DNA from: Trichoplax adhaerens
Taxonomy: Eukaryota; Animalia; Placozoa
Assembly: GCF_000150275.1 (NCBI RefSeq)
Contig: NW_002060944.1
Location: forward strand, 127,614 to 191,613
DNA: 64,000 nucleotides
Direction of reading: 5' to 3'
Positions within the stretch are counted from its first letter, which is position 1. Each line of letters begins with the position of its first letter. Below are positions 1 to 64,000 of this stretch, piece after piece. The notes under the pieces are model-generated. The model saw nothing but the letters and a program-made list of their open reading frames with translations, searched no databases and was not told the origin of the DNA. A program made the position numbers and the translations under genes.

Positions 1-1026
1 ACGATCTCGCTTTGATGAATATTGTCTAATATTTGACAGACTATGAATTGGCTACTGTAACCTGACGGTCCATTTGTAAATTTGTGGGTTATTAAATCTT
101 TGTCCTAACTTTAAGAGATTTTAGGATTGATGGCGTGTATATTGTTATTGGCCTGCAAGTGATCATTTCTATTTCTGCTTGAACGTGTATATCGCTGTGA
201 TCGAAAATAGATAGAACGACAATGTCCAATTGTACAGTACAGTAGTTATTAAGAAGACTTGTTTAACTATAGTACGGGCTCTCTCTCTCTCTTCCTTTTG
301 GTAGTTTAGTACTCGCTGTGAAAGGTCATGTTATTTTTACATATCCGTTTTAGTCCTGAAAGAATACAAAGTAAACTACTCGATTTGTGAATATGAAGTT
401 CTTACTCGATTTCGTGCTACGATCGACTACGATCATCCAAAGTACAGTAGTACAGTAGATAGAAATGCAGAATTCTAAAGTTGAGAAGTACTGTACGTCC
501 AGCCTACTGTACGTATGGTCCTATTTTGTACCTACTGTATATCCATTTCGTTGTGAACAAATGGCTAGTCAATGAGTCGATATGTATTCCTACTATGGAA
601 ACAACTTGCAACAGGTACACGCCTGAACGTTGCCATCGCACAACAGCCTGTGTAGACTCTTTATCGTCGTTTTCAAAGTACAGTATCGTCCATACTGTAT
701 TTCTAAATCAGTGTCAGTGACATTGTTTTTAATTTTATTGACAGTACAGTAGAGTATTTAGGAAATCAGATGTCACCCTCTTGGAAATCGGTAGTGTAGC
801 AAATGATCTTTGTACAGTACTGTAATGTACCAGTACTACACGTCTCAGAACATTGCTGTTTGCGATATTAAAATCTCCAGAACATGATGTTACTGCATCC
901 CAAATTTGGAAATCCAGTTCGGACACATCTTTCATACAGAAATAAACAAGATGTGTCCAGACTTTCCCTGCGCCCTGGTACGTACAGTAAATATAGCTCT
1001 ACAGTATTGTACAAAGATCCATACTG

Positions 1027-1245
1027 GTACCAGTACTGCTGTAAATATATCTACATCCAATATATATATATTATATTATATTAATATTTATTATATATAA
1101 TATATATATGACATACATATATATATATATAATAATATATATATACAGTATATCAATATATACAGTAGTAACATATATATATGTCTATAACTATATATAT
1201 ATTCCCTATATTTATTTATAGCCATATTTACAGCAGTACTGGTAC
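1027..1245. repeat. Foldback/MITE-like structure: 22-bp perfect inverted repeat enclosing a (TA)n-rich tract
   Basis: GTACCAGTACTGCTGTAAATAT at 1027-1048 is the exact reverse complement of ATATTTACAGCAGTACTGGTAC at 1224-1245; the interior (~1061-1205) is degenerate (TA)n. Confidence 0.75.
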
Positions 1246-1469
1246 GGTATTGGTACCGTACTAGTACCAGTACTGCTATGGCTCTAGAGTACAATGACAA
1301 ACGTACAGTACGTAATTGACAGTCCAGTACTGTACACTCTACACTGTACAGTACAGTACATATTGTTGATTGTTGAAATGGACATTTTCTCAAGACTGCC
1401 AATCTTTCATTTATTAAATGATTTAATAGCATCCATGGCTGTCATGGATTCCCAAAAAGGACTTCTTTT

Positions 1470-2020
1470 ACTACTGTCTTATACTGTCGTCTAACTTGAA
1501 TCGTACTGTACTGTACTTGAGAGTGAATGCTGTACAGTAAAGTCAAAAACACAAATACAGTACGGTACACTACAGTACTTTACTGAGTGTACTGTGCTGT
1601 TACTGTACTGTATCGTATGCGAAGTACAGGATCACGGCGATAGATTTAGTGCGCATGCACGAATCATAGTTCGTTATCATGAATCAGCCCACGAAGAGAG
1701 CGAACCCAATTTTGACTTCTATCCGATTTGGTAGGCTATCATTTTATGCATATTAGGCGCAAAACGTAACTATAAAATCGTATGCAAAATCCTATAGCAA
1801 TCATTGCATTACAACTGTGATCTCTCTGTCGCCACAGGGCGTTAACCTCGTCTGTTGTACTGTAGAGAGACCCTTATAAGAGAGATCTCCAAGGGTCTAC
1901 ATACTGTATAGTACTGTATTGTACAGTACATACAGTACAGTACGTCCTCTACTGTACAGTGTACAGTACTGTAAATTCGTTGTGCCTTTACAGTACAGTG
2001 TACTGTAAAGGCACAGTGTA
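1470..2020. promoter_or_regulatory. TACAGTA/TACTGTA-rich proximal upstream region of the G-gamma gene, with an NRF1-like TGCGCATGCA at 1650-1659
   Basis: Dense TACAGT/ACTGTA copies at 1504-1612 and 1901-2007, just upstream of the ATG at 2165; the same arrays recur at the PDI and RhoGDI 5' ends. Confidence 0.45.
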
Positions 2021-2164
2021 CACCAGCTCACTAGGCTACATTGTACCGTGAAAGGAAACTATATTACGAGGCATTTTTGCGTAACAACAGCACTGTATGT
2101 TTTTCCACGGTTGGTTGGCAAAAAGGCTGAAAGAAAACGTTGTTGGACTTTTTTCTTGGACACG

Positions 2165-3834
2165 ATGGCCGGCGATAAAGCGCAATTGATCAAACAGAAT
2201 GAACAACTTCGCATCCACGCTAACCTTCAGCGTGTGCCAGTATCTCAATCAGCGGCTGAGTGAGTATCGTAACTGTAATATACATTTTATGATGATATCG
2301 TTTACTGTATACTTAGCGGCCGTTGCAATGATTATTGAATGCTTGCAGTTCTTGATGATAGCAGTCGTACATCAGTCAAAAGAGCCCCACCAATCATGAT
2401 GAATAGACAATTGAGTGGATGCTATTTCGTGTTGTCGAATGGCATCCGTATTCTACTTGATACTTAATGAACGAGTAGCTTGATGGATGAGGAAATTGAT
2501 CCAGTGAATAATGTGGTAATTGCCGTAGTAAAATGACTGTATTCCGGCAATTCTAGGATGGGACAACACAATTACTCCTTGCAATTAATGAATAGTATTC
2601 TCTTTTTAGTCATATTTTCACCCAATTTCTTCCATAACGACAACTTGAAAGGATAGGCGAGTAGGCCATCATGCAGTTTATTGAAGATTACCATAACATG
2701 AGCCATTTCATCTTATCGAAATCTGGTCATGTACCGATTGATTCTTTCGGCCAATGACTATTTTCTGAAGTCAAAAAAGTGAAACCGATACTCCCTATTC
2801 TACAGTATGGGTACTGTTTCAACAACGCTAGAATAGTAGTCTACACTCAATACTAGCTTGAATGATTGATTCAATATGCCCAACAGTCGTTTCCACTTTA
2901 AAACTACTGTACTGTATATATCTATACAAACGTAATACGCTGAAAACAATTTTCTATGCTAAAAATTTAATAAGTGTCCACCATGTAGAAATATTCCTAT
3001 TTCAGTAAGATAAATAATCCATTTCAAGAGGGATAGTTGTCCCGTCATTTGACCGAGAAAAGTTATCCAAATAAAAAGAAAAGTGCCTCCTTTACCTCGA
3101 CTAGTCTCGAGTATCCATACTACTACCGTATAGGTTGAAGAGTCACTCTTGGGTTACTGCACCACACGGCACTCAAGTTACGGCGTATTTTTGTCCTTTC
3201 TTTGTGTTTTCGCTCAACACCATCGCAGAGAAAATTCTACAGTGTACAGTACAGGCAAGGTTACAGTGCCTAGTATCGTGGACTGTAGAGGATTGTATGA
3301 ACATACTGTAAATCCTGACGGTATCATGACAGTATAGTACTAGAGTCGACCAGTAGGGAAAACCTAACTCTCATGGAAAGCAAGTATCCCTTGCCATTCT
3401 TACACCATTGCAGATGACGAGTGAAATAGCCACAATTGGCAAGGATTGTTATCGAAAATAAAAGCACATAATGTCTTTTAATTTACTAGTAAAGTTATAA
3501 ACCATACACTTCAATCATTCCATAGAAAGATTGGATAAGAACATCGTTCTGGTACAGTAAATTAGTTCCATGATGGAGTAGTTTATTAAGTTGATAAAAT
3601 AAAATCAATAATAATATTGGATACCAATACGGTAACTTAGCGACTACGGCAAATAACGACGCTCTGCTACTGTCAACTTTATTGTCACCTTCACAAGTAA
3701 TGGTTTGACTTTTTTCCTTTTATTGTAGCATGAAGGCCTATATCGATAGTCATATCCAAAGTGATCCATTAGTCAATCCAGTGGACAAGAAGGATAATCC
3801 ATGGGCAGACAAAAGCAAATGCACGCTGCTATAA
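2165..3834 (+). CDS. GNG: Heterotrimeric G-protein gamma subunit (G-gamma-13-like), 66 aa, 2 coding exons
   Basis: Exons 2165-2259 (GA|gtgagt) and 3729-3834 (tgtag|C) give MAGDKAQLIKQNEQLRIHANLQRVPVSQSAADMKAYIDSHIQSDPLVNPVDKKDNPWADKSKCTLL*. It has the GGL-domain DPL and NPW motifs and a CaaX box (CTLL). AATAAA at 3838-3843. Confidence 0.93.
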
Positions 3835-5196
3835 AAGAATAAAATGATTGGCAAGACGAAGAAAATAAAAAAACGGCGACATTCTAAAAATATTTAAATC
3901 GACACAAAATACTCCGCATCATCAGTATGATGAAGCATAAATTATAAAGTAGTATTAATGTATCCCTGGAAAAACCCCAATTGCATCGTTATGTTCAAAA
4001 AAAGTCAAGATAAAAATTACTCTTGTATTCGAGTCTTAATGATTACATTTACATACATAGAAAGCAGTAAATAGGATCTTCTCGAAAGCTTTCTTCACTC
4101 CTTGCCTGTCATATTGTTATCTTTTAGAAATTTCAAATGTAATACGTCGTTCTTACTTTCTCATCAGATACAGTCAGCAATGATTGTTTTACATTGACGT
4201 TTAGCATAATTTAGCTTTGCATAAATCAACAAATACAACGCATTCCTAGTATTAATGGATTTATCACTTTCTTTCTGTTCTTGATTTATGCCTTTCGATC
4301 ACCAACATATTTAAGCAAAATTCTTTGGCTGTAGGTTCGTTACTCGATCTTAACTATTCATTCAGGCATTTTTATTTCATCTGAGAAATGATTGTAGCTG
4401 CATTTTTTAAATTAAGAAGTGCTTATTAAGTGTCACAGTAAGCGTCTTTCCACCAGAGCAATAATGCCCTAAGAAAGAACAAGTCATTATCCAACATGCA
4501 ATTGGATGTGACGGTGTCACGTAGATAAGTATTGCTGTAGTATAATGATAAAGATAATTTACTTTGTCAATGATTACAAATGCATTGTGTGCCTTTTAAG
4601 TATATTTTAGATGAACTTGTCCACTGTTAAATAATTTTGAACTAATTTACACGTTGTATTTAATAATCGTCAATTCTGTAAACATGTGATATAAGCATAA
4701 AAATAAAATCGTCTTTACTTGCTAGCGTATATACCGGATTAATCGTTATTGTTAGATGTCAAAGCCTTTCAACCGATTGATAATTATAATTACAAGCAAA
4801 ATGAAGCATTATAGTTACGCTAAACTTTAATGAAACCTAATATTTGAAACTTGTACAATGGTCATTAGTTAATTTTTTTTTCCGAATAACAGGAGAATGA
4901 TATAAACTCTCGTAAATAATGTCTTTTCCTCCAATCCATAAATTGCACAAATGAATACATTTACCTGCTTAACATCTGTAAAATGCGAAAATTTGTACAA
5001 TAGTCAGCTTTAAATCGACTATCAGTTCGGAATAGAAGAATCTAACCACATAACCATAAGCATTAAAGAAAAAATCACTTTCATATCCGATCGTCAGTAC
5101 AGTAGTTGCTCTTTACTGTATCCACTAACCAGTGAATTTGGACAATGAAGGTACAGTAGATTGATAAAAGTTAGGTGGTAAGAAAATAGCAGATGC

Positions 5197-5607
5197 TTGC
5201 GCAAGACAAATGCAAGATCCGCAAATGATCGGGAAATAACAGAAAGTCATGATGTTTATTTTCAAAGAAATATTTTAATTCGATTATCAGTCCTTGATCA
5301 TAATCACCCCGATATTGCCAAATCTTACAATAATATTGGAATTATTAGCAAGAGCCAAGGCAAGAATGATGAGGCTCTACCTATGCATAAGAAAGCGCTT
5401 GAAATTCAAACTCCAGTACTTGGCAACAATCATCTCGATATTGCAAAATCGCACAGTAACATGGGGAGTGTATATTGTGAACTAGGTAAGTATGAAGAGG
5501 TTCTTGTTTAGTACGAAGTATCACTCAAAATGCGCATTTCCGTCCTTGATCATAACCAGCCCGAAATTGCAAAGTCTTACAACAGTATTGGAATTATCTA
5601 CCATTAA
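5197..5607 (+). pseudogene. Degenerate 42-aa TPR repeat fragment (KLC/NPHP3-type)
   Basis: About 2.5 HPDIAKSYNNIG-type repeats; in-frame TAG at 5509-5511, the frame resumes (YEVSLKMRISVLDHNQPEIAKSYNSIGIIYH) to TAA at 5605-5607; no convincing start. Confidence 0.8.
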
Positions 5608-5751
5608 TCTTAATAATTATAATCTTAATAATTTTTAACTTAATATTAAACGTATTGAAAATTCGTAGAGCAATTCTTATTAGAATCTAATGCGAGCTAG
5701 GAAAGATTTATCTATCTTAGGCTCCAAGCTGATGAAGTCATCGTCTAGGTA

Positions 5752-5776
5752 CAAAGATCAACTTTAGATAAATAAA
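5752..5776 (+). promoter_or_regulatory. Conserved non-coding motif CAAAGATCAA-YTTA-ATAAATAAA, copy upstream of gene A
   Basis: Starts 546 bp upstream of the ATG at 6298; near-identical copies at 25196 (546 bp upstream of the ATG at 25742) and at 21547. Confidence 0.5.
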
Positions 5777-6297
5777 TTACTTAAAGATACTCACAAATGC
5801 TACAGAATTAATATGAAAATATTACCAAAGAAAATAATTGTATTAATGCTAAGTTATTACTGTTAATATTAGAATATAATTTAATCCCGGGATTACAATT
5901 ATTATAAGTTTACGGCACAATGCGTATGATACTATAGTATTGACTAGCAATTTGGGTGAAAAAATTGAATGCAATACGTTTTTCAATAGGTATTGCTAAA
6001 AAAGTTAGTCCATTCTATTTCGTCAGGATCAACATTCATATTTTTTCAATGGATATTAAACTAATTGGGATATTGGTTGCAGCCGACGGTAAATCTTTGA
6101 GTACCTAATTGCATAATTTCGTTGATACTGGATAATTATTGAAGATATTTGTTTACCTGGCAATAAAAGTCCTTGAAAAAAGTAAAAGGTTGCATTTCAT
6201 TTGTAAATTAATAGTAGTGAAATAGATCGTTTCAAAACTATACTGAATTTATTACTCGATGATAATTCGTATTATGATTTTTATTTAAGTCTGAAGC

Positions 6298-9200
6298 ATG
6301 GACAATCAATCGGTAGCATCAGACATTGCTCAACAAATAAAATTTCTTTGCAAATTGGGGCAGCAAAATCATAAATCAAAAAAGGTCCAAGAGGCACTAT
6401 CTTATTATTCGCTAGCTTTAGAACTAATTCGGTCGTTAGCAGAAATTCCTTCCGACCTTGATGAACTTCAGTATGATATTTATCTTGCTGTTTCTGATAT
6501 TTATATACAACAAAAAGAGTGGGCTAAAGCTAGTGAATCCTGTCAGAAAGCACAAAATTTGGTAGACAAACCACACCAATTAATGAAAATTGCTCGAAAT
6601 TTAGATAGAATAGGCGAGATTAAAAGATCGTGTCGTGATTGGAATGGGGCATTGAATGAATATATAACATCTCTGGATATAAAGCTACGTGTATTAGAAA
6701 ACGACGATATCGATATTGCTGGATCATACAATAACATTGGAAATATCTATTGCGATCTAGATAAATATAAAGAATCGCTTTCTATGTATGAGAAATCACT
6801 CGAAATTTATATAGCAAGATTAGGCGATAATGATCTCCAGGTCGCCACATTATATAATATCATAGGTGTTGTCTATCATTATCAAGGCAAATGTGATGAG
6901 TCGATTTCTATGTATGAGAAATGCCTGAAAATTCGGTTATCGCAACTCGGTGATCATCATCTTGATGTTGCAACGCTATATAATAACTTGGGAGCTATTT
7001 ATCATTATCAAAGTAATTATGATCAGTCAATTTCTTGGTATAAGAAGTCATTAGACATTCAATTATCTCAATTTGGAGAATATCACCTTGATGTTGCCGA
7101 GATATATTATATCCTGGGACTTGTTTTTTACGAACAACATAAATACGATGAGTCCATTTACATATATAGGAGATCGCTAAAAATTCGATTACTGCTGCTT
7201 GGCGATAATCATCTTGATGCTGCTACATTATATAACAACCTAGGTGTTGTTTACTGTGATCAAGGCAAATATGATGAATCAATATGTATGTATAAGAAAT
7301 CTCTCCAAATTCGTTTACCACAACTTGGCGATAGTCATCTTCATGTTGCAGTCTCCTTTCATGGGTTAGGAGTTGTCTATAATGATCAAGGTAGATATGA
7401 TAAATCTCTTTCAATGTATAATAAGGCACTCAAGATTTACTTAAAACGATTTGGTGATAATCATCATTATGTTGCAAAGATATATAATAGGATAGGAAAC
7501 ATTTACAGTAATCAAGGCAAGCATGACGAAGCTTTTTCCATGTATTATCAGCTTCTAAAAATTTATTCACAAGCCTATGGGGATAATAATCATCCTGAGG
7601 TTGCTGCATTATATAAGAAATTGGGAATTGTATATTATCATCAAGCCAAATACGAACAAGCTCTTTCGATGTATCAAAATTCACTGCAAATGTATATGCA
7701 GATTTCTGATGATCAGCAACCCTTTGTTGCTGATTTATACAGCGAAATCGGTAGAGTTTATGCTAAGCTAGGGAGATTTGATGATGCTCTGTCTTTATGC
7801 CAGAAGTCATTGAGTATCATATTAAATCGGAATGGTAAAAATAATTACTATGCGGCTAAGTCGTATGAATATATGGCCTTTGTGTATTGCATTAACTCTA
7901 AGTTTGATGAAGCTATTCCTAAATATCAACAGGCAGCTACTATTCTACGTAATCTTTTAGAGGAAAATCATCCTCAAATTTCTAGACTTTACGATGATAT
8001 GGCAGATTGTTATGAACAACTGGATCGAAATAAGGAGGCTACTGATTTACGCAAAAAATCGAAATTTATTCAAAGTCAATTAAAATCTGAAGGTGCAGTA
8101 AATGAAAGACTTGTCAGTTGCGTGACACCATCTCAAGGTAATTCTTGCATAAGCGTATACATATGTAGAAGTGATTACATATTTATTTTAATACAATTTT
8201 ACAGGCGCGTAATAGACTATTCCTTATGTAGTATCCACTTCCATAAATATTATGATGATTTACTTAAATCATTCTAATATTTACATTGCTGATAGCCTTG
8301 ATTATTAAATCAAGATGAGTAATTGGGTACCGTAATTTTCAGTCGCCTTGATCCTTTTTTAGTGTGCCATGTTTTTACTAAGTAATGATTCTTTTAGACT
8401 TTATAGAGTTCGATAATATCTTAGTGCTTTAGCAATTAAGACATGGATATTAGTATCTCAGTAGCGTTTATGAAATGTATCCGTTATTAATAGCGCGTGC
8501 CTAAGTTAAATTACTATATCCCTAAAATCTGTTTGTGCATAAAAGTTAACCTTTGAATAGTATTGATAAATTAAAATGAGCATAACTGCTGCTGATATAT
8601 TCGCTTCCTACTAGTACAAAACGCATTAGCAAATTTAAGAGAATTTAAGTCCTAAAGTACTAATTTTGACTACAATAAAATGAAAGACATCAGTGAAATT
8701 CGCTTTTTCTTTTTAACAATATGTAAAACTGATTGGTGATTACTGCTAGGATGTAAAACAGTAGAAAATACAGGATCTAATCAAGATAGTAAAGTAATAT
8801 CGTCTGATGTACAACAGACGAAGGAAGACACAAAAGCCATAGAAGACTTTGAAGGTTAGTCATCAAGAGAAACCAGTCACTGGACTCTATTTTTCCTATA
8901 ATACATTAATAATTACTTTTCATGAGATGAGTAAAATATAAGTGAATTGCCTAATGTGAAAGAAATTTATCGTGAATCATGAATATAATGATATTTTACT
9001 CATTACAGATGATATAAATTAGGGTGATCATAGATTGTTTCTTTAAAATTTTTTATTACTTACAGAATTCTGCATTTTTTGAATATGCTTTAGAGAAGGA
9101 ATAGAATTACAGTATTTATATTAGTTTGATTCTATTTTAGCAATTAAGATGAAATATTAAACAATTAACGGTGAATTCATTGAATTATTTCATTTCTATT

Positions 9201-9448
9201 CTACAGTTTTTCAGCAACAGCTACCAGAATATCAAGTTTTATCTTGCGGCCGAGGTAAGAAATAATATTGGTAAAGGACAAAGATAGAATGATTTTGTGT
9301 AGAACTACATTACTACTAAGATGTATCGTAGACAGTACGGTAACTTTTCAGGTCTTTCAAGAACATTGAAATTAATCAGCTTTTAATACTTTCAATTTAT
9401 TTAATTTACCTGACTATAGAGGTTTACAATTCGTGTCTGATATTATAA
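6298..9448 (+). CDS. Gene A: TPR-repeat protein (~11 x 42-aa repeats) with a linker, ending in CaaX-like CLIL*; ~673 aa
   Basis: Exons 6298-8137, 8750-8854, 9207-9254, 9420-9448, all phase-1 GT-AG junctions. Exon 2 (...KAIEDFE) is homologous to exon 2 of genes B and C. Exons 3-4 resemble B exons 6-7. The 3' exons are less certain than exon 1. Confidence 0.8.
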
Positions 9449-9713
9449 CCAGTTAACTTCGTATTGCAAGCCTATTCCATCTAGAGGATCAGGTAGCATT
9501 ACCTTCTATGAAGTAGATGAGATTACAGTTTAAATGATATTCGAGAATGCATGGAGGAAGCATTTAGAATTTTGAATTTATAGCTGCAGGAAGGTTGTCA
9601 GAAAGCTGGTGTTTGTGAATTGATATAGGCCTAAAGTGCTAGGGGTTAATATGGTAATGTAAATCTGATGGAGGAGGAATTGGATCAGCGAACTTTGCAG
9701 TATAGTCTGTGAC
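9420..9713 (+). pseudogene. Decayed death-domain exon at the 3' end of gene A
   Basis: Begins EVYNSC (gene B last exon: ESFNKCFDI). After a 1-nt shift it reads DIITS*LRIASLFHL..., then in another frame MEEAFRILNL*LQEGCQKAGVCELI*A*SARG*, a death-domain helix 4-6 pattern with several stops. Confidence 0.6.
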
Positions 9714-10654
9714 ATGCAGACTTCTTGTCCGAGTTATAGAAATGGGCAAAGAATAAGCAAAGTGATGTCATGTAATATATAGAATTGCTAAAAAATAACG
9801 CTTTCAAGTAATTATGAACATCTCTAAATTAATTTCAAGTATTTTACTAGTTAAGGTTGCTGTTTTGGTATTGTAAATATTAAATTAATACTTAAATCGA
9901 TAACTTCAACATCGTAAAGTAATGTGGTCGCTACATAAAATCATCAGAGATAGTTCTCCATTGATCATCTTGCATGGTGAAGTGCCACTAGGTAGCAGCT
10001 AGATGAGGCAGATATTATTAACAGTAAATGTAATTTCTTAACGTAAAATGTTTGATTGGTGAAATTTAAAGTACCGGTATTCTTCTGGAATTGAAACGTT
10101 TTTATATTACTGTCAATTAATTATATACTTCAATTTTTCAATATAATTCGATATGAAATCATGATTTAAATTATTTGAAACGGGGTGTATGGCTCAATTA
10201 ATTTAATTTAAAAACAAGATTTGCAACTAGACTTTGTATTATTGAAGCTAAAAATAATTTACAACCGATGGAGAACTCTTAAAATCTCGTTTTTGATTAC
10301 TGAATTGCTAGAGACAACGTAGTTCTGGTATTTTCGACTTTGAATTAAAAATTTTGATGGCACATGGATACATGAAACCAAGAAAGTCTAGTGAAAGAAT
10401 CAAGCGATTCTAATTGAGTCGAGTTAACTCGTTACGGAGGTGATCTTTTTAAAGTTTGACGGTTAACTTTACTGGAATTTGCATAAAATAATGAGGATCA
10501 ATCTTTCCTGAATCTTCTACCTCTTTAACTCGAACTCAGTAGTTTTACTATTCCAGTTGTGTTTATTGATAATGAATGAGATAGATCATTGATAAAGTTT
10601 ACTATGGTTACCGCGCCATTATTTTCTGGCCAATATCATCTTTCGTTATCGTAG

Positions 10655-11180
10655 TACTAGACTAGATGGCCATTGCAACTATCTTTACTGTCGCGGTCCT
10701 CACCGACTACTTTCTGACAAGCTTACTAGTCTAACATTAAGCTCTTACCGTAAATTGTTTGTACAGATTGATACCCTAATCTAACGTAATATCGAATCTA
10801 ATTCTAGTGCTGCAATCCTAACAGCTCAGAACGACCTTTTTAAAAGGCTACTCATTATTTGTTAAGCATTATTACAATATTACTAGACTGGATGGCGATT
10901 TCATCTAATTTACTTTCGCGGTTCTTACTGACTCCTTCCCGACAAGTTTACTAGTTTAACATCAAGCTCTTTCTGAGAGTTGCTTGTGCAAATTGATGCC
11001 CTAAGCTACTGTAAGATCCAGTCTAATTCTAGTGCTGCTACTCTAACAACACGGAATTACCCTTTTGAAAGGCTACTCATTATTTGCTAAGCATTACTAC
11101 AGTAATACTAGACTTGGTCCCTATTTCATCTATTTTACTATATCGGTCCTCACCGATTACTTCCCGACCAGTTTATTAGC
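10655..11180. repeat. Diverged tandem repeat, ~225-226 bp unit, ~2.3 copies
   Basis: Units start TACTAGACT at 10655, 10881 and 11106; shared blocks include TCTAATTCTAGTGCTGC and AAAGGCTACTCATTATTTG. Confidence 0.85.
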
Positions 11181-11940
11181 TGTTATAATACCGTTAGAAT
11201 CCGAAAGTATTAATTTTATAATTGCCTTACTGATACTAAATTTAGTACAACTATTATTAGAGTATTTTGATATTATGATTATGATTACATGTTTCATGTT
11301 ATAGTCGCCGAACGTTGTTCTAGACAAGAGTCTTAGAGAAAGTGGGTTAACGTGGGGAAATCGTTTTCCATAATTAGTGGAGTGATGAAGACTAAATTAA
11401 GAGATAGAGATAGCAATAATAATATGTTTACGCATAGACGTTTTCTATACTGTATAATCAGAGTTTCTCTTAGAATAAAGACTACAGCTGCTAACGACTT
11501 TAGTTAAGACTTGGCTTTGTGTCTTAAAAGTTAACTTGTGTTTTTCTTGTTGCAGTTGCTGAGTTGTGGCACTAGTCTAGCATCAATCTCTTGCAAGAGG
11601 ATAATATTATCAGAAAGAAAGCACTGTACAAACAGAACCTTTCTACACTGTATAGTCTAATTGCAACATCATTTTGGATGTGTCGAAATGGGTGGACTGT
11701 ACACCGTACAGTGTATATATATTATGCACTCGAGATTGCAATTTTTGCATCAATTTATACAAAATTGATGCAAAGGATGGGTATTTTTGAAGCGTTTTAC
11801 TTCTGGTTTTTTACCATTCCAACATATCAAAGAAAATAGAACACATTACAGTATATAGGTAGACACAGATTTCTATGTTCTCTTTTACTGTGGTTTAACA
11901 TGGAAACATGTTAAGCCATGTTCAGGGTGGAAGGGTGGGG

Positions 11941-12075
11941 TTATAGTATTACTGTTACCATAACAACTGAGAATTACGCTTCTTAAAAGATCAAAATCAG
12001 CCAAGTGTGCGCGATTATAGTATTGCTACGATAACGGCTCAGAACTACTTTTCTAAAAGGCTTAAAATCAGTCGA
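11941..12075. repeat. Short tandem duplication (~74 bp), related to part of the 226-bp unit
   Basis: TTATAGTATT...ATAAC...AGAA...AAAATCAG occurs twice; it resembles CTAACAGCTCAGAACGACCTTTTTAAAAGGC near 10818. Confidence 0.55.
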
Positions 12076-12140
12076 GATACACTGTACTATAATCCGTAAA
12101 AGTAAACTACTGCATCGATTCAACTTTTCTACGTTGTACT

Positions 12141-12359
12141 GTAGAGTGTTTGGTGCGATAACACTTTAAGTAGATAACATTCAAGTTGGAAGTCATAACA
12201 AGTCTTTGATTTAACATTTTAACGTACGCTTATGGGATGGTAGTGAAGGATAGAAGATCATTGTAGAGTGTTTGATGAGATAACGCTTAAAGTAGCTAAC
12301 ATTCAAGTTGGAAGCCGTAACAAGTCCTTGGCTATACATTTTAACGAACTCCTGTGGGA
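12141..12359. repeat. Direct tandem duplication, ~122 bp unit, upstream of gene B
   Basis: GTAGAGTGTTTG...GATAAC...AAGTAG.TAACATTCAAGTTGGAAG...TAACAAGTC...ACATTTTAACG at 12141 and 12263. Confidence 0.85.
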
Positions 12360-12592
12360 GTTTGGGATGGTCAATTGGTATTGTATGATAGAAAATAGTT
12401 TTAGGATAGTTGCAGTCATTGGATAGGCCACAAATTTTCTCAATCAACGCATCCCAGGCAGATGCCATTTTAAATAGCGTTGGCTAATTAGCTTGAGGAA
12501 TAACATAGAAGTAAGAATAAATTCTTGACGGATCACTGAATAGCAGCTAAGGTACACGTGTTAGACAGTGTATCTCTTTCGATCTATTCGAT

Positions 12593-15500
12593 ATGGCTCT
12601 ACATCCTACCCAGTTGGACATCCTAGAACGCTTACTGTTACTCTATGAAGACGGTCGCCAAAGTCAGCAAAATTATAGAGATGAAGAAGCACTTTCCAGT
12701 TATTTACATGCTATCGATGAAATCCAATCCATCGTTCAACCAACTACCGAATTGGATGAATTACAATACGATATCTATCTTAATATTTGCGACATTTACA
12801 TACGACAACACCAATGGGTGAAAGCTGATGAATTATGTCTGAAAGCAAAGAAAATAGCATTAAAAGTAAACGATCAGTTGAAAGTTGCTCGATGTTTAGA
12901 TCGCCAAGGCGACATTCAATCACTGCAAGATAATGCAAGCGGAGCTTTAGATAATTATGTTAAATCACTGGGTATTAAGTTACAGTTATTAGGAGACAAT
13001 AATCTAGATATTTCCAGCTCTTATGGCAGAATTGGAATCGTCTACTACAACCAGGGAGAGCTTGATGAAGCTCTTTCGGCGTATGAAAAAGCGCTAAAAA
13101 TCGATGACAGAATATTTGGTCGTAGTCATCCCTGTGTTGCAGACTTGTATACCAGCATTGGTAAAATATACGATGATCAGAAAAAGTACAGTCAAGCGTT
13201 AAACAACTACAAAACGGCTCTTGAAATATGCAAGCATGTATATGACGATAATCATCCTAATGTTGCTCAGTTATATGCTAGCTTAGCAAGTATATACTAC
13301 AAACAAGGTAAGCACAAGCAGGCTCTTTCTATGTTTGAAAAATCGATAAAAATGGTCAAGCAAGTACATGGCGAAAATCATGCGGATATAGCTGTTTGGT
13401 ACCAAAACATAGCATTAGTGCTTCTAAATCAGGCAAAGTATGATCAAGCCATAACAATGTATAATCAGGCTATCAAAGTTTTACGTAATCTTTTCGGTGA
13501 AAGTCATCCTGATATTACCCAAATCAATAGCAAGATAGCCGATATAAATTATCAACGATATCAATCCGATATTGCTGTTCCAACGAAAGAAAGTGGTAAG
13601 ATAGTTGTAAGATGATCGTGAATAGAAATAGAATAAATTTATGTTCAATTAGTACTTATAGCGAGTAGTTTAAATGCGAAAGAATTTGTACTGTGTGACT
13701 TGTTAAATAAGTCGATACGGATATCCTCTTTCCACTAGTTCATTGCGTAACTGACCAGCATAAAGAACCCAATGAACGAATAAACTTAGCCAGTAGTTTT
13801 TTATATAAGGTTTACATAGTAAGGTATCAACGTGTACACTTACTTGACTTATAGGAAGTGAAGAATCTAACTCACAATATACGAAAGAAGAAAATGAAGC
13901 TATAAAAGAATTTATCGGTTTGTATTGAGGAGAAAGATTGTATTTTCAATATCGCAATCGTGACGTAATTATTGGTCGTTGTTTTACAAAATAATTATAG
14001 CTTAATGTCTTGTAAGAAAGTTGCTTAGTGTACTGATTGACTTGATAATATATCAGATACAACTGCTTTAAGGCGTTTCGAAAAATTAAAAAGTGTTCTA
14101 ATTTACACCTTATAATGCTGTACAGATGCGTGTTATTCTACGATTGCAAACTCCATTGGAAGTCATTGGATTGCATTGGCTTCTGATCTGGGCCTTTCCG
14201 ACCATGATATTAACTCCATTAAGAAACAATCTAGCAGTTCACCTACTCAGTCCACTTTAGCAACGCTAATGCTCAATTATTGGCGCAAGAGAAATTTAAC
14301 ACAAGATAACCTGACAATATTAATGAAGAGTCTTGCTGATTTAAAACAAAAAAAAATAGCATCTAGTTTGAATAATCTTTTAATTGAAAATCAAAAGAAT
14401 CCACTATGTTCTAAATACGTCACTACAGTTTTACAAGGTAACAGATTTAATGCTATCATTTAAATGAAGTGCTATTTTAAAATATTGCTTTAATTTAATC
14501 GTGAATAGAACTTACCCAAAAGAATACAGATCTAGAAAATGGTGATGGAAACGCAGATAGAGATGGTAAGAGGACACAAACTACATTGTGATGCATCTTG
14601 TTTCTTGTAAAATATCCGTAATCTTTTAATAATACGGCTTGCAGAATGTAATCAAGTTGTAGTCTTTAGCAGCTACGTAGTCAGGTATTTCAGTCTAGCA
14701 GAGTATTACTGATAGCCGATGTATGCAGCTTTATTGTCATACTGGTTTATGGTAATAATGTAATTAAACTAGAAAATCTAACGATAGGATATTCAGTATC
14801 ATAATGCCTAAAAAATTAATAAGCTATGAGTAGGTGGTGCATCTTATCAAAATTCTATAAAGTAATGTTATCGATATCTGACAGCTATAGAGTAAAGCAT
14901 TTCAGTACGTTAATGTTATAATAAAAAATTTAGAAAATTTCTACATTTGTATAGGATAACACATATGCGATCCATTAGTAATACATAACAACATAAGTGC
15001 TATTAATGATAATAATAAAGCTTCAGTAATGAGCTAATTAGTTATTAATATTGGCAAATTTATGGCTATGTTAATGTATTTTATCTAGCTGTAGAAGATA
15101 AAGAATATCTAGAAGACTATAATAGAGCATTAGAAGATGGTAAATGTAGTAATGATTTTACTAAAATTGTCATTGTCGGTCCTGAAAATGTCGGTAAATC
15201 ATCTATTATGAATGCATTTACTGAGGATGGAAAACTTAAGGAAACCCGCCAAACTGAGGTTGCTGAAGACACTAACAAATTAGTAAATCTTATCACATTT
15301 GATATTTTGAATAAGAAAGTAGTTGATTTTAGAAAAGTATTACTTCAGAAAGTACTCTTGGCAATAGAACGGTTTAAAAATCAAACTGACCCTAAATTAA
15401 CCGTTAATCAACAAGACGAATTGAACGCCAATCAAGAGGACAAAATCAACACCACATCTGATCATTCGCGTGGCCAAATGACCACTACAACTGAAAATAA

Positions 15501-18500
15501 TTTAGAAATAACGAAAGATGTGAACGAATTAGCTGTTGCAGAAGTAATAGAACCTACATTAAAAGCTGAAACAGTGGATAGTTCTACAGATATCGATAAT
15601 AATGCTGTAAAAGACGCAGAGAATAGCTCTATACCGAAAAATTATCCCACTCAAACTATACCTAAAGTAAATCATAAGCTCTCAATTTATGAAGATTTAA
15701 TACGATCTCTGACGGATACTAAGGGCAAGATTGAAGATGATAATACTAAAGATAATCGCTACGGAAAGCTAGTCGATTTTGGAGGTCAAGCTATCTATTA
15801 CGTAGCCCATCGCCCATTCCTATCTGGAAAGAGTATCTATGTGTTAGTTTTTAATATCAACCATACAATTGATACTCCAATAGAGGGCCGAAATAATAAA
15901 ACCATCGGTGTGACCTACCGACAAGCTATGCGAGAATGGCTAACCTCGACAATCAGTAGCCACAAGGGTAAAAGTACTCTCGATGTGAAAATTGGTGAGG
16001 AATATGCGACATACGATCTGCCGATTGTTATCCTGGTAGCATCACATGGTGATCTAGTAAAGCCTTCGGAACACCGTAAAAAATTTAGAATTTTCAAAAA
16101 TGCATTAGTCGAAGATATGCCAAAATATAGACGAAATATATGCAGTTCAAACATAATATTTCACTGTAAACCAAATGATAATACCAAAGCATCTGTTAAG
16201 CAAAGACGTGATACTAGTAGTACCCTGCATCAATTAATCAAGCAATTTGCTTTGAGTCAGCCGTTTATGAAAGAAGAAATTCCCATTCGATGGTATATTA
16301 TGGCATCAATACTACATACGTCAGCTGACGATAAAAGTAAGGAAACTGCATCAAAATCTAGCTATAAAGATATCTTACATCGAATACACAACATCATGAA
16401 ATACGATGAAATTAGACAGCTAGCTAAAGATTGTGAATTGTATGAGGACGAAAAAAATTTACGAAGTATGCTGCTGTACTTGCATGATATAGGCGATATC
16501 GTATTTTGTGAGAAAAAAGGGTGCGATGCAATGGTAGTAACTAATCTGGATTGGCTACTTGCAATATTTCGATCGATTATCAAAATTGGTGATGATAACT
16601 GCAAGAGTGCTTGCTCAGAAAGTTGCTGTAAAACTGCTCGTAAAACTGGTAAAATGTCAGAATCATGTATTGATGCAACTCTTGCTAACAGTGAAATAAA
16701 ACTAAATAAAGACGAAAAGGAGTTTACGAGTGCTTACTCAGAAAAAAAAAAAAGAAAAAGAAAAAGAAAAAGTTGCTATAAAACTGCTCGTAAAACTGCT
16801 CGTAAAACTGGTCAAATGTCAGTATCATGTATTGATACAACTCTTGCTGACAGTGAAATAAAATTAAATAAAGATGAAAAGGAGTTTATGAGTGCTCACT
16901 TAGAAAGTTGCTATAAAATTGCTCGTAAAACTGGTAAAATATCAGAATCATATATTGGTAAAATTCTTGCTAACAGTGGAATAAAATTAAATGATTACGA
17001 AAAGAAGTTTATTATACAATTAATGGAGAGCTATGATATCATTTGCAAGATAGAGAATAAAAATCAGAAAGGAGATGATGGTCGCCAGTTTATTGTGCCG
17101 TATTTGCTATATTCATCAGATAAAATGAAAGCTGATGATTGTATTCTTTCCGATTGGTTATACATTGGATACGATTGTAAAATTATACCCTATATTCCTG
17201 ACGGAATATTTTACTGCCTTTTATCAGCGTGTTTAAAGATATGGAATGTGTTAGACGTAGAGATCTACCGTCGATCTGCAAAATACAAACTGGAATTTCC
17301 TTATGGGATTATAATCAAGAAAGAAGATTCATATATTGGTTTACAATACTGTTACAAGGCTGAAAATAAAGCAATTGCTGAATACGTTAAAAAGGATATT
17401 AAATCTTCAATCAATGCTAATAAACCACAAGAAAAGATTAGAGACACTTTAGACACAGTAGTTAGTGAGAGGATGCCAAAATTTCAGAATGCACACTGTC
17501 AATTTTTTGTTAATTGCTCCTCATGTGGAGAGAAAACAACAATTACAAGCCATTTAAATGGACAGTTGACTTATATCTGTTGTTCAGAATGTAATACGCA
17601 CTTCAAATCAACAGCATTAAGCCAGTGGATGGGTGATAAGCTGGAAGAATTACCAGGTATCGATTGGATATTGAATTTTAGTTTAAATTGTTATTCTTTC
17701 ATATATTTTAATTTAAAACTATACGCCTGTTAAATAATGTATATCATCTGCACTTACTTGCACCGTTGCCGATTTACGATGCCCTATTTTTAAATTAGAT
17801 ATATCTTTATAGAACTATCAATTTATCACAAAATTGTTAAGGGGAAGGCTGTAAATTTTCACATATCCATAAAGACAGTGATATATCAAGAATATCAATT
17901 TAATTAATGTAACGTAAATGCATGTAGTGCTAGAAATTATTTAATTAATTAACTGGCAAATTTCAGTCAATTTTTCGCAGTCCATTAAGCCTTTCTTGGA
18001 TTTATAGAAAAAATATTTCACTCTATTTATGAATTCTACGCAAAGTTGATACCGTTGAAATTGTGGGCAATTCGCAAAAGAAAATTTCTATGTTATCTAC
18101 TTGAGGTTAATGTAGTACCACTAAGTGGCATATTACAAATTTTACGTCACGGATGATAGACCACAACTGAGTTTTTTTTAATTGTATTGGATTAACATTA
18201 TAATGGCCGATACAACAGATAAAGAATCGTAATAGAAATCAGTCGATTTTACTACTCTATTTTTATCTTTAGGTACGCAAGCACTATGCAAATATCAAGG
18301 GTTTTCTTACCAATTACATCGAGGTATTACCTTTTAATTTAAATTATTGGTAACTTAACTTCATTCATTATCTGTACATGCCATAATACGTATATTAAGA
18401 GGTGTCATTCTATTACAAACATCATTCCTTAAATGAATAATTTAATACTAATTTTAAAATGTGATTTAGATTTATGATTTTAAACCTATGCTGTGTAATA

Positions 18501-19455
18501 TGCTATATAAGTGAATGGTGACCAATAGATTATACTTATATTTATAGACGTTAGTAGAGAATTGTTGTAAATATGCAGAAATGTCCTACCATTAGGATTA
18601 ATAATTTACTATTGATTGTTGGTCGAGAATTCAACAAGTATTACTTATCATTTATGTAAGAAATCGATAACATACGTACTAGAATGATAATCATACAAAA
18701 ATTGAATACACTAACGGTAAATTTGAAAAAAATCTTAGTAAGCAAAGAGTATATAGCACTTCCTTTTAGTTGATAGATCGCTTATAAACGCCGCTTATAA
18801 ATCTTTTGCTTCATGAAGAAATGATTCATTCTAATATTGATTGAAGAGTTGATCTTATTGAAAGGGGCTATCCATACATTAAATATGTTCCTCTTAGATT
18901 CCTCAAAAAATAGTATAAACCTATTGAAAAAGTTTGCGTTGATTCATTAGTGACTTCTGTGTATTGCTGTAAGCTGAGTCAGAACTATAATTACTCTGTA
19001 AGTCTAATAGTCTTTAATAATTTAAAATACTAGTACATGACATTCATCTACAAATATCACTGACAAACGGAAAAAATATGTTCCATTTGGCTAATATGGA
19101 GTTTCATGATTGTCTAGGGAAGTTTAATTTTGATAGCAATATTTTAATAGTTGATCTTCTGTTCTTTTAAATAGAGAGCTTCAATAAATGTTTTGATATT
19201 GTAGCTGAAAAATTGTATAGTTACGAAATCTGTCCCTTTGGTGTTAAACTTGGCTTAGAATTTATCCCCATTAATGAAATCTGCGATGAAAAAGGCAAGC
19301 CCTACACGAAAACAATGAAAGTACTACACATGTGGCAACAAAAAGTCGGCTTGAATGCTGAAATAATCGATATTATTAAAGTCTTACAGGACATAAGTAG
19401 AGTTGATATAGTAGAGAAATTAAAATCCTATTTAAGTGATTTCTTGCGTGATTAA
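12593..19455 (+). CDS. Gene B: ROCO-family GTPase, TPR(~5 x 42 aa)-death domain-Roc-COR-CxxC/CxxC-death domain; ~1444 aa, 7 exons
   Basis: Exons 12593-13595, 13855-13917, 14126-14437 (DD1: IGSHWIALASDLGL...MLNYW), 14509-14565, 15089-17656, 18273-18323, 19175-19455 (DD2: LGLEF...VLHMWQQK...LQDISRVDI). All are phase 1 and the frame is open. Roc motifs: G1 GPENVGKS 15178-15201 (upstream of the ORF-track start), G3 DFGGQAIYYVAHRPFL from 15775, G4 LVASHGD. COR motifs: IPIRW, LLYLHDIGDIV, FIVPYLL, IPDGIFYCL. Confidence 0.88.
16606..17013 (+). repeat. In-frame triplication of a 123-bp (41-aa) unit inside the COR region of gene B
   Basis: Units start at 16606, 16729 and 16891 (SAxxESCxKxARKTGxxSxSxI..LAxSxIKLN..EKxF). 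Unit 2 is 162 bp = 123 + a 27-bp A-rich insert + a 12-bp TARK duplication. Confidence 0.92.
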
Positions 19456-22400
19456 AACTTTTAATAATAATCCTAAACTTTACGTTATCAGAGCTTCTAT
19501 TCAAGATAGCTTCTGAAGATTTAAAGTTGTAAATATATAGAACATATAATATCTTACTGTCACAATTTCACTTCTGCGACAAGGTAACGTACAGTAGAAG
19601 TCTATAAGTAGCTTCAGACTTAAATGCCCTTTTACTTAATGTTAAGCATACACAGCAAAATACTGTAAAGATGAAACTTTTATTAGAAAGATACATTTAC
19701 AACTTTTTATTACACTACTCGACTCAAATGTTCCCGTTTATATAGGAACCGTCTAATTTATAAACAACAACAGTATTATTATTATATCATACTAGTAATT
19801 CAACTACCATCAACTAGAACTTGAATCATCTTACTGCTATCTATCACATAATAACAATCAATATCAAATATGTATTGAACTATCGCAAACAACATCCACG
19901 TTAAGGCATTACTTATCTTACCTAGCACTACAAATATGGATATTTTCCATACTAGCTAATACTGTACTTATTAAGCTACCCTAATGACAAGGCAACATCG
20001 TAACACTTACATACGGTATAGTATATGTCATATACTAACTAACTTGATGGCCTTAACTTTTCATCAGCCATGATAATTTCCTATCTTTTCACATTAATAT
20101 AAAATAAGCCTAATAATTCATTTGAATATGCTGCTTATAGCCTATTTGGTTTTTAAGTTAAAGATCTAATATTTTTAATACTCGTATCCGAATAAAATTT
20201 CTTGATTGTGAGCTGTGTAGGTTTCGTAGCTTAATTGATTTGTTCTATAAATATGTAAACAAGTTTATAAATCCTTTAATTATTGCAACAAAACCTGTTC
20301 TACTAATAGTAATTAGAGTGTAGATCACACAAGTAATTTTATAATAGCACATTTTATTACTGATTCTGCATCGATTAAGATACTATGTAATAGTACAACT
20401 AGTTCTGACAGACAAGGAAAACTTGCTATACTAGTAGATCTTAGAAAAGAAGGACCAAGAACAATAATAACAGAAAAGCGCAGCTGCTTAAATACGTTAT
20501 CTAACTTGGTGTCAACAAAACAATCGCGAAAACATAATTCAACCTTTACAGAACTAAGTATGAGAATAAAATTTTATGATTAGTATCATATTCTATGTAG
20601 CTCAAATCAGTATGCTTGAATTATCACAAAAATTACTTATATTTATATGCTATTGTCGGCCAAAACCCGAAGTAATCTATGGTTATGTTTATATACCTAT
20701 TACTGTCAACAGCCCTAGATTTTGGTATTGCTTCTAAGTTATATCTAATTCACTTTTACATAACATGTTGACAACAATAGCTTATCTAACGGCTTCACTA
20801 CAATTATATGGATTATTCATTAGAAAGTAGTAGTAATTGACTTCTTACTGAGATTTTTTATCAACGGCGCCATCAACGTATCCACGACGGAAAGGTAAAA
20901 GCTCGAGCTGGCTAGACCTTGATTTCGTCGCTGACAGAGCCTAAAGAAAGCCTATATTCACGAGCAAGTAATGAGATAGACTAGTAACAACTGTGAAAGG
21001 AGAATAGGATAATGGTGAGTTGAACAGCCAAGCATGCTTCGCCTGTAAAGTATATCGATTGGACTCAACATGATTGATATTTTGGTTCTATCGCATTATA
21101 TCATGAAAGAAGGATGGACGATGCAGAGTTTAATTTGAAGTGTATCATTTCAGTAATGACAGTGATGTAGTGGCAAGGGTGCAAACTACTTGCTTATTGG
21201 CCTTTGAGATCGTTTCCTTACAATCGACACTGTTTTAATCGCTTCAAATTCATATCGAGGCAACACTTCTTATTACAGAAAAGACTTACATATTTATAGC
21301 AGTTTTACTGCATTGCCAAATTGTCACCCTAGATAATTAGTTCGATCCTACTAAATCATTTCCTATTTTGTCATGTCACCATCTCAGTTAAGCTACTATA
21401 TATGGCATAGATCCCACGTCGTAGTAATTGATAGTCAAATAATTCTACAAAGCCAATCTAGAAATGTAAACTGAATATTTCGTTTTATCAAGGACCATTA
21501 TAGAAATTAATTTTAAGCTCTATGTTGATTACTTCGTCATTTTGGGCAAAGATCAATTTAAAATAAATAAACTTTTTCTAAATTATCTACAAAATGAATT
21601 AAAGGAAGTCTTGCAGCTAACAACGGCTTGATAACCGTCCTTTTATGATACTAAGTCCAGTTAAAGCAATAGTTCTTCAATTTAAAATCTATATTGCTAC
21701 TGGAAACATTAACATTCTACGTAGGAGGTCGAAAATAGATTCGATTAACAACTATAATATCTACCGTACACTATTTTTTTCTCGTATGTAATTAATAGGA
21801 AGGATCCAATTAATATTGCGAATAAGATGGGAATCAACTCGATTACCATTTACTCGAATTAATCGAAAGATAGATCGATCAGCATATCATCTACAAAAAT
21901 CTAAGGCAATATAGACAAATTTGATGGTTAGTGATAAGAAACGTTCATTTTCTTCAAAATTAAAAATTCTCTTTAAATTTACTAATTGAAAAAATATACT
22001 AGTGTTTCGTGTAGAAGGAGAGAAATATTATTTAACTGCAAGTTTGTTATCTCTATGCTTTCCATGGATATCGGTATGAATATTGATTGAAATATAGCTG
22101 CGTTAACATGGCTTGTAAGTCTTTTGTAGACTATTAATTGTATATTGACCGATATTTTCAAAATATTATTTAGTTGAGTGTTTTTCTTAGATTTCGAATT
22201 TTATTGTTAATAGATAGGTCAAATAATCACCTGATCTGGATCTTGCAGGATATATTATTTAGCTATTCATACTATTAAACAAGAGTAAGAAAATACAAAT
22301 GCTTTTAGAGTAAAAGAGAAGAGAAGATGCTACTACGTGCTATAGCCTGGCAAGGTATTGACCGTTGTTAATGATTGAAAGTAAACCAAGCAATTGGTCT

Positions 22401-25195
22401 AAACAATCTATTGCTTGAAAGTCAATAAAGTCAGATATCAACTACAACAACAATTTTGTAAGATAAATAGTTCGTTACTATTTTGAAATTGATTACTTGA
22501 CAGCTTGAAATTTATTCAAATTAGTTTTAGAATTTACCTATAAAAAATCTGGTAATGAATTAGAATGTGACAATATTACTGTTATGTATGGTCTACTACC
22601 GCGCTAGAAAGTAGTTTTATCCTACTCTAGGATATATCAAAACTCTCAGTAAGCGAAGAAATAATATAGAAATATGAATACTTATTTACTCACTGCAAAT
22701 TAGGTTTCTACAGCCTAGTAGTATTAACAGATAGGATACCTACTACTTAATAGATAGAATATCACTTTATTCATTTCTAATTAGGCTTTCTATAACCTAG
22801 ATAGTACGTTTATCCTACTTTAGCAAATGGCAAATAGATCAAGATTATTTTGACGATGAATAGCAGAGACGTTTTAATTCCTTGTTTTGGAACTGTCATT
22901 TTATTATCGCTGATGATAGCACACAATTAAATGTTACCACTGTAACAGAACAAAAATTTGATTGGAAAGTAGTTATCCCATTGCTAGGAGGCTTTATCGA
23001 TTATTGAGGTAAGAGAAACTAATTTTAAAACTATAGAGAAAGAAATTGAGATGATACTCCGTAAAAATATATAGGGCAGTTCACGTGGTCCGCATGTAGC
23101 ACCAACAGCATTAATTCCAAAATTCAACGAAAATGAAGATTTTGTGCTGACAATAGGAGATTAAATAAAGTGGCATTTGAAGGTGAGTATCTGTTACTAA
23201 GAGCAGATAATTCGTTAGATGTGTTATGAAAAGCTAAATGTTTTCCCACTTTAGAGTCTTTAAGTGAATATTGGCAGGTCCCAGCGGCTACAAATTCTGC
23301 AATCTCCAGCATTCATTGATTCTTTAACAGTGATTAAACGTATTAAATAGTACCAATTAAGGGCATAAAGTTATTAAATATGAAGATATGCTTATAGCAC
23401 TGGCATTTGATTTCATTTTTTTCAAGTATAACAGAAAATCACAGTAAATAATGTTACGGTTAGAATAAAGAATACCCTTCAATTTTTCCTTTACAATTTC
23501 CACTGACTACCAGAATGGTACTTTGATTGGTCGTACATTATGGCAATCAAAGAGGGTCGCGATAGAAAAATAAGGGCATTAATTTTCTTATTAGTAATAT
23601 TTTTATTGCAATTTTCGGTTACTTTAAAATCAAGAATTAACTAAGCCTGCTTATATTGGATTCTCAACATGTTGCTGTAAAGTGAAGTTATACTGGAATG
23701 GAATGGATCCTATTTCCTTCTCTTTTACAGCAAATAACCTCGATATTCCTGTAGTAGAATATATGCCTAAAAGTAGATCACAAGATCCTTTCTTTATTTG
23801 TGAAGATTTCAAACGATTCTCAATTAAATATCCTATAGAATCCATATTTTGATCTATTATCACGCGCAGTTTTCTCCATATCGCTAATTTTCAAGTTGCT
23901 TTTCAGCCTTCTTTACAGCTGTTCGGTGCACTCTTAGTTTTTTTTTTCTACGCATGTTGTTCCTGACTTCTATCTAACCTATAGATTCCCAAAGTATTAG
24001 TGATGAAATTAATTTCGATGAAGAGTTTATAAATCCCTCCATTTTGGTACTTAATTATGGCTGGATATTTACAATATTAATTTTATTTCTTTTTCTTCGT
24101 TATGCAGAATAGCAAACTTTATTAAAATATTAAATTAAGAGAATGGTTTATTTTAAGGATCATTAATTTCGAAATACGGTACCGCATTATTTAAAACAAT
24201 ATGTGTTAGTTTGTTAGGATTATCCCAGTAGTTGTTATTGACGAGTATTGAACTTTGGAATGTAAGCAATAGCTGAATTTGTACATGAAATTTCTAAATT
24301 TTATAGAAGTGTTAGTATTTCTACTTAAGCTAACTGATGGCATACCAAACTAGTGTAGTCCCACTGTTTACAGTATGGTACACTCCGGCACCTATTTGAC
24401 GATACGAATATGCTTCCTTTACATTTGCATATTTAGCCGATGTTCGTATCATAACCTAAGGTTATTACGAGTCCAAGTATCTAAAATAACTATTACAGGT
24501 TTATGAGTAAATATTCTTCAAGTTTTACTGGTGTTTGGGTCCAGCCTTTACGTCCAATAGATACGTTTTACTATATCCTCTATATTTATTTTTGATCGAT
24601 TTTGTTTTATGTTCTTGTATAATTGATTAGCTGTGCTTAAAATATAATAAAAATTTAAAATTTAAATATTTCCAGTAATATAATTTACCTATTGCCGAAT
24701 TAGTATGCGAAATTAATTTATTGTATTACTCGCTTTCATTCATTCGTTCGATTTACTGTGGTGTTGAGTACTTTATAGTGTTGCAATATTAATAATTACT
24801 GTATATATTGTAGATAGTTATCCTTAGTGAAGCATCAAATCTGTTAATTATATTCATTTTCGAACTCCCGATATTTAGCTTCCAATTTTAACTCCCTGAC
24901 TGCGGCAAATAATCATTTCTAATTGTAAACTATTTGAATTGATTTGAGTTCGTTACAGGCTGGACATGGAAATTCAATATTACTTTAAAGCAGTTCTAAG
25001 AGAGATTATTTCCTGTTTTAGTTTTCGGTAACCTTCGTGCGACCCATTTGTAGCAGCGTCATAAATAATGATGTCGGAAAGTAAGGTCAACAAAAATGAC
25101 TTTAAAGAATGTAAACATAAAGTTGACGTTCTACCAGTAGCGATTAAAACGATGATGTTTGTCAAGTTTTATCAGATTGAATAATCATTGGTGAG

Positions 25196-25220
25196 CAAAG
25201 ATCAATTTTAAATAAATAAA
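25196..25220 (+). promoter_or_regulatory. Conserved non-coding motif, copy upstream of gene C
   Basis: CAAAGATCAATTTTAAATAAATAAA, 546 bp upstream of the ATG at 25742; matches 5752 and 21547. Confidence 0.5.
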
Positions 25221-25741
25221 TCTTGATCACAAATGTTCAACAACTAAACGTATATTGAACATAATGCATAGATTTTACAGTGATGATATTCAGACAGCAT
25301 AAAGATTGATTAATCGTGATATGAATAATTTCGCAAAAATTTTAATAATATGCAAGTTTATTACTTTAAAATTCGATCCACTGGTAAATTAAAAAATGAA
25401 TTAAGCTGTAATAAAGAATCAAATTAAATAGCTCATAAAGCCAGGTATCTTATGTAATTTAATTAATTTATTTTCTTTTAATTTGGATTATAATTTCAAT
25501 GCTAGTGAATAAAATTTATGCTCTGAAGGATTGCAATGGACAGTAAGCTGTCTAAATGACTTGATCAAAAGCTTCCGAGAAGAAACCAAATCATAGCGCT
25601 TTGTTTATTTTGAAATGCTTGGCTGTATGGTTTCCACTATACACTTTACTTCCTCAAGGGCATAACATCCATCTGCAGATAAGTTACCATCATCCAGAGC
25701 TCCTGTGTACGTATATATTGGATGTTTCTTGCGTTTAAAAT

Positions 25742-28700
25742 ATGGGCGGTCGATGCACAAAACTTACTCATGGCCAACGAGTAAGGTCTCTTTATAATCA
25801 GGGTCAGGATAGTCTTAAATCGCGAAATGTATCGGAAGCTCTAAACCATTATGAACTAGCTTTAGAACAAATTCAATCATCCTCTCGGATTACTCCTGAG
25901 TTCAATAAACTTCAATACAACATTTATCTTGATATTTGCTACATTTACATAAATAATGGAGATTTTTCTAAAGCTAATGATTGCTGTCAAGCAGCAGAAA
26001 AGCTGGCTGATAAACCGAGCAAATTGTCTGAAATTACTTGTTGTTTGGAGATGATAAGCCAACGCAAAATTGCGCATAATGATTGGAATGGGGCATTAAA
26101 TGATTACCAAAAATTGTTGGAAATAAAGCTAAATTCGTTAAAGTGCAATGATGAAGATGTCGCTAGCTTATACGATAATATTGGAAAGATCTATTGCGTT
26201 CTACGCAAATTTGATGAGTCACTTACTATGTATGATAAGCTACAGAAGATTTACTCAGTAAGATCTGCAGATGAAAATTTTGATGTAGCTAGAGCGCTTT
26301 TGTGTCAAAACATAGGGATTGTTTATTATCATCAAGTCAAATACGAAAAGTCGCTCTCTATGCATAAAGAATCGCTTCAGATTTACTTACGAAGACATGA
26401 TGAAAATGATCTTAAAGTTGCTACTTTTTATAATAACATTGGAGCTGTCTACTGTAGTAAAGGAAAATACAATGATTCACTTTCTGCATACGGAAAATCG
26501 CTCGAAATTTATTTGAAAGTAAAAGGTGATAATAATCTCCACGTTGCCAAGCTTTATAACAATATGGGATTTGTCTATTACTATCAAGGCAAATACGTAG
26601 ATTCGCATTCGATGTACGAAAAGTCCTTAAACATTTTTAAAGCAAGAGTTGGTCTAAATCATCTTTATGTCGCTACGCTCCATAATGACTTTGGAGCGCT
26701 CTATTACGATCAAGGCAAATATATTAAATCATATAATATGTACGATAAGGCTCTTAAAAGTCTTATGAAGCTACACGGTGATCATGAACTTGATATCGCA
26801 GTCTCATATCAAGGTCTAGCTTCTGTCTCTAGTGATCTAGGCAAATGGAATGAGTCCTTTTCTATGTGCGAGAAGTCACTTAACATTTACTTAGAAAAAC
26901 TTAGTGATAAGCATCCTAACCTTGCCAAAGTGTATATTATCCTGGGAAACATCTATCATGATCACGGTAATTATCTCCAAGCTCTTAATATGTATCAAAA
27001 GTCACTTCAGATTTATAGGCTTGTTTATGATTACGATCATCCTAATATTGCCACAGTCTACAAGAAAATTGCGACTATTTATTACCAGCAAGAGAAATAT
27101 GATAATGCATTCTTTGAACTTACGGCAGCACTCAAAATTTACCAGCAAATGCTTGATAAGGATCATCCTCTTATTGCTGATTTGCATAACGAAATAGGTA
27201 GAATCTACGCTAAACAAGGAAAATTCGATGATGCTATATCTGTATGTCGAAAGTCCCTCCAGATAATATTAAATCAAATGGGTAAAAAGCATAAATATGC
27301 TGCTAAAACATTCGAATATTTAGCAATCGCTTACTATACCACCTCCCAATATGACAAAGCCTTACCAAAGTATGAAAAAGCTGTTAGTATTTTATTTGAT
27401 CTATTTGGAGAAAATCATCCTGAAATTTCTAGATTATACAAGGACATCGCTAATTGTTATGAACAACTCCATCAAAATGATAATGCAACTGTTTGGCGTA
27501 ACAAATCAGATCTAATTAGAAGTCAAACACAATCTGATAATATAGTGGATGAATGTCTTAGCCACTCAGCACCATCACACGGTATGACAATATTTTATTT
27601 GTATTAGTCGATAAGAAATTCTATACATAATTAGTTTAGACTTATAGCAAAATCACTTTCTTCAACTAATGCTTATCTTATTTTCATCAGATAATATGTT
27701 TTAGTATTTGCTAAAAATACGGCTATCTATAACATTATACATTCTTTCACAGATAAATGTATAGTTTATAATATTATCCAAGTCATTTATGTGCTGATAA
27801 CTAATGTTTACGTAAATTGACTATAAACTTACAGGTATTTTGAAAAGTTTAGGTTTAATTTTGTCTAGTAGAGACTAGTTAAATTATTGTTCCTCCTAAC
27901 GATAGGAAATCGTCAGTAGTTAGGGTGATACTGAGAATAGATGTCGGAGATGATAAACTTGACATTTAATGGGCACTTCTGTAGTTGTCTATAATCGTTT
28001 AGCAAGTTATCATTACAACTTTAAATTTGTAACAAGACTAAGTCTATACGATATTAATTTTCGGTTTCATTTTTTGTGGCACAAGCAAAAGTAGATTAAT
28101 TTGTTGTCGGTTTGATATCTTCTTAGTGCTAGAACTTTAGTAATTTTTGAGAAATTACGTAGAATGGAGCTAGTATTAATTTGATAGGTATACTGTACCA
28201 TATAAAATATAAATTGTGAAATACATAGATTAAGAAAGCTTTCAACTTTTAAATGAGTAAGTGTTGTTTCGCTGCGATTATTACCCGATTTATAGAAAAT
28301 GTAATGTCTGATCAAAATTACAAAGATAATTTGCCTAAAGTAGAATATACAGAAGAAGAAAAAAAGTATATTGAAAAATTGAATGGTTTGTATTAAGGAA
28401 AAATGTGTTATTTAATACGTTAATATTTCTCTAGAAATTTAAGGATTATCCCTTTCATAGATAGATGGAATCCATAATGACATGTTTATTTAGAGCTTTA
28501 TAATTAGTACAGCAGTTTTAGACATTTGCTAACATACAATAACACGTAGGTAGTGTAATAATGAAATTGAAACTTTACTTTTTTCCTATAATCTACCCTA
28601 TAGAAAACTGTTACTTTGTGATCGCATCTTCCATTGGAAAAGAATGGCAAAGATTAGCTAAGGAACTGGGGCTGCCAGACGATGAAATTAAATCTCTTCA

Positions 28701-29094
28701 ACAACAAGGCCGAAACAAAGGCGGTTATTCGACTCTGGCTGTGGACATGTTAAAATATTGGCAGAAGAGAAATTTAGCATCGAATGATCTAACGATGTTA
28801 ATAGCTGGTCTTGATCATTTAGGCCAAAATAGCTTAATCGATAGTCTAAAGAAGATACTGATTCAAAATCAGTCGCACCAGTTCTTATCCAAATATATCA
28901 AAACAATTTTACAAAGTAAAAGATTGAAAATTTAAATTTATCGTCACTTACTCTTTAGCGGTATTTACCAATAAATTTCAAAGTGCGAAAATCGAGTGAT
29001 AGATTTAGCTACTAAAATGGCAAGAAAATATTATTAGTCTATTCATTTTTTAACATCAATCATTCATATTTATTTTACAGAGTCATTTGGCTAG
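25742..29094 (+). CDS. Gene C: TPR(~11 x 42 aa)-death-domain protein with N-terminal MGGRCTK acylation-like motif; ~751 aa
   Basis: Exons 25742-27581 (1840 nt, same length as gene A exon 1), 28296-28385, 28604-28915 (312-nt DD exon, same length as B DD1: IGKEWQRLAKELGL...MLKYW), then 29081-29094 (KSFG*). All phase 1. The terminal exon is less certain. No Roc-COR was seen downstream. Confidence 0.85.
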
Positions 29095-31510
29095 ATAATT
29101 TTACCGATTATAACCTGATGTAATACAATTGTTAACTATTCTTTAATCAGGAGGGATATATCTTTTTACAAGGTAATTATCCATATTAAGATAGAACTTA
29201 AAAATAAGCCTTTAATACCAATTTTAAAAATAGTATAGTAATTATGAACTGCTAAATAAGGATCAAAGAGAGGAATTTCCAGCTTAAATAAAACAGAGGC
29301 TTCTATCTGTAGCTCTTAAATTAAATTTTTGTCTATTTACGGTATTAAAGTCAAATACATATAATTAATAAGATAAATCCACGGAATACTGTTTCTTTAA
29401 TGGATAATCCATCTATTTTCGTGTACAAATATATTTACTTTAAGAAGTGATTTTTCATTCAATTGATAATTTACAATTTATTAAATATCCATCATCGCAA
29501 GGTGACTTGGCATGTTAAACCGATTAAATAGTATAAAATATTAGCAATTTCACGTACTTTAGTGATTTTTGAGCCATGTTAGGCTCTATATATACTTTTG
29601 TACCGGTAATGCTTACAGCCTCCTAAATTGTTACTTTAGAGATTAACAGCTGACATGTTAGCAATCCTAAATTTAGAATTAGACAGATCAAAATTAGTAA
29701 TTGCCAACTAGTTTAAATAGATTGTATCTATCATCTCGAAGAAAATTACGATCGAAGGTACAATTTCTAAGTTTAGCTGAAATATCTTAGTAATACAAAC
29801 TGACTGGCACTTCAAATTATATAAGTGTAGAATGGAAAATACTCTCTTACGGCTTGCTGAAAGCTAGGGCTACACCAAGTTCGTAACAGTACTATAGCTA
29901 TTAGGCATCGTTGACTAAATGCTAATAAAGTATACCATTAGAACTGCTAGGCATAACTTTTATTTCATGCCAGATATCACCAATCAGATTTATAATAACT
30001 TGTCAGATCTGTTCTAACAGCAAAGAAGCTAGTATACATAAGGCACTATATATCGTAGATTCTATGTATTCTTTTCTTTGTTATGATTTTCGATATCAGT
30101 TTTACAGATAATTTCATAATTTTCCTTACACTAGAATCATAAGAAATTATTTCTCCTTCTTTTTTAGTTTATGGTCTGTTTCAATATTGTCGAAGTACAA
30201 GGCTTACATTTTCCCAATCTGATGTACTAGCTTATAACATTTTATGGTATTCGAACTGTATTTTTGTCTACCTGGTTCCTTGGTCGACCTAAGCATATTA
30301 AATAGCCAATTAAGAATTTTGATAATCATTTCTTGGCAACCTTTCGATCCTACGGAGTGCAACGTCGCCTTTATCATGTAACTTTATGTTCCAGAGCTTG
30401 ATGTTGCTCAAATTTATTGCAATTTGATACGCAAGATACTAAATTACATATAGAAATTTTTGAATGTGCAGTTAGTGAACATTGCACGTTTTATACGAAA
30501 AAGTAAAGTACACTACGAAACTACTTTAAAATATGGGCGATAATGTTCGGCTATACCGGTTGTATATACAAGTGTCATATAGATATTTCTATGTGAAGTA
30601 ATAGGTTCCTACATTTTGTGAAGAAATGCCCGGCTACGCCAGGTTTACTTTGTCCAGTAATTTCATAAAGTAAGGTAAAATTATATAAGATTTCTGCAAG
30701 TTCATATTTGAGTCGTTTCTGGGATATGCTTCTATGGAAATTTGCAGCTATTAGAATGTGTTTTGGTTACTTTTGATTAAAACTGTAATACGGCTAATTC
30801 ATTATTGCTCATGATCAAGGACATCGGGACTTTACGTCCCGACATATAGAATATCAATTGAGAGTATATAGGTTCCGAATCGACTTAGTTGGATGTTGGT
30901 ACGAAATGGCCAAATAAAGGCGTTTTTCATGAGAAAGCGAGATAGAAAATTAGTTAGTTGAATCGGCTAGTAAAATAAAGATAGTGCTCTAGTTATCTTT
31001 CATCAGAAAGTACCGCATCAGTAAAATATTAGATCCATTCTTATCAATGCTATAGGGTTGTTTCCAGAGAAGAATTTAAGAAGCACACTATATAAATACA
31101 TATGACTGATTTATTATTTTAAAAAAAATCGGTCACTTATAAATTAGTGCCAATATAATAGCCTTAATTTCAAAGTAATAATTGCTGTCAATTAGATTTA
31201 AATTACTTACCTACATTTATGATAGTTGCAGAATCTATAAAATGATATTATTATGCAAATATCTGCTAAGAACTGATATACCTCAAATGGTAACAGAAGG
31301 AATTGGCCATTCCTGAATCTACTGTACCTATGTATTATACAGTTGAAATGGTAAATTTTACGACTCTAATTATTGCTTGTAGGGGGACAGAAAATAAATC
31401 TTACGTCTTTGAGCTGATATTAAATGGTTAAAATTACTTTGCTCGTAACTAAATTCTACTTAATGGTCTTCAGTGACTAGTAATTATTATAAAATGGACT
31501 TCTATCCCGG

Positions 31511-34500
31511 TTACATCGTTACGTTTTCTTTTTCTTTTTCTTCTGTTAATGGATAGCCATTATTCCTTTTAGACCTCTTGAAATGCAGTAAAACACCGAC
31601 AATAAAGACTACTACGATGGCAACAGCTGATGTCACGATTGCTGCAATCGCGCCTCCTAAAAATATCATAAAGGAACAAAATAAGTTTACTTCTAGCATT
31701 TTTAAGGCCACTATTTTGGCATTTAAAATCGGTGCTTATTAATAAATCATCTCACTTCCATATTACATATTAAATTTAGATGATGAAAATTTACCTGTTA
31801 GCCCTCCACTTCCAATCGCTTGCTTGGTAGATGTTCCTTGCATAGTTGACATGCCTTAATTAATTTAAAAGCCGAAAAGGAGTGAAGAAAATCGTATATT
31901 ATACTTAGTTCAAAAGAAAATGTGTTATAACGCTCGATGCAGCTACATAAAATATCTTGCACTTAAGATTTCTCAATTAAGCGATAAATTATACCAGAGT
32001 ATGGGCTGCTACTACCATGTCCTGATGTCGATGATGTTGTTGCAACTTCGTCTAAATTGAAATGTGATGGTAAATGGTAACTTAATTCTTGTTCACAATC
32101 AGCATGGTTAGCTGTTGTAAGTTTCGATACTGTTCATGCATCGATTATTTTAAAGCTATAGCCATCAATGGCTGATTGATAATAAATGAATTTTAAACTA
32201 TTCACTGAGCTATTTAAAAAGCTTTTTTATTTACAATCTACGGTATTAAATTGCGAACTGGAAAGTGATTTAATAGCTTGTATTTCTAAATATTTAGACG
32301 TGTTAAACCTATTTATTCATAGGAATAAGTAATCTATTTTACCTTTATCAATGCTAGCTAACGGTGCATACATGATAATGCTGTAAAGGATTGACTAATA
32401 TTGTATTTATAATGTCAGCTTTGCAATACCTCCACATACGGCAGTGTTAACCCTAATAACTTGATTATTGACCAGGTTGAATGATTGCAAAGGTATTGGG
32501 AATAATAAATTAAATTTTGGTACGATACCAGCCTGGAATATTATGTAAATAAATGAATACATTAAGAAAATAACATTTTAAAGGAAGGTGTGAATTTGCC
32601 TGTTCTAGCATTAAAATTTTAATACATGACGCAGATCTATACTTTAGTAACATCCTTGTAAATAAGATTTTTATCTAACTTGAAGTTGAACTGTTCTTAA
32701 TGAAATTAATGACTTGGACAACTAATTTTCAGGCTTTTGATGTACATAGGTAGTATACTTACTAGGATAGGAGTAGAAAGTAAGAAAAACTGTAAGACTA
32801 CTATAACATATTTATGAAATCAGGAAGTATGCAGCCAAACGGTTTACTTATCTTTGTCACTGCGCATTTTTATATTTCACTGCTAATTTTTAGATATGAT
32901 AGTCTAAGAGACCAACAATATGTTACCATTTCTAGGGCTTAATGTATTGTAAACTGCAGCTATTTTAGTTATGAATAGTGTCATTTAGCTAGTAATACTG
33001 CGAATGAATCACCAATTTTATATTTTCTTAGGTGCTGGAACGAATTGACGGCAAATTATCTTATATTGGTTATTAATTAATTACGTACCGTAACCGTCAC
33101 TTTTCCGGGAGAGCGAACCATATTAATTTTACCATACAATTTTACAGGAACAGTGATATTAGTGTTTGGCACGTTAAAGGTAAATTGAGTGAGATAAAAC
33201 TCCTCTGCATGGCGTATCTTCTGACTGAATGTAATGTTTTCAGATGGATAATTTGCCTATAAAGGAATTAGCAAATGATAGATCAAATTATGAATCTTGG
33301 CTAGAAATAGTTTTAAGCCTTAATTCCAAGTAATAATTTTAGAATACACCATATATAAAAGAGATGGTTGTAGTATGATTAATACGAATAGCAGAGGATA
33401 CTAAAACGACGTTTGCCTGTTGAAATAGCAAGAGAATGAGTGAATTGCTCATTAACAATTTTAATGGTTTACTGCCCGACGCTTTATAATAATTCAGCTA
33501 AGTTTATATGATTCAAAGATCTTTTTGATCGCTAAGATGCACTCACTTTTAAACTGTCCATAAAAGCAGGTTTTAAATTATTTTGTTATAGAATTCTTAC
33601 TGTATAACTTTTCAAGCTCATATTTCTAAGTACGTCTAAGTAATCTATTAGCAATCACTGCTCTGGAATCAAATACTGGAAGAAAGGCATGACCTAATTA
33701 AAAATTATTTCTATAGAATAGTATCTTCTTTAAAATTTTTTATGAAATGCCGCCCAAAATTTAATTGCATTATCTACAACAATAATATCCGCCCTAAAAT
33801 TATTTATCGACACTATTATTACATTGTATCACCTTCTAAAGTAGCTACATAGCTGCAGTACGCGCATTTAATTATTTTATCTAACAGTTCTAACTCATTC
33901 AGGTATTTTTTTGAAATAGTAATTATTACTGGAAGTTTCCTTGTTTGATGTAATATAAAATTGACGAGATGATAGCTTCTACGAAACTCTGAGCATATCT
34001 CTGAAGATCATAGCCATAAATGGATAAGAATACTATCACACAGAATCGCTGTTTCATACGAAATATTGATTACTAAAAGCCCACAATCGAGATATTATTC
34101 ATTAAGCGAATACATTCGCGAGTTTTAGTACTTCATCTTTCACGCACTATTGAATTGGTTGGAAGACGCTCTCCTACTATCTTGACAGCATATTTGTAGA
34201 GCGATACATAATATGTAGTAGAGAAGGAACATGCTATCTTATCCTAACGATAATAATGGATTACTTACAGGATTACTAGCTGAAAAATATTTTACAATAA
34301 TGTAAGATCAGTTAAAATATCGTTAGTAGCTTGATAAGGAATATGCCAATCTAAAAATCATCGAAAATCATCTACACAATTTACCGAAATGTAGGCCGTT
34401 ATTGGCTTTGCGCAGTAACTCATATCGAAAGAGAATTGAATTTGTCTGCCATAAACTTTTCCGCTACAGTTAAATCCAGTACAATTAGAAAATTCATAGC

Positions 34501-34632
34501 ATTTTAGAGTGTTAGGTTTTGTCGGATCAAGTCCTGGAATTGGTATTAAGGACAAGGGTATCCGATCAAAGTTTTGCTTTAGATTATTGATGAGATCTGA
34601 AAGGCTCTGGCATTCAGGATTATTAGTAGGCG
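31511..34632 (-). CDS. Uncharacterised single-pass (type I-like) membrane glycoprotein; 5' exon(s) not located
   Basis: Exons (-): 34632-34385, 33256-33089, 32532-32430, 32051-31995, 31854-31795, 31656-31511, joined in frame by GT-AG introns. Product: Cys-containing ectodomain with sequons NCT, NCS, NIT x2; S/T/G-rich stalk; TM AIAAIVTSAVAIVVVFIVGVLL; basic stop-transfer KRSKR; short tail. Confidence 0.8.
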
Positions 34633-37600
34633 CTATATAAAAGAAAACGAAACATGTTCATTTTAAATTTTATGTATAGAATTTCACTAAATTTAAGAAA
34701 AATTTCAAAAAAATGAATGCAATACTAAGAGGATATCGCAGCTTTGGGTAATTGTTGCACAGCGTATAGCTACTTTCGTTTCTTACTAATCTAAGCGATA
34801 TAGTAAACTAAAAATCAGCTGCTGCGTGTTTGTCAATTTATCAGTATGTATTCATTAGTCACCGTTGAAATAAATCATCTATTATGGGGCACCTAATGAA
34901 CTCTGCATACTATATATTTAAGTAAACTGCAACAGGTTACATATTCACTATAAAAATACTAGAATGAGAGAACCTCCTGTACTTCTTGCTTGAAGTACAC
35001 AGTAGATTATTTAAAGATTTCAAGTGCTTTAATGTAATTAATGGCAGATGCGAATATCGAACCATTGTTTCTTAGAATCAGAAAAGAACTAATTGTTATT
35101 TCATGCTACGAGTAAATCAGTATTTCCAATGTAGCTATTATTAAATTTTAATTTTATCCATAATACTTTATTATAATATACTTAAATTATTTAAATTATT
35201 GCAAAAGACTTCAACATATCCAATGAACTCATTTTATTAAGCAAAGGTTTATAAATGGAAAAAAATTCGAGTATCGAAGAGCACGCACAAGTATTTAGAC
35301 TGAGATAAAGTTGAAGAACGAATTAAAGTGCCGTCTGCTTCACGTAAGTCCAACAATAAAAATGATTAAAAAAGTAGTTAAAAATCCGCCATATTTGCCA
35401 AGATCTATAGATGCATTGCATTATTACCAGGTTTAAGGTAGAAAAATGTCGGAACTGAGTAAAACATGGAAACTGGACGGTGAAGTAGATCGCTTCATAA
35501 GTTAAAGTTTACACCATCTGGCATTGGAACTGCATCATTTTCAAATTGTTAATTGTAAAATAAGAAAGTGGAAAACATATAGTGGATGATAGAGATGGGC
35601 TATTACTGCTAGGGTTCATTGAAAGAGTACTAGAATTTAATGTTAGGATACGTGATAAAGGATTTATGTTTACAATAATCCGTTATAATCATAATTACCC
35701 TGTAGCATGATATAACAGGAGAAATTAGGAATCTCGTTTTGATTAATATCATGATAGGTTTGTTGTACTTTAGTTATGTATTGGCAAATTAACTTCATAA
35801 ATGAAGTATTCCGATTAGTTCTCCTAGAAATACGACTTCGAATCAGTATGAACTAAATTGATTTTATTTCTATCTTAAAACTTTCTTCCAAGCATAAAAT
35901 TCTGACGACAATTCTAACTGACTACCTTTCTTAGCCTAATAACTAACTTCGGTAGCTGTAGATGTGTAGAGATTTATATAATTTTCTATAGCTTATGCCA
36001 ACCAGAGTTAAGTTCATTCGATTCGGTAAGCAAAACATAAAAACTTAGACGGAATTAACTTGCTACTCTTATGCGTCTGTGCAAGCGCTCTAACATTCAT
36101 CAACACTGCATTTGAAGTAAAAATCAAGTCTAATTTGCCTTGAAGATTATGTGCAGTAATTTTATTAGTTTTATCTGCAAGAACATGATTTCTCACTCTA
36201 TAACTCTGTAATGTAACTTAGTATTGTGATTGTAGACTGTTAGCCATGTGTAGTATAATGTACGGTAGATATTTATCCTAAGAGATATTTGGTAGCTGTA
36301 ACTATAGACTGTAGTGGTAGAGACTCTATGCTAGAGTACAGATGACCATATACAGTAAGCTGTTGAGTTACTAATATGGCTATAGGTAGAAATAGAACTG
36401 TAAATCATATATTAGGATATGGTTAATTCATTGTACTTTGGCTGGTGTGAATAATGTCTACGTAAGTACTGTAGTCGTATCCATATTGGATTAATGATGG
36501 TCCGCAGTAGAATAGTCTTACTAAGAATAATTTAACTATGTGTAAAATAAGGTAAAAGGTTGCCATGCGGATTGTAGCTGCGAATGCTACGAAAAGTATA
36601 AAAGCATGCAACTTTAGATTATTCTGTTAGTTCGTTGTAGAAGTCTTTAGAAGTAGTATTCGGCTAGAGTAGAGCTGTGTAGTTAATCTTTGTATAAGAT
36701 TCAATAAAGCCCTTATTTTTCTAAAATTTGGAATTTCGTGATTGGTATATATCACAAACTCTAATTTAGCGGCAGCGGAGCCAGCCGTAACAGAATAGAT
36801 TTACATTCGATTATAATAATAATCACTCGTTATTACAATTGTACCAGCACGTACGAGGCATCATAAATATTTTGATTATGGACTTTAACGGCTGTTCTTA
36901 AAATATGATAAAATGGTCATTGCTACGATACTACAGCTATTAGTGTTTGACTTTATTTACTACTGAAACATATTAGAATGTGTCCATGTACAAATAATTT
37001 ACACTCGTCTTATGAACTTTCGTAGATCAAGTACATAATATAAACTCTATTACATAGTTTTGAAAATTTTCTTGGATTTCAGGATTTTTCTATTGTAATA
37101 CTTCATACTTTTTTGAGGAGCGGAAGTAATTAAGTGGAGTATACTTAAGCGTTCTGCTATTCTACTATACAACTTATTTAATTGTTAAAAGAAAAAATAT
37201 TCATTCTAGAGTATGTCACAGTTATAGTCCACGAAATCTTAGCTATATAATATTATACTATTAAGAATCTATTTCATCGACGACTGTACACCATAAATAC
37301 TATCTGCAATCCTATTCTAAATGAATAAAATTAGACTAATAGAGTACTATAGAATGGCACTTTATCCAACTATGGCACGTAATAGTAATTTTCTTAGATA
37401 ATTTAGCCCATTTAAGCAGGTAAAATAAAATAGTAATATTACACTACATTAAATGTTTTATTTCTCAACAAATATGGTGCATCTCAAACAATTTTTAATT
37501 AAAAAGAACAGACCAAAAGAAGATGACAATTATCAGACGTGTACGAAAGCTTTCTTTTTATATCCACTTAAATCTCTTTCAAATTTAAACGACTATTCAG

Positions 37601-39988
37601 AAGATTATAATAAAATCAAAGTTGAAGTTTGTGAACACTGTAGTGATATGTACTTACTTGCACATTGTCCAGATGATACATAAAACGCACAAAGTATGAA
37701 AATTAGCGCGTATAACTTCATCTTGTCTTAAATAGATTACCCAAACGAATATTTTGTCAGCAAGTGATATATAGTAGAAAAATATGTTTCACCGCGTCCA
37801 GCTGATGATTGTGAATCGGCTGTGGTTATAGATGGTGATCGGCTCTGTCTGTGTTCAAATCTCACTACGAGTGATGATTTTATACTATTGGCTATGTAGG
37901 TCTCCTATGTCGGTAAAAAGGATAAGATCGCAGCTCGTGTTTTCTGTGTCTTGAAAAGGGTAAAATTTATGACGTCAAAGTTATCATAGGAATGTCAATC
38001 TTAAATCGCCAAAGCTATTTCCTGTATTAACCTTGCAGTACGCATTTGTATTAATAAAAGCCCTGTAAATCAACCATTTGTCAGTTATTTTAGCCGTTTC
38101 ATAACTATAAATGAATTTTATATTCTAGGTCGTTTAATGTTGACATTGGTGAGTTCATTAATATTAAAATTTCTTTTGAAATTCTATTTTTGATCTATTT
38201 GTTTTGTAATACAGTTAAGAGGAAAATTTTCACAACACTTTCATTAAATGCCATTATTTCTTGGCTAAGCTGATAAGCTACGTCACTTTTCATAGGCCTT
38301 ACTTACCTACAGATGATATTTTGCGAAATAATCACCTCTCCAATACACTCGAAATTAGTCTAGAGACTAGTCATTCGAGTTGGGAGCAAAAATGTGCACT
38401 ATGTTATGTTCCATTCATAATTAAATCTTAAACTAAATATCTAATCAAGAATGAGTCTACTTGCGATTAGTAACTATAACCTTAAATTGATAATCGTACT
38501 TGATTATTTATAGTCTGCGGTGATACTCAAGTGAAACCAAATTTTGTTTATTTCCTACAGCATATAGTAGACGTAAATTACATTAATTGCTAGTGCCACC
38601 GCTGTCATATACCTGAATCATTTATTTAATGTATTAGCAAGCGTTTGCACTAAAATTACTTATGCATCAAATACGGATTAATATGCAAACTGATCATGAT
38701 TAGTGTAGATTTATAAAGAATTAAGCTCAATATTTGAGTAATGGGCAGTCGTATATCGAAAACTCCCAACTGTAAAAACAATAAATCGACTTAAAGTTAA
38801 AAGTTATGTTTCATTGGATGACTATATTTACATTTCGATCTTTTCATTATTAAATTGAATTAATAAGGTTGCTGTTTAGTTTTATTGCAAGTTCTTACTC
38901 AAATTATTTCACTTACAGCTATCTAATATGGTTTCTGATTCTAGATTAAGTGATTTGCATAAAATTTTAGGTTATTGTACCCTTGCTAATGAACGGATAG
39001 TACGTAGTGGTAATCTTAATAACGTTGATGTCGGAATTCTCTTACATAGTGAATTACGTTACACAAGTAATCGCTTAATTAATCGAATGCGATAGTGTTA
39101 GAATAGGTAAATTTACGAGTAGAACTGTAGTGTAAGTGGTAGTAACACTGATTAATATTGCCTGTGGTGTGCAGTAGAAATTAGAGTTATTAGAATAGCT
39201 TAGAGTAAACCCGATATCTCATTTCCCTGAATTAAAATTAATCCTTGTAGCTTGCCGTCGTGTTTCATGGTGTATTATAAGAATGAGCAATCTGGACATG
39301 ATAATCTTTCAGCATTGCTAAGCGAATACTCGAATATCTTTCAAATATCAATAACGTTACGTCATCTTTATACACTTTGTGCTAGATGCTTTCGATAGCA
39401 GTATCAGAAGTAGCTACTTCCAAATAATTATCCCCCAGTAATTTTGATCTAAGAAATGAAACATTTTGGCGCATACATATAACTGCATCACATTTAGGCT
39501 GATCTCGATAGATAGCGCTAACATCATTGTATATGGTTGCAACGTTGAACTGATGGTTATTAACAGTCTTAATCTAAATGTTACGGCATCTGGGAAACGT
39601 GAATAAGGCCTCTTCGCATCTAAATTGAAAACGGTAAACTTTCGCTAAATAGCTATACAAATCACCCTATTGCTTTATTCTTTTATAAAAATTTTAAAAT
39701 TTATGATGATTTTAAGCTTAAATTTTCGTTACGTGAGTGAATATCATCTTATTTTGATTAGTAACACTATGCATTTCCGATCTGAAGGTAAAAATTTGCA
39801 GTACACAAACTAATTATAATTATCGGCACCTACCTTTACCATGCGATGAATTTCAGATCTCTCATACATCACCATAGCTTTGTTGTTTGTGGATTAGCAA
39901 TAATGCACCATTACAATTCTTTTTTTGGGTTTTAGGATAGTACTACGCTTGTATTGTAAACGAGTAAAGCTTAAATATAATAAGAATT

Positions 39989-40020
39989 CTATTACTATAC
40001 TATTACTATTATTACTATTA
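39989..40020. repeat. (TACTAT/TAT)n microsatellite
   Basis: CTATTACTATACTATTACTATTATTACTATTA. Confidence 0.7.
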
Positions 40021-40049
40021 CTAGTAAAGTTCCCGTTCATATGAACGGG
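40021..40049 (-). mobile_element. Candidate Helitron-type 3' terminus (hairpin followed by CTAG|T)
   Basis: Perfect 18-bp palindrome CCCGTTCATATGAACGGG at 40032-40049; on the minus strand it is followed by AACTTTA-CTAG then T, so the terminus lies 11 nt beyond the hairpin. Confidence 0.4.
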
Positions 40050-42050
40050 TATATATTCTACATAAAGCAAAACATTGAAAGAAAATTCACAGCCAGATTA
40101 TTTCTTACTACTTTATATATGCTTCTTCTAGGAGCTACACTGCTAGATCAAGTCCGTAGAATTAATACATTATTCATATAAACTATTTATGTTAAGAATC
40201 ATCTGAAACATATGTATTGCACATGTGCATTCTGTTCGTGTGTATAGTGATGAGATATTAAGGGGTATATTTTTGATCAACAGCTTAATAATATTATTAC
40301 TTTATATCCTTGAACATATGAGCCGGTTCTAATACGCTTTATTACGTAGTGTTGAAACATTAGATAATAGAGTAACGTGAAATTTATTATGAAGCGAATT
40401 CTCGTAAACTTTAAATTTCGACATCCAATATTTTTAAGATTGCAATACGAAGATTGAATTTTATAGCATTTCTTAGCATTAACTTCACTCCAAATTCTAA
40501 ATATTATTGTTAGAATATAAGATTATTATTATCTTTGACATCATCACATCACTGAGTACATTTATTCCAAATGAAAGTATTACTTTTAAGAGAATAACAA
40601 GTGCCAAATTTTATCGCTATACAGTATCAGATTTTATGCCATCGCCATATAAATTTCCAGTATTTGTAATTATGATTGGTAGATCCTATCTCTAATCGGA
40701 TATTGATATATAAGCATAAAAGTGTAATTGAGATTTACAGTTAGTCATTCATATTTATTGTAATTTATGCACCAATGATTGTTCTTTTAATTTGGTGCCC
40801 ATCGATATTATCAATAATTTTATTTATACTGCTGATAATTAATTTATATTCTGTTTTATAGAACTAATTGTTAGAATATTAAATCGTACTGATAATTTTA
40901 AAGTGGGCTTCTCCGCTGAGTTAAGCAGATCCCTAGCCTTGTAGCTAGTAAATTAGACGACAGTATTGATAATTTAGAATAAATGGTGTTCTTCCCATAA
41001 TTAAATAGCGTAGTTCGCGTGTACTTTTTTACGTTTACGTTAACTTATCAGAATCCCGCTCTTACATACGGATTAAAATCTCGTTTGGTAAGAAAATATA
41101 ATTACATGAGAATTTCTCTTCGATTACTATTATTACTGTACCGCTACGTTGGTACTAATATCTAGAAATAATCTAGAGTAGAGTTATTAGGCAATCTATT
41201 GTACTATCAAGGAACTGCCCTTCCTGTGAGGGTATCTTGCTAACTACGGTAAAACTGTTAAGACACAATATTGATTGAAGGTTCGACATACTGTAAACTG
41301 AATCAATATAACAGTTAATCAAGATGGCGACAGATCAGTCATGCTAAGGAAAGTAGGCATAATTCAACGTATGATTGCTTCTAAATATTGCTTTTGCTAT
41401 CCTGCAACGTACTATTGCTTTAAGATACCGTGCGACGTCTACAAGGGTCATTAGCAGCTACGAGAGTAGAAACGGCAGAGATAAAGTTATCGCAGTAATG
41501 TAAAACCAGCATGTTATGAACAATTTTGTGCTAAAGGCAACTGAATAATGTAGTAAGCTCATTTCGGTCACATATCATCGAGTTCTAAAGATAATTTTAT
41601 TCCATAACGACGTCATAGGGTTAATCATCCTTAACGGTTACTGGATATAATATTAGTCCAAAGCCCAACTAATAAAAACAAGTCATTTACTAAATTACAT
41701 ACTCACTACAAATATCATAATAAGCATAAGTGCATTGTTTCGTTTTTATATAAGATTATTTGATAACAAGATACAGATGGCTGTTGTACATATAATCATA
41801 AACCTTTCTAAGTATAAGCACGATATACCAGTAAAATTTTTTTGAAAGAGATATGCCAATTTAATTAAGAATACATTGTAAACACAACAAGGCATTAAAT
41901 GATACCTTTTATAATGAATATACTTTACTATTTTTCTTGAACAACATCACATTACGATAATAGAAAGGACTACGTACGGTACTTAAAGTAGAACTACAAC
42001 TAATAATGTGTTATAATTCAGGGTATACTTCAGTGCTCAAAGTGATTCAT

Positions 42051-45000
42051 TTATAGTTCATCACGTGGTTTATCTTCTTTTGCTTCATCGCCTGCATCTA
42101 TATCGCCTTCATCGTCTTGGAGTTCTTCTGTTACACCTTCCGATTTACCCATCCCTTTACCACCAGAAGTAACAAAGTTCGCCAAAGCATCTAATCCACG
42201 TTCACCACTATATTGGATTTGTTCCTAGAAAATGTATGGATGAGAATAAGACCATCTCGATATAGCTTACGAATATACGATTTGACAATACTGCACAATC
42301 ATACAATCTCCAATATGCCAAAAGTTAATTAAACTACCTTATTTTCTCCAGCAGGGAAGTATATTAAAGTTGGGAAACTACGAATAGCGACATCTTCCAC
42401 TTCATTGGCAGTCGAATCTATTTTAGCTATGACTACGTTTTTGTCATCCTGGAATTTTTCTCCTAATTTGTCCCAAATTGGAGCTAATTCCTTACAATGT
42501 CCACACCAAGGAGCATCTAGATTTTAAGCAATCATTGCAGCAATTACAGACGCAAAATTAGTGCTCATTAAATACACTTTTGGTACTACAGCAAAATATC
42601 ATTTGTTGGAGAGTACAATTACAGCATTAAACTTACAAAATTCAACAAAGACTGCTTTTTTGGGATCTTTGGCTACAGCATCGAAATTTTTACCAACCAA
42701 AACTTTTACTGGTTTTGCATCCCAATCTTCGGGCACATCTTCCGACTTGAAGTGTTGCTAATTTAATAAACATAAACGTCACTAGCGTCGGATATCAATA
42801 TGCAGTTTAGGCACCATTTACTATACAAGACTCATAATCGCGATGCTTACCTTGACTTTCCCGTCAACAAAGTCTCCAACAAACTTTTTAAGGTTCTCTT
42901 CGTTAAATTCTTCAAAATTTGGTCTAAATTTTTTCATATCACTTTCTTCCATTTTGATAATTCTAACATTAGTTTTCTGTAAATTAAAAGAAGTTAAATT
43001 ATGCATAACTACGAACGAACGTTATAAACGTGATAATAAATTTCAAGATTATGATTCGTACATCCTCTTTCTTGATATCGAAAAATTCTGCAAGACGTTC
43101 ATTTTGCTCATCGTCCATGTCCACGTAAATGAATAACATCTGCAGGATTAGATAAGAGACAATTACGTAAAAAATAACGAAATAAAATATGGAAGGTAAT
43201 ACTAATCATGAAAGTATACGTAAGAATATAAGTACCTCCATCCTAAATTCTGTAGCAACTTTTTTCAGGGCAGCTACACCTTTATTGAAGTTTTCCTCAT
43301 CTTTTTTACCAATAAATAGAAGCAAATGAGTCTTGACGTCACTACCGAAAATCTTGGGTGCATTCTATATAAACAACAGAAAAGATAATATATAAAGACC
43401 TGCTCATAAGCATTTTTATTCAATGATTTGTAAAGGACGTTTTAATGCATTAAAAATTACTTCTTGAGTAAATTCGTTGATTAAAGGTAAGGCAAAAATA
43501 CGAGCAAACTTAAGAATATTCTCCTTTGTCATCCAGCCTTTAAATTCTTCAGCATCGCTATCCTAAAATGTTCCAAATAAAGAATGTAATTTATCTGTTG
43601 AATATTGTATACCTAATCAATATTGCCAGATCGTTGATAACTAATTCTATAGTAAGACAGCATTACTACGTACTTTTTTGTACATAATTATGTTTTCCAT
43701 TTCGATCTTTAGTCCAGCTGCAACTTCAGGGTTGTTAACGAGGGCCCAGGTAACAGCATCCACTTCTTCTGCTGCTGCAATAAAGTCTTTGGGCGTAGCT
43801 TGATCCAAATCACGAAATAAACCAAGTACCACGACGTCATTCTCATTTTTTAGCTTTTCGAGTTGTTCAGAACTTTCAACAGAAACATAAATAGGTCCAG
43901 TCTTTTTCTTTAACCAGCGAACAATACCGTCAGCATCACGATTTCCTTTTAGTAAATTTCAAAATTTAATAACACCATAGAAATAGTAAAAACAGGATTT
44001 TTAAATTATTTATTGATTACATTCACTGGAGGAAAGTTATGTCGAGAATATTATTGTACGGCGTACTGTATTATGCTAGAATAACATTGTGCATCATTTG
44101 TGTAATGCCGGAAATTGCTTTCTCCCTGGTAAAAGCCCCATAGTAATTATTAGCCTTAACCGATCATTTCTATTTATTGCTGGGGTCCAGTAAATAGTCT
44201 ACGTATGTTGTTAACGAAACTAAAAAAAAATCAATCTAAACATATTAATATCCATCCATGTTCACGTATGAGCTGATCAATAACGATCTGTCGGTTCTAT
44301 TTCAGTACAATTTCGTTGTCAAAGCACTTCATATAATAGGAAGGTTATAGTTGCTTCATTCAATCTATCGTATTACGTCGCCACTGTTCACGTACAATTA
44401 ATTATTATTGAATTGTAACTTATAATAAATGTTTACAAGTGAAAACTGCGCAATGAAATGTCGTTATTCTCATACGGGAGTGGGTAACATTTCTCAATTT
44501 GGTTAAAATGATAAAATAAATAGAAATTTCGATAAATGAACTGCAGTATGTCATTAACGTAGCATAACTTAGTAGTAACGTCAAGGACAGAATACGTACA
44601 GTATAAGGTCTATCTGTGCTTAAAGAGCGTTGGTTGTAAACTCGTGCTGAACAATAGAATTTTCATTTATTCAGCTTATTATAATCATTTATACAGATGG
44701 CGATTAAATAGTAATCTACTGTACGTATACCAAAATAGCACTTTGCATTGCTATTGTATTCCATTGGACAATAATGAACCAAAGCAAGTGAGTGCAGCTA
44801 TTTACTACACTGACTGGAGATGGTCCGAATGGTATGAAACAAAACGATCATCAAGTATTGTTGATTAGCTTTCGAATGTAAATGAAGTATTTATCACTAT
44901 AAAATAAGGTGCCTGCTTCATGAGTAAACCTTCATTTTTTGATGATTACAGAACGTATTATCTATTCATAGAATTTATTTATGCAAATGTTATCGATTAC

Positions 45001-47246
45001 AGATTTGGAGTAAAACAGTTGCATAAGAACAAAAACTGGTGTAAATCCTGTCCATAGTAAGATCGATCTCAATTTCCTTGTAGGATGACATGATATTATC
45101 CTAAGACTGAAATCAACTATGAGTCTATAAGATTTTATTGGTAGATTTTATGCTTCGTTTCGTAGCTGGGAAAGCAGGGTACGCTGGCGTACAAATATAT
45201 AATTACAATAAAACGAATAAATAACACCGTCGCGATTGCGAAGCAGTGTTGTTTAGTGTAATAATCATCTTACCATTGTACTTAATTTTCTTTCCATCCT
45301 TGAAAAAAAATAAGGTAGGATAACCTTGTACTTCATGTTGTTGTGCTAATGAGCTCTCGACGGTAGCGTCAACTTTAGCTAGCCTAATTTCTGACTTTTC
45401 CTCCATCAAGACATCAGCAGCCTTGGCATATTCTGGTGCTAAATTTTTGCAATGTCCACACCAAGGTGCATCTGCATCCCGTTACATTATTATCCATATC
45501 AGTAGCACAGGTGGTCCATCAACAATGTATCAAAGGATATGAAACAAATAAAATATTCACCATTCAATCTATGAAGTTGAAAGGCATCAATTTACATGTA
45601 TTATACTGTTCATAAATAATCACAGTAATCATTTCATGATAGTGTCACTTTATATAAGTCGCAACGTAACATTCTTACTCGTAGTCTAAAAGAAGTGCCT
45701 ATGGCATTGCACACGTGGTACTGCTATTCCAAAATGGCTGTGATAAAATTAGCATAATGTGTGGTTAAATTTTCCCCAAATGTATAAGTTGCTTTACAAT
45801 GCACCTACAAATGGGGATTGATGCCTTTTCTATCACGGCAACGCTATTTAAGTATTTTGTTACCATCAGCAACTTCATGATTCCCCTTTTTACCCTTATG
45901 TCGTGGGTAACCACAAAGCAATTCAATGCTACAGAGCTGATGAAACAAAAGCCTACGCGATTACTCAATTTTCGATACTGCCATACATGTTTGCAATAAT
46001 CATACAGTATAGTAAATAACTATCAAAAATGAATTCAGAGTATTGGTGTCGCTCGCTTTAGAGTACACCGATCTCCAATGTAAGATGCAATTCATCGATC
46101 CAAGAAAGAAGGTACGACCTTCTATAACTTTATGCTATGATGAATGAATGACTCATTATCTCCTACTATTACAGAAATGATTATGATATCGTCCATGTTG
46201 ATTGAACGATAAAAGTGAAGTAGCTCGACGATTATCCTTTCAGTCTGTTAGGCAAAATAACTTCTTAAGTAATTGGTTGTTTCTCAAGGACGAGATTACA
46301 ATACATTGTCCTCAATAACACCTTAATAAGATCAAATAATTCAGTCATCAATGGTTATTGTCGGTCGCTGTTTCGTCCATTGCATCGTCATCCGCTAATT
46401 AACTATTTATTAAGTGAAATAATCATTTACGGTAATGATACCATCTCTGTCTATATAGACGCGTAAGAAAGTAGATAGCTTACCATGGGTATCACTACTT
46501 TAACAATAAGATGGCACCTATTACAGGATCATCGTATTTCAATACCAAGCTATTTGCTTGTTATTACCATGCCAATCAAGTAGTACATATCATGAGCCGC
46601 CATAGATTCGATTGTACCGGAAAGTTGACTAAGGTAGTTTCATATTCAAGTCGCTACGTCCTAGTAGCCGATAGTAGACTTATCGACACTCGTTCACTTG
46701 ACAGTCGGACTCGACGACGATCCTACTGTAAATATACACACGCTGACGCAAGACTCTCTGCGACACTGTGTACCAACAACGGAATACACCATAATAAGGA
46801 AGTTAAAAAAAAAATGGACCATGAATAGCATAGGGTAATCAGGAGCTCTTTTATCGAACTCGATTCCACTTGTGCTATCGTCACGACAAGTTGTTGTCAC
46901 TTATGGAAAAGGAAGCAGAATGAATAAAAAAAGAAAGTGTAAACTGCCTAAAGAGGGAGCAGAGCTATTCACTATTCTCCAAATCTTTTACAAATGAAGA
47001 AATGGAAAAATACAAAAGCGCATGGTATCCCCTTAGCCCTACTGCAATCCTATTCCATTTACATGGCTACAACAATGTCAAAGAAAACATGACTGACTTA
47101 CAAAATTCAACTAATAAATATTTATGCTGGTCCAATGTTTCTTTGAAATTGTCGGTGGTGACGACGAGGACATTTTTATCTGCCACATCTTCAGCCATGG
47201 CCAATGAAAGGCACATCAATGAGAAAAGAATGAGTGTAGTCTTCAT
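42051..47246 (-). CDS. P4HB: Protein disulfide-isomerase (PDIA1/P4HB type), ~507 aa, 10 coding exons
   Basis: Exons (-): 47246-47102, 45471-45274, 43945-43674, 43562-43461, 43364-43236, 43139-43062, 42976-42851, 42757-42637, 42516-42338, 42224-42051. Signal peptide [18 protein letters not shown], two APWCGHCK sites, [25 protein letters not shown], acidic tail ending RDEL*. Probable 5'UTR intron 47286-47380. Confidence 0.95.
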
Positions 47247-47501
47247 TTTTAATCGGTCAACTCTTGCCACTTTACCTTTCTATACCTAGAACTAGTCAAA
47301 GAGAAATAAGATACAGCATCAACTATTGGGTTCTTTTCCTATGTTGCCATCCAAACTTGCTTGCAACGACATTAACTTACCTTTCAAGTCTTAATGTCGC
47401 AATGATTGGATAGGACGTTAAGACACTTCCAAGTCGTGCAACTGTTGAGGATGGACTCGACGTAGTGCGGAAAATATGAACTGGTAGGGGCTATGGAACC
47501 C

Positions 47502-47513
47502 TGCGCTTGCGCA
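47502..47513. promoter_or_regulatory. NRF1-like site TGCGCTTGCGCA in the PDI promoter
   Basis: Fits GCGC-NN-GCGC; lies 11 bp from the ERSE. Confidence 0.4.
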
Positions 47514-47524
47514 TTGTAAAAACT

Positions 47525-47543
47525 CGTGGAAGGATTTGATTGG
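47525..47543 (-). promoter_or_regulatory. ER stress response element ERSE-I (CCAAT-N9-CCACG)
   Basis: The minus strand reads CCAAT CAAATCCTT CCACG, an exact consensus ~280 bp upstream of the PDI ATG. Further CCAAT boxes at 47405-47409 and 47558-47562. Confidence 0.8.
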
Positions 47544-47685
47544 TAGACAGATTGACGATTGGGGGTGGAGTGTTGTGTTGAAAAACAGACACAGCAAGCG
47601 ATACTGTGGCAACATCTCCATTTGCATCATGACACAGCACCCGGAAAATGGACTGTTGACGAAACGAGAACAATAACATCCGTAC

Positions 47686-48410
47686 CAGTACAGTGTACAG
47701 TACAGAACTGGTACAGTGGACAGCAAGTTGGTACAGTAGTGTACTGTACACTGTACACTGTACAGTAGTCCATGAAGTTGGTTGGAAAATTCAAGTAGTG
47801 CTGTTTACCTCCTATTTTCCATACTAGTCACCAGTGCAATATTGTGATCAGTTACTTTATTAATGTCATTGTGAATCAACACTAAGATTCTAGGCAGTCC
47901 ATGCAGTCCTGTGTAGCATGGATTACTCCAAAAAAGCCTTTTTGGACTAGTCCACGCATGTACTGTATGCAGTTGTCAGAAAGGCAAGGAAACGTACAGT
48001 ACAGAACTGTCACTGTACTGTACAGTGTACAGTGTACAGTACCGTACAGTAGCAGTACTGTACACTGTACAGTACAGAACTGGGACAGTGGACAGCAAGT
48101 TGGTTCAGCACATTATAGTAGTTAATGAAGTTGGTTGGAAAATTCAAGTAGTGCTGTTTACCTCTTATTTTCCATACTAGTCACCAGTGCAATATTGTGG
48201 TCAGTTAGTTTATTGATGTCATTGCGAATCAACACTAAGATTCTAGGCAGTCCATGCAGTCCTGTGTAGCATGGATTACTAGCCTTTTTGGAGCAGTCCG
48301 CGCATGTGCTGTATGCAGTTAGTCAGAAAGGCTAGGAAACGTACAGGACTGACACTGTACAGTGTACAGTGTACAGTACTGTACACTATGGCTACAGTAC
48401 AGTACTGTAC
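47686..48410. repeat. Tandem duplication (~350-370 bp unit) bounded by TACAGT/ACTGTA arrays, upstream of PDI
   Basis: TACAGAACTGG.ACAGTGGACAGCAAGTTGGT at 47701 and 48073; ATGAAGTTGGTTGGAAAATTCAAGTAGTGCTG...GCATGGATTACT nearly identical at 47772 and 48125. Confidence 0.9.
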
Positions 48411-51322
48411 ACATCAGGCGGAGACTTGCAGGCGCTGCCGAAAAATGCTCAGTGTAATGCTAATGTGCCAGCTGGTGACATGGCTATACTACTCACGATA
48501 CTGAGTGGAAATTGCGGAATCAGACGCGGTGACGTCGAACCCCCTATGCTGCACTTCGACTTGATCGCAAGTTGATTAATTGCTTTTGGAAAATAGGAGA
48601 ACTGCTAGTAAATAGTATGCTGACTATCATGCTGTACTCGATACTACTTGAAATGAATGGATGAAAGCATTTTTAGACCCTATTACAGTCAATCATAATT
48701 CCGATATCATCATGGTCGTTGCTGCGTTAGGTAGTCGTCTTGACAAACTTAGCAGCTAACTGTTGTCATCAACGACCACAGCAGTTTTTCATCCTTGAAG
48801 GGAACCCCCCTTGATTGCTTACCATGGAAAGACAATTTCGGACCTCTAAAAGTAATATTGTTGCAGATCATTCAATAGAGGTGTTATGGGACTAGTATAA
48901 ACTGACACGCAACAACGTTTTCCAGAAGTAGTGCAGTGCAGTCAGTATTCAATAAAACTGTTGCAAAATGGTATATCCCCATAACAAGTCTAGAGTCAAA
49001 GTGATGGCTGTCTTCTTTCGATTAATGTACAGTAAACCATAGTAAGAATTTCGCCTTTTACTGACAATCCATGCTACTTCAACTTGAGATACGTCGTATT
49101 ATCGTACACGATGATCGTAGTAGTCATATATTGGAGAAATGAGAGTGATACTGATGGTAGAGAGTGTTGAAACAGCTCAAGGAGGCTGATCAAGATATCT
49201 CAATCCATACCGACTATGGCTGCTATCACGACCAATACCATCAGAAGAGAGTATGGACACAAAAATAGCCAAACAACTGGAGACTTTATTAATTACTATT
49301 AGTAATCACTCTTTCATAGCAGTTGAATCATTCTTACACCATTCACTTATCCCTGACGGCACTTTATTACTATCAAAATTCTTCTAATTGAATTAAATCA
49401 TGGAAATTCAATTGAATACAGAAACCGGGTAATTGAACATCTGCTTTGGAAAAATTGGAAAGCCTAACCGAAAAGGATATAAAATGTAGACGTGCAATGT
49501 ATTTCAACATCATTATGGATAAATTTTACTGCTTGGATTTTGTACTTTCTGTCTATGATTACCATTGCAGATGCTATAATTCCAAGTGCTATCATTAGTG
49601 TTATTTAAAAAATTGAAATAATAGAATTATAGAATCACATGAATACGTCATCGGGACATATACAGTAATTAATAAATTGCTTTATATAGTTGTTCATATC
49701 AAATAGATTGTCTGTCATTTTGTATAAAGCAGCTTTTACAGCTCTGCTGACGGAGCATCCTTGACGATCCAGAGTCGATTAGTAAGGGTAAGCTTGTTGC
49801 TATATGACTGCATTGGTACTTATTTAGTTTTTACCAACCAACTATACCGTAGTTCAATATACTTTCAATGAAGCGATTGTTTATGGAAATCCTGCTAATT
49901 AATTATACTTTAATTAAGTGGCAGCAGTTTAGTTAGCATAGGGATGGAATATCAATTTTTAAGCTTAAATTACCCCATTCAAGTTTTGCTTTAGTGAATC
50001 ATTTCAGAACTGTTACAATTCATCAATTGCGTGAATCGACTAAAAGTAAATAAAAGTCTTTGTTGCAACATTTTGCACGAGCTACTTTCACAACATCTAG
50101 AACTTCCTATGATGATATTAAAGTCGTATTGGTATCTGTAGATATAATAAAGTAAATTACAATAGGTAAAGTTGTCCTAATGGCCTTAGGGATTGTCTAT
50201 GAGAGCTTATAGGGAATAAATAGTAGTCGCTACGGGTAGTTCTAGGAATTCGTATTAACGGCTATAGAGTACACGGGTCTATTCGACATGTTTGGTTGAA
50301 CAATTCAGCATTGAGTCAAAATTCAATTGCCTTGCCGAAAGTGAACAAATACAAAATAATTACTTCGATGTTACAAATACTTTACTTATTTCCAAGTTTG
50401 ATCATGTCTTCCATGTTTATTGAAAGAAAGTAGAGTCTCATTTATTCGAGAAATGCTTATGTCCATCTCGCAATGACAGTTTAATATTTTAAATTTTTAT
50501 CGATGTATGTACAGCATAGCCAATTAGCCATTCAAAATAGTGGATTACGTTCTTGACAACCACAATGCATAAATGCAACCTTACTAAAAATGCTTACGTC
50601 CATAAGATATTCTATCCAATTTGGTTAAGAATCAATATATTTTAAGGCCGTGATATATGCCCTGTGAGTGTGAGAATACTGAGAAAATGGATGAAACATG
50701 AACGTTATTCATATCGTTTATTTGGACAGTTTTTATTCGCCAATTGCGCAATTCGCAATACAATAACCGTTAAATTCGTAAATTGTACAATTAATTAGTA
50801 GCCGTATATCTGTATACTTAAGTCTAAATTGAACCCAGATAGAATAATTAATGAGTGTCCAAGTTATTAGTTGTGATAACTTTACTGAACAGACAAAAGA
50901 ATTTATTCAGTGATAATTAAAGATGTCATACTGATGTTCGTAAATACATTCAAAAAGCAACGCCTAGGGTGAAATCTTTATGAATACCACAAACATGCAC
51001 TGTATTCGGATTTATTATAATTTAAGGAATGCAAACATTACGGAATTTCCTACGCCTAGAGCTAGATGGTAACGGTTTATTTCTAATACGAGTATACTGA
51101 ACGCTCTAAATTGTTAAGATACTACTATGCATAGTGCTACTTTAAATTAAGACAATAATATAGCATTCGTATTGATCATCATATATAAAATATCCCATCG
51201 TAGAAATGAAGTAAGCATCAATCAACCTGTCATAAACACAACGAGTTCCTTAGTCTGTATGCACGTTATAACTTTCTGACATTTACAACAGTTTGTCATA
51301 GCAAATAAGTAAGCATTAGTCG

Positions 51323-52055
51323 ATCTACTAGTCCATGGTAGTACAGTAGTGTCTTTCAGGTACAGAATTTATTATTAAGTTTTACAAAAGTATAGAGGGT
51401 CTAAAATCACATTCAATCTTGGCAGTTTCAATATCAAGCAAACTTATGCTATAAAATCTTCAATAGCCTATTGCAATAATTATCCTTAATGAGACTATTT
51501 ATACTTTAGAGCACTAATAGGACGATATTGATAGCGTAATTTTATATGAAATAAATTCGTAACAATCTGATACACCGTACCTCATTTCTGAACTATCGTA
51601 GTAGAAGAATTCCAATTGGCCAACCAAGACGTACAACAATTAATCAACGCCGAAAATGTCGTATGGGATTAAATTATAGGATAAAATTGTCTTATCTACT
51701 AGTCCATAGTAGTACTGTATTTCGGCTACAGAATTTATCATTAAGTTTTACAAAAGTATGGAGGGCCTAAAATTGCACTAAATATATATATATATATAGC
51801 GGTTTCAATACCAAGCAAATTTATGCCATAAAAATCTTCTATAGTCTATCGCAACAATTATCCTTCATTAGACAATCTGTACGTAAAAGCAACAATATGA
51901 CGAAATTGATAGCGTAATATTATATGAAATAAATTCGTAGCAATTTGTTACCCATACTTTCATTTGTAAAATATTGTAGAAAAAGGATTCTAATCGATCG
52001 GCCATGACGTACGACAATTAATTAACACTGAAAATGTCGTATTAGTTTAAATTAT
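51323..52055. repeat. Diverged tandem duplication, ~371 bp unit
   Basis: ATCTACTAGTCCAT...TACAGAATTTAT.ATTAAGTTTTACAAAAGTAT...GAAAATGTCGTAT at 51323 and 51694; copy 2 carries a (TA)n insertion at ~51782-51798. Confidence 0.88.
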
Positions 52056-53377
52056 CTTACGCAAGCTATTATGAGAATGCTAAAAGTCAATTTTATATAC
52101 GATAGCATACGCTAATTCTCAATACTTAATGCCTTGAATTGGTGTACTGTATTATGACTTAATCCAATTGATACTGTGAAAGGTATACGCAAGTATGGTG
52201 AATTGGAAAGGTGATCACCATTTTTAACTCAACACAGTCTAGCTTTAACGAATCACAAAATTATATATATCAACTCGGGTACGCTGCTTGAATGCATTAG
52301 GATAGTAGAAAGGCCACTACATCAATATCAATGATCAAGGTATACGAGTACGATTGCTTTTAATTTCTTGAACATTTTACAAACACAGTATGATCAATAA
52401 TTACGCGCTTTGAGTACAAATTTTCAGTAACTTCTAAGTCAATTTTAAAAGTGTAAAGAGAATAATGTGAAAATTGTTACGTATTGATTCTCAATCTTAT
52501 ACCGGTTTAGCGTGAACTAATTTAAGCACTATGCTCTATAACTGTAGATGTCTTTTATGTCAGGGTTAGGCTTAGGGTGGATATTGATTCCCAATACTAT
52601 AAACGCATTTGCAGAACAATGTGCAATATACAGTTTAAGGATTTAAACCACTACTTCAAGTATTACTTATCTACAATCCATGATATAAACAATGAAAGTT
52701 CAATAGTCAGGAGTTTAGATAACAATGTATTTCGTTTATTCATGTTTTATTAATATAAACTATTACAAATCACAAATACATATTAGATCAGATCATCACA
52801 CAATCTAATACATCAAACATTGGTTGAAAGTTGTACAATCAACTGCATTCCAGTGATCACAGATACTCTTGTTGTATACTGCATGAAGCCATTTCAACAA
52901 GATATAGCAATCTAAGGTCACACACTATTTAATCATCGATGAATTACACCAATAGCTCCAGTAACATTACTAATAACGCACGCACTTATAAGTATTGCAC
53001 GACACAGATCAAATTTCCCAATTTATTATTATGATACCCATACAAATAAAATATAAATTGAAATAAAAGAACATTTTAGTTACGTTTAGAAAGATTACCT
53101 ATGATCTCACACTACAACCTGACAACAGTTTAGTAAGGGTTCACAATTTACGATTAAAAATGTTACCTCATAATCCTGTAGCTAAATCAAAAATCGTACA
53201 AAAGATGCATCGGTAATAGGTCATTACTAAAATGGTGTTGCTTACTGGAATTATTATCTATTCTATGACCGCAAAGCGTCATAGTAGAATACCCTATATT
53301 AATTGTATTATTCATAGTAAGGGTATTATTATGATTTCATTTTGATAATAACTTATTCAGCAGATGAACAATGTTTA

Positions 53378-56300
53378 CTAATTCCAGTCTTTTTTAATAT
53401 CGAATGACCATTCCCACGATAAATAGATATTTTTATCGTCATCAGTGAATTTACTCTTAACTGAGTAGTGTCCACGCGAAAGCATACCTTTCGGTGCTTC
53501 TTCAACAGGGGTTGTGTAATGATGACTATTAGGACTTGGTCCATAACTACCAACCATGTAGGAACTTTTGTCCACTGAAACATCAGACGTTATCGTTTAG
53601 AAGGATGAAAAAGAATTAACCGTAAGCTATATCGGCACCCGAATAGCCCTAATCAGATACTAAATAACTACATACGTATAATGAAGTACATAGCTGAAGA
53701 AGTCAAATTTATATAGTACACGAAGTAGTGAATAAAAGATGAAAAGCATTATTACAAAATTTCAAGTCACGGTATGACTTTAAAAATACCTCTGATGCCT
53801 TTTCGTGATACGACTTGCATGTATTTTAATCCTGACACGATTTCATGTTGAATCTACATTAAAAAAAAGTCAATTTAGATAGTAAATTAATAGGTAGCTT
53901 TGATGAATAGGTGTATTTCGCAATCTTGTAAGAATGCGTCATGACATCAATTCTTTAAACTTAATCAAATACACATTTCGAGTCTATATTTACAGTAGGG
54001 TCATAAACATCACAAACTATTGAAATTAGAATTTTTGAACCGAAACAACCGCTACAGTCGATTCAGGAATCACTACTCATAATGCAAGCCTAGTTACACG
54101 AACTGCGTAATCTGCATGACAGCCTTAACTGGTAATCATTTATACCACCAACTTAACGGATATAAATACTGTCTATCATACAACAAATTGGTTATGAAAA
54201 GAAATAGCCAATTTCACATCGTTGCAAAATAAATTATCGTAACATAATTCAACCACTGTCGAGCGTGACTGTTGTACGATGGACAACAGAGTAGTTCTAG
54301 TGACTTAGTCAAAATTAGTTACGGAGTATTTAGTAGTTTATAAACTTTTGGATAGCCAACAATTTTGAACAGATTATATTTACGTACCTTAAAAGAGATT
54401 TTGATCCGATATTCACATCCTTCCTTAATCGTAATAGCCCGCTCTTTCAGTTTGGATATATCACCTAGAGTAACACGTATCAAAATTAACACAAGTGCTC
54501 TATTCCATATAACAGAATAATTTCTTGTGCCACAATTTTAGTGGTACATAAATGTTTATCTCGTCTTCTCTATGTTAACTCGGTTAACCAATTTCGATAA
54601 AAATCAAGATATCAATCACGATGCTATGTAGTAACTCCAATTACAATAAATTTATACACTAGCGATATTCCATTCTAACGTTAAAACTTCATTTTCTTGA
54701 TAATTATCAAGGTCAACTTGAATTCAACGATTTAATTTATATTTAATAAGGTATTACTTATATATCCAGGAAATGAAATGTACAATTAGGAAAACTATGA
54801 CAATGCTTAATACTATTTACATTTACAAATCTATTTTGTGATATAGTAAATGACAATTGATACATTAAACCAGTATAATGACTGTTGAAATTACATTTGA
54901 TACATTAAATCGGTATTCATAACTATTGTCACTAAGAAGAAGCAGTCTTGATCGACAACCATGAACATAAACGTCATTGATGCATTACACAGTTACATGA
55001 TGTAATGTTGAAAATCTCGAAATTCTTCACTACAAATTACGCTATAAGTGAAAAATGTTTATAAAAGCGACTTACCTGTGAGATCTAAGGAGAAGTCATC
55101 GCGACCTTCGACAACTAGAGAGATTTTTTGAACAATTACTTTTCGGGGATCAGAAGAATCTAGTATGGATGAAGGATAAATATCGTTAGTGATCGGTATT
55201 ATAAATGAATATAAAATTTTACGAATACGTAATCAATCCTTTTAACAATCAAATATAAAAGAGTTATGCTGCAACATGGGCTGTATCAACCAACTTTTTG
55301 CCATGTAATGGCTTAAGTATGAGGGTTTAAAACAGTACTGTGTAAGTATTCCCTATCCGGAAAAGTGTAAAAAAAATATCAGTTGTATTAATTGCCAAGT
55401 CATACTGTCCTCAATAAAAAGCGCTGAAGTTAATGTTCCCGTCGCATTTTACGTAAGTATAGAACGCATGCAATCTAGGGTTTGTTTGGCTTACGTTAGT
55501 AATAAAATTAGAAAATCTTTATAGCAAGGGCTACGGAATGGATGACTTAATCAATGGCATCCGATAAGTACGCTAATTTCATTAGTACCATTTACATTTT
55601 ATCTGATGACGCTGTCGCTGCTTCCTATCCGATACAGACACACACTTTGTACTGCATAATTTTATTTGAAGAAAACTTATTGTACTAAAATTCAAGGTTA
55701 AACTTTTGAAGGCACCCTGAGCAATCTACAACATTCAATCAATGCTATAGCCATTTCAGCATCATGGTACCTTATAAAGTCATTGAATACAGCTCTACAA
55801 TCTAGACGTGCAATAGGGTATCATCATGGACTACTCCATAGGGTAGATTAAGTTACTTTAGTATAGCTTGTAAATTACATTATTACAAAATTTTCGGTAA
55901 AAATAATATAATTTTGATATTCCCCGCAATTCACGGTGGATTGGCATTTCAACATGTCCATGATGTCCACATAGACGAGTAGTTGTGTCTTTTATCCTCT
56001 ACCCAAAATGGGGGATGTTTAGCAGATCATGTTGGAAGTCTATTTACTCAATTAATATGAAAATTACAGCACAAAAAGCAAAAACACGTTTTGAGATGTG
56101 AAAGTTTTTTACAACACCACCTGCAACCATTTCGTCATACCGCTTTACAGTACTTTGATCGAAAGTAAAGTAAAGTAAAGTAAGAGATTCAAATTGAAGT
56201 CCGATATTAGAAAGACAGTAAGCTATTTGTTCTAATCGTGTATCAGCTGTTGATAATTAATTTGTATGATAATTGCATAGTAGCGACCAGTATTTTGCGA

Positions 56301-58257
56301 TCCTATGGTAGCGACAAAGATTATGTTTCTGCAAGGGAGTAAAAAGATATCCATTCGTTGTCTGTCAACTCTATTTGCAGTATAACAAATAGGCACAATA
56401 ATTAGGTAGTTCTTTCTGCATGCATCGTGCTTTACCATCTTTGTTTTATTTGCGGTCAACTAGGAGCGTATTAGCGTCTATACTATAAAGTATCGAGCAA
56501 ATAGACGAGTAAATTAAAGATGGCGTACAGGTACAATTTTATCGTTGATCTTTCATCAATATCATAGCCCTCTTTTTTACTTTGATTTACTGTGCTAAAC
56601 GACTTATGGGAGTTTCATTCTCCAGGTTGGTGGATTAAGCGGTATTCACAATATTATGACAATACTACTATAGCTGTAATTGTTTTTTATCATAGCCAAT
56701 ATGCTATCACAATACTTACTTTACAATTTTGCAATGATACTTATTGAAAGGCTGATTAAAAGCATGAATGGTCAGTGTTGGAGCCATTTTTTTTCTTATA
56801 GAATACAAGTGTAACCGCACATTGTAAAACAGTAGAATGTTCTTTCAATAATTCTAATGGAAAGGATGCTTAGGGGAAAAAGGTCGGAGAAACCTATCAG
56901 GACTCCCTAGCCCACTAATAATTATATCTCTCTATCAGCAGCCATTTAGACCAGTAATCTCAACATGCCTACTCATTAATCTGTCCTAACAATGTTGAAT
57001 ATGGTGTTAATCCTCTTACCCTATTTAGACACAAGTTGTTGATTACTAATTTAGGTCTTATGCGGAAGTATTGGTAGCATTTTGGGAATTTTCTCGAGCG
57101 AAAAGAGATGACACTATTGAAGAAGGGTTGAGAAAAAAATGGTTTGTCAAACAGTGAATGCTATATTCGCTACTTGCCCAGACTCCAGTAATAGATGGAA
57201 GAAATCTTTGCATGTATGAGCGGACGGATAACTAATCTATCATACGTTTACAAGAATATAACGCCTTGAAGATGAGATTTATGAAGTAGAAGTGCGTGTT
57301 ACTGGATGCTGTTGGTGACAATTTCAACTCGAAAGTGAGGTATTCAGAAATCAAATTCTCATTGATTGATCATGCAGCCATTCTAACTATCAAGGCAGAG
57401 TGCCGATGAAGAAAAGTAGGACTTACTATCCACAGTAAATTGAGTCCCCGTAGGCCAGTATGACCATGATGGGAACGCACCCAAAGGGTGTACTTCGAAC
57501 TTTCATGTAGACATGTAGAATGTACTTATCATTGGATAAAATCAATGGAGTATTTTCCACTTGGCAATAACCAATTGATGTGGACATGCAGAGCGTTACT
57601 ATTGCGACTAGGGAGGATATGAAAAAATTGAATTTGTGATCAATCTTTGACGACTACTCTATTACAGTGACGACTTGAAATCAGCCACTTACTCCACCTT
57701 GACTCATTGACAAGGCGATATACTGTTGATGCAATTTGAAAGGGAAATTTGTGCTAGAGTACAGTATGCCATTAGGGATGATCAGTCGAGCAGTCGTAGA
57801 TACCGATCATGTGGAATAGTAGAACTCCTATCTATCCCTTGGCCACAATTTTGGCCAACTTTCCTCTAACGTGAAAGTCCGTCCCTGTCATTGGACGTCG
57901 TCCATTGGCTGTAGTTTTACACTAGACTGTTGTACAAGTACGATAGTCCTTGATCATGGTTAGAAAGCGCTACCCAGGCAAAAGATTTGCAAGAAATAGT
58001 TGCTAGTTTACGTTGTGGGGGATATCCCATCTGATCAAGCAAGATGATAGGATTTCTCAACGAGGTAGTCGTTTCCCCTTTTTCTTACCTCCAACGTTTC
58101 CACCGGCCGCCGCGGCGCCAAGCAGAGCTTGCTTATATCGTACTAAACTTTCATCCTCCTTATCCAGATTTTGAATCTCTTCGATCGATTTCATTTCGGG
58201 TGCTTTATATCCTGGGGTTTCCTCAGGGGCTATATCAGCTTCTTCTTGTTCAGCCAT
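53378..58257 (-). CDS. ARHGDI: Rho GDP-dissociation inhibitor (RhoGDI), copy 1, 196 aa, 5 coding exons
   Basis: Exons (-): 58257-58089, 55159-55076, 54464-54388, 53853-53790, 53574-53378. Motifs [84 protein letters not shown]. 5'UTR intron 58260-58385. Confidence 0.96.
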
Positions 58258-58388
58258 ACCTGACTTTTGCAAATAAATCGACTTGAAACGAGTAGAACGC
58301 AGACGGCAGGGATTAAAATGGAAGAGAAATGAGGAAAAATAATTTTCTGCCTTCGACTTAGCCCAACAGGCGAAGAAAAGCTTACCGT

Positions 58389-58610
58389 CTACAGTACGGA
58401 GAATTGAGGTGTGTACTGTACACTGTACACTGTACTGCACTCTGGACCGGACCAGACCATCAACTCGTAGTTGATAAAAGGGATTGAACCGAACCGGACC
58501 GAACCGAACCGACCTTCCTCAAGTCTACGGCATCAAGGCTGGAAGTACAGTCCATACTGTACAGTGGACTGGTGTAAAGTACTGTAACAAAAGTACTGTG
58601 CACTGTACAA
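58389..58610. promoter_or_regulatory. RhoGDI-1 5' region with ACTGTAC arrays and (GAACC/GGACC)n pentamer repeats
   Basis: GTACTGTACACTGTACACTGTACTG at ~58413-58437; GAACCGAACCGGACCGAACCGAACCGACC at 58486-58514; adjacent to the 5'UTR donor at 58385. Confidence 0.5.
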
Positions 58611-58635
58611 CAGACCCAAACAGTGTCCTGTCTCG

Positions 58636-59541
58636 GATTCATTTATCGATGGCACCTTGAAAAACTAGAATTGTGTCTGTTCAATCAGGCCCAAACGAGT
58701 TCAATTCTATCGGTAGTGGTAGTCTAATATCCATGGAGATATCCTTCTACGGGTATCTATTAATATTCTACTGGAATTTCAACGGAATGCAACTTGGATT
58801 TTTGAACCAAGGGGTGCTATCGAAAATAATTAGAATCAGAGTGTACAGTACAGCGGACGGGGGCGTAAAGTACTGTACATTCTACATTCGATCCAAACCT
58901 TTCCCAGGAAAAGCCACTGAAACGGCTCTTCTACTCTATACTGTAGTCTGTAGAGTCTATCGTATACAGGATCTTGCTACAACTTGTCCAAGTTTCCATT
59001 TTTTAGTGGATACCTTGATAGGTTTTAGTTCATGGAAGTGGAGGTAGATGGCTTGAATTTGACATAGGCGCACCGAAAATATGGATTAATTTTGCTACCA
59101 ATGCATTAAAAATAGATAGGCATTTCAGCAGCATTTCTGGATATGTTGTAGGGAAATGAGTTGGATCTCGACTGCATAATAATACCGTCGAGATTCTTTG
59201 TAACATTGTAGTGTACAGCCTGATTCATTTCGATGGCACCCTGAAAAGAGATCATTGAACAGCGTTGTTCACATTTAAATGCTGAATGTTAGAAGGGATA
59301 TATGTAAATATTGTATTATATTACTCAGAAATTTCAACCGAAGGCAACTTTGATTTTTCAACCAAAAGGTGCCATCGAAAGTAATCAGACTTCATCATCA
59401 TAATAATAATAACAATAATCAGACTGTTGTACACAATTAAATGCGGAATGTTAGAAGGGGTATATGCAAATATTACTCAGGAATTTCAACGGAATGCAAC
59501 TTTGACTTTTTTAACCAAAGGGTGCCATCGAAAGTAATCAG
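58636..59541. mobile_element. Cluster of MITE-like elements with ~20-bp imperfect terminal inverted repeats (58636-58831, 59220-59388, partial 59426-59541)
   Basis: Left end (CT)GATTCATTTCGATGGCACC versus right end GGTGCCATCGAAAGTAATC(AG). The shared internal block GAATTTCAAC.GAA.GCAACTT.GA.TTTT..AACCAA occurs in all three copies. Confidence 0.65.
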
Positions 59542-61956
59542 ACTTCAACTCTTTTACTACCGTAGTAGCCGTTGCCTGTTTTCTTTCGTTTTATACAGCG
59601 CAAGTGCTCATCCAAAAGCAGTCTGCCATGACTATGGCGATGGCTATAGTGTCCACTACTGTAGTAAATTTCAGGTTAAGTTGAACAAGAGAAGAAATGA
59701 TGCCGCACTCGTCTGCTCATAGTTGATCGTTTCTTCTTCAATTACCCCTTGAATCAAGACATTTTTTCCACAGTAATTCATTCCTTTCCATTTTACATGC
59801 TGTAGCCGGCTCCGGACTGTGATTTATCCGACATCAAAATCCCAGGATGTGGTACTTCTAAATGGAAAGCAGGAAACCTGGACCTGTTGAGCCACGTCGA
59901 AGAGGAAATTGCAACAATTCCTAATCAGCCTCTGCCTTGACTAATGTCTTTTGCAACTGGCAAGTGTTCTCGACTCCTTTTATCGCTGACTCATTTGTTT
60001 ATTTCCTTCCATAGAGGTAGAAGAAAATGCTTTGACGAGTAGTCCTGGGCAAATTTTCCCCCTTCTACTATCCGCAATAGACGGATTTGTGCGGCAGTGA
60101 AATAACTGCTAGACAATACTAAGCAAAGGAGTATGGGTACAGTAGGCTAGGGAAAGAGGCGGCTCGAAACTAGGAAAAATGACGTCTTTGCAGTCTTCAA
60201 GCGTACATCATGTCGTAAAGAAGGGTCGATGAATTCAATAGCAATGGAATCAATTTGACATTTGTAGCTTCAATACGATAAATTTCCAAAGTTGTTCATA
60301 CTTTGACTGTTGAGTCTTGACATTGCGGTAAACAGGAGCACAGTTTACAACATGGCCTAACCAATTCTAGAAGTTGACATCGCTGTAAACAGTTGCATAA
60401 TAGAGAAAATGGCGTAACAAATTTCAGTCAGTTTACCTACAGGTTCTTGTAGCCCTCTAATTTAGTCATGAATTACTGATTGATTGAAGAGCGTCATTAC
60501 CATAAATATATAATAATTGCCGTTGCTTACTCAGCTATAACACCTGGTAAAGTTATTTCGATCAGCCTTTCTGCTAACGCCATCGAACCATTTCCTCTAC
60601 AAAAAGCAACCAGTTGATTCCATGAAAAGAATTGTTCGGCCTATGGATCCAATCACACCTTGTTGATCTCTGGTATTAACAAGCTAATTAACTGTTTCAA
60701 TTATTCCATGATCATGCCAACTACCCTATCAATTTCTAGAGGGAAGAAAAATTCATGAAAGCGATGGACAGATTTGATTAATGCCAATACAGTCATGGAG
60801 TCCTTCGTTAATCGGATTACCTACGCCGATATTCGAAGGGATCGATTGTGCCAGAATTCTGTAGTATAATGTCATTAATTTGGGAAGGTTTTTCCTGACT
60901 ATCATGATTGCAGCATAGAATACTGGAATTACTGTGCCAAGCCAACAAGCGGCATACGTAAAAAATAAATACTGCATATTGATCATAACCGGATAAGATT
61001 TCGGATCTTGTACGCTACTTTGTACCGAATGAAATTCCCTTACTGCCATCCAACTTAGCGCAGCCAAGAAACACCTTAGTCTGCCATTCAAAGTCGCAAA
61101 CTATTGCATTTCAAATTGGTTATTGAAAATTCAAGTTTTTACATAATAGGAATTGATCAAGGATGACGACTAATATACGAGTATACCCAACGCAGCTTGC
61201 GAAATATCAACAGTCATGACAACAATTCTTCCAAATGGACACCTTTAGACCGTTTTATTCAACGTTTGCATAAACATCAAAACACAGATTGTACATCACA
61301 TAAGCCACCAAACAGTTCGGTATAGATTAAGCTTGATTAAAAATGCTAACCGCATGCCATTTATGATGCAAAAGCATACGTAAACTTACCGGTTACAATA
61401 ACAAATCATTTTCGAAAACAACATAGAATCCTCTTACGGTATCAACTATTCAATCGTGATTATCATACTCATCAGATTATACACTACTCGCTAAAGGATA
61501 TTTATAAACTTTTTCGAGAGGACTATTAGTACATTGATGTAAATTAATGGTCATAAGATACGACGTTTAAACAACAGTGTTCGAAGGCGATCACTAAAGA
61601 TGACCAGATACATCAAAAATGACGATATAATCTTACATACCATACCACAGTTAAATCATGGTTTAATTAATCAACCTTACAAAAATACGATTAGAAAGAC
61701 TACGATATCCTAGAAATGACCTTAACACATGGTGTTGATGAAATGGAATCAAAAATCATATAACAAATGCATGTAACATGCTTCATTCAATAACTTACTG
61801 TTAATAAACGACTAGCCTACAATCCTACTCGCTAGTTTAATAGTAGTAATATAGGATCAATGATTGGGCGATTCCTCATAATCAAGTGTTTACCAAATGA
61901 GATATCATCAACATTTATTCTGATGATATTTGCCGTAATGCCTTAAATCGCTCAGG

Positions 61957-63591
61957 TTATTCCCAGTCTTTTTTAATATCGAAGGACCATTCCCACGCTA
62001 AGTGAACGTTCTTATCATCATCAATAAATTTGCTCTTAACAACATAGTGACCGCGTGCTATCATACCCTTAGGCGCTTCGTCACTAGGGCATAAATAGGA
62101 TTGTATTTCTGCTTTTGGCCCATAACTACCAACCATGTAAGATTGCTTGTCAACTAAACATAGGATAGAGCCATGATATAGGTAGGATTTAATTTTATGC
62201 CATAAAATTGATGATAAAAGAATGAGTATTATTTTAGGCAATTCGACAAGCACCATGTCATAAATTCATTTTGAAATCAATTCTAGCACTATCCATGCGA
62301 TAGAATAAAGTAAAGTACGGGAAAGATTAACGTTACACTTTTCACTAAAATGAAATCTCCATGACTACTTTTACAATTGATCACTCAGCATCATCGTCTT
62401 AGTACTGTACCTGAGATTCCCTTACGAGACACAGCATGATGATATCTTAATCCGGATACAATTTCATGATGCACCTGTAAAAAGTCGGATGAAGCATATT
62501 ATTTAAGCGAGAGTAACTAAGCAGGAGGTGAATTATACCGTTTACAACATAGAAAAATTATATTTCTGTGTAAATAGTGAATGTATCGTTCAGTAATTAT
62601 CGCGCCATGGCTTTTAAGTGTATATAAAAAGGAAAGGCTATGGAACTACAATAATGCAGTAGAAATTCTCATGACTGCATGGGTAGAGAGAGTGAATCGA
62701 TTTTCAGATTAACTTGTGATAAATATTTCAAGCGGCAATCATAATGTCTGTATTGATTATTCATGATTTATATATTCGCTACATTCTACTTTGATTTGGA
62801 AATTGTTTTATGCTTGTAAAACTATTCTTATACCGTATATATGAACGAGAACGGATGCGAAATCGGTCATTTTGCAAACTGCCCGGGTATTTTGCAAAAT
62901 GACAATACGGCAAGATATTTTGCAAACTTCTCTATATTTCGGTTTAATTTTATCGTAAGCAAGTGCAGACGTTGCTTAATAGATTGCGGCAGATACCTTG
63001 AAAAAGATTTTGATTCGATATTCGGTGCCTTCCTTAATGACTATAGTCTTTTCCTTGAGCTCAGACAAGTCACCTGTAGTATACCATCATATTGGCCGTT
63101 TAGTTCCATTAACATTGCAAGAATATGAGCAAGAGAATAGAGGTTATACAATTCAGTATATTAATATATTTCAGTAATAGCTGCTACTATTGATTTTGAT
63201 TATCTTGATAAATACTTCATTCGTAACAATTATAGGCAGATAATTGCAAATATTAATAAATCCAGCAGTAATCTTTTGAAATCGTATAATAAAAGGATCG
63301 CATTACGCAAAGATGAATGATGAACAAAATACTGAAAGTTAAGAATGTAGTATATTACTCCACTAGTAAATTTCCTGTTCAAATGACCAAGTATATATTC
63401 TATACAAAGTAATACATTAAAAGAAAATTTACAACTAGATTATCTTACTATATATACTTCCTACTGCAGGTATTTCATGCTATCAATTATATTAAGGACA
63501 AAAATGGAAAACGGTTTACCTGTGAGATCAAGTTCGATGTCATCGCGACCCTGGACAACTAACCCCATCTTTTCAACAATTACTCTCCGAG
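61957..63591 (-). CDS. ARHGDI: Rho GDP-dissociation inhibitor, copy 2 (tandem paralogue); first coding exon outside the window
   Basis: Exons (-): 63591-63520, 63073-62997, 62474-62411, 62153-61957. Motifs [81 protein letters not shown]. Confidence 0.94.
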
Positions 63592-64000
63592 CTAAATATG
63601 CAAGCCATAAAAATAATTAGCCGGCTTAATTAAGCAAATGATTATTTCAAGAGATAACGCAGTTCCAATATTAGATTAAGATTAAGGTATAACATAGCGA
63701 AGGAAAATATACGTAATACGTTAAATTATAAGATTTTATGTAATCATTTAATATAGTGTAGATAATACATATACATCTATTGCAGCAATTTTATTGCAAT
63801 ACTTGTATTATTATGTATTAACTTGTGATAATATCCGCCTTAAGGATGTAATAGACGCGGCGTAAATATGTGATTATATGGTAGAAAACTTTATTTCCAT
63901 GGACAAACAGTATCGAAATAAGGCGAAGATTGTATGTATCTTATTTTGTGTATGAAATATTCCACACATTACATTGCTATTTGGATGGGGATTCGTCAGC

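What the first reader, a model, noticed from the sequence alone, without database searches (positions are those of the whole stretch)
5197..29094. Modular TPR / death-domain / ROCO gene cluster: candidate innate-immune or cell-death receptor system with adaptor or decoy paralogues
Seen: three co-oriented paralogues share an N-terminal cap (ELQY[D/N]IYL...CL[D/E]...GAL.[D/E/N]Y), a single-exon 42-aa TPR array and a homologous linker micro-exon, but differ in C-terminal modules. B is TPR-DD1-Roc-COR-DD2, C is TPR-DD1, A is TPR plus a decayed DD2. A TPR pseudogene lies upstream. Established: ROCO proteins (LRRK2, DAPK1, MFHAS1 family) are Roc-COR GTPases, death domains mediate homotypic signalosome assembly, and repeat-sensor + NTPase + death-fold is the layout of NLR-type receptors. 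Inference: a birth-and-death family in which one full GTPase receptor is flanked by GTPase-less partners that could recruit or inhibit it via DD1-DD1 or TPR contacts. As I recall, placozoan ROCO expansions have been noted before, so the novelty lies mainly in the clustered truncated partners.
Basis: partly seen in the sequence, partly recalled or inferred. Interest (0 to 1): 0.9.

Follow-up and report, generated by a model that had tools for sequence, protein, structure and literature searches.

The report
Placozoan TPR death-domain Roco gene trio
Three neighbouring Trichoplax genes belong to an already catalogued placozoan family that joins TPR repeats, death domains and a Roc-COR GTPase switch; one copy is complete, two are shortened derivatives, and an immune role is still only an analogy.

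Summary
The window is Trichoplax adhaerens. Gene B (12593-19455) has five exons, cap+TPR / linker micro-exon / Death / Roc-COR-zinc ribbon / Death, about 1408 codons. Every intron is GT-AG and phase 1. Gene C (25742-28935) is cap+TPR / micro-exon / DD1-type Death. Gene A (6298-~9448) is cap+TPR / micro-exon plus a badly decayed DD2-type exon, supported only by two weak colinear profile hits. Pfam, profile-to-PDB searches and an AlphaFold model place B in the ROCO family, next to CtRoco, LRRK1 and LRRK2.

The kind is known. Civiero et al. 2014 listed at least 17 T. adhaerens ROCO genes with TPR, Death and CARD domains. Trichoplax sp. H2 has annotated TPR-Death-Roc-COR-Death proteins. This scan met the family before on other DNA of this genome.

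Truncated relatives are common: at least 135 cap matches against about 48 Roc-COR loci, and TPR-only and TPR-Death proteins are annotated in H2.

New here:
- The three genes are unannotated.
- C's stop codon comes from read-through of an old splice donor.
- B's COR carries a 41-aa triplication.

No RNA evidence could be obtained. The immune, adaptor or decoy role is untested.

The parts
5260..5604 (+). TPR pseudogene fragment of about 2.7 repeats, with no cap, no start and an internal stop at 5509
   Evidence: Pfam TPR_12 2.4e-23. The tblastn matches of P0001 and P0002 run through the stop.
6298..8137 (+). Gene A exon 1: N-terminal cap plus about 11 TPRs of 42 residues. The donor is AAG|GTAATT, phase 1, at the position homologous to C's donor.
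   Evidence: It is 46% identical to C over 605 aa.
8774..8854 (+). Gene A linker micro-exon (..TKEDTKAIEDFE), donor G|GTTAGT, phase 1. The choice of acceptor is uncertain.
9420..9700 (+). Gene A decayed DD2-type death-domain exon, with at least 3 frame changes and at least 4 in-frame stops. Read from the phase-1 acceptor at 9420, it gives EVYNSCLIL and a stop at 9446-9448.
   Evidence: Colinear weak profile hits, with no such pair in 300 shuffles or 18 controls. Not seen by Pfam Death or by DNA alignment.
12593..13595 (+). Gene B exon 1: cap plus about 4.5 TPRs
13855..13917 (+). Gene B linker micro-exon (63 nt, phase 1-1)
14126..14437 (+). Gene B DD1 death-domain exon (phase 1-1)
   Evidence: Pfam Death 5.1e-11; own-genome Death scan 42.8 bits.
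15089..17656 (+). Gene B Roc-COR exon. It carries a P-loop GPENVGKS, DFGGQ and SHGD, a roughly 90-aa disordered insert in Roc, and a CxxC...CxxC zinc-ribbon-like end.
   Evidence: Pfam Roc and COR-A. Profile hits to Roco2, CtRoco, LRRK2 and LRRK1. AlphaFold pTM 0.73. Foldseek hits to LRRK1, CtRoco RocCOR and LRRK2 with E down to 1.5e-13.
16791..17012 (+). In-frame tandem repeat inside B's COR (123-nt unit). Reading the translation, an earlier third copy begins near 16540. It includes a KKKRKRKRK run.
   Evidence: TRF period 123, 84% matches; translation; low pLDDT at residues 501-546.
19175..19455 (+). Gene B DD2 death-domain exon, ending in stop TAA
   Evidence: Pfam Death 2.5e-5, 24.7 bits against a cut-off of 22.6.
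25742..27581 (+). Gene C exon 1: cap plus about 11 TPRs. It starts MGGRCTK.
28296..28385 (+). Gene C linker micro-exon (90 nt, phase 1-1)
   Evidence: tblastx and blastn matches to B's micro-exon.
28604..28935 (+). Gene C DD1-type death-domain exon. The last 6 codons and the stop align to the start of B's intron 3.
   Evidence: Pfam Death 5.3e-11. The dd1 profile scores 152.9 bits against 26.9 for dd2. Alignment.
29968..30383 (-). Decayed COR fragment of another ROCO copy, in the opposite orientation
   Evidence: tblastn of P0001 and P0002; roc profile hit at 30135-30347; only short broken ORFs.
39274..39681 (-). Decayed TPR fragment
   Evidence: tblastn; broken ORFs.

Best explanation
This is a tandem trio of separate genes from the placozoan-specific 'cap-TPR' family, which supplies the N-terminal module of most Trichoplax ROCO proteins.

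B is a complete, kinase-less ROCO protein: cap-TPR, linker, Death (DD1), Roc-COR GTPase with a zinc-ribbon end, and Death (DD2).

A and C are shortened derivatives of B-type genes. C kept TPR-linker-DD1 and now stops by reading into what used to be the intron after DD1. A kept TPR-linker; its DD1 and Roc-COR exons are gone and its DD2 exon has decayed.

Every module is a phase-1/phase-1 exon, so modules can be lost, gained or swapped without breaking the frame. This is the likely engine of the family's diversity.

Inferred mechanism, not shown: TPR repeats bind a ligand or partner, Roc-COR acts as a nucleotide-dependent dimerisation switch as in CtRoco and LRRK2, and the death domains nucleate homotypic assemblies. 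A and C are maintained as TPR-only and TPR-Death proteins with functions of their own.
For: - Domains.
- ROCO membership by profile, predicted structure and fold.
- Canonical phase-1 GT-AG junctions, with exon sums divisible by 3.
- B is colinear with the annotated H2 protein P0001, which maps exon by exon at 90-99% identity onto the nearest own-genome paralogue L001 and includes the micro-exon.
- The micro-exon motif precedes DD1 in P0001, P0002 and P0003.
- In C's tail, 11 of 13 bases are identical to the start of B's intron 3, and the GT is retained.
- A's dead DD2 exon.
- The TPR exons of A and C remain open for 613 codons in 31-33% GC DNA. They are only 46% identical to each other, and A's DD exon has collected several stops and frameshifts. 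This argues for continued selection on the TPR exons: plus inference.
- Family size: about 48 Roc-COR loci, at least 125 Death exons and at least 135 cap matches.
- TPR-only and TPR-Death relatives exist in this genome and in H2.
- Published catalogue: PMC4104024.
Against:
- No protein at least 90% identical to A, B or C exists in public protein sets within the searchable length ranges. Other family members have 98-100% identical H2 orthologues. The trio may therefore be unannotated, lineage-specific or not expressed.
- A's dead exon rests on weak hits.
- Extra small exons, as in P0001 between Roc-COR and DD2, could be missed.
- The functional part is analogy only.
Confidence: 0.7

Rival explanations
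1. A and C, and perhaps the whole trio, are non-functional relics of gene birth-and-death. They are neither expressed nor used.
For: - Decayed fragments surround them.
- A has a dead exon.
- C ends in former intron sequence.
- No annotated model or H2 orthologue was found.
Against: - The TPR exons are open for 613 codons at 31-33% GC, despite 54% divergence between A and C.
- Splice donors and the micro-exon motif are conserved.
- TPR-only and TPR-Death relatives are annotated genes in H2, conserved at 98-99% between lineages.
Confidence: 0.15
2. A and C are adaptors, decoys or inhibitors that engage B through DD1-DD1 (C) or TPR (A) contacts. They may be tethered to membranes by lipid anchors: C starts MGGRCTK and A may end in CLIL.
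For: - C carries the DD1 type found internally in ROCO proteins. The six other TPR-Death-only loci examined (L002-L007) do not carry a clear DD1 type: five carry the tail type and L007 is ambiguous.
- The genes are adjacent and co-oriented.
- Lipidation-type motifs recur in the family: P0001 starts MGIWTSK and P0089 ends CVLL.
Against: - There is no interaction or co-expression evidence. The complex prediction gave no verdict.
- B-DD1 and C-DD are not resolved as sisters (support 47/7) and are only about 46% identical.
- Truncated relatives are scattered genome-wide and are not specifically paired with ROCO genes.
Confidence: 0.15
3. A is an alternative 5' module of B. Transcripts starting at A splice from A's exon-1 or micro-exon donor to B's micro-exon or DD1 acceptor, in frame. 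One GTPase engine would then have two TPR sensors, in the manner of a variable-first-exon cluster.
For: - All junctions are phase 1, so A-to-B splicing is in frame.
- A's micro-exon and its donor are intact, although A's own downstream death-domain exon is dead.
- A and B are co-oriented and 4.4 kb apart.
Against: - It needs read-through across B's promoter and a 5.3-kb intron.
- H2 annotates the comparable TPR-only neighbour P0049 as a separate gene with its own terminal exons.
- A short terminal exon with a stop is available at 9420-9448.
- No reads were available.
Confidence: 0.07

Closest known systems
Trichoplax ROCO expansion (Civiero et al. 2014, PMC4104024). Trichoplax sp. H2 proteins are annotated 'Nephrocystin-3' or 'Kinesin light chain', e.g. 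P0001 (RDD39303.1, 1524 aa) and P0002 (RDD40155.1, 1547 aa).
   Same: The order TPR-linker-Death-Roc-COR-Death is the same. B is colinear with P0001 along its whole length. The cap, the micro-exon motif and the zinc-ribbon cysteines are shared.
   Different: B's Roc-COR exon is only 44-50% identical to the closest listed protein. B has a B-specific 41-aa triplication in COR. A, B and C have no near-identical public protein. The paper lists architectures but does not discuss truncated TPR-only or TPR-Death relatives.
DAPK1 (human ROCO protein with a C-terminal death domain)
   Same: A Roc-COR tandem followed by a death domain.
   Different: B has no kinase, calmodulin-binding or ankyrin region. 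It has TPRs and a second, internal death domain. By sequence and fold its Roc-COR is nearer to CtRoco, LRRK1 and LRRK2.
MFHAS1/MASL1 and prokaryotic Roco (C. tepidum Roco, M. barkeri Roco2)
   Same: A kinase-less repeat-Roc-COR layout. These give the best profile matches (E 1.7e-21 to 2e-19), and the RocCOR tandem gives a fold match (3dpu, E 2.3e-12).
   Different: The repeats are TPR, not LRR. Death domains and a zinc ribbon are added, and there is a long disordered insert in Roc.
NLR/STAND receptors, including the TPR-bearing NB-ARC proteins of placozoans (Kamm et al. 2019, PMC6321704)
   Same: The overall logic is the same: a repeat sensor, a nucleotide switch and a death-fold domain. Both show clustered, fast-turnover gene families and truncated relatives.
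   Different: The switch is a Ras-like Roc GTPase with COR, not a NACHT or NB-ARC STAND ATPase. No such domain was found. The repeats are N-terminal.

Membership tests
ROCO (Roc-COR) proteins | Ras-like Roc GTPase domain with nucleotide-binding motifs | tested here: met
   Pfam Roc scores 35.0 bits against a cut-off of 27, matching the P-loop part only because of an insert. GPENVGKS, DFGGQ and SHGD are present and conserved in the family alignment. The profile hits the Roc domains of CtRoco, Roco2 and LRRK2.
ROCO (Roc-COR) proteins | COR domain directly C-terminal to Roc, in the same polypeptide | tested here: met
   Pfam COR-A scores 43.1 bits against a cut-off of 35.3. It lies in the same 2568-nt exon. 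The profile hits the COR of LRRK1 and CtRoco. Foldseek matches the RocCOR tandem 3dpu (E 2.3e-12) and LRRK1 (E 1.5e-13).
ROCO (Roc-COR) proteins | GTP binding or hydrolysis, and COR-mediated dimerisation | not testable with these tools
   This needs biochemistry on the expressed Roc-COR.
Death domain (Pfam PF00531) | Score above the curated cut-off of 22.6 bits | tested here: met
   B DD1 scores 43.0, B DD2 24.7 and C DD 42.9 bits. All three are also found by the own-genome scan.
Death domain (Pfam PF00531), gene A | A recognisable death domain downstream of A's TPR exon | tested here: inconclusive
   There is no Pfam hit at E <= 1, even reading through stops. There are only two colinear sub-threshold hits to a 5-sequence tail-DD profile, with no such pair in 300 shuffles. 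If real, it is dead.
TPR_12 / KLC-NPHP3-type 42-residue TPR arrays | Tandem 42-residue TPR units | tested here: met
   TPR_12 E-values are 1e-132 (A), 9.5e-63 (B) and 1.2e-96 (C). Lag 42 is the top autocorrelation lag in A and C, and second to 84 in B.
Nephrocystin-3 (the name given to H2 relatives) | Orthology to NPHP3 beyond the TPR region | tested here: not met
   Only the TPR_NPHP3 repeat model matches: A 184 and C 155 bits, B 87 bits, below the cut-off of 100. The rest of the protein is Death and Roc-COR. The name reflects repeat similarity only.
NLR / STAND receptors | Central NACHT or NB-ARC STAND NTPase | tested here: not met
   No NACHT or NB-ARC match occurs in any exon. The switch is Roc-COR. 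The resemblance is functional analogy only.
DAPK1 family | N-terminal Ser/Thr kinase and ankyrin repeats before Roc-COR | tested here: not met
   No kinase or ankyrin match. The N-terminus is cap-TPR.

The most novel reading that the evidence does not exclude
The trio is a small variable-exon cluster. A's intact TPR exon and micro-exon are an alternative 5' module. Its own death-domain exon is dead, but its phase-1 donor survives. It would be spliced in frame onto B's DD1-Roc-COR-DD2 exons, so that one GTPase engine is served by interchangeable sensors. C would act as a myristoylated DD1 adaptor for the same engine.
Probability: 0.08. Interest if true: 0.7.

Novelty: new member of a known kind. 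Interest (0 to 1): 0.3.

Why it matters
Placozoans lack canonical LRR-type NLRs, RIG-I-like receptors and cGAS-STING (PMC6321704). They do carry dozens of kinase-less ROCO genes joined to death-fold domains. If these genes are intracellular sensors, they would be an NLR-like system built on a different switch.

This locus adds three unannotated members. It also gives a clear worked example of how the family diversifies:
- Every module is a phase-1 exon.
- One copy lost its GTPase and now stops in a former intron.
- Another copy lost everything but the TPRs.

That is useful for re-annotating the genome and for choosing constructs. It does not change what is known about the family's function, which remains untested.

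Tried and rejected
No junction is confirmed by reads.
2. Complex prediction of B-DD1 with C-DD gave no verdict, score 0.00, with uncertain folds and no controls run. This is neither support nor evidence against binding.
3. A single-sequence phmmer search of the Roc-COR exon against PDB found nothing. A family profile was needed.
4. A's dead exon was not detected by blastn or tblastx against B or C, by local DNA alignment (z = -0.3), by mixed DD profiles or by the Pfam Death genome scan. Only the subtype profile plus the colinearity test gave a signal.
The representative library is clustered at 50% identity and cannot settle it either.
6. The DD1 tree could not resolve whether C-DD and B-DD1 are sisters.
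It was redone with references only.
8. The joined spliced proteins of A, B and C were not built, searched or folded.
9. A full coordinate census crossing the cap, Death and Roc-COR hit lists was not done by script. Only 14 loci were fetched and checked.


Full report
**Source.** The genome is 105.6 Mb in 1414 contigs, and the window is C1413:127614-191613. The best protein matches are Trichoplax adhaerens and Trichoplax sp. H2 proteins. I take the window as T. adhaerens.

**Observation.**
- A's ORF (6298-8274) contains only TPRs.
- B has TPR (12593-13612), Death (14116-14460, 5.1e-11), Roc plus COR-A (15049-17730) and a second Death (19171-19452, 24.7 bits against a cut-off of 22.6).
- C has TPR (25742-27604) and Death (28543-28932, 5.3e-11).
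- The upstream piece (5182-5508) is a TPR fragment. It has no start, and a stop lies inside the homology.

The N-terminal cap is shared, with 33 invariant columns in 131. The repeats have a 42-residue period.

**Gene models.** Reading the junctions directly gives the following.
- B has exons 12593-13595, 13855-13917, 14126-14437, 15089-17656 and 19175-19455. That is 4227 nt, or 1408 codons.
- C has exons 25742-27581, 28296-28385 and 28604-28935, or 753 codons.
- All introns are GT-AG and phase 1.
- A's exon 1 ends at 8137 (TPSQ|G), the position homologous to C's donor (PSH|G) and B's (KES|G). The remainder of the 659-aa ORF is therefore intron read-through.
- A's micro-exon is about 8774-8854.

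The micro-exons of B and C match by tblastx and blastn. The motif ..AI[KED][ED]F lies immediately before DD1 in the annotated H2 proteins P0001, P0002 and P0003.

B is colinear with P0001. P0001 itself maps exon by exon at 90-99% identity onto B's nearest own-genome paralogue, L001, in the same order and including the micro-exon. P0001 has an extra small exon before DD2, so B may hold small exons that I cannot see.

The joined proteins were not assembled or searched. Everything was done exon by exon.

**B is a ROCO protein.**
- The exon carries GPENVGKS, DFGGQ and SHGD.
- A 26-sequence family profile hits M. barkeri Roco2 (1.7e-21), C. tepidum Roco (about 1e-20), LRRK2 (1e-13) and the COR of LRRK1.
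- The AlphaFold model built on that alignment has pTM 0.73. By Foldseek it matches LRRK1, the CtRoco RocCOR tandem and LRRK2, with E from 1.5e-13 to 1e-9.
- The model shows a roughly 90-residue disordered insert inside Roc (exon residues 104-193). This explains why Pfam Roc matches only the P-loop part.
- Four near-invariant cysteines (CxxC...CxxC) end the exon.
- B alone has an in-frame 41-aa tandem triplication at the start of COR-B.

**The truncated copies.**
- C's death domain is of the DD1 type, scoring 152.9 bits against 26.9 for the tail type.
- Its last six codons and stop align with the exon end and the first 13 intron bases of B's DD1 exon. Eleven of those 13 bases are identical, and the GT is retained while the last exon base has changed from G to A. 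C therefore derives from a gene that once continued into a Roc-COR exon.
- A has the DD1-preceding linker but no DD1 and no Roc-COR.
- About 565 nt after the linker lies a weak trace of a B-type tail death domain. It appears as two sub-threshold profile hits in different frames with matching spacing, a pattern absent from 300 shuffles and 18 control segments. Pfam and DNA alignment do not see it.
- From the phase-1 acceptor at 9420, the reading is EVYNSCLIL then a stop.
- The TPR exons of A and C stay open for 613 codons in 31-33% GC DNA, although the two are only 46% identical. A's death-domain exon, by contrast, has decayed. I infer continued selection on the TPR parts.
- The caps of A and C are sisters with 100/97 support. 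B is unresolved. The DD1 tree is also unresolved.

**Context in the genome.**
- The Roc-COR exon has about 48 related loci.
- Pfam Death finds at least 125 exons.
- The cap profile finds at least 135 places.
- Fetched examples show full DD1-Roc-COR-DD2 paralogues (L001, L013, L014), TPR-Death-only genes (L002-L007) and TPR-only genes of up to about 27 repeats (L009).
- Five of the six TPR-Death-only loci examined carry the tail-type death domain; L007 scores alike on both profiles. This makes C's DD1 unusual.
- In H2, P0089 (TPR-Death, 503 aa, ending CVLL) and P0049 (TPR-only) are annotated genes. They are 98-99% identical to their T. adhaerens loci.
In T. adhaerens, a cap (12078786) and Roc-COR (12075004-12077103) lie within about 10 kb downstream of P0049's orthologue on the same strand of C1414, though I did not show this is P0012's orthologue.
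- Truncated relatives, including ones beside ROCO genes, are therefore a general feature of the family and not special to this locus.

**Public annotation.** No protein at least 90% identical to A, B or C was found, though their predicted lengths fall inside each search's length window. Given the 98-100% identity of other H1/H2 pairs, the trio is either unannotated in both lineages or absent from H2. I cannot tell which.

**Literature.**
- Civiero et al. 2014 (PMC4104024) reported at least 17 T. adhaerens ROCO genes flanked by CARD, Death, TPR, LRR and AAA domains.
- A 2024 paper restates this (PMC11378527).
- Kamm et al. 2019 (PMC6321704) treats placozoan NLR and Apaf-1 expansions but not ROCO genes.
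- I found no paper on the truncated relatives or on function.
- This scan has already met the same family on other DNA of this genome.

**Function.** Nothing here tests an immune or cell-death role.
I went on with other tools, as its message said.
- The DD1-DD1 complex prediction returned no verdict.
- The mechanism I favour is inferred from what is established for CtRoco, LRRK2 and death-domain signalosomes. TPRs would bind a partner, Roc-COR would work as a nucleotide-dependent dimerisation switch, and the death domains would drive homotypic assembly.

**Verdict.** The object is three unannotated new members of a known, published kind. The adaptor/decoy idea is possible but unsupported. The modest new details are C's read-through stop, A's exon losses, the uniform phase-1 design and B's COR repeat.

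Noticed in passing
window 25742-25765; 9420-9448; P0001 N-terminus; P0089 / L002 C-terminus: Lipid-anchor-type motifs recur in the family. C starts MGGRCTK (Gly2, Thr6). The H2 paralogue P0001 starts MGIWTSK. The H2 TPR-Death protein P0089 and its T. adhaerens orthologue end in CVLL. A's phase-1 reading of the dead exon ends in CLIL. Some members may be membrane-tethered.
   Followed up: partly
window 16540-17012: There is an in-frame tandem triplication of a 41-aa unit at the start of COR-B, found in B only. It includes a KKKRKRKRK run. TRF reports period 123 and 84% matches, and the model has low confidence there.
   Followed up: partly
window 15398-15667 (exon residues 104-193): A roughly 90-residue polar, disordered insert lies inside the Roc domain, between switch I and DFGGQ. 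Paralogues also have a variable insert at this point.
   Followed up: partly
window 17513-17592 (exon residues about 809-834): Four near-invariant cysteines (CxxC...CxxC) form a zinc-ribbon-like element between COR and the last intron. They are conserved across the 26-sequence family alignment.
   Followed up: partly
window 29968-30383 (-) and 39274-39681 (-): Decayed COR and TPR fragments lie on the opposite strand, downstream of C. They are relics of further family copies.
   Followed up: partly
window 10655-11179 and 12140-12359: Intergenic tandem repeats lie between A and B: a 225-nt unit x2.3 at 79% and a 122-nt unit x1.8 at 83%. The second lies about 230 nt upstream of B's start codon. 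Their nature is unknown.
   Followed up: no
L001 3586-3861 (-) = G000:C1389:83585-83860: In the P0001 orthologue locus, a further DD1-like death domain lies only about 400 nt downstream of the DD2 exon. It is either an extra exon or the start of another gene.
   Followed up: no
L002-L006, L013, L014 versus B, L001: There are two distinct subtypes of C-terminal death domain in the family: 'CFDIIAEKL...EIDEI' and 'HFFxIAxxIGxDWTxLA'. They are distributed independently of how closely the Roc-COR cores are related. This agrees with earlier notes of swapped tail exons.
   Followed up: partly
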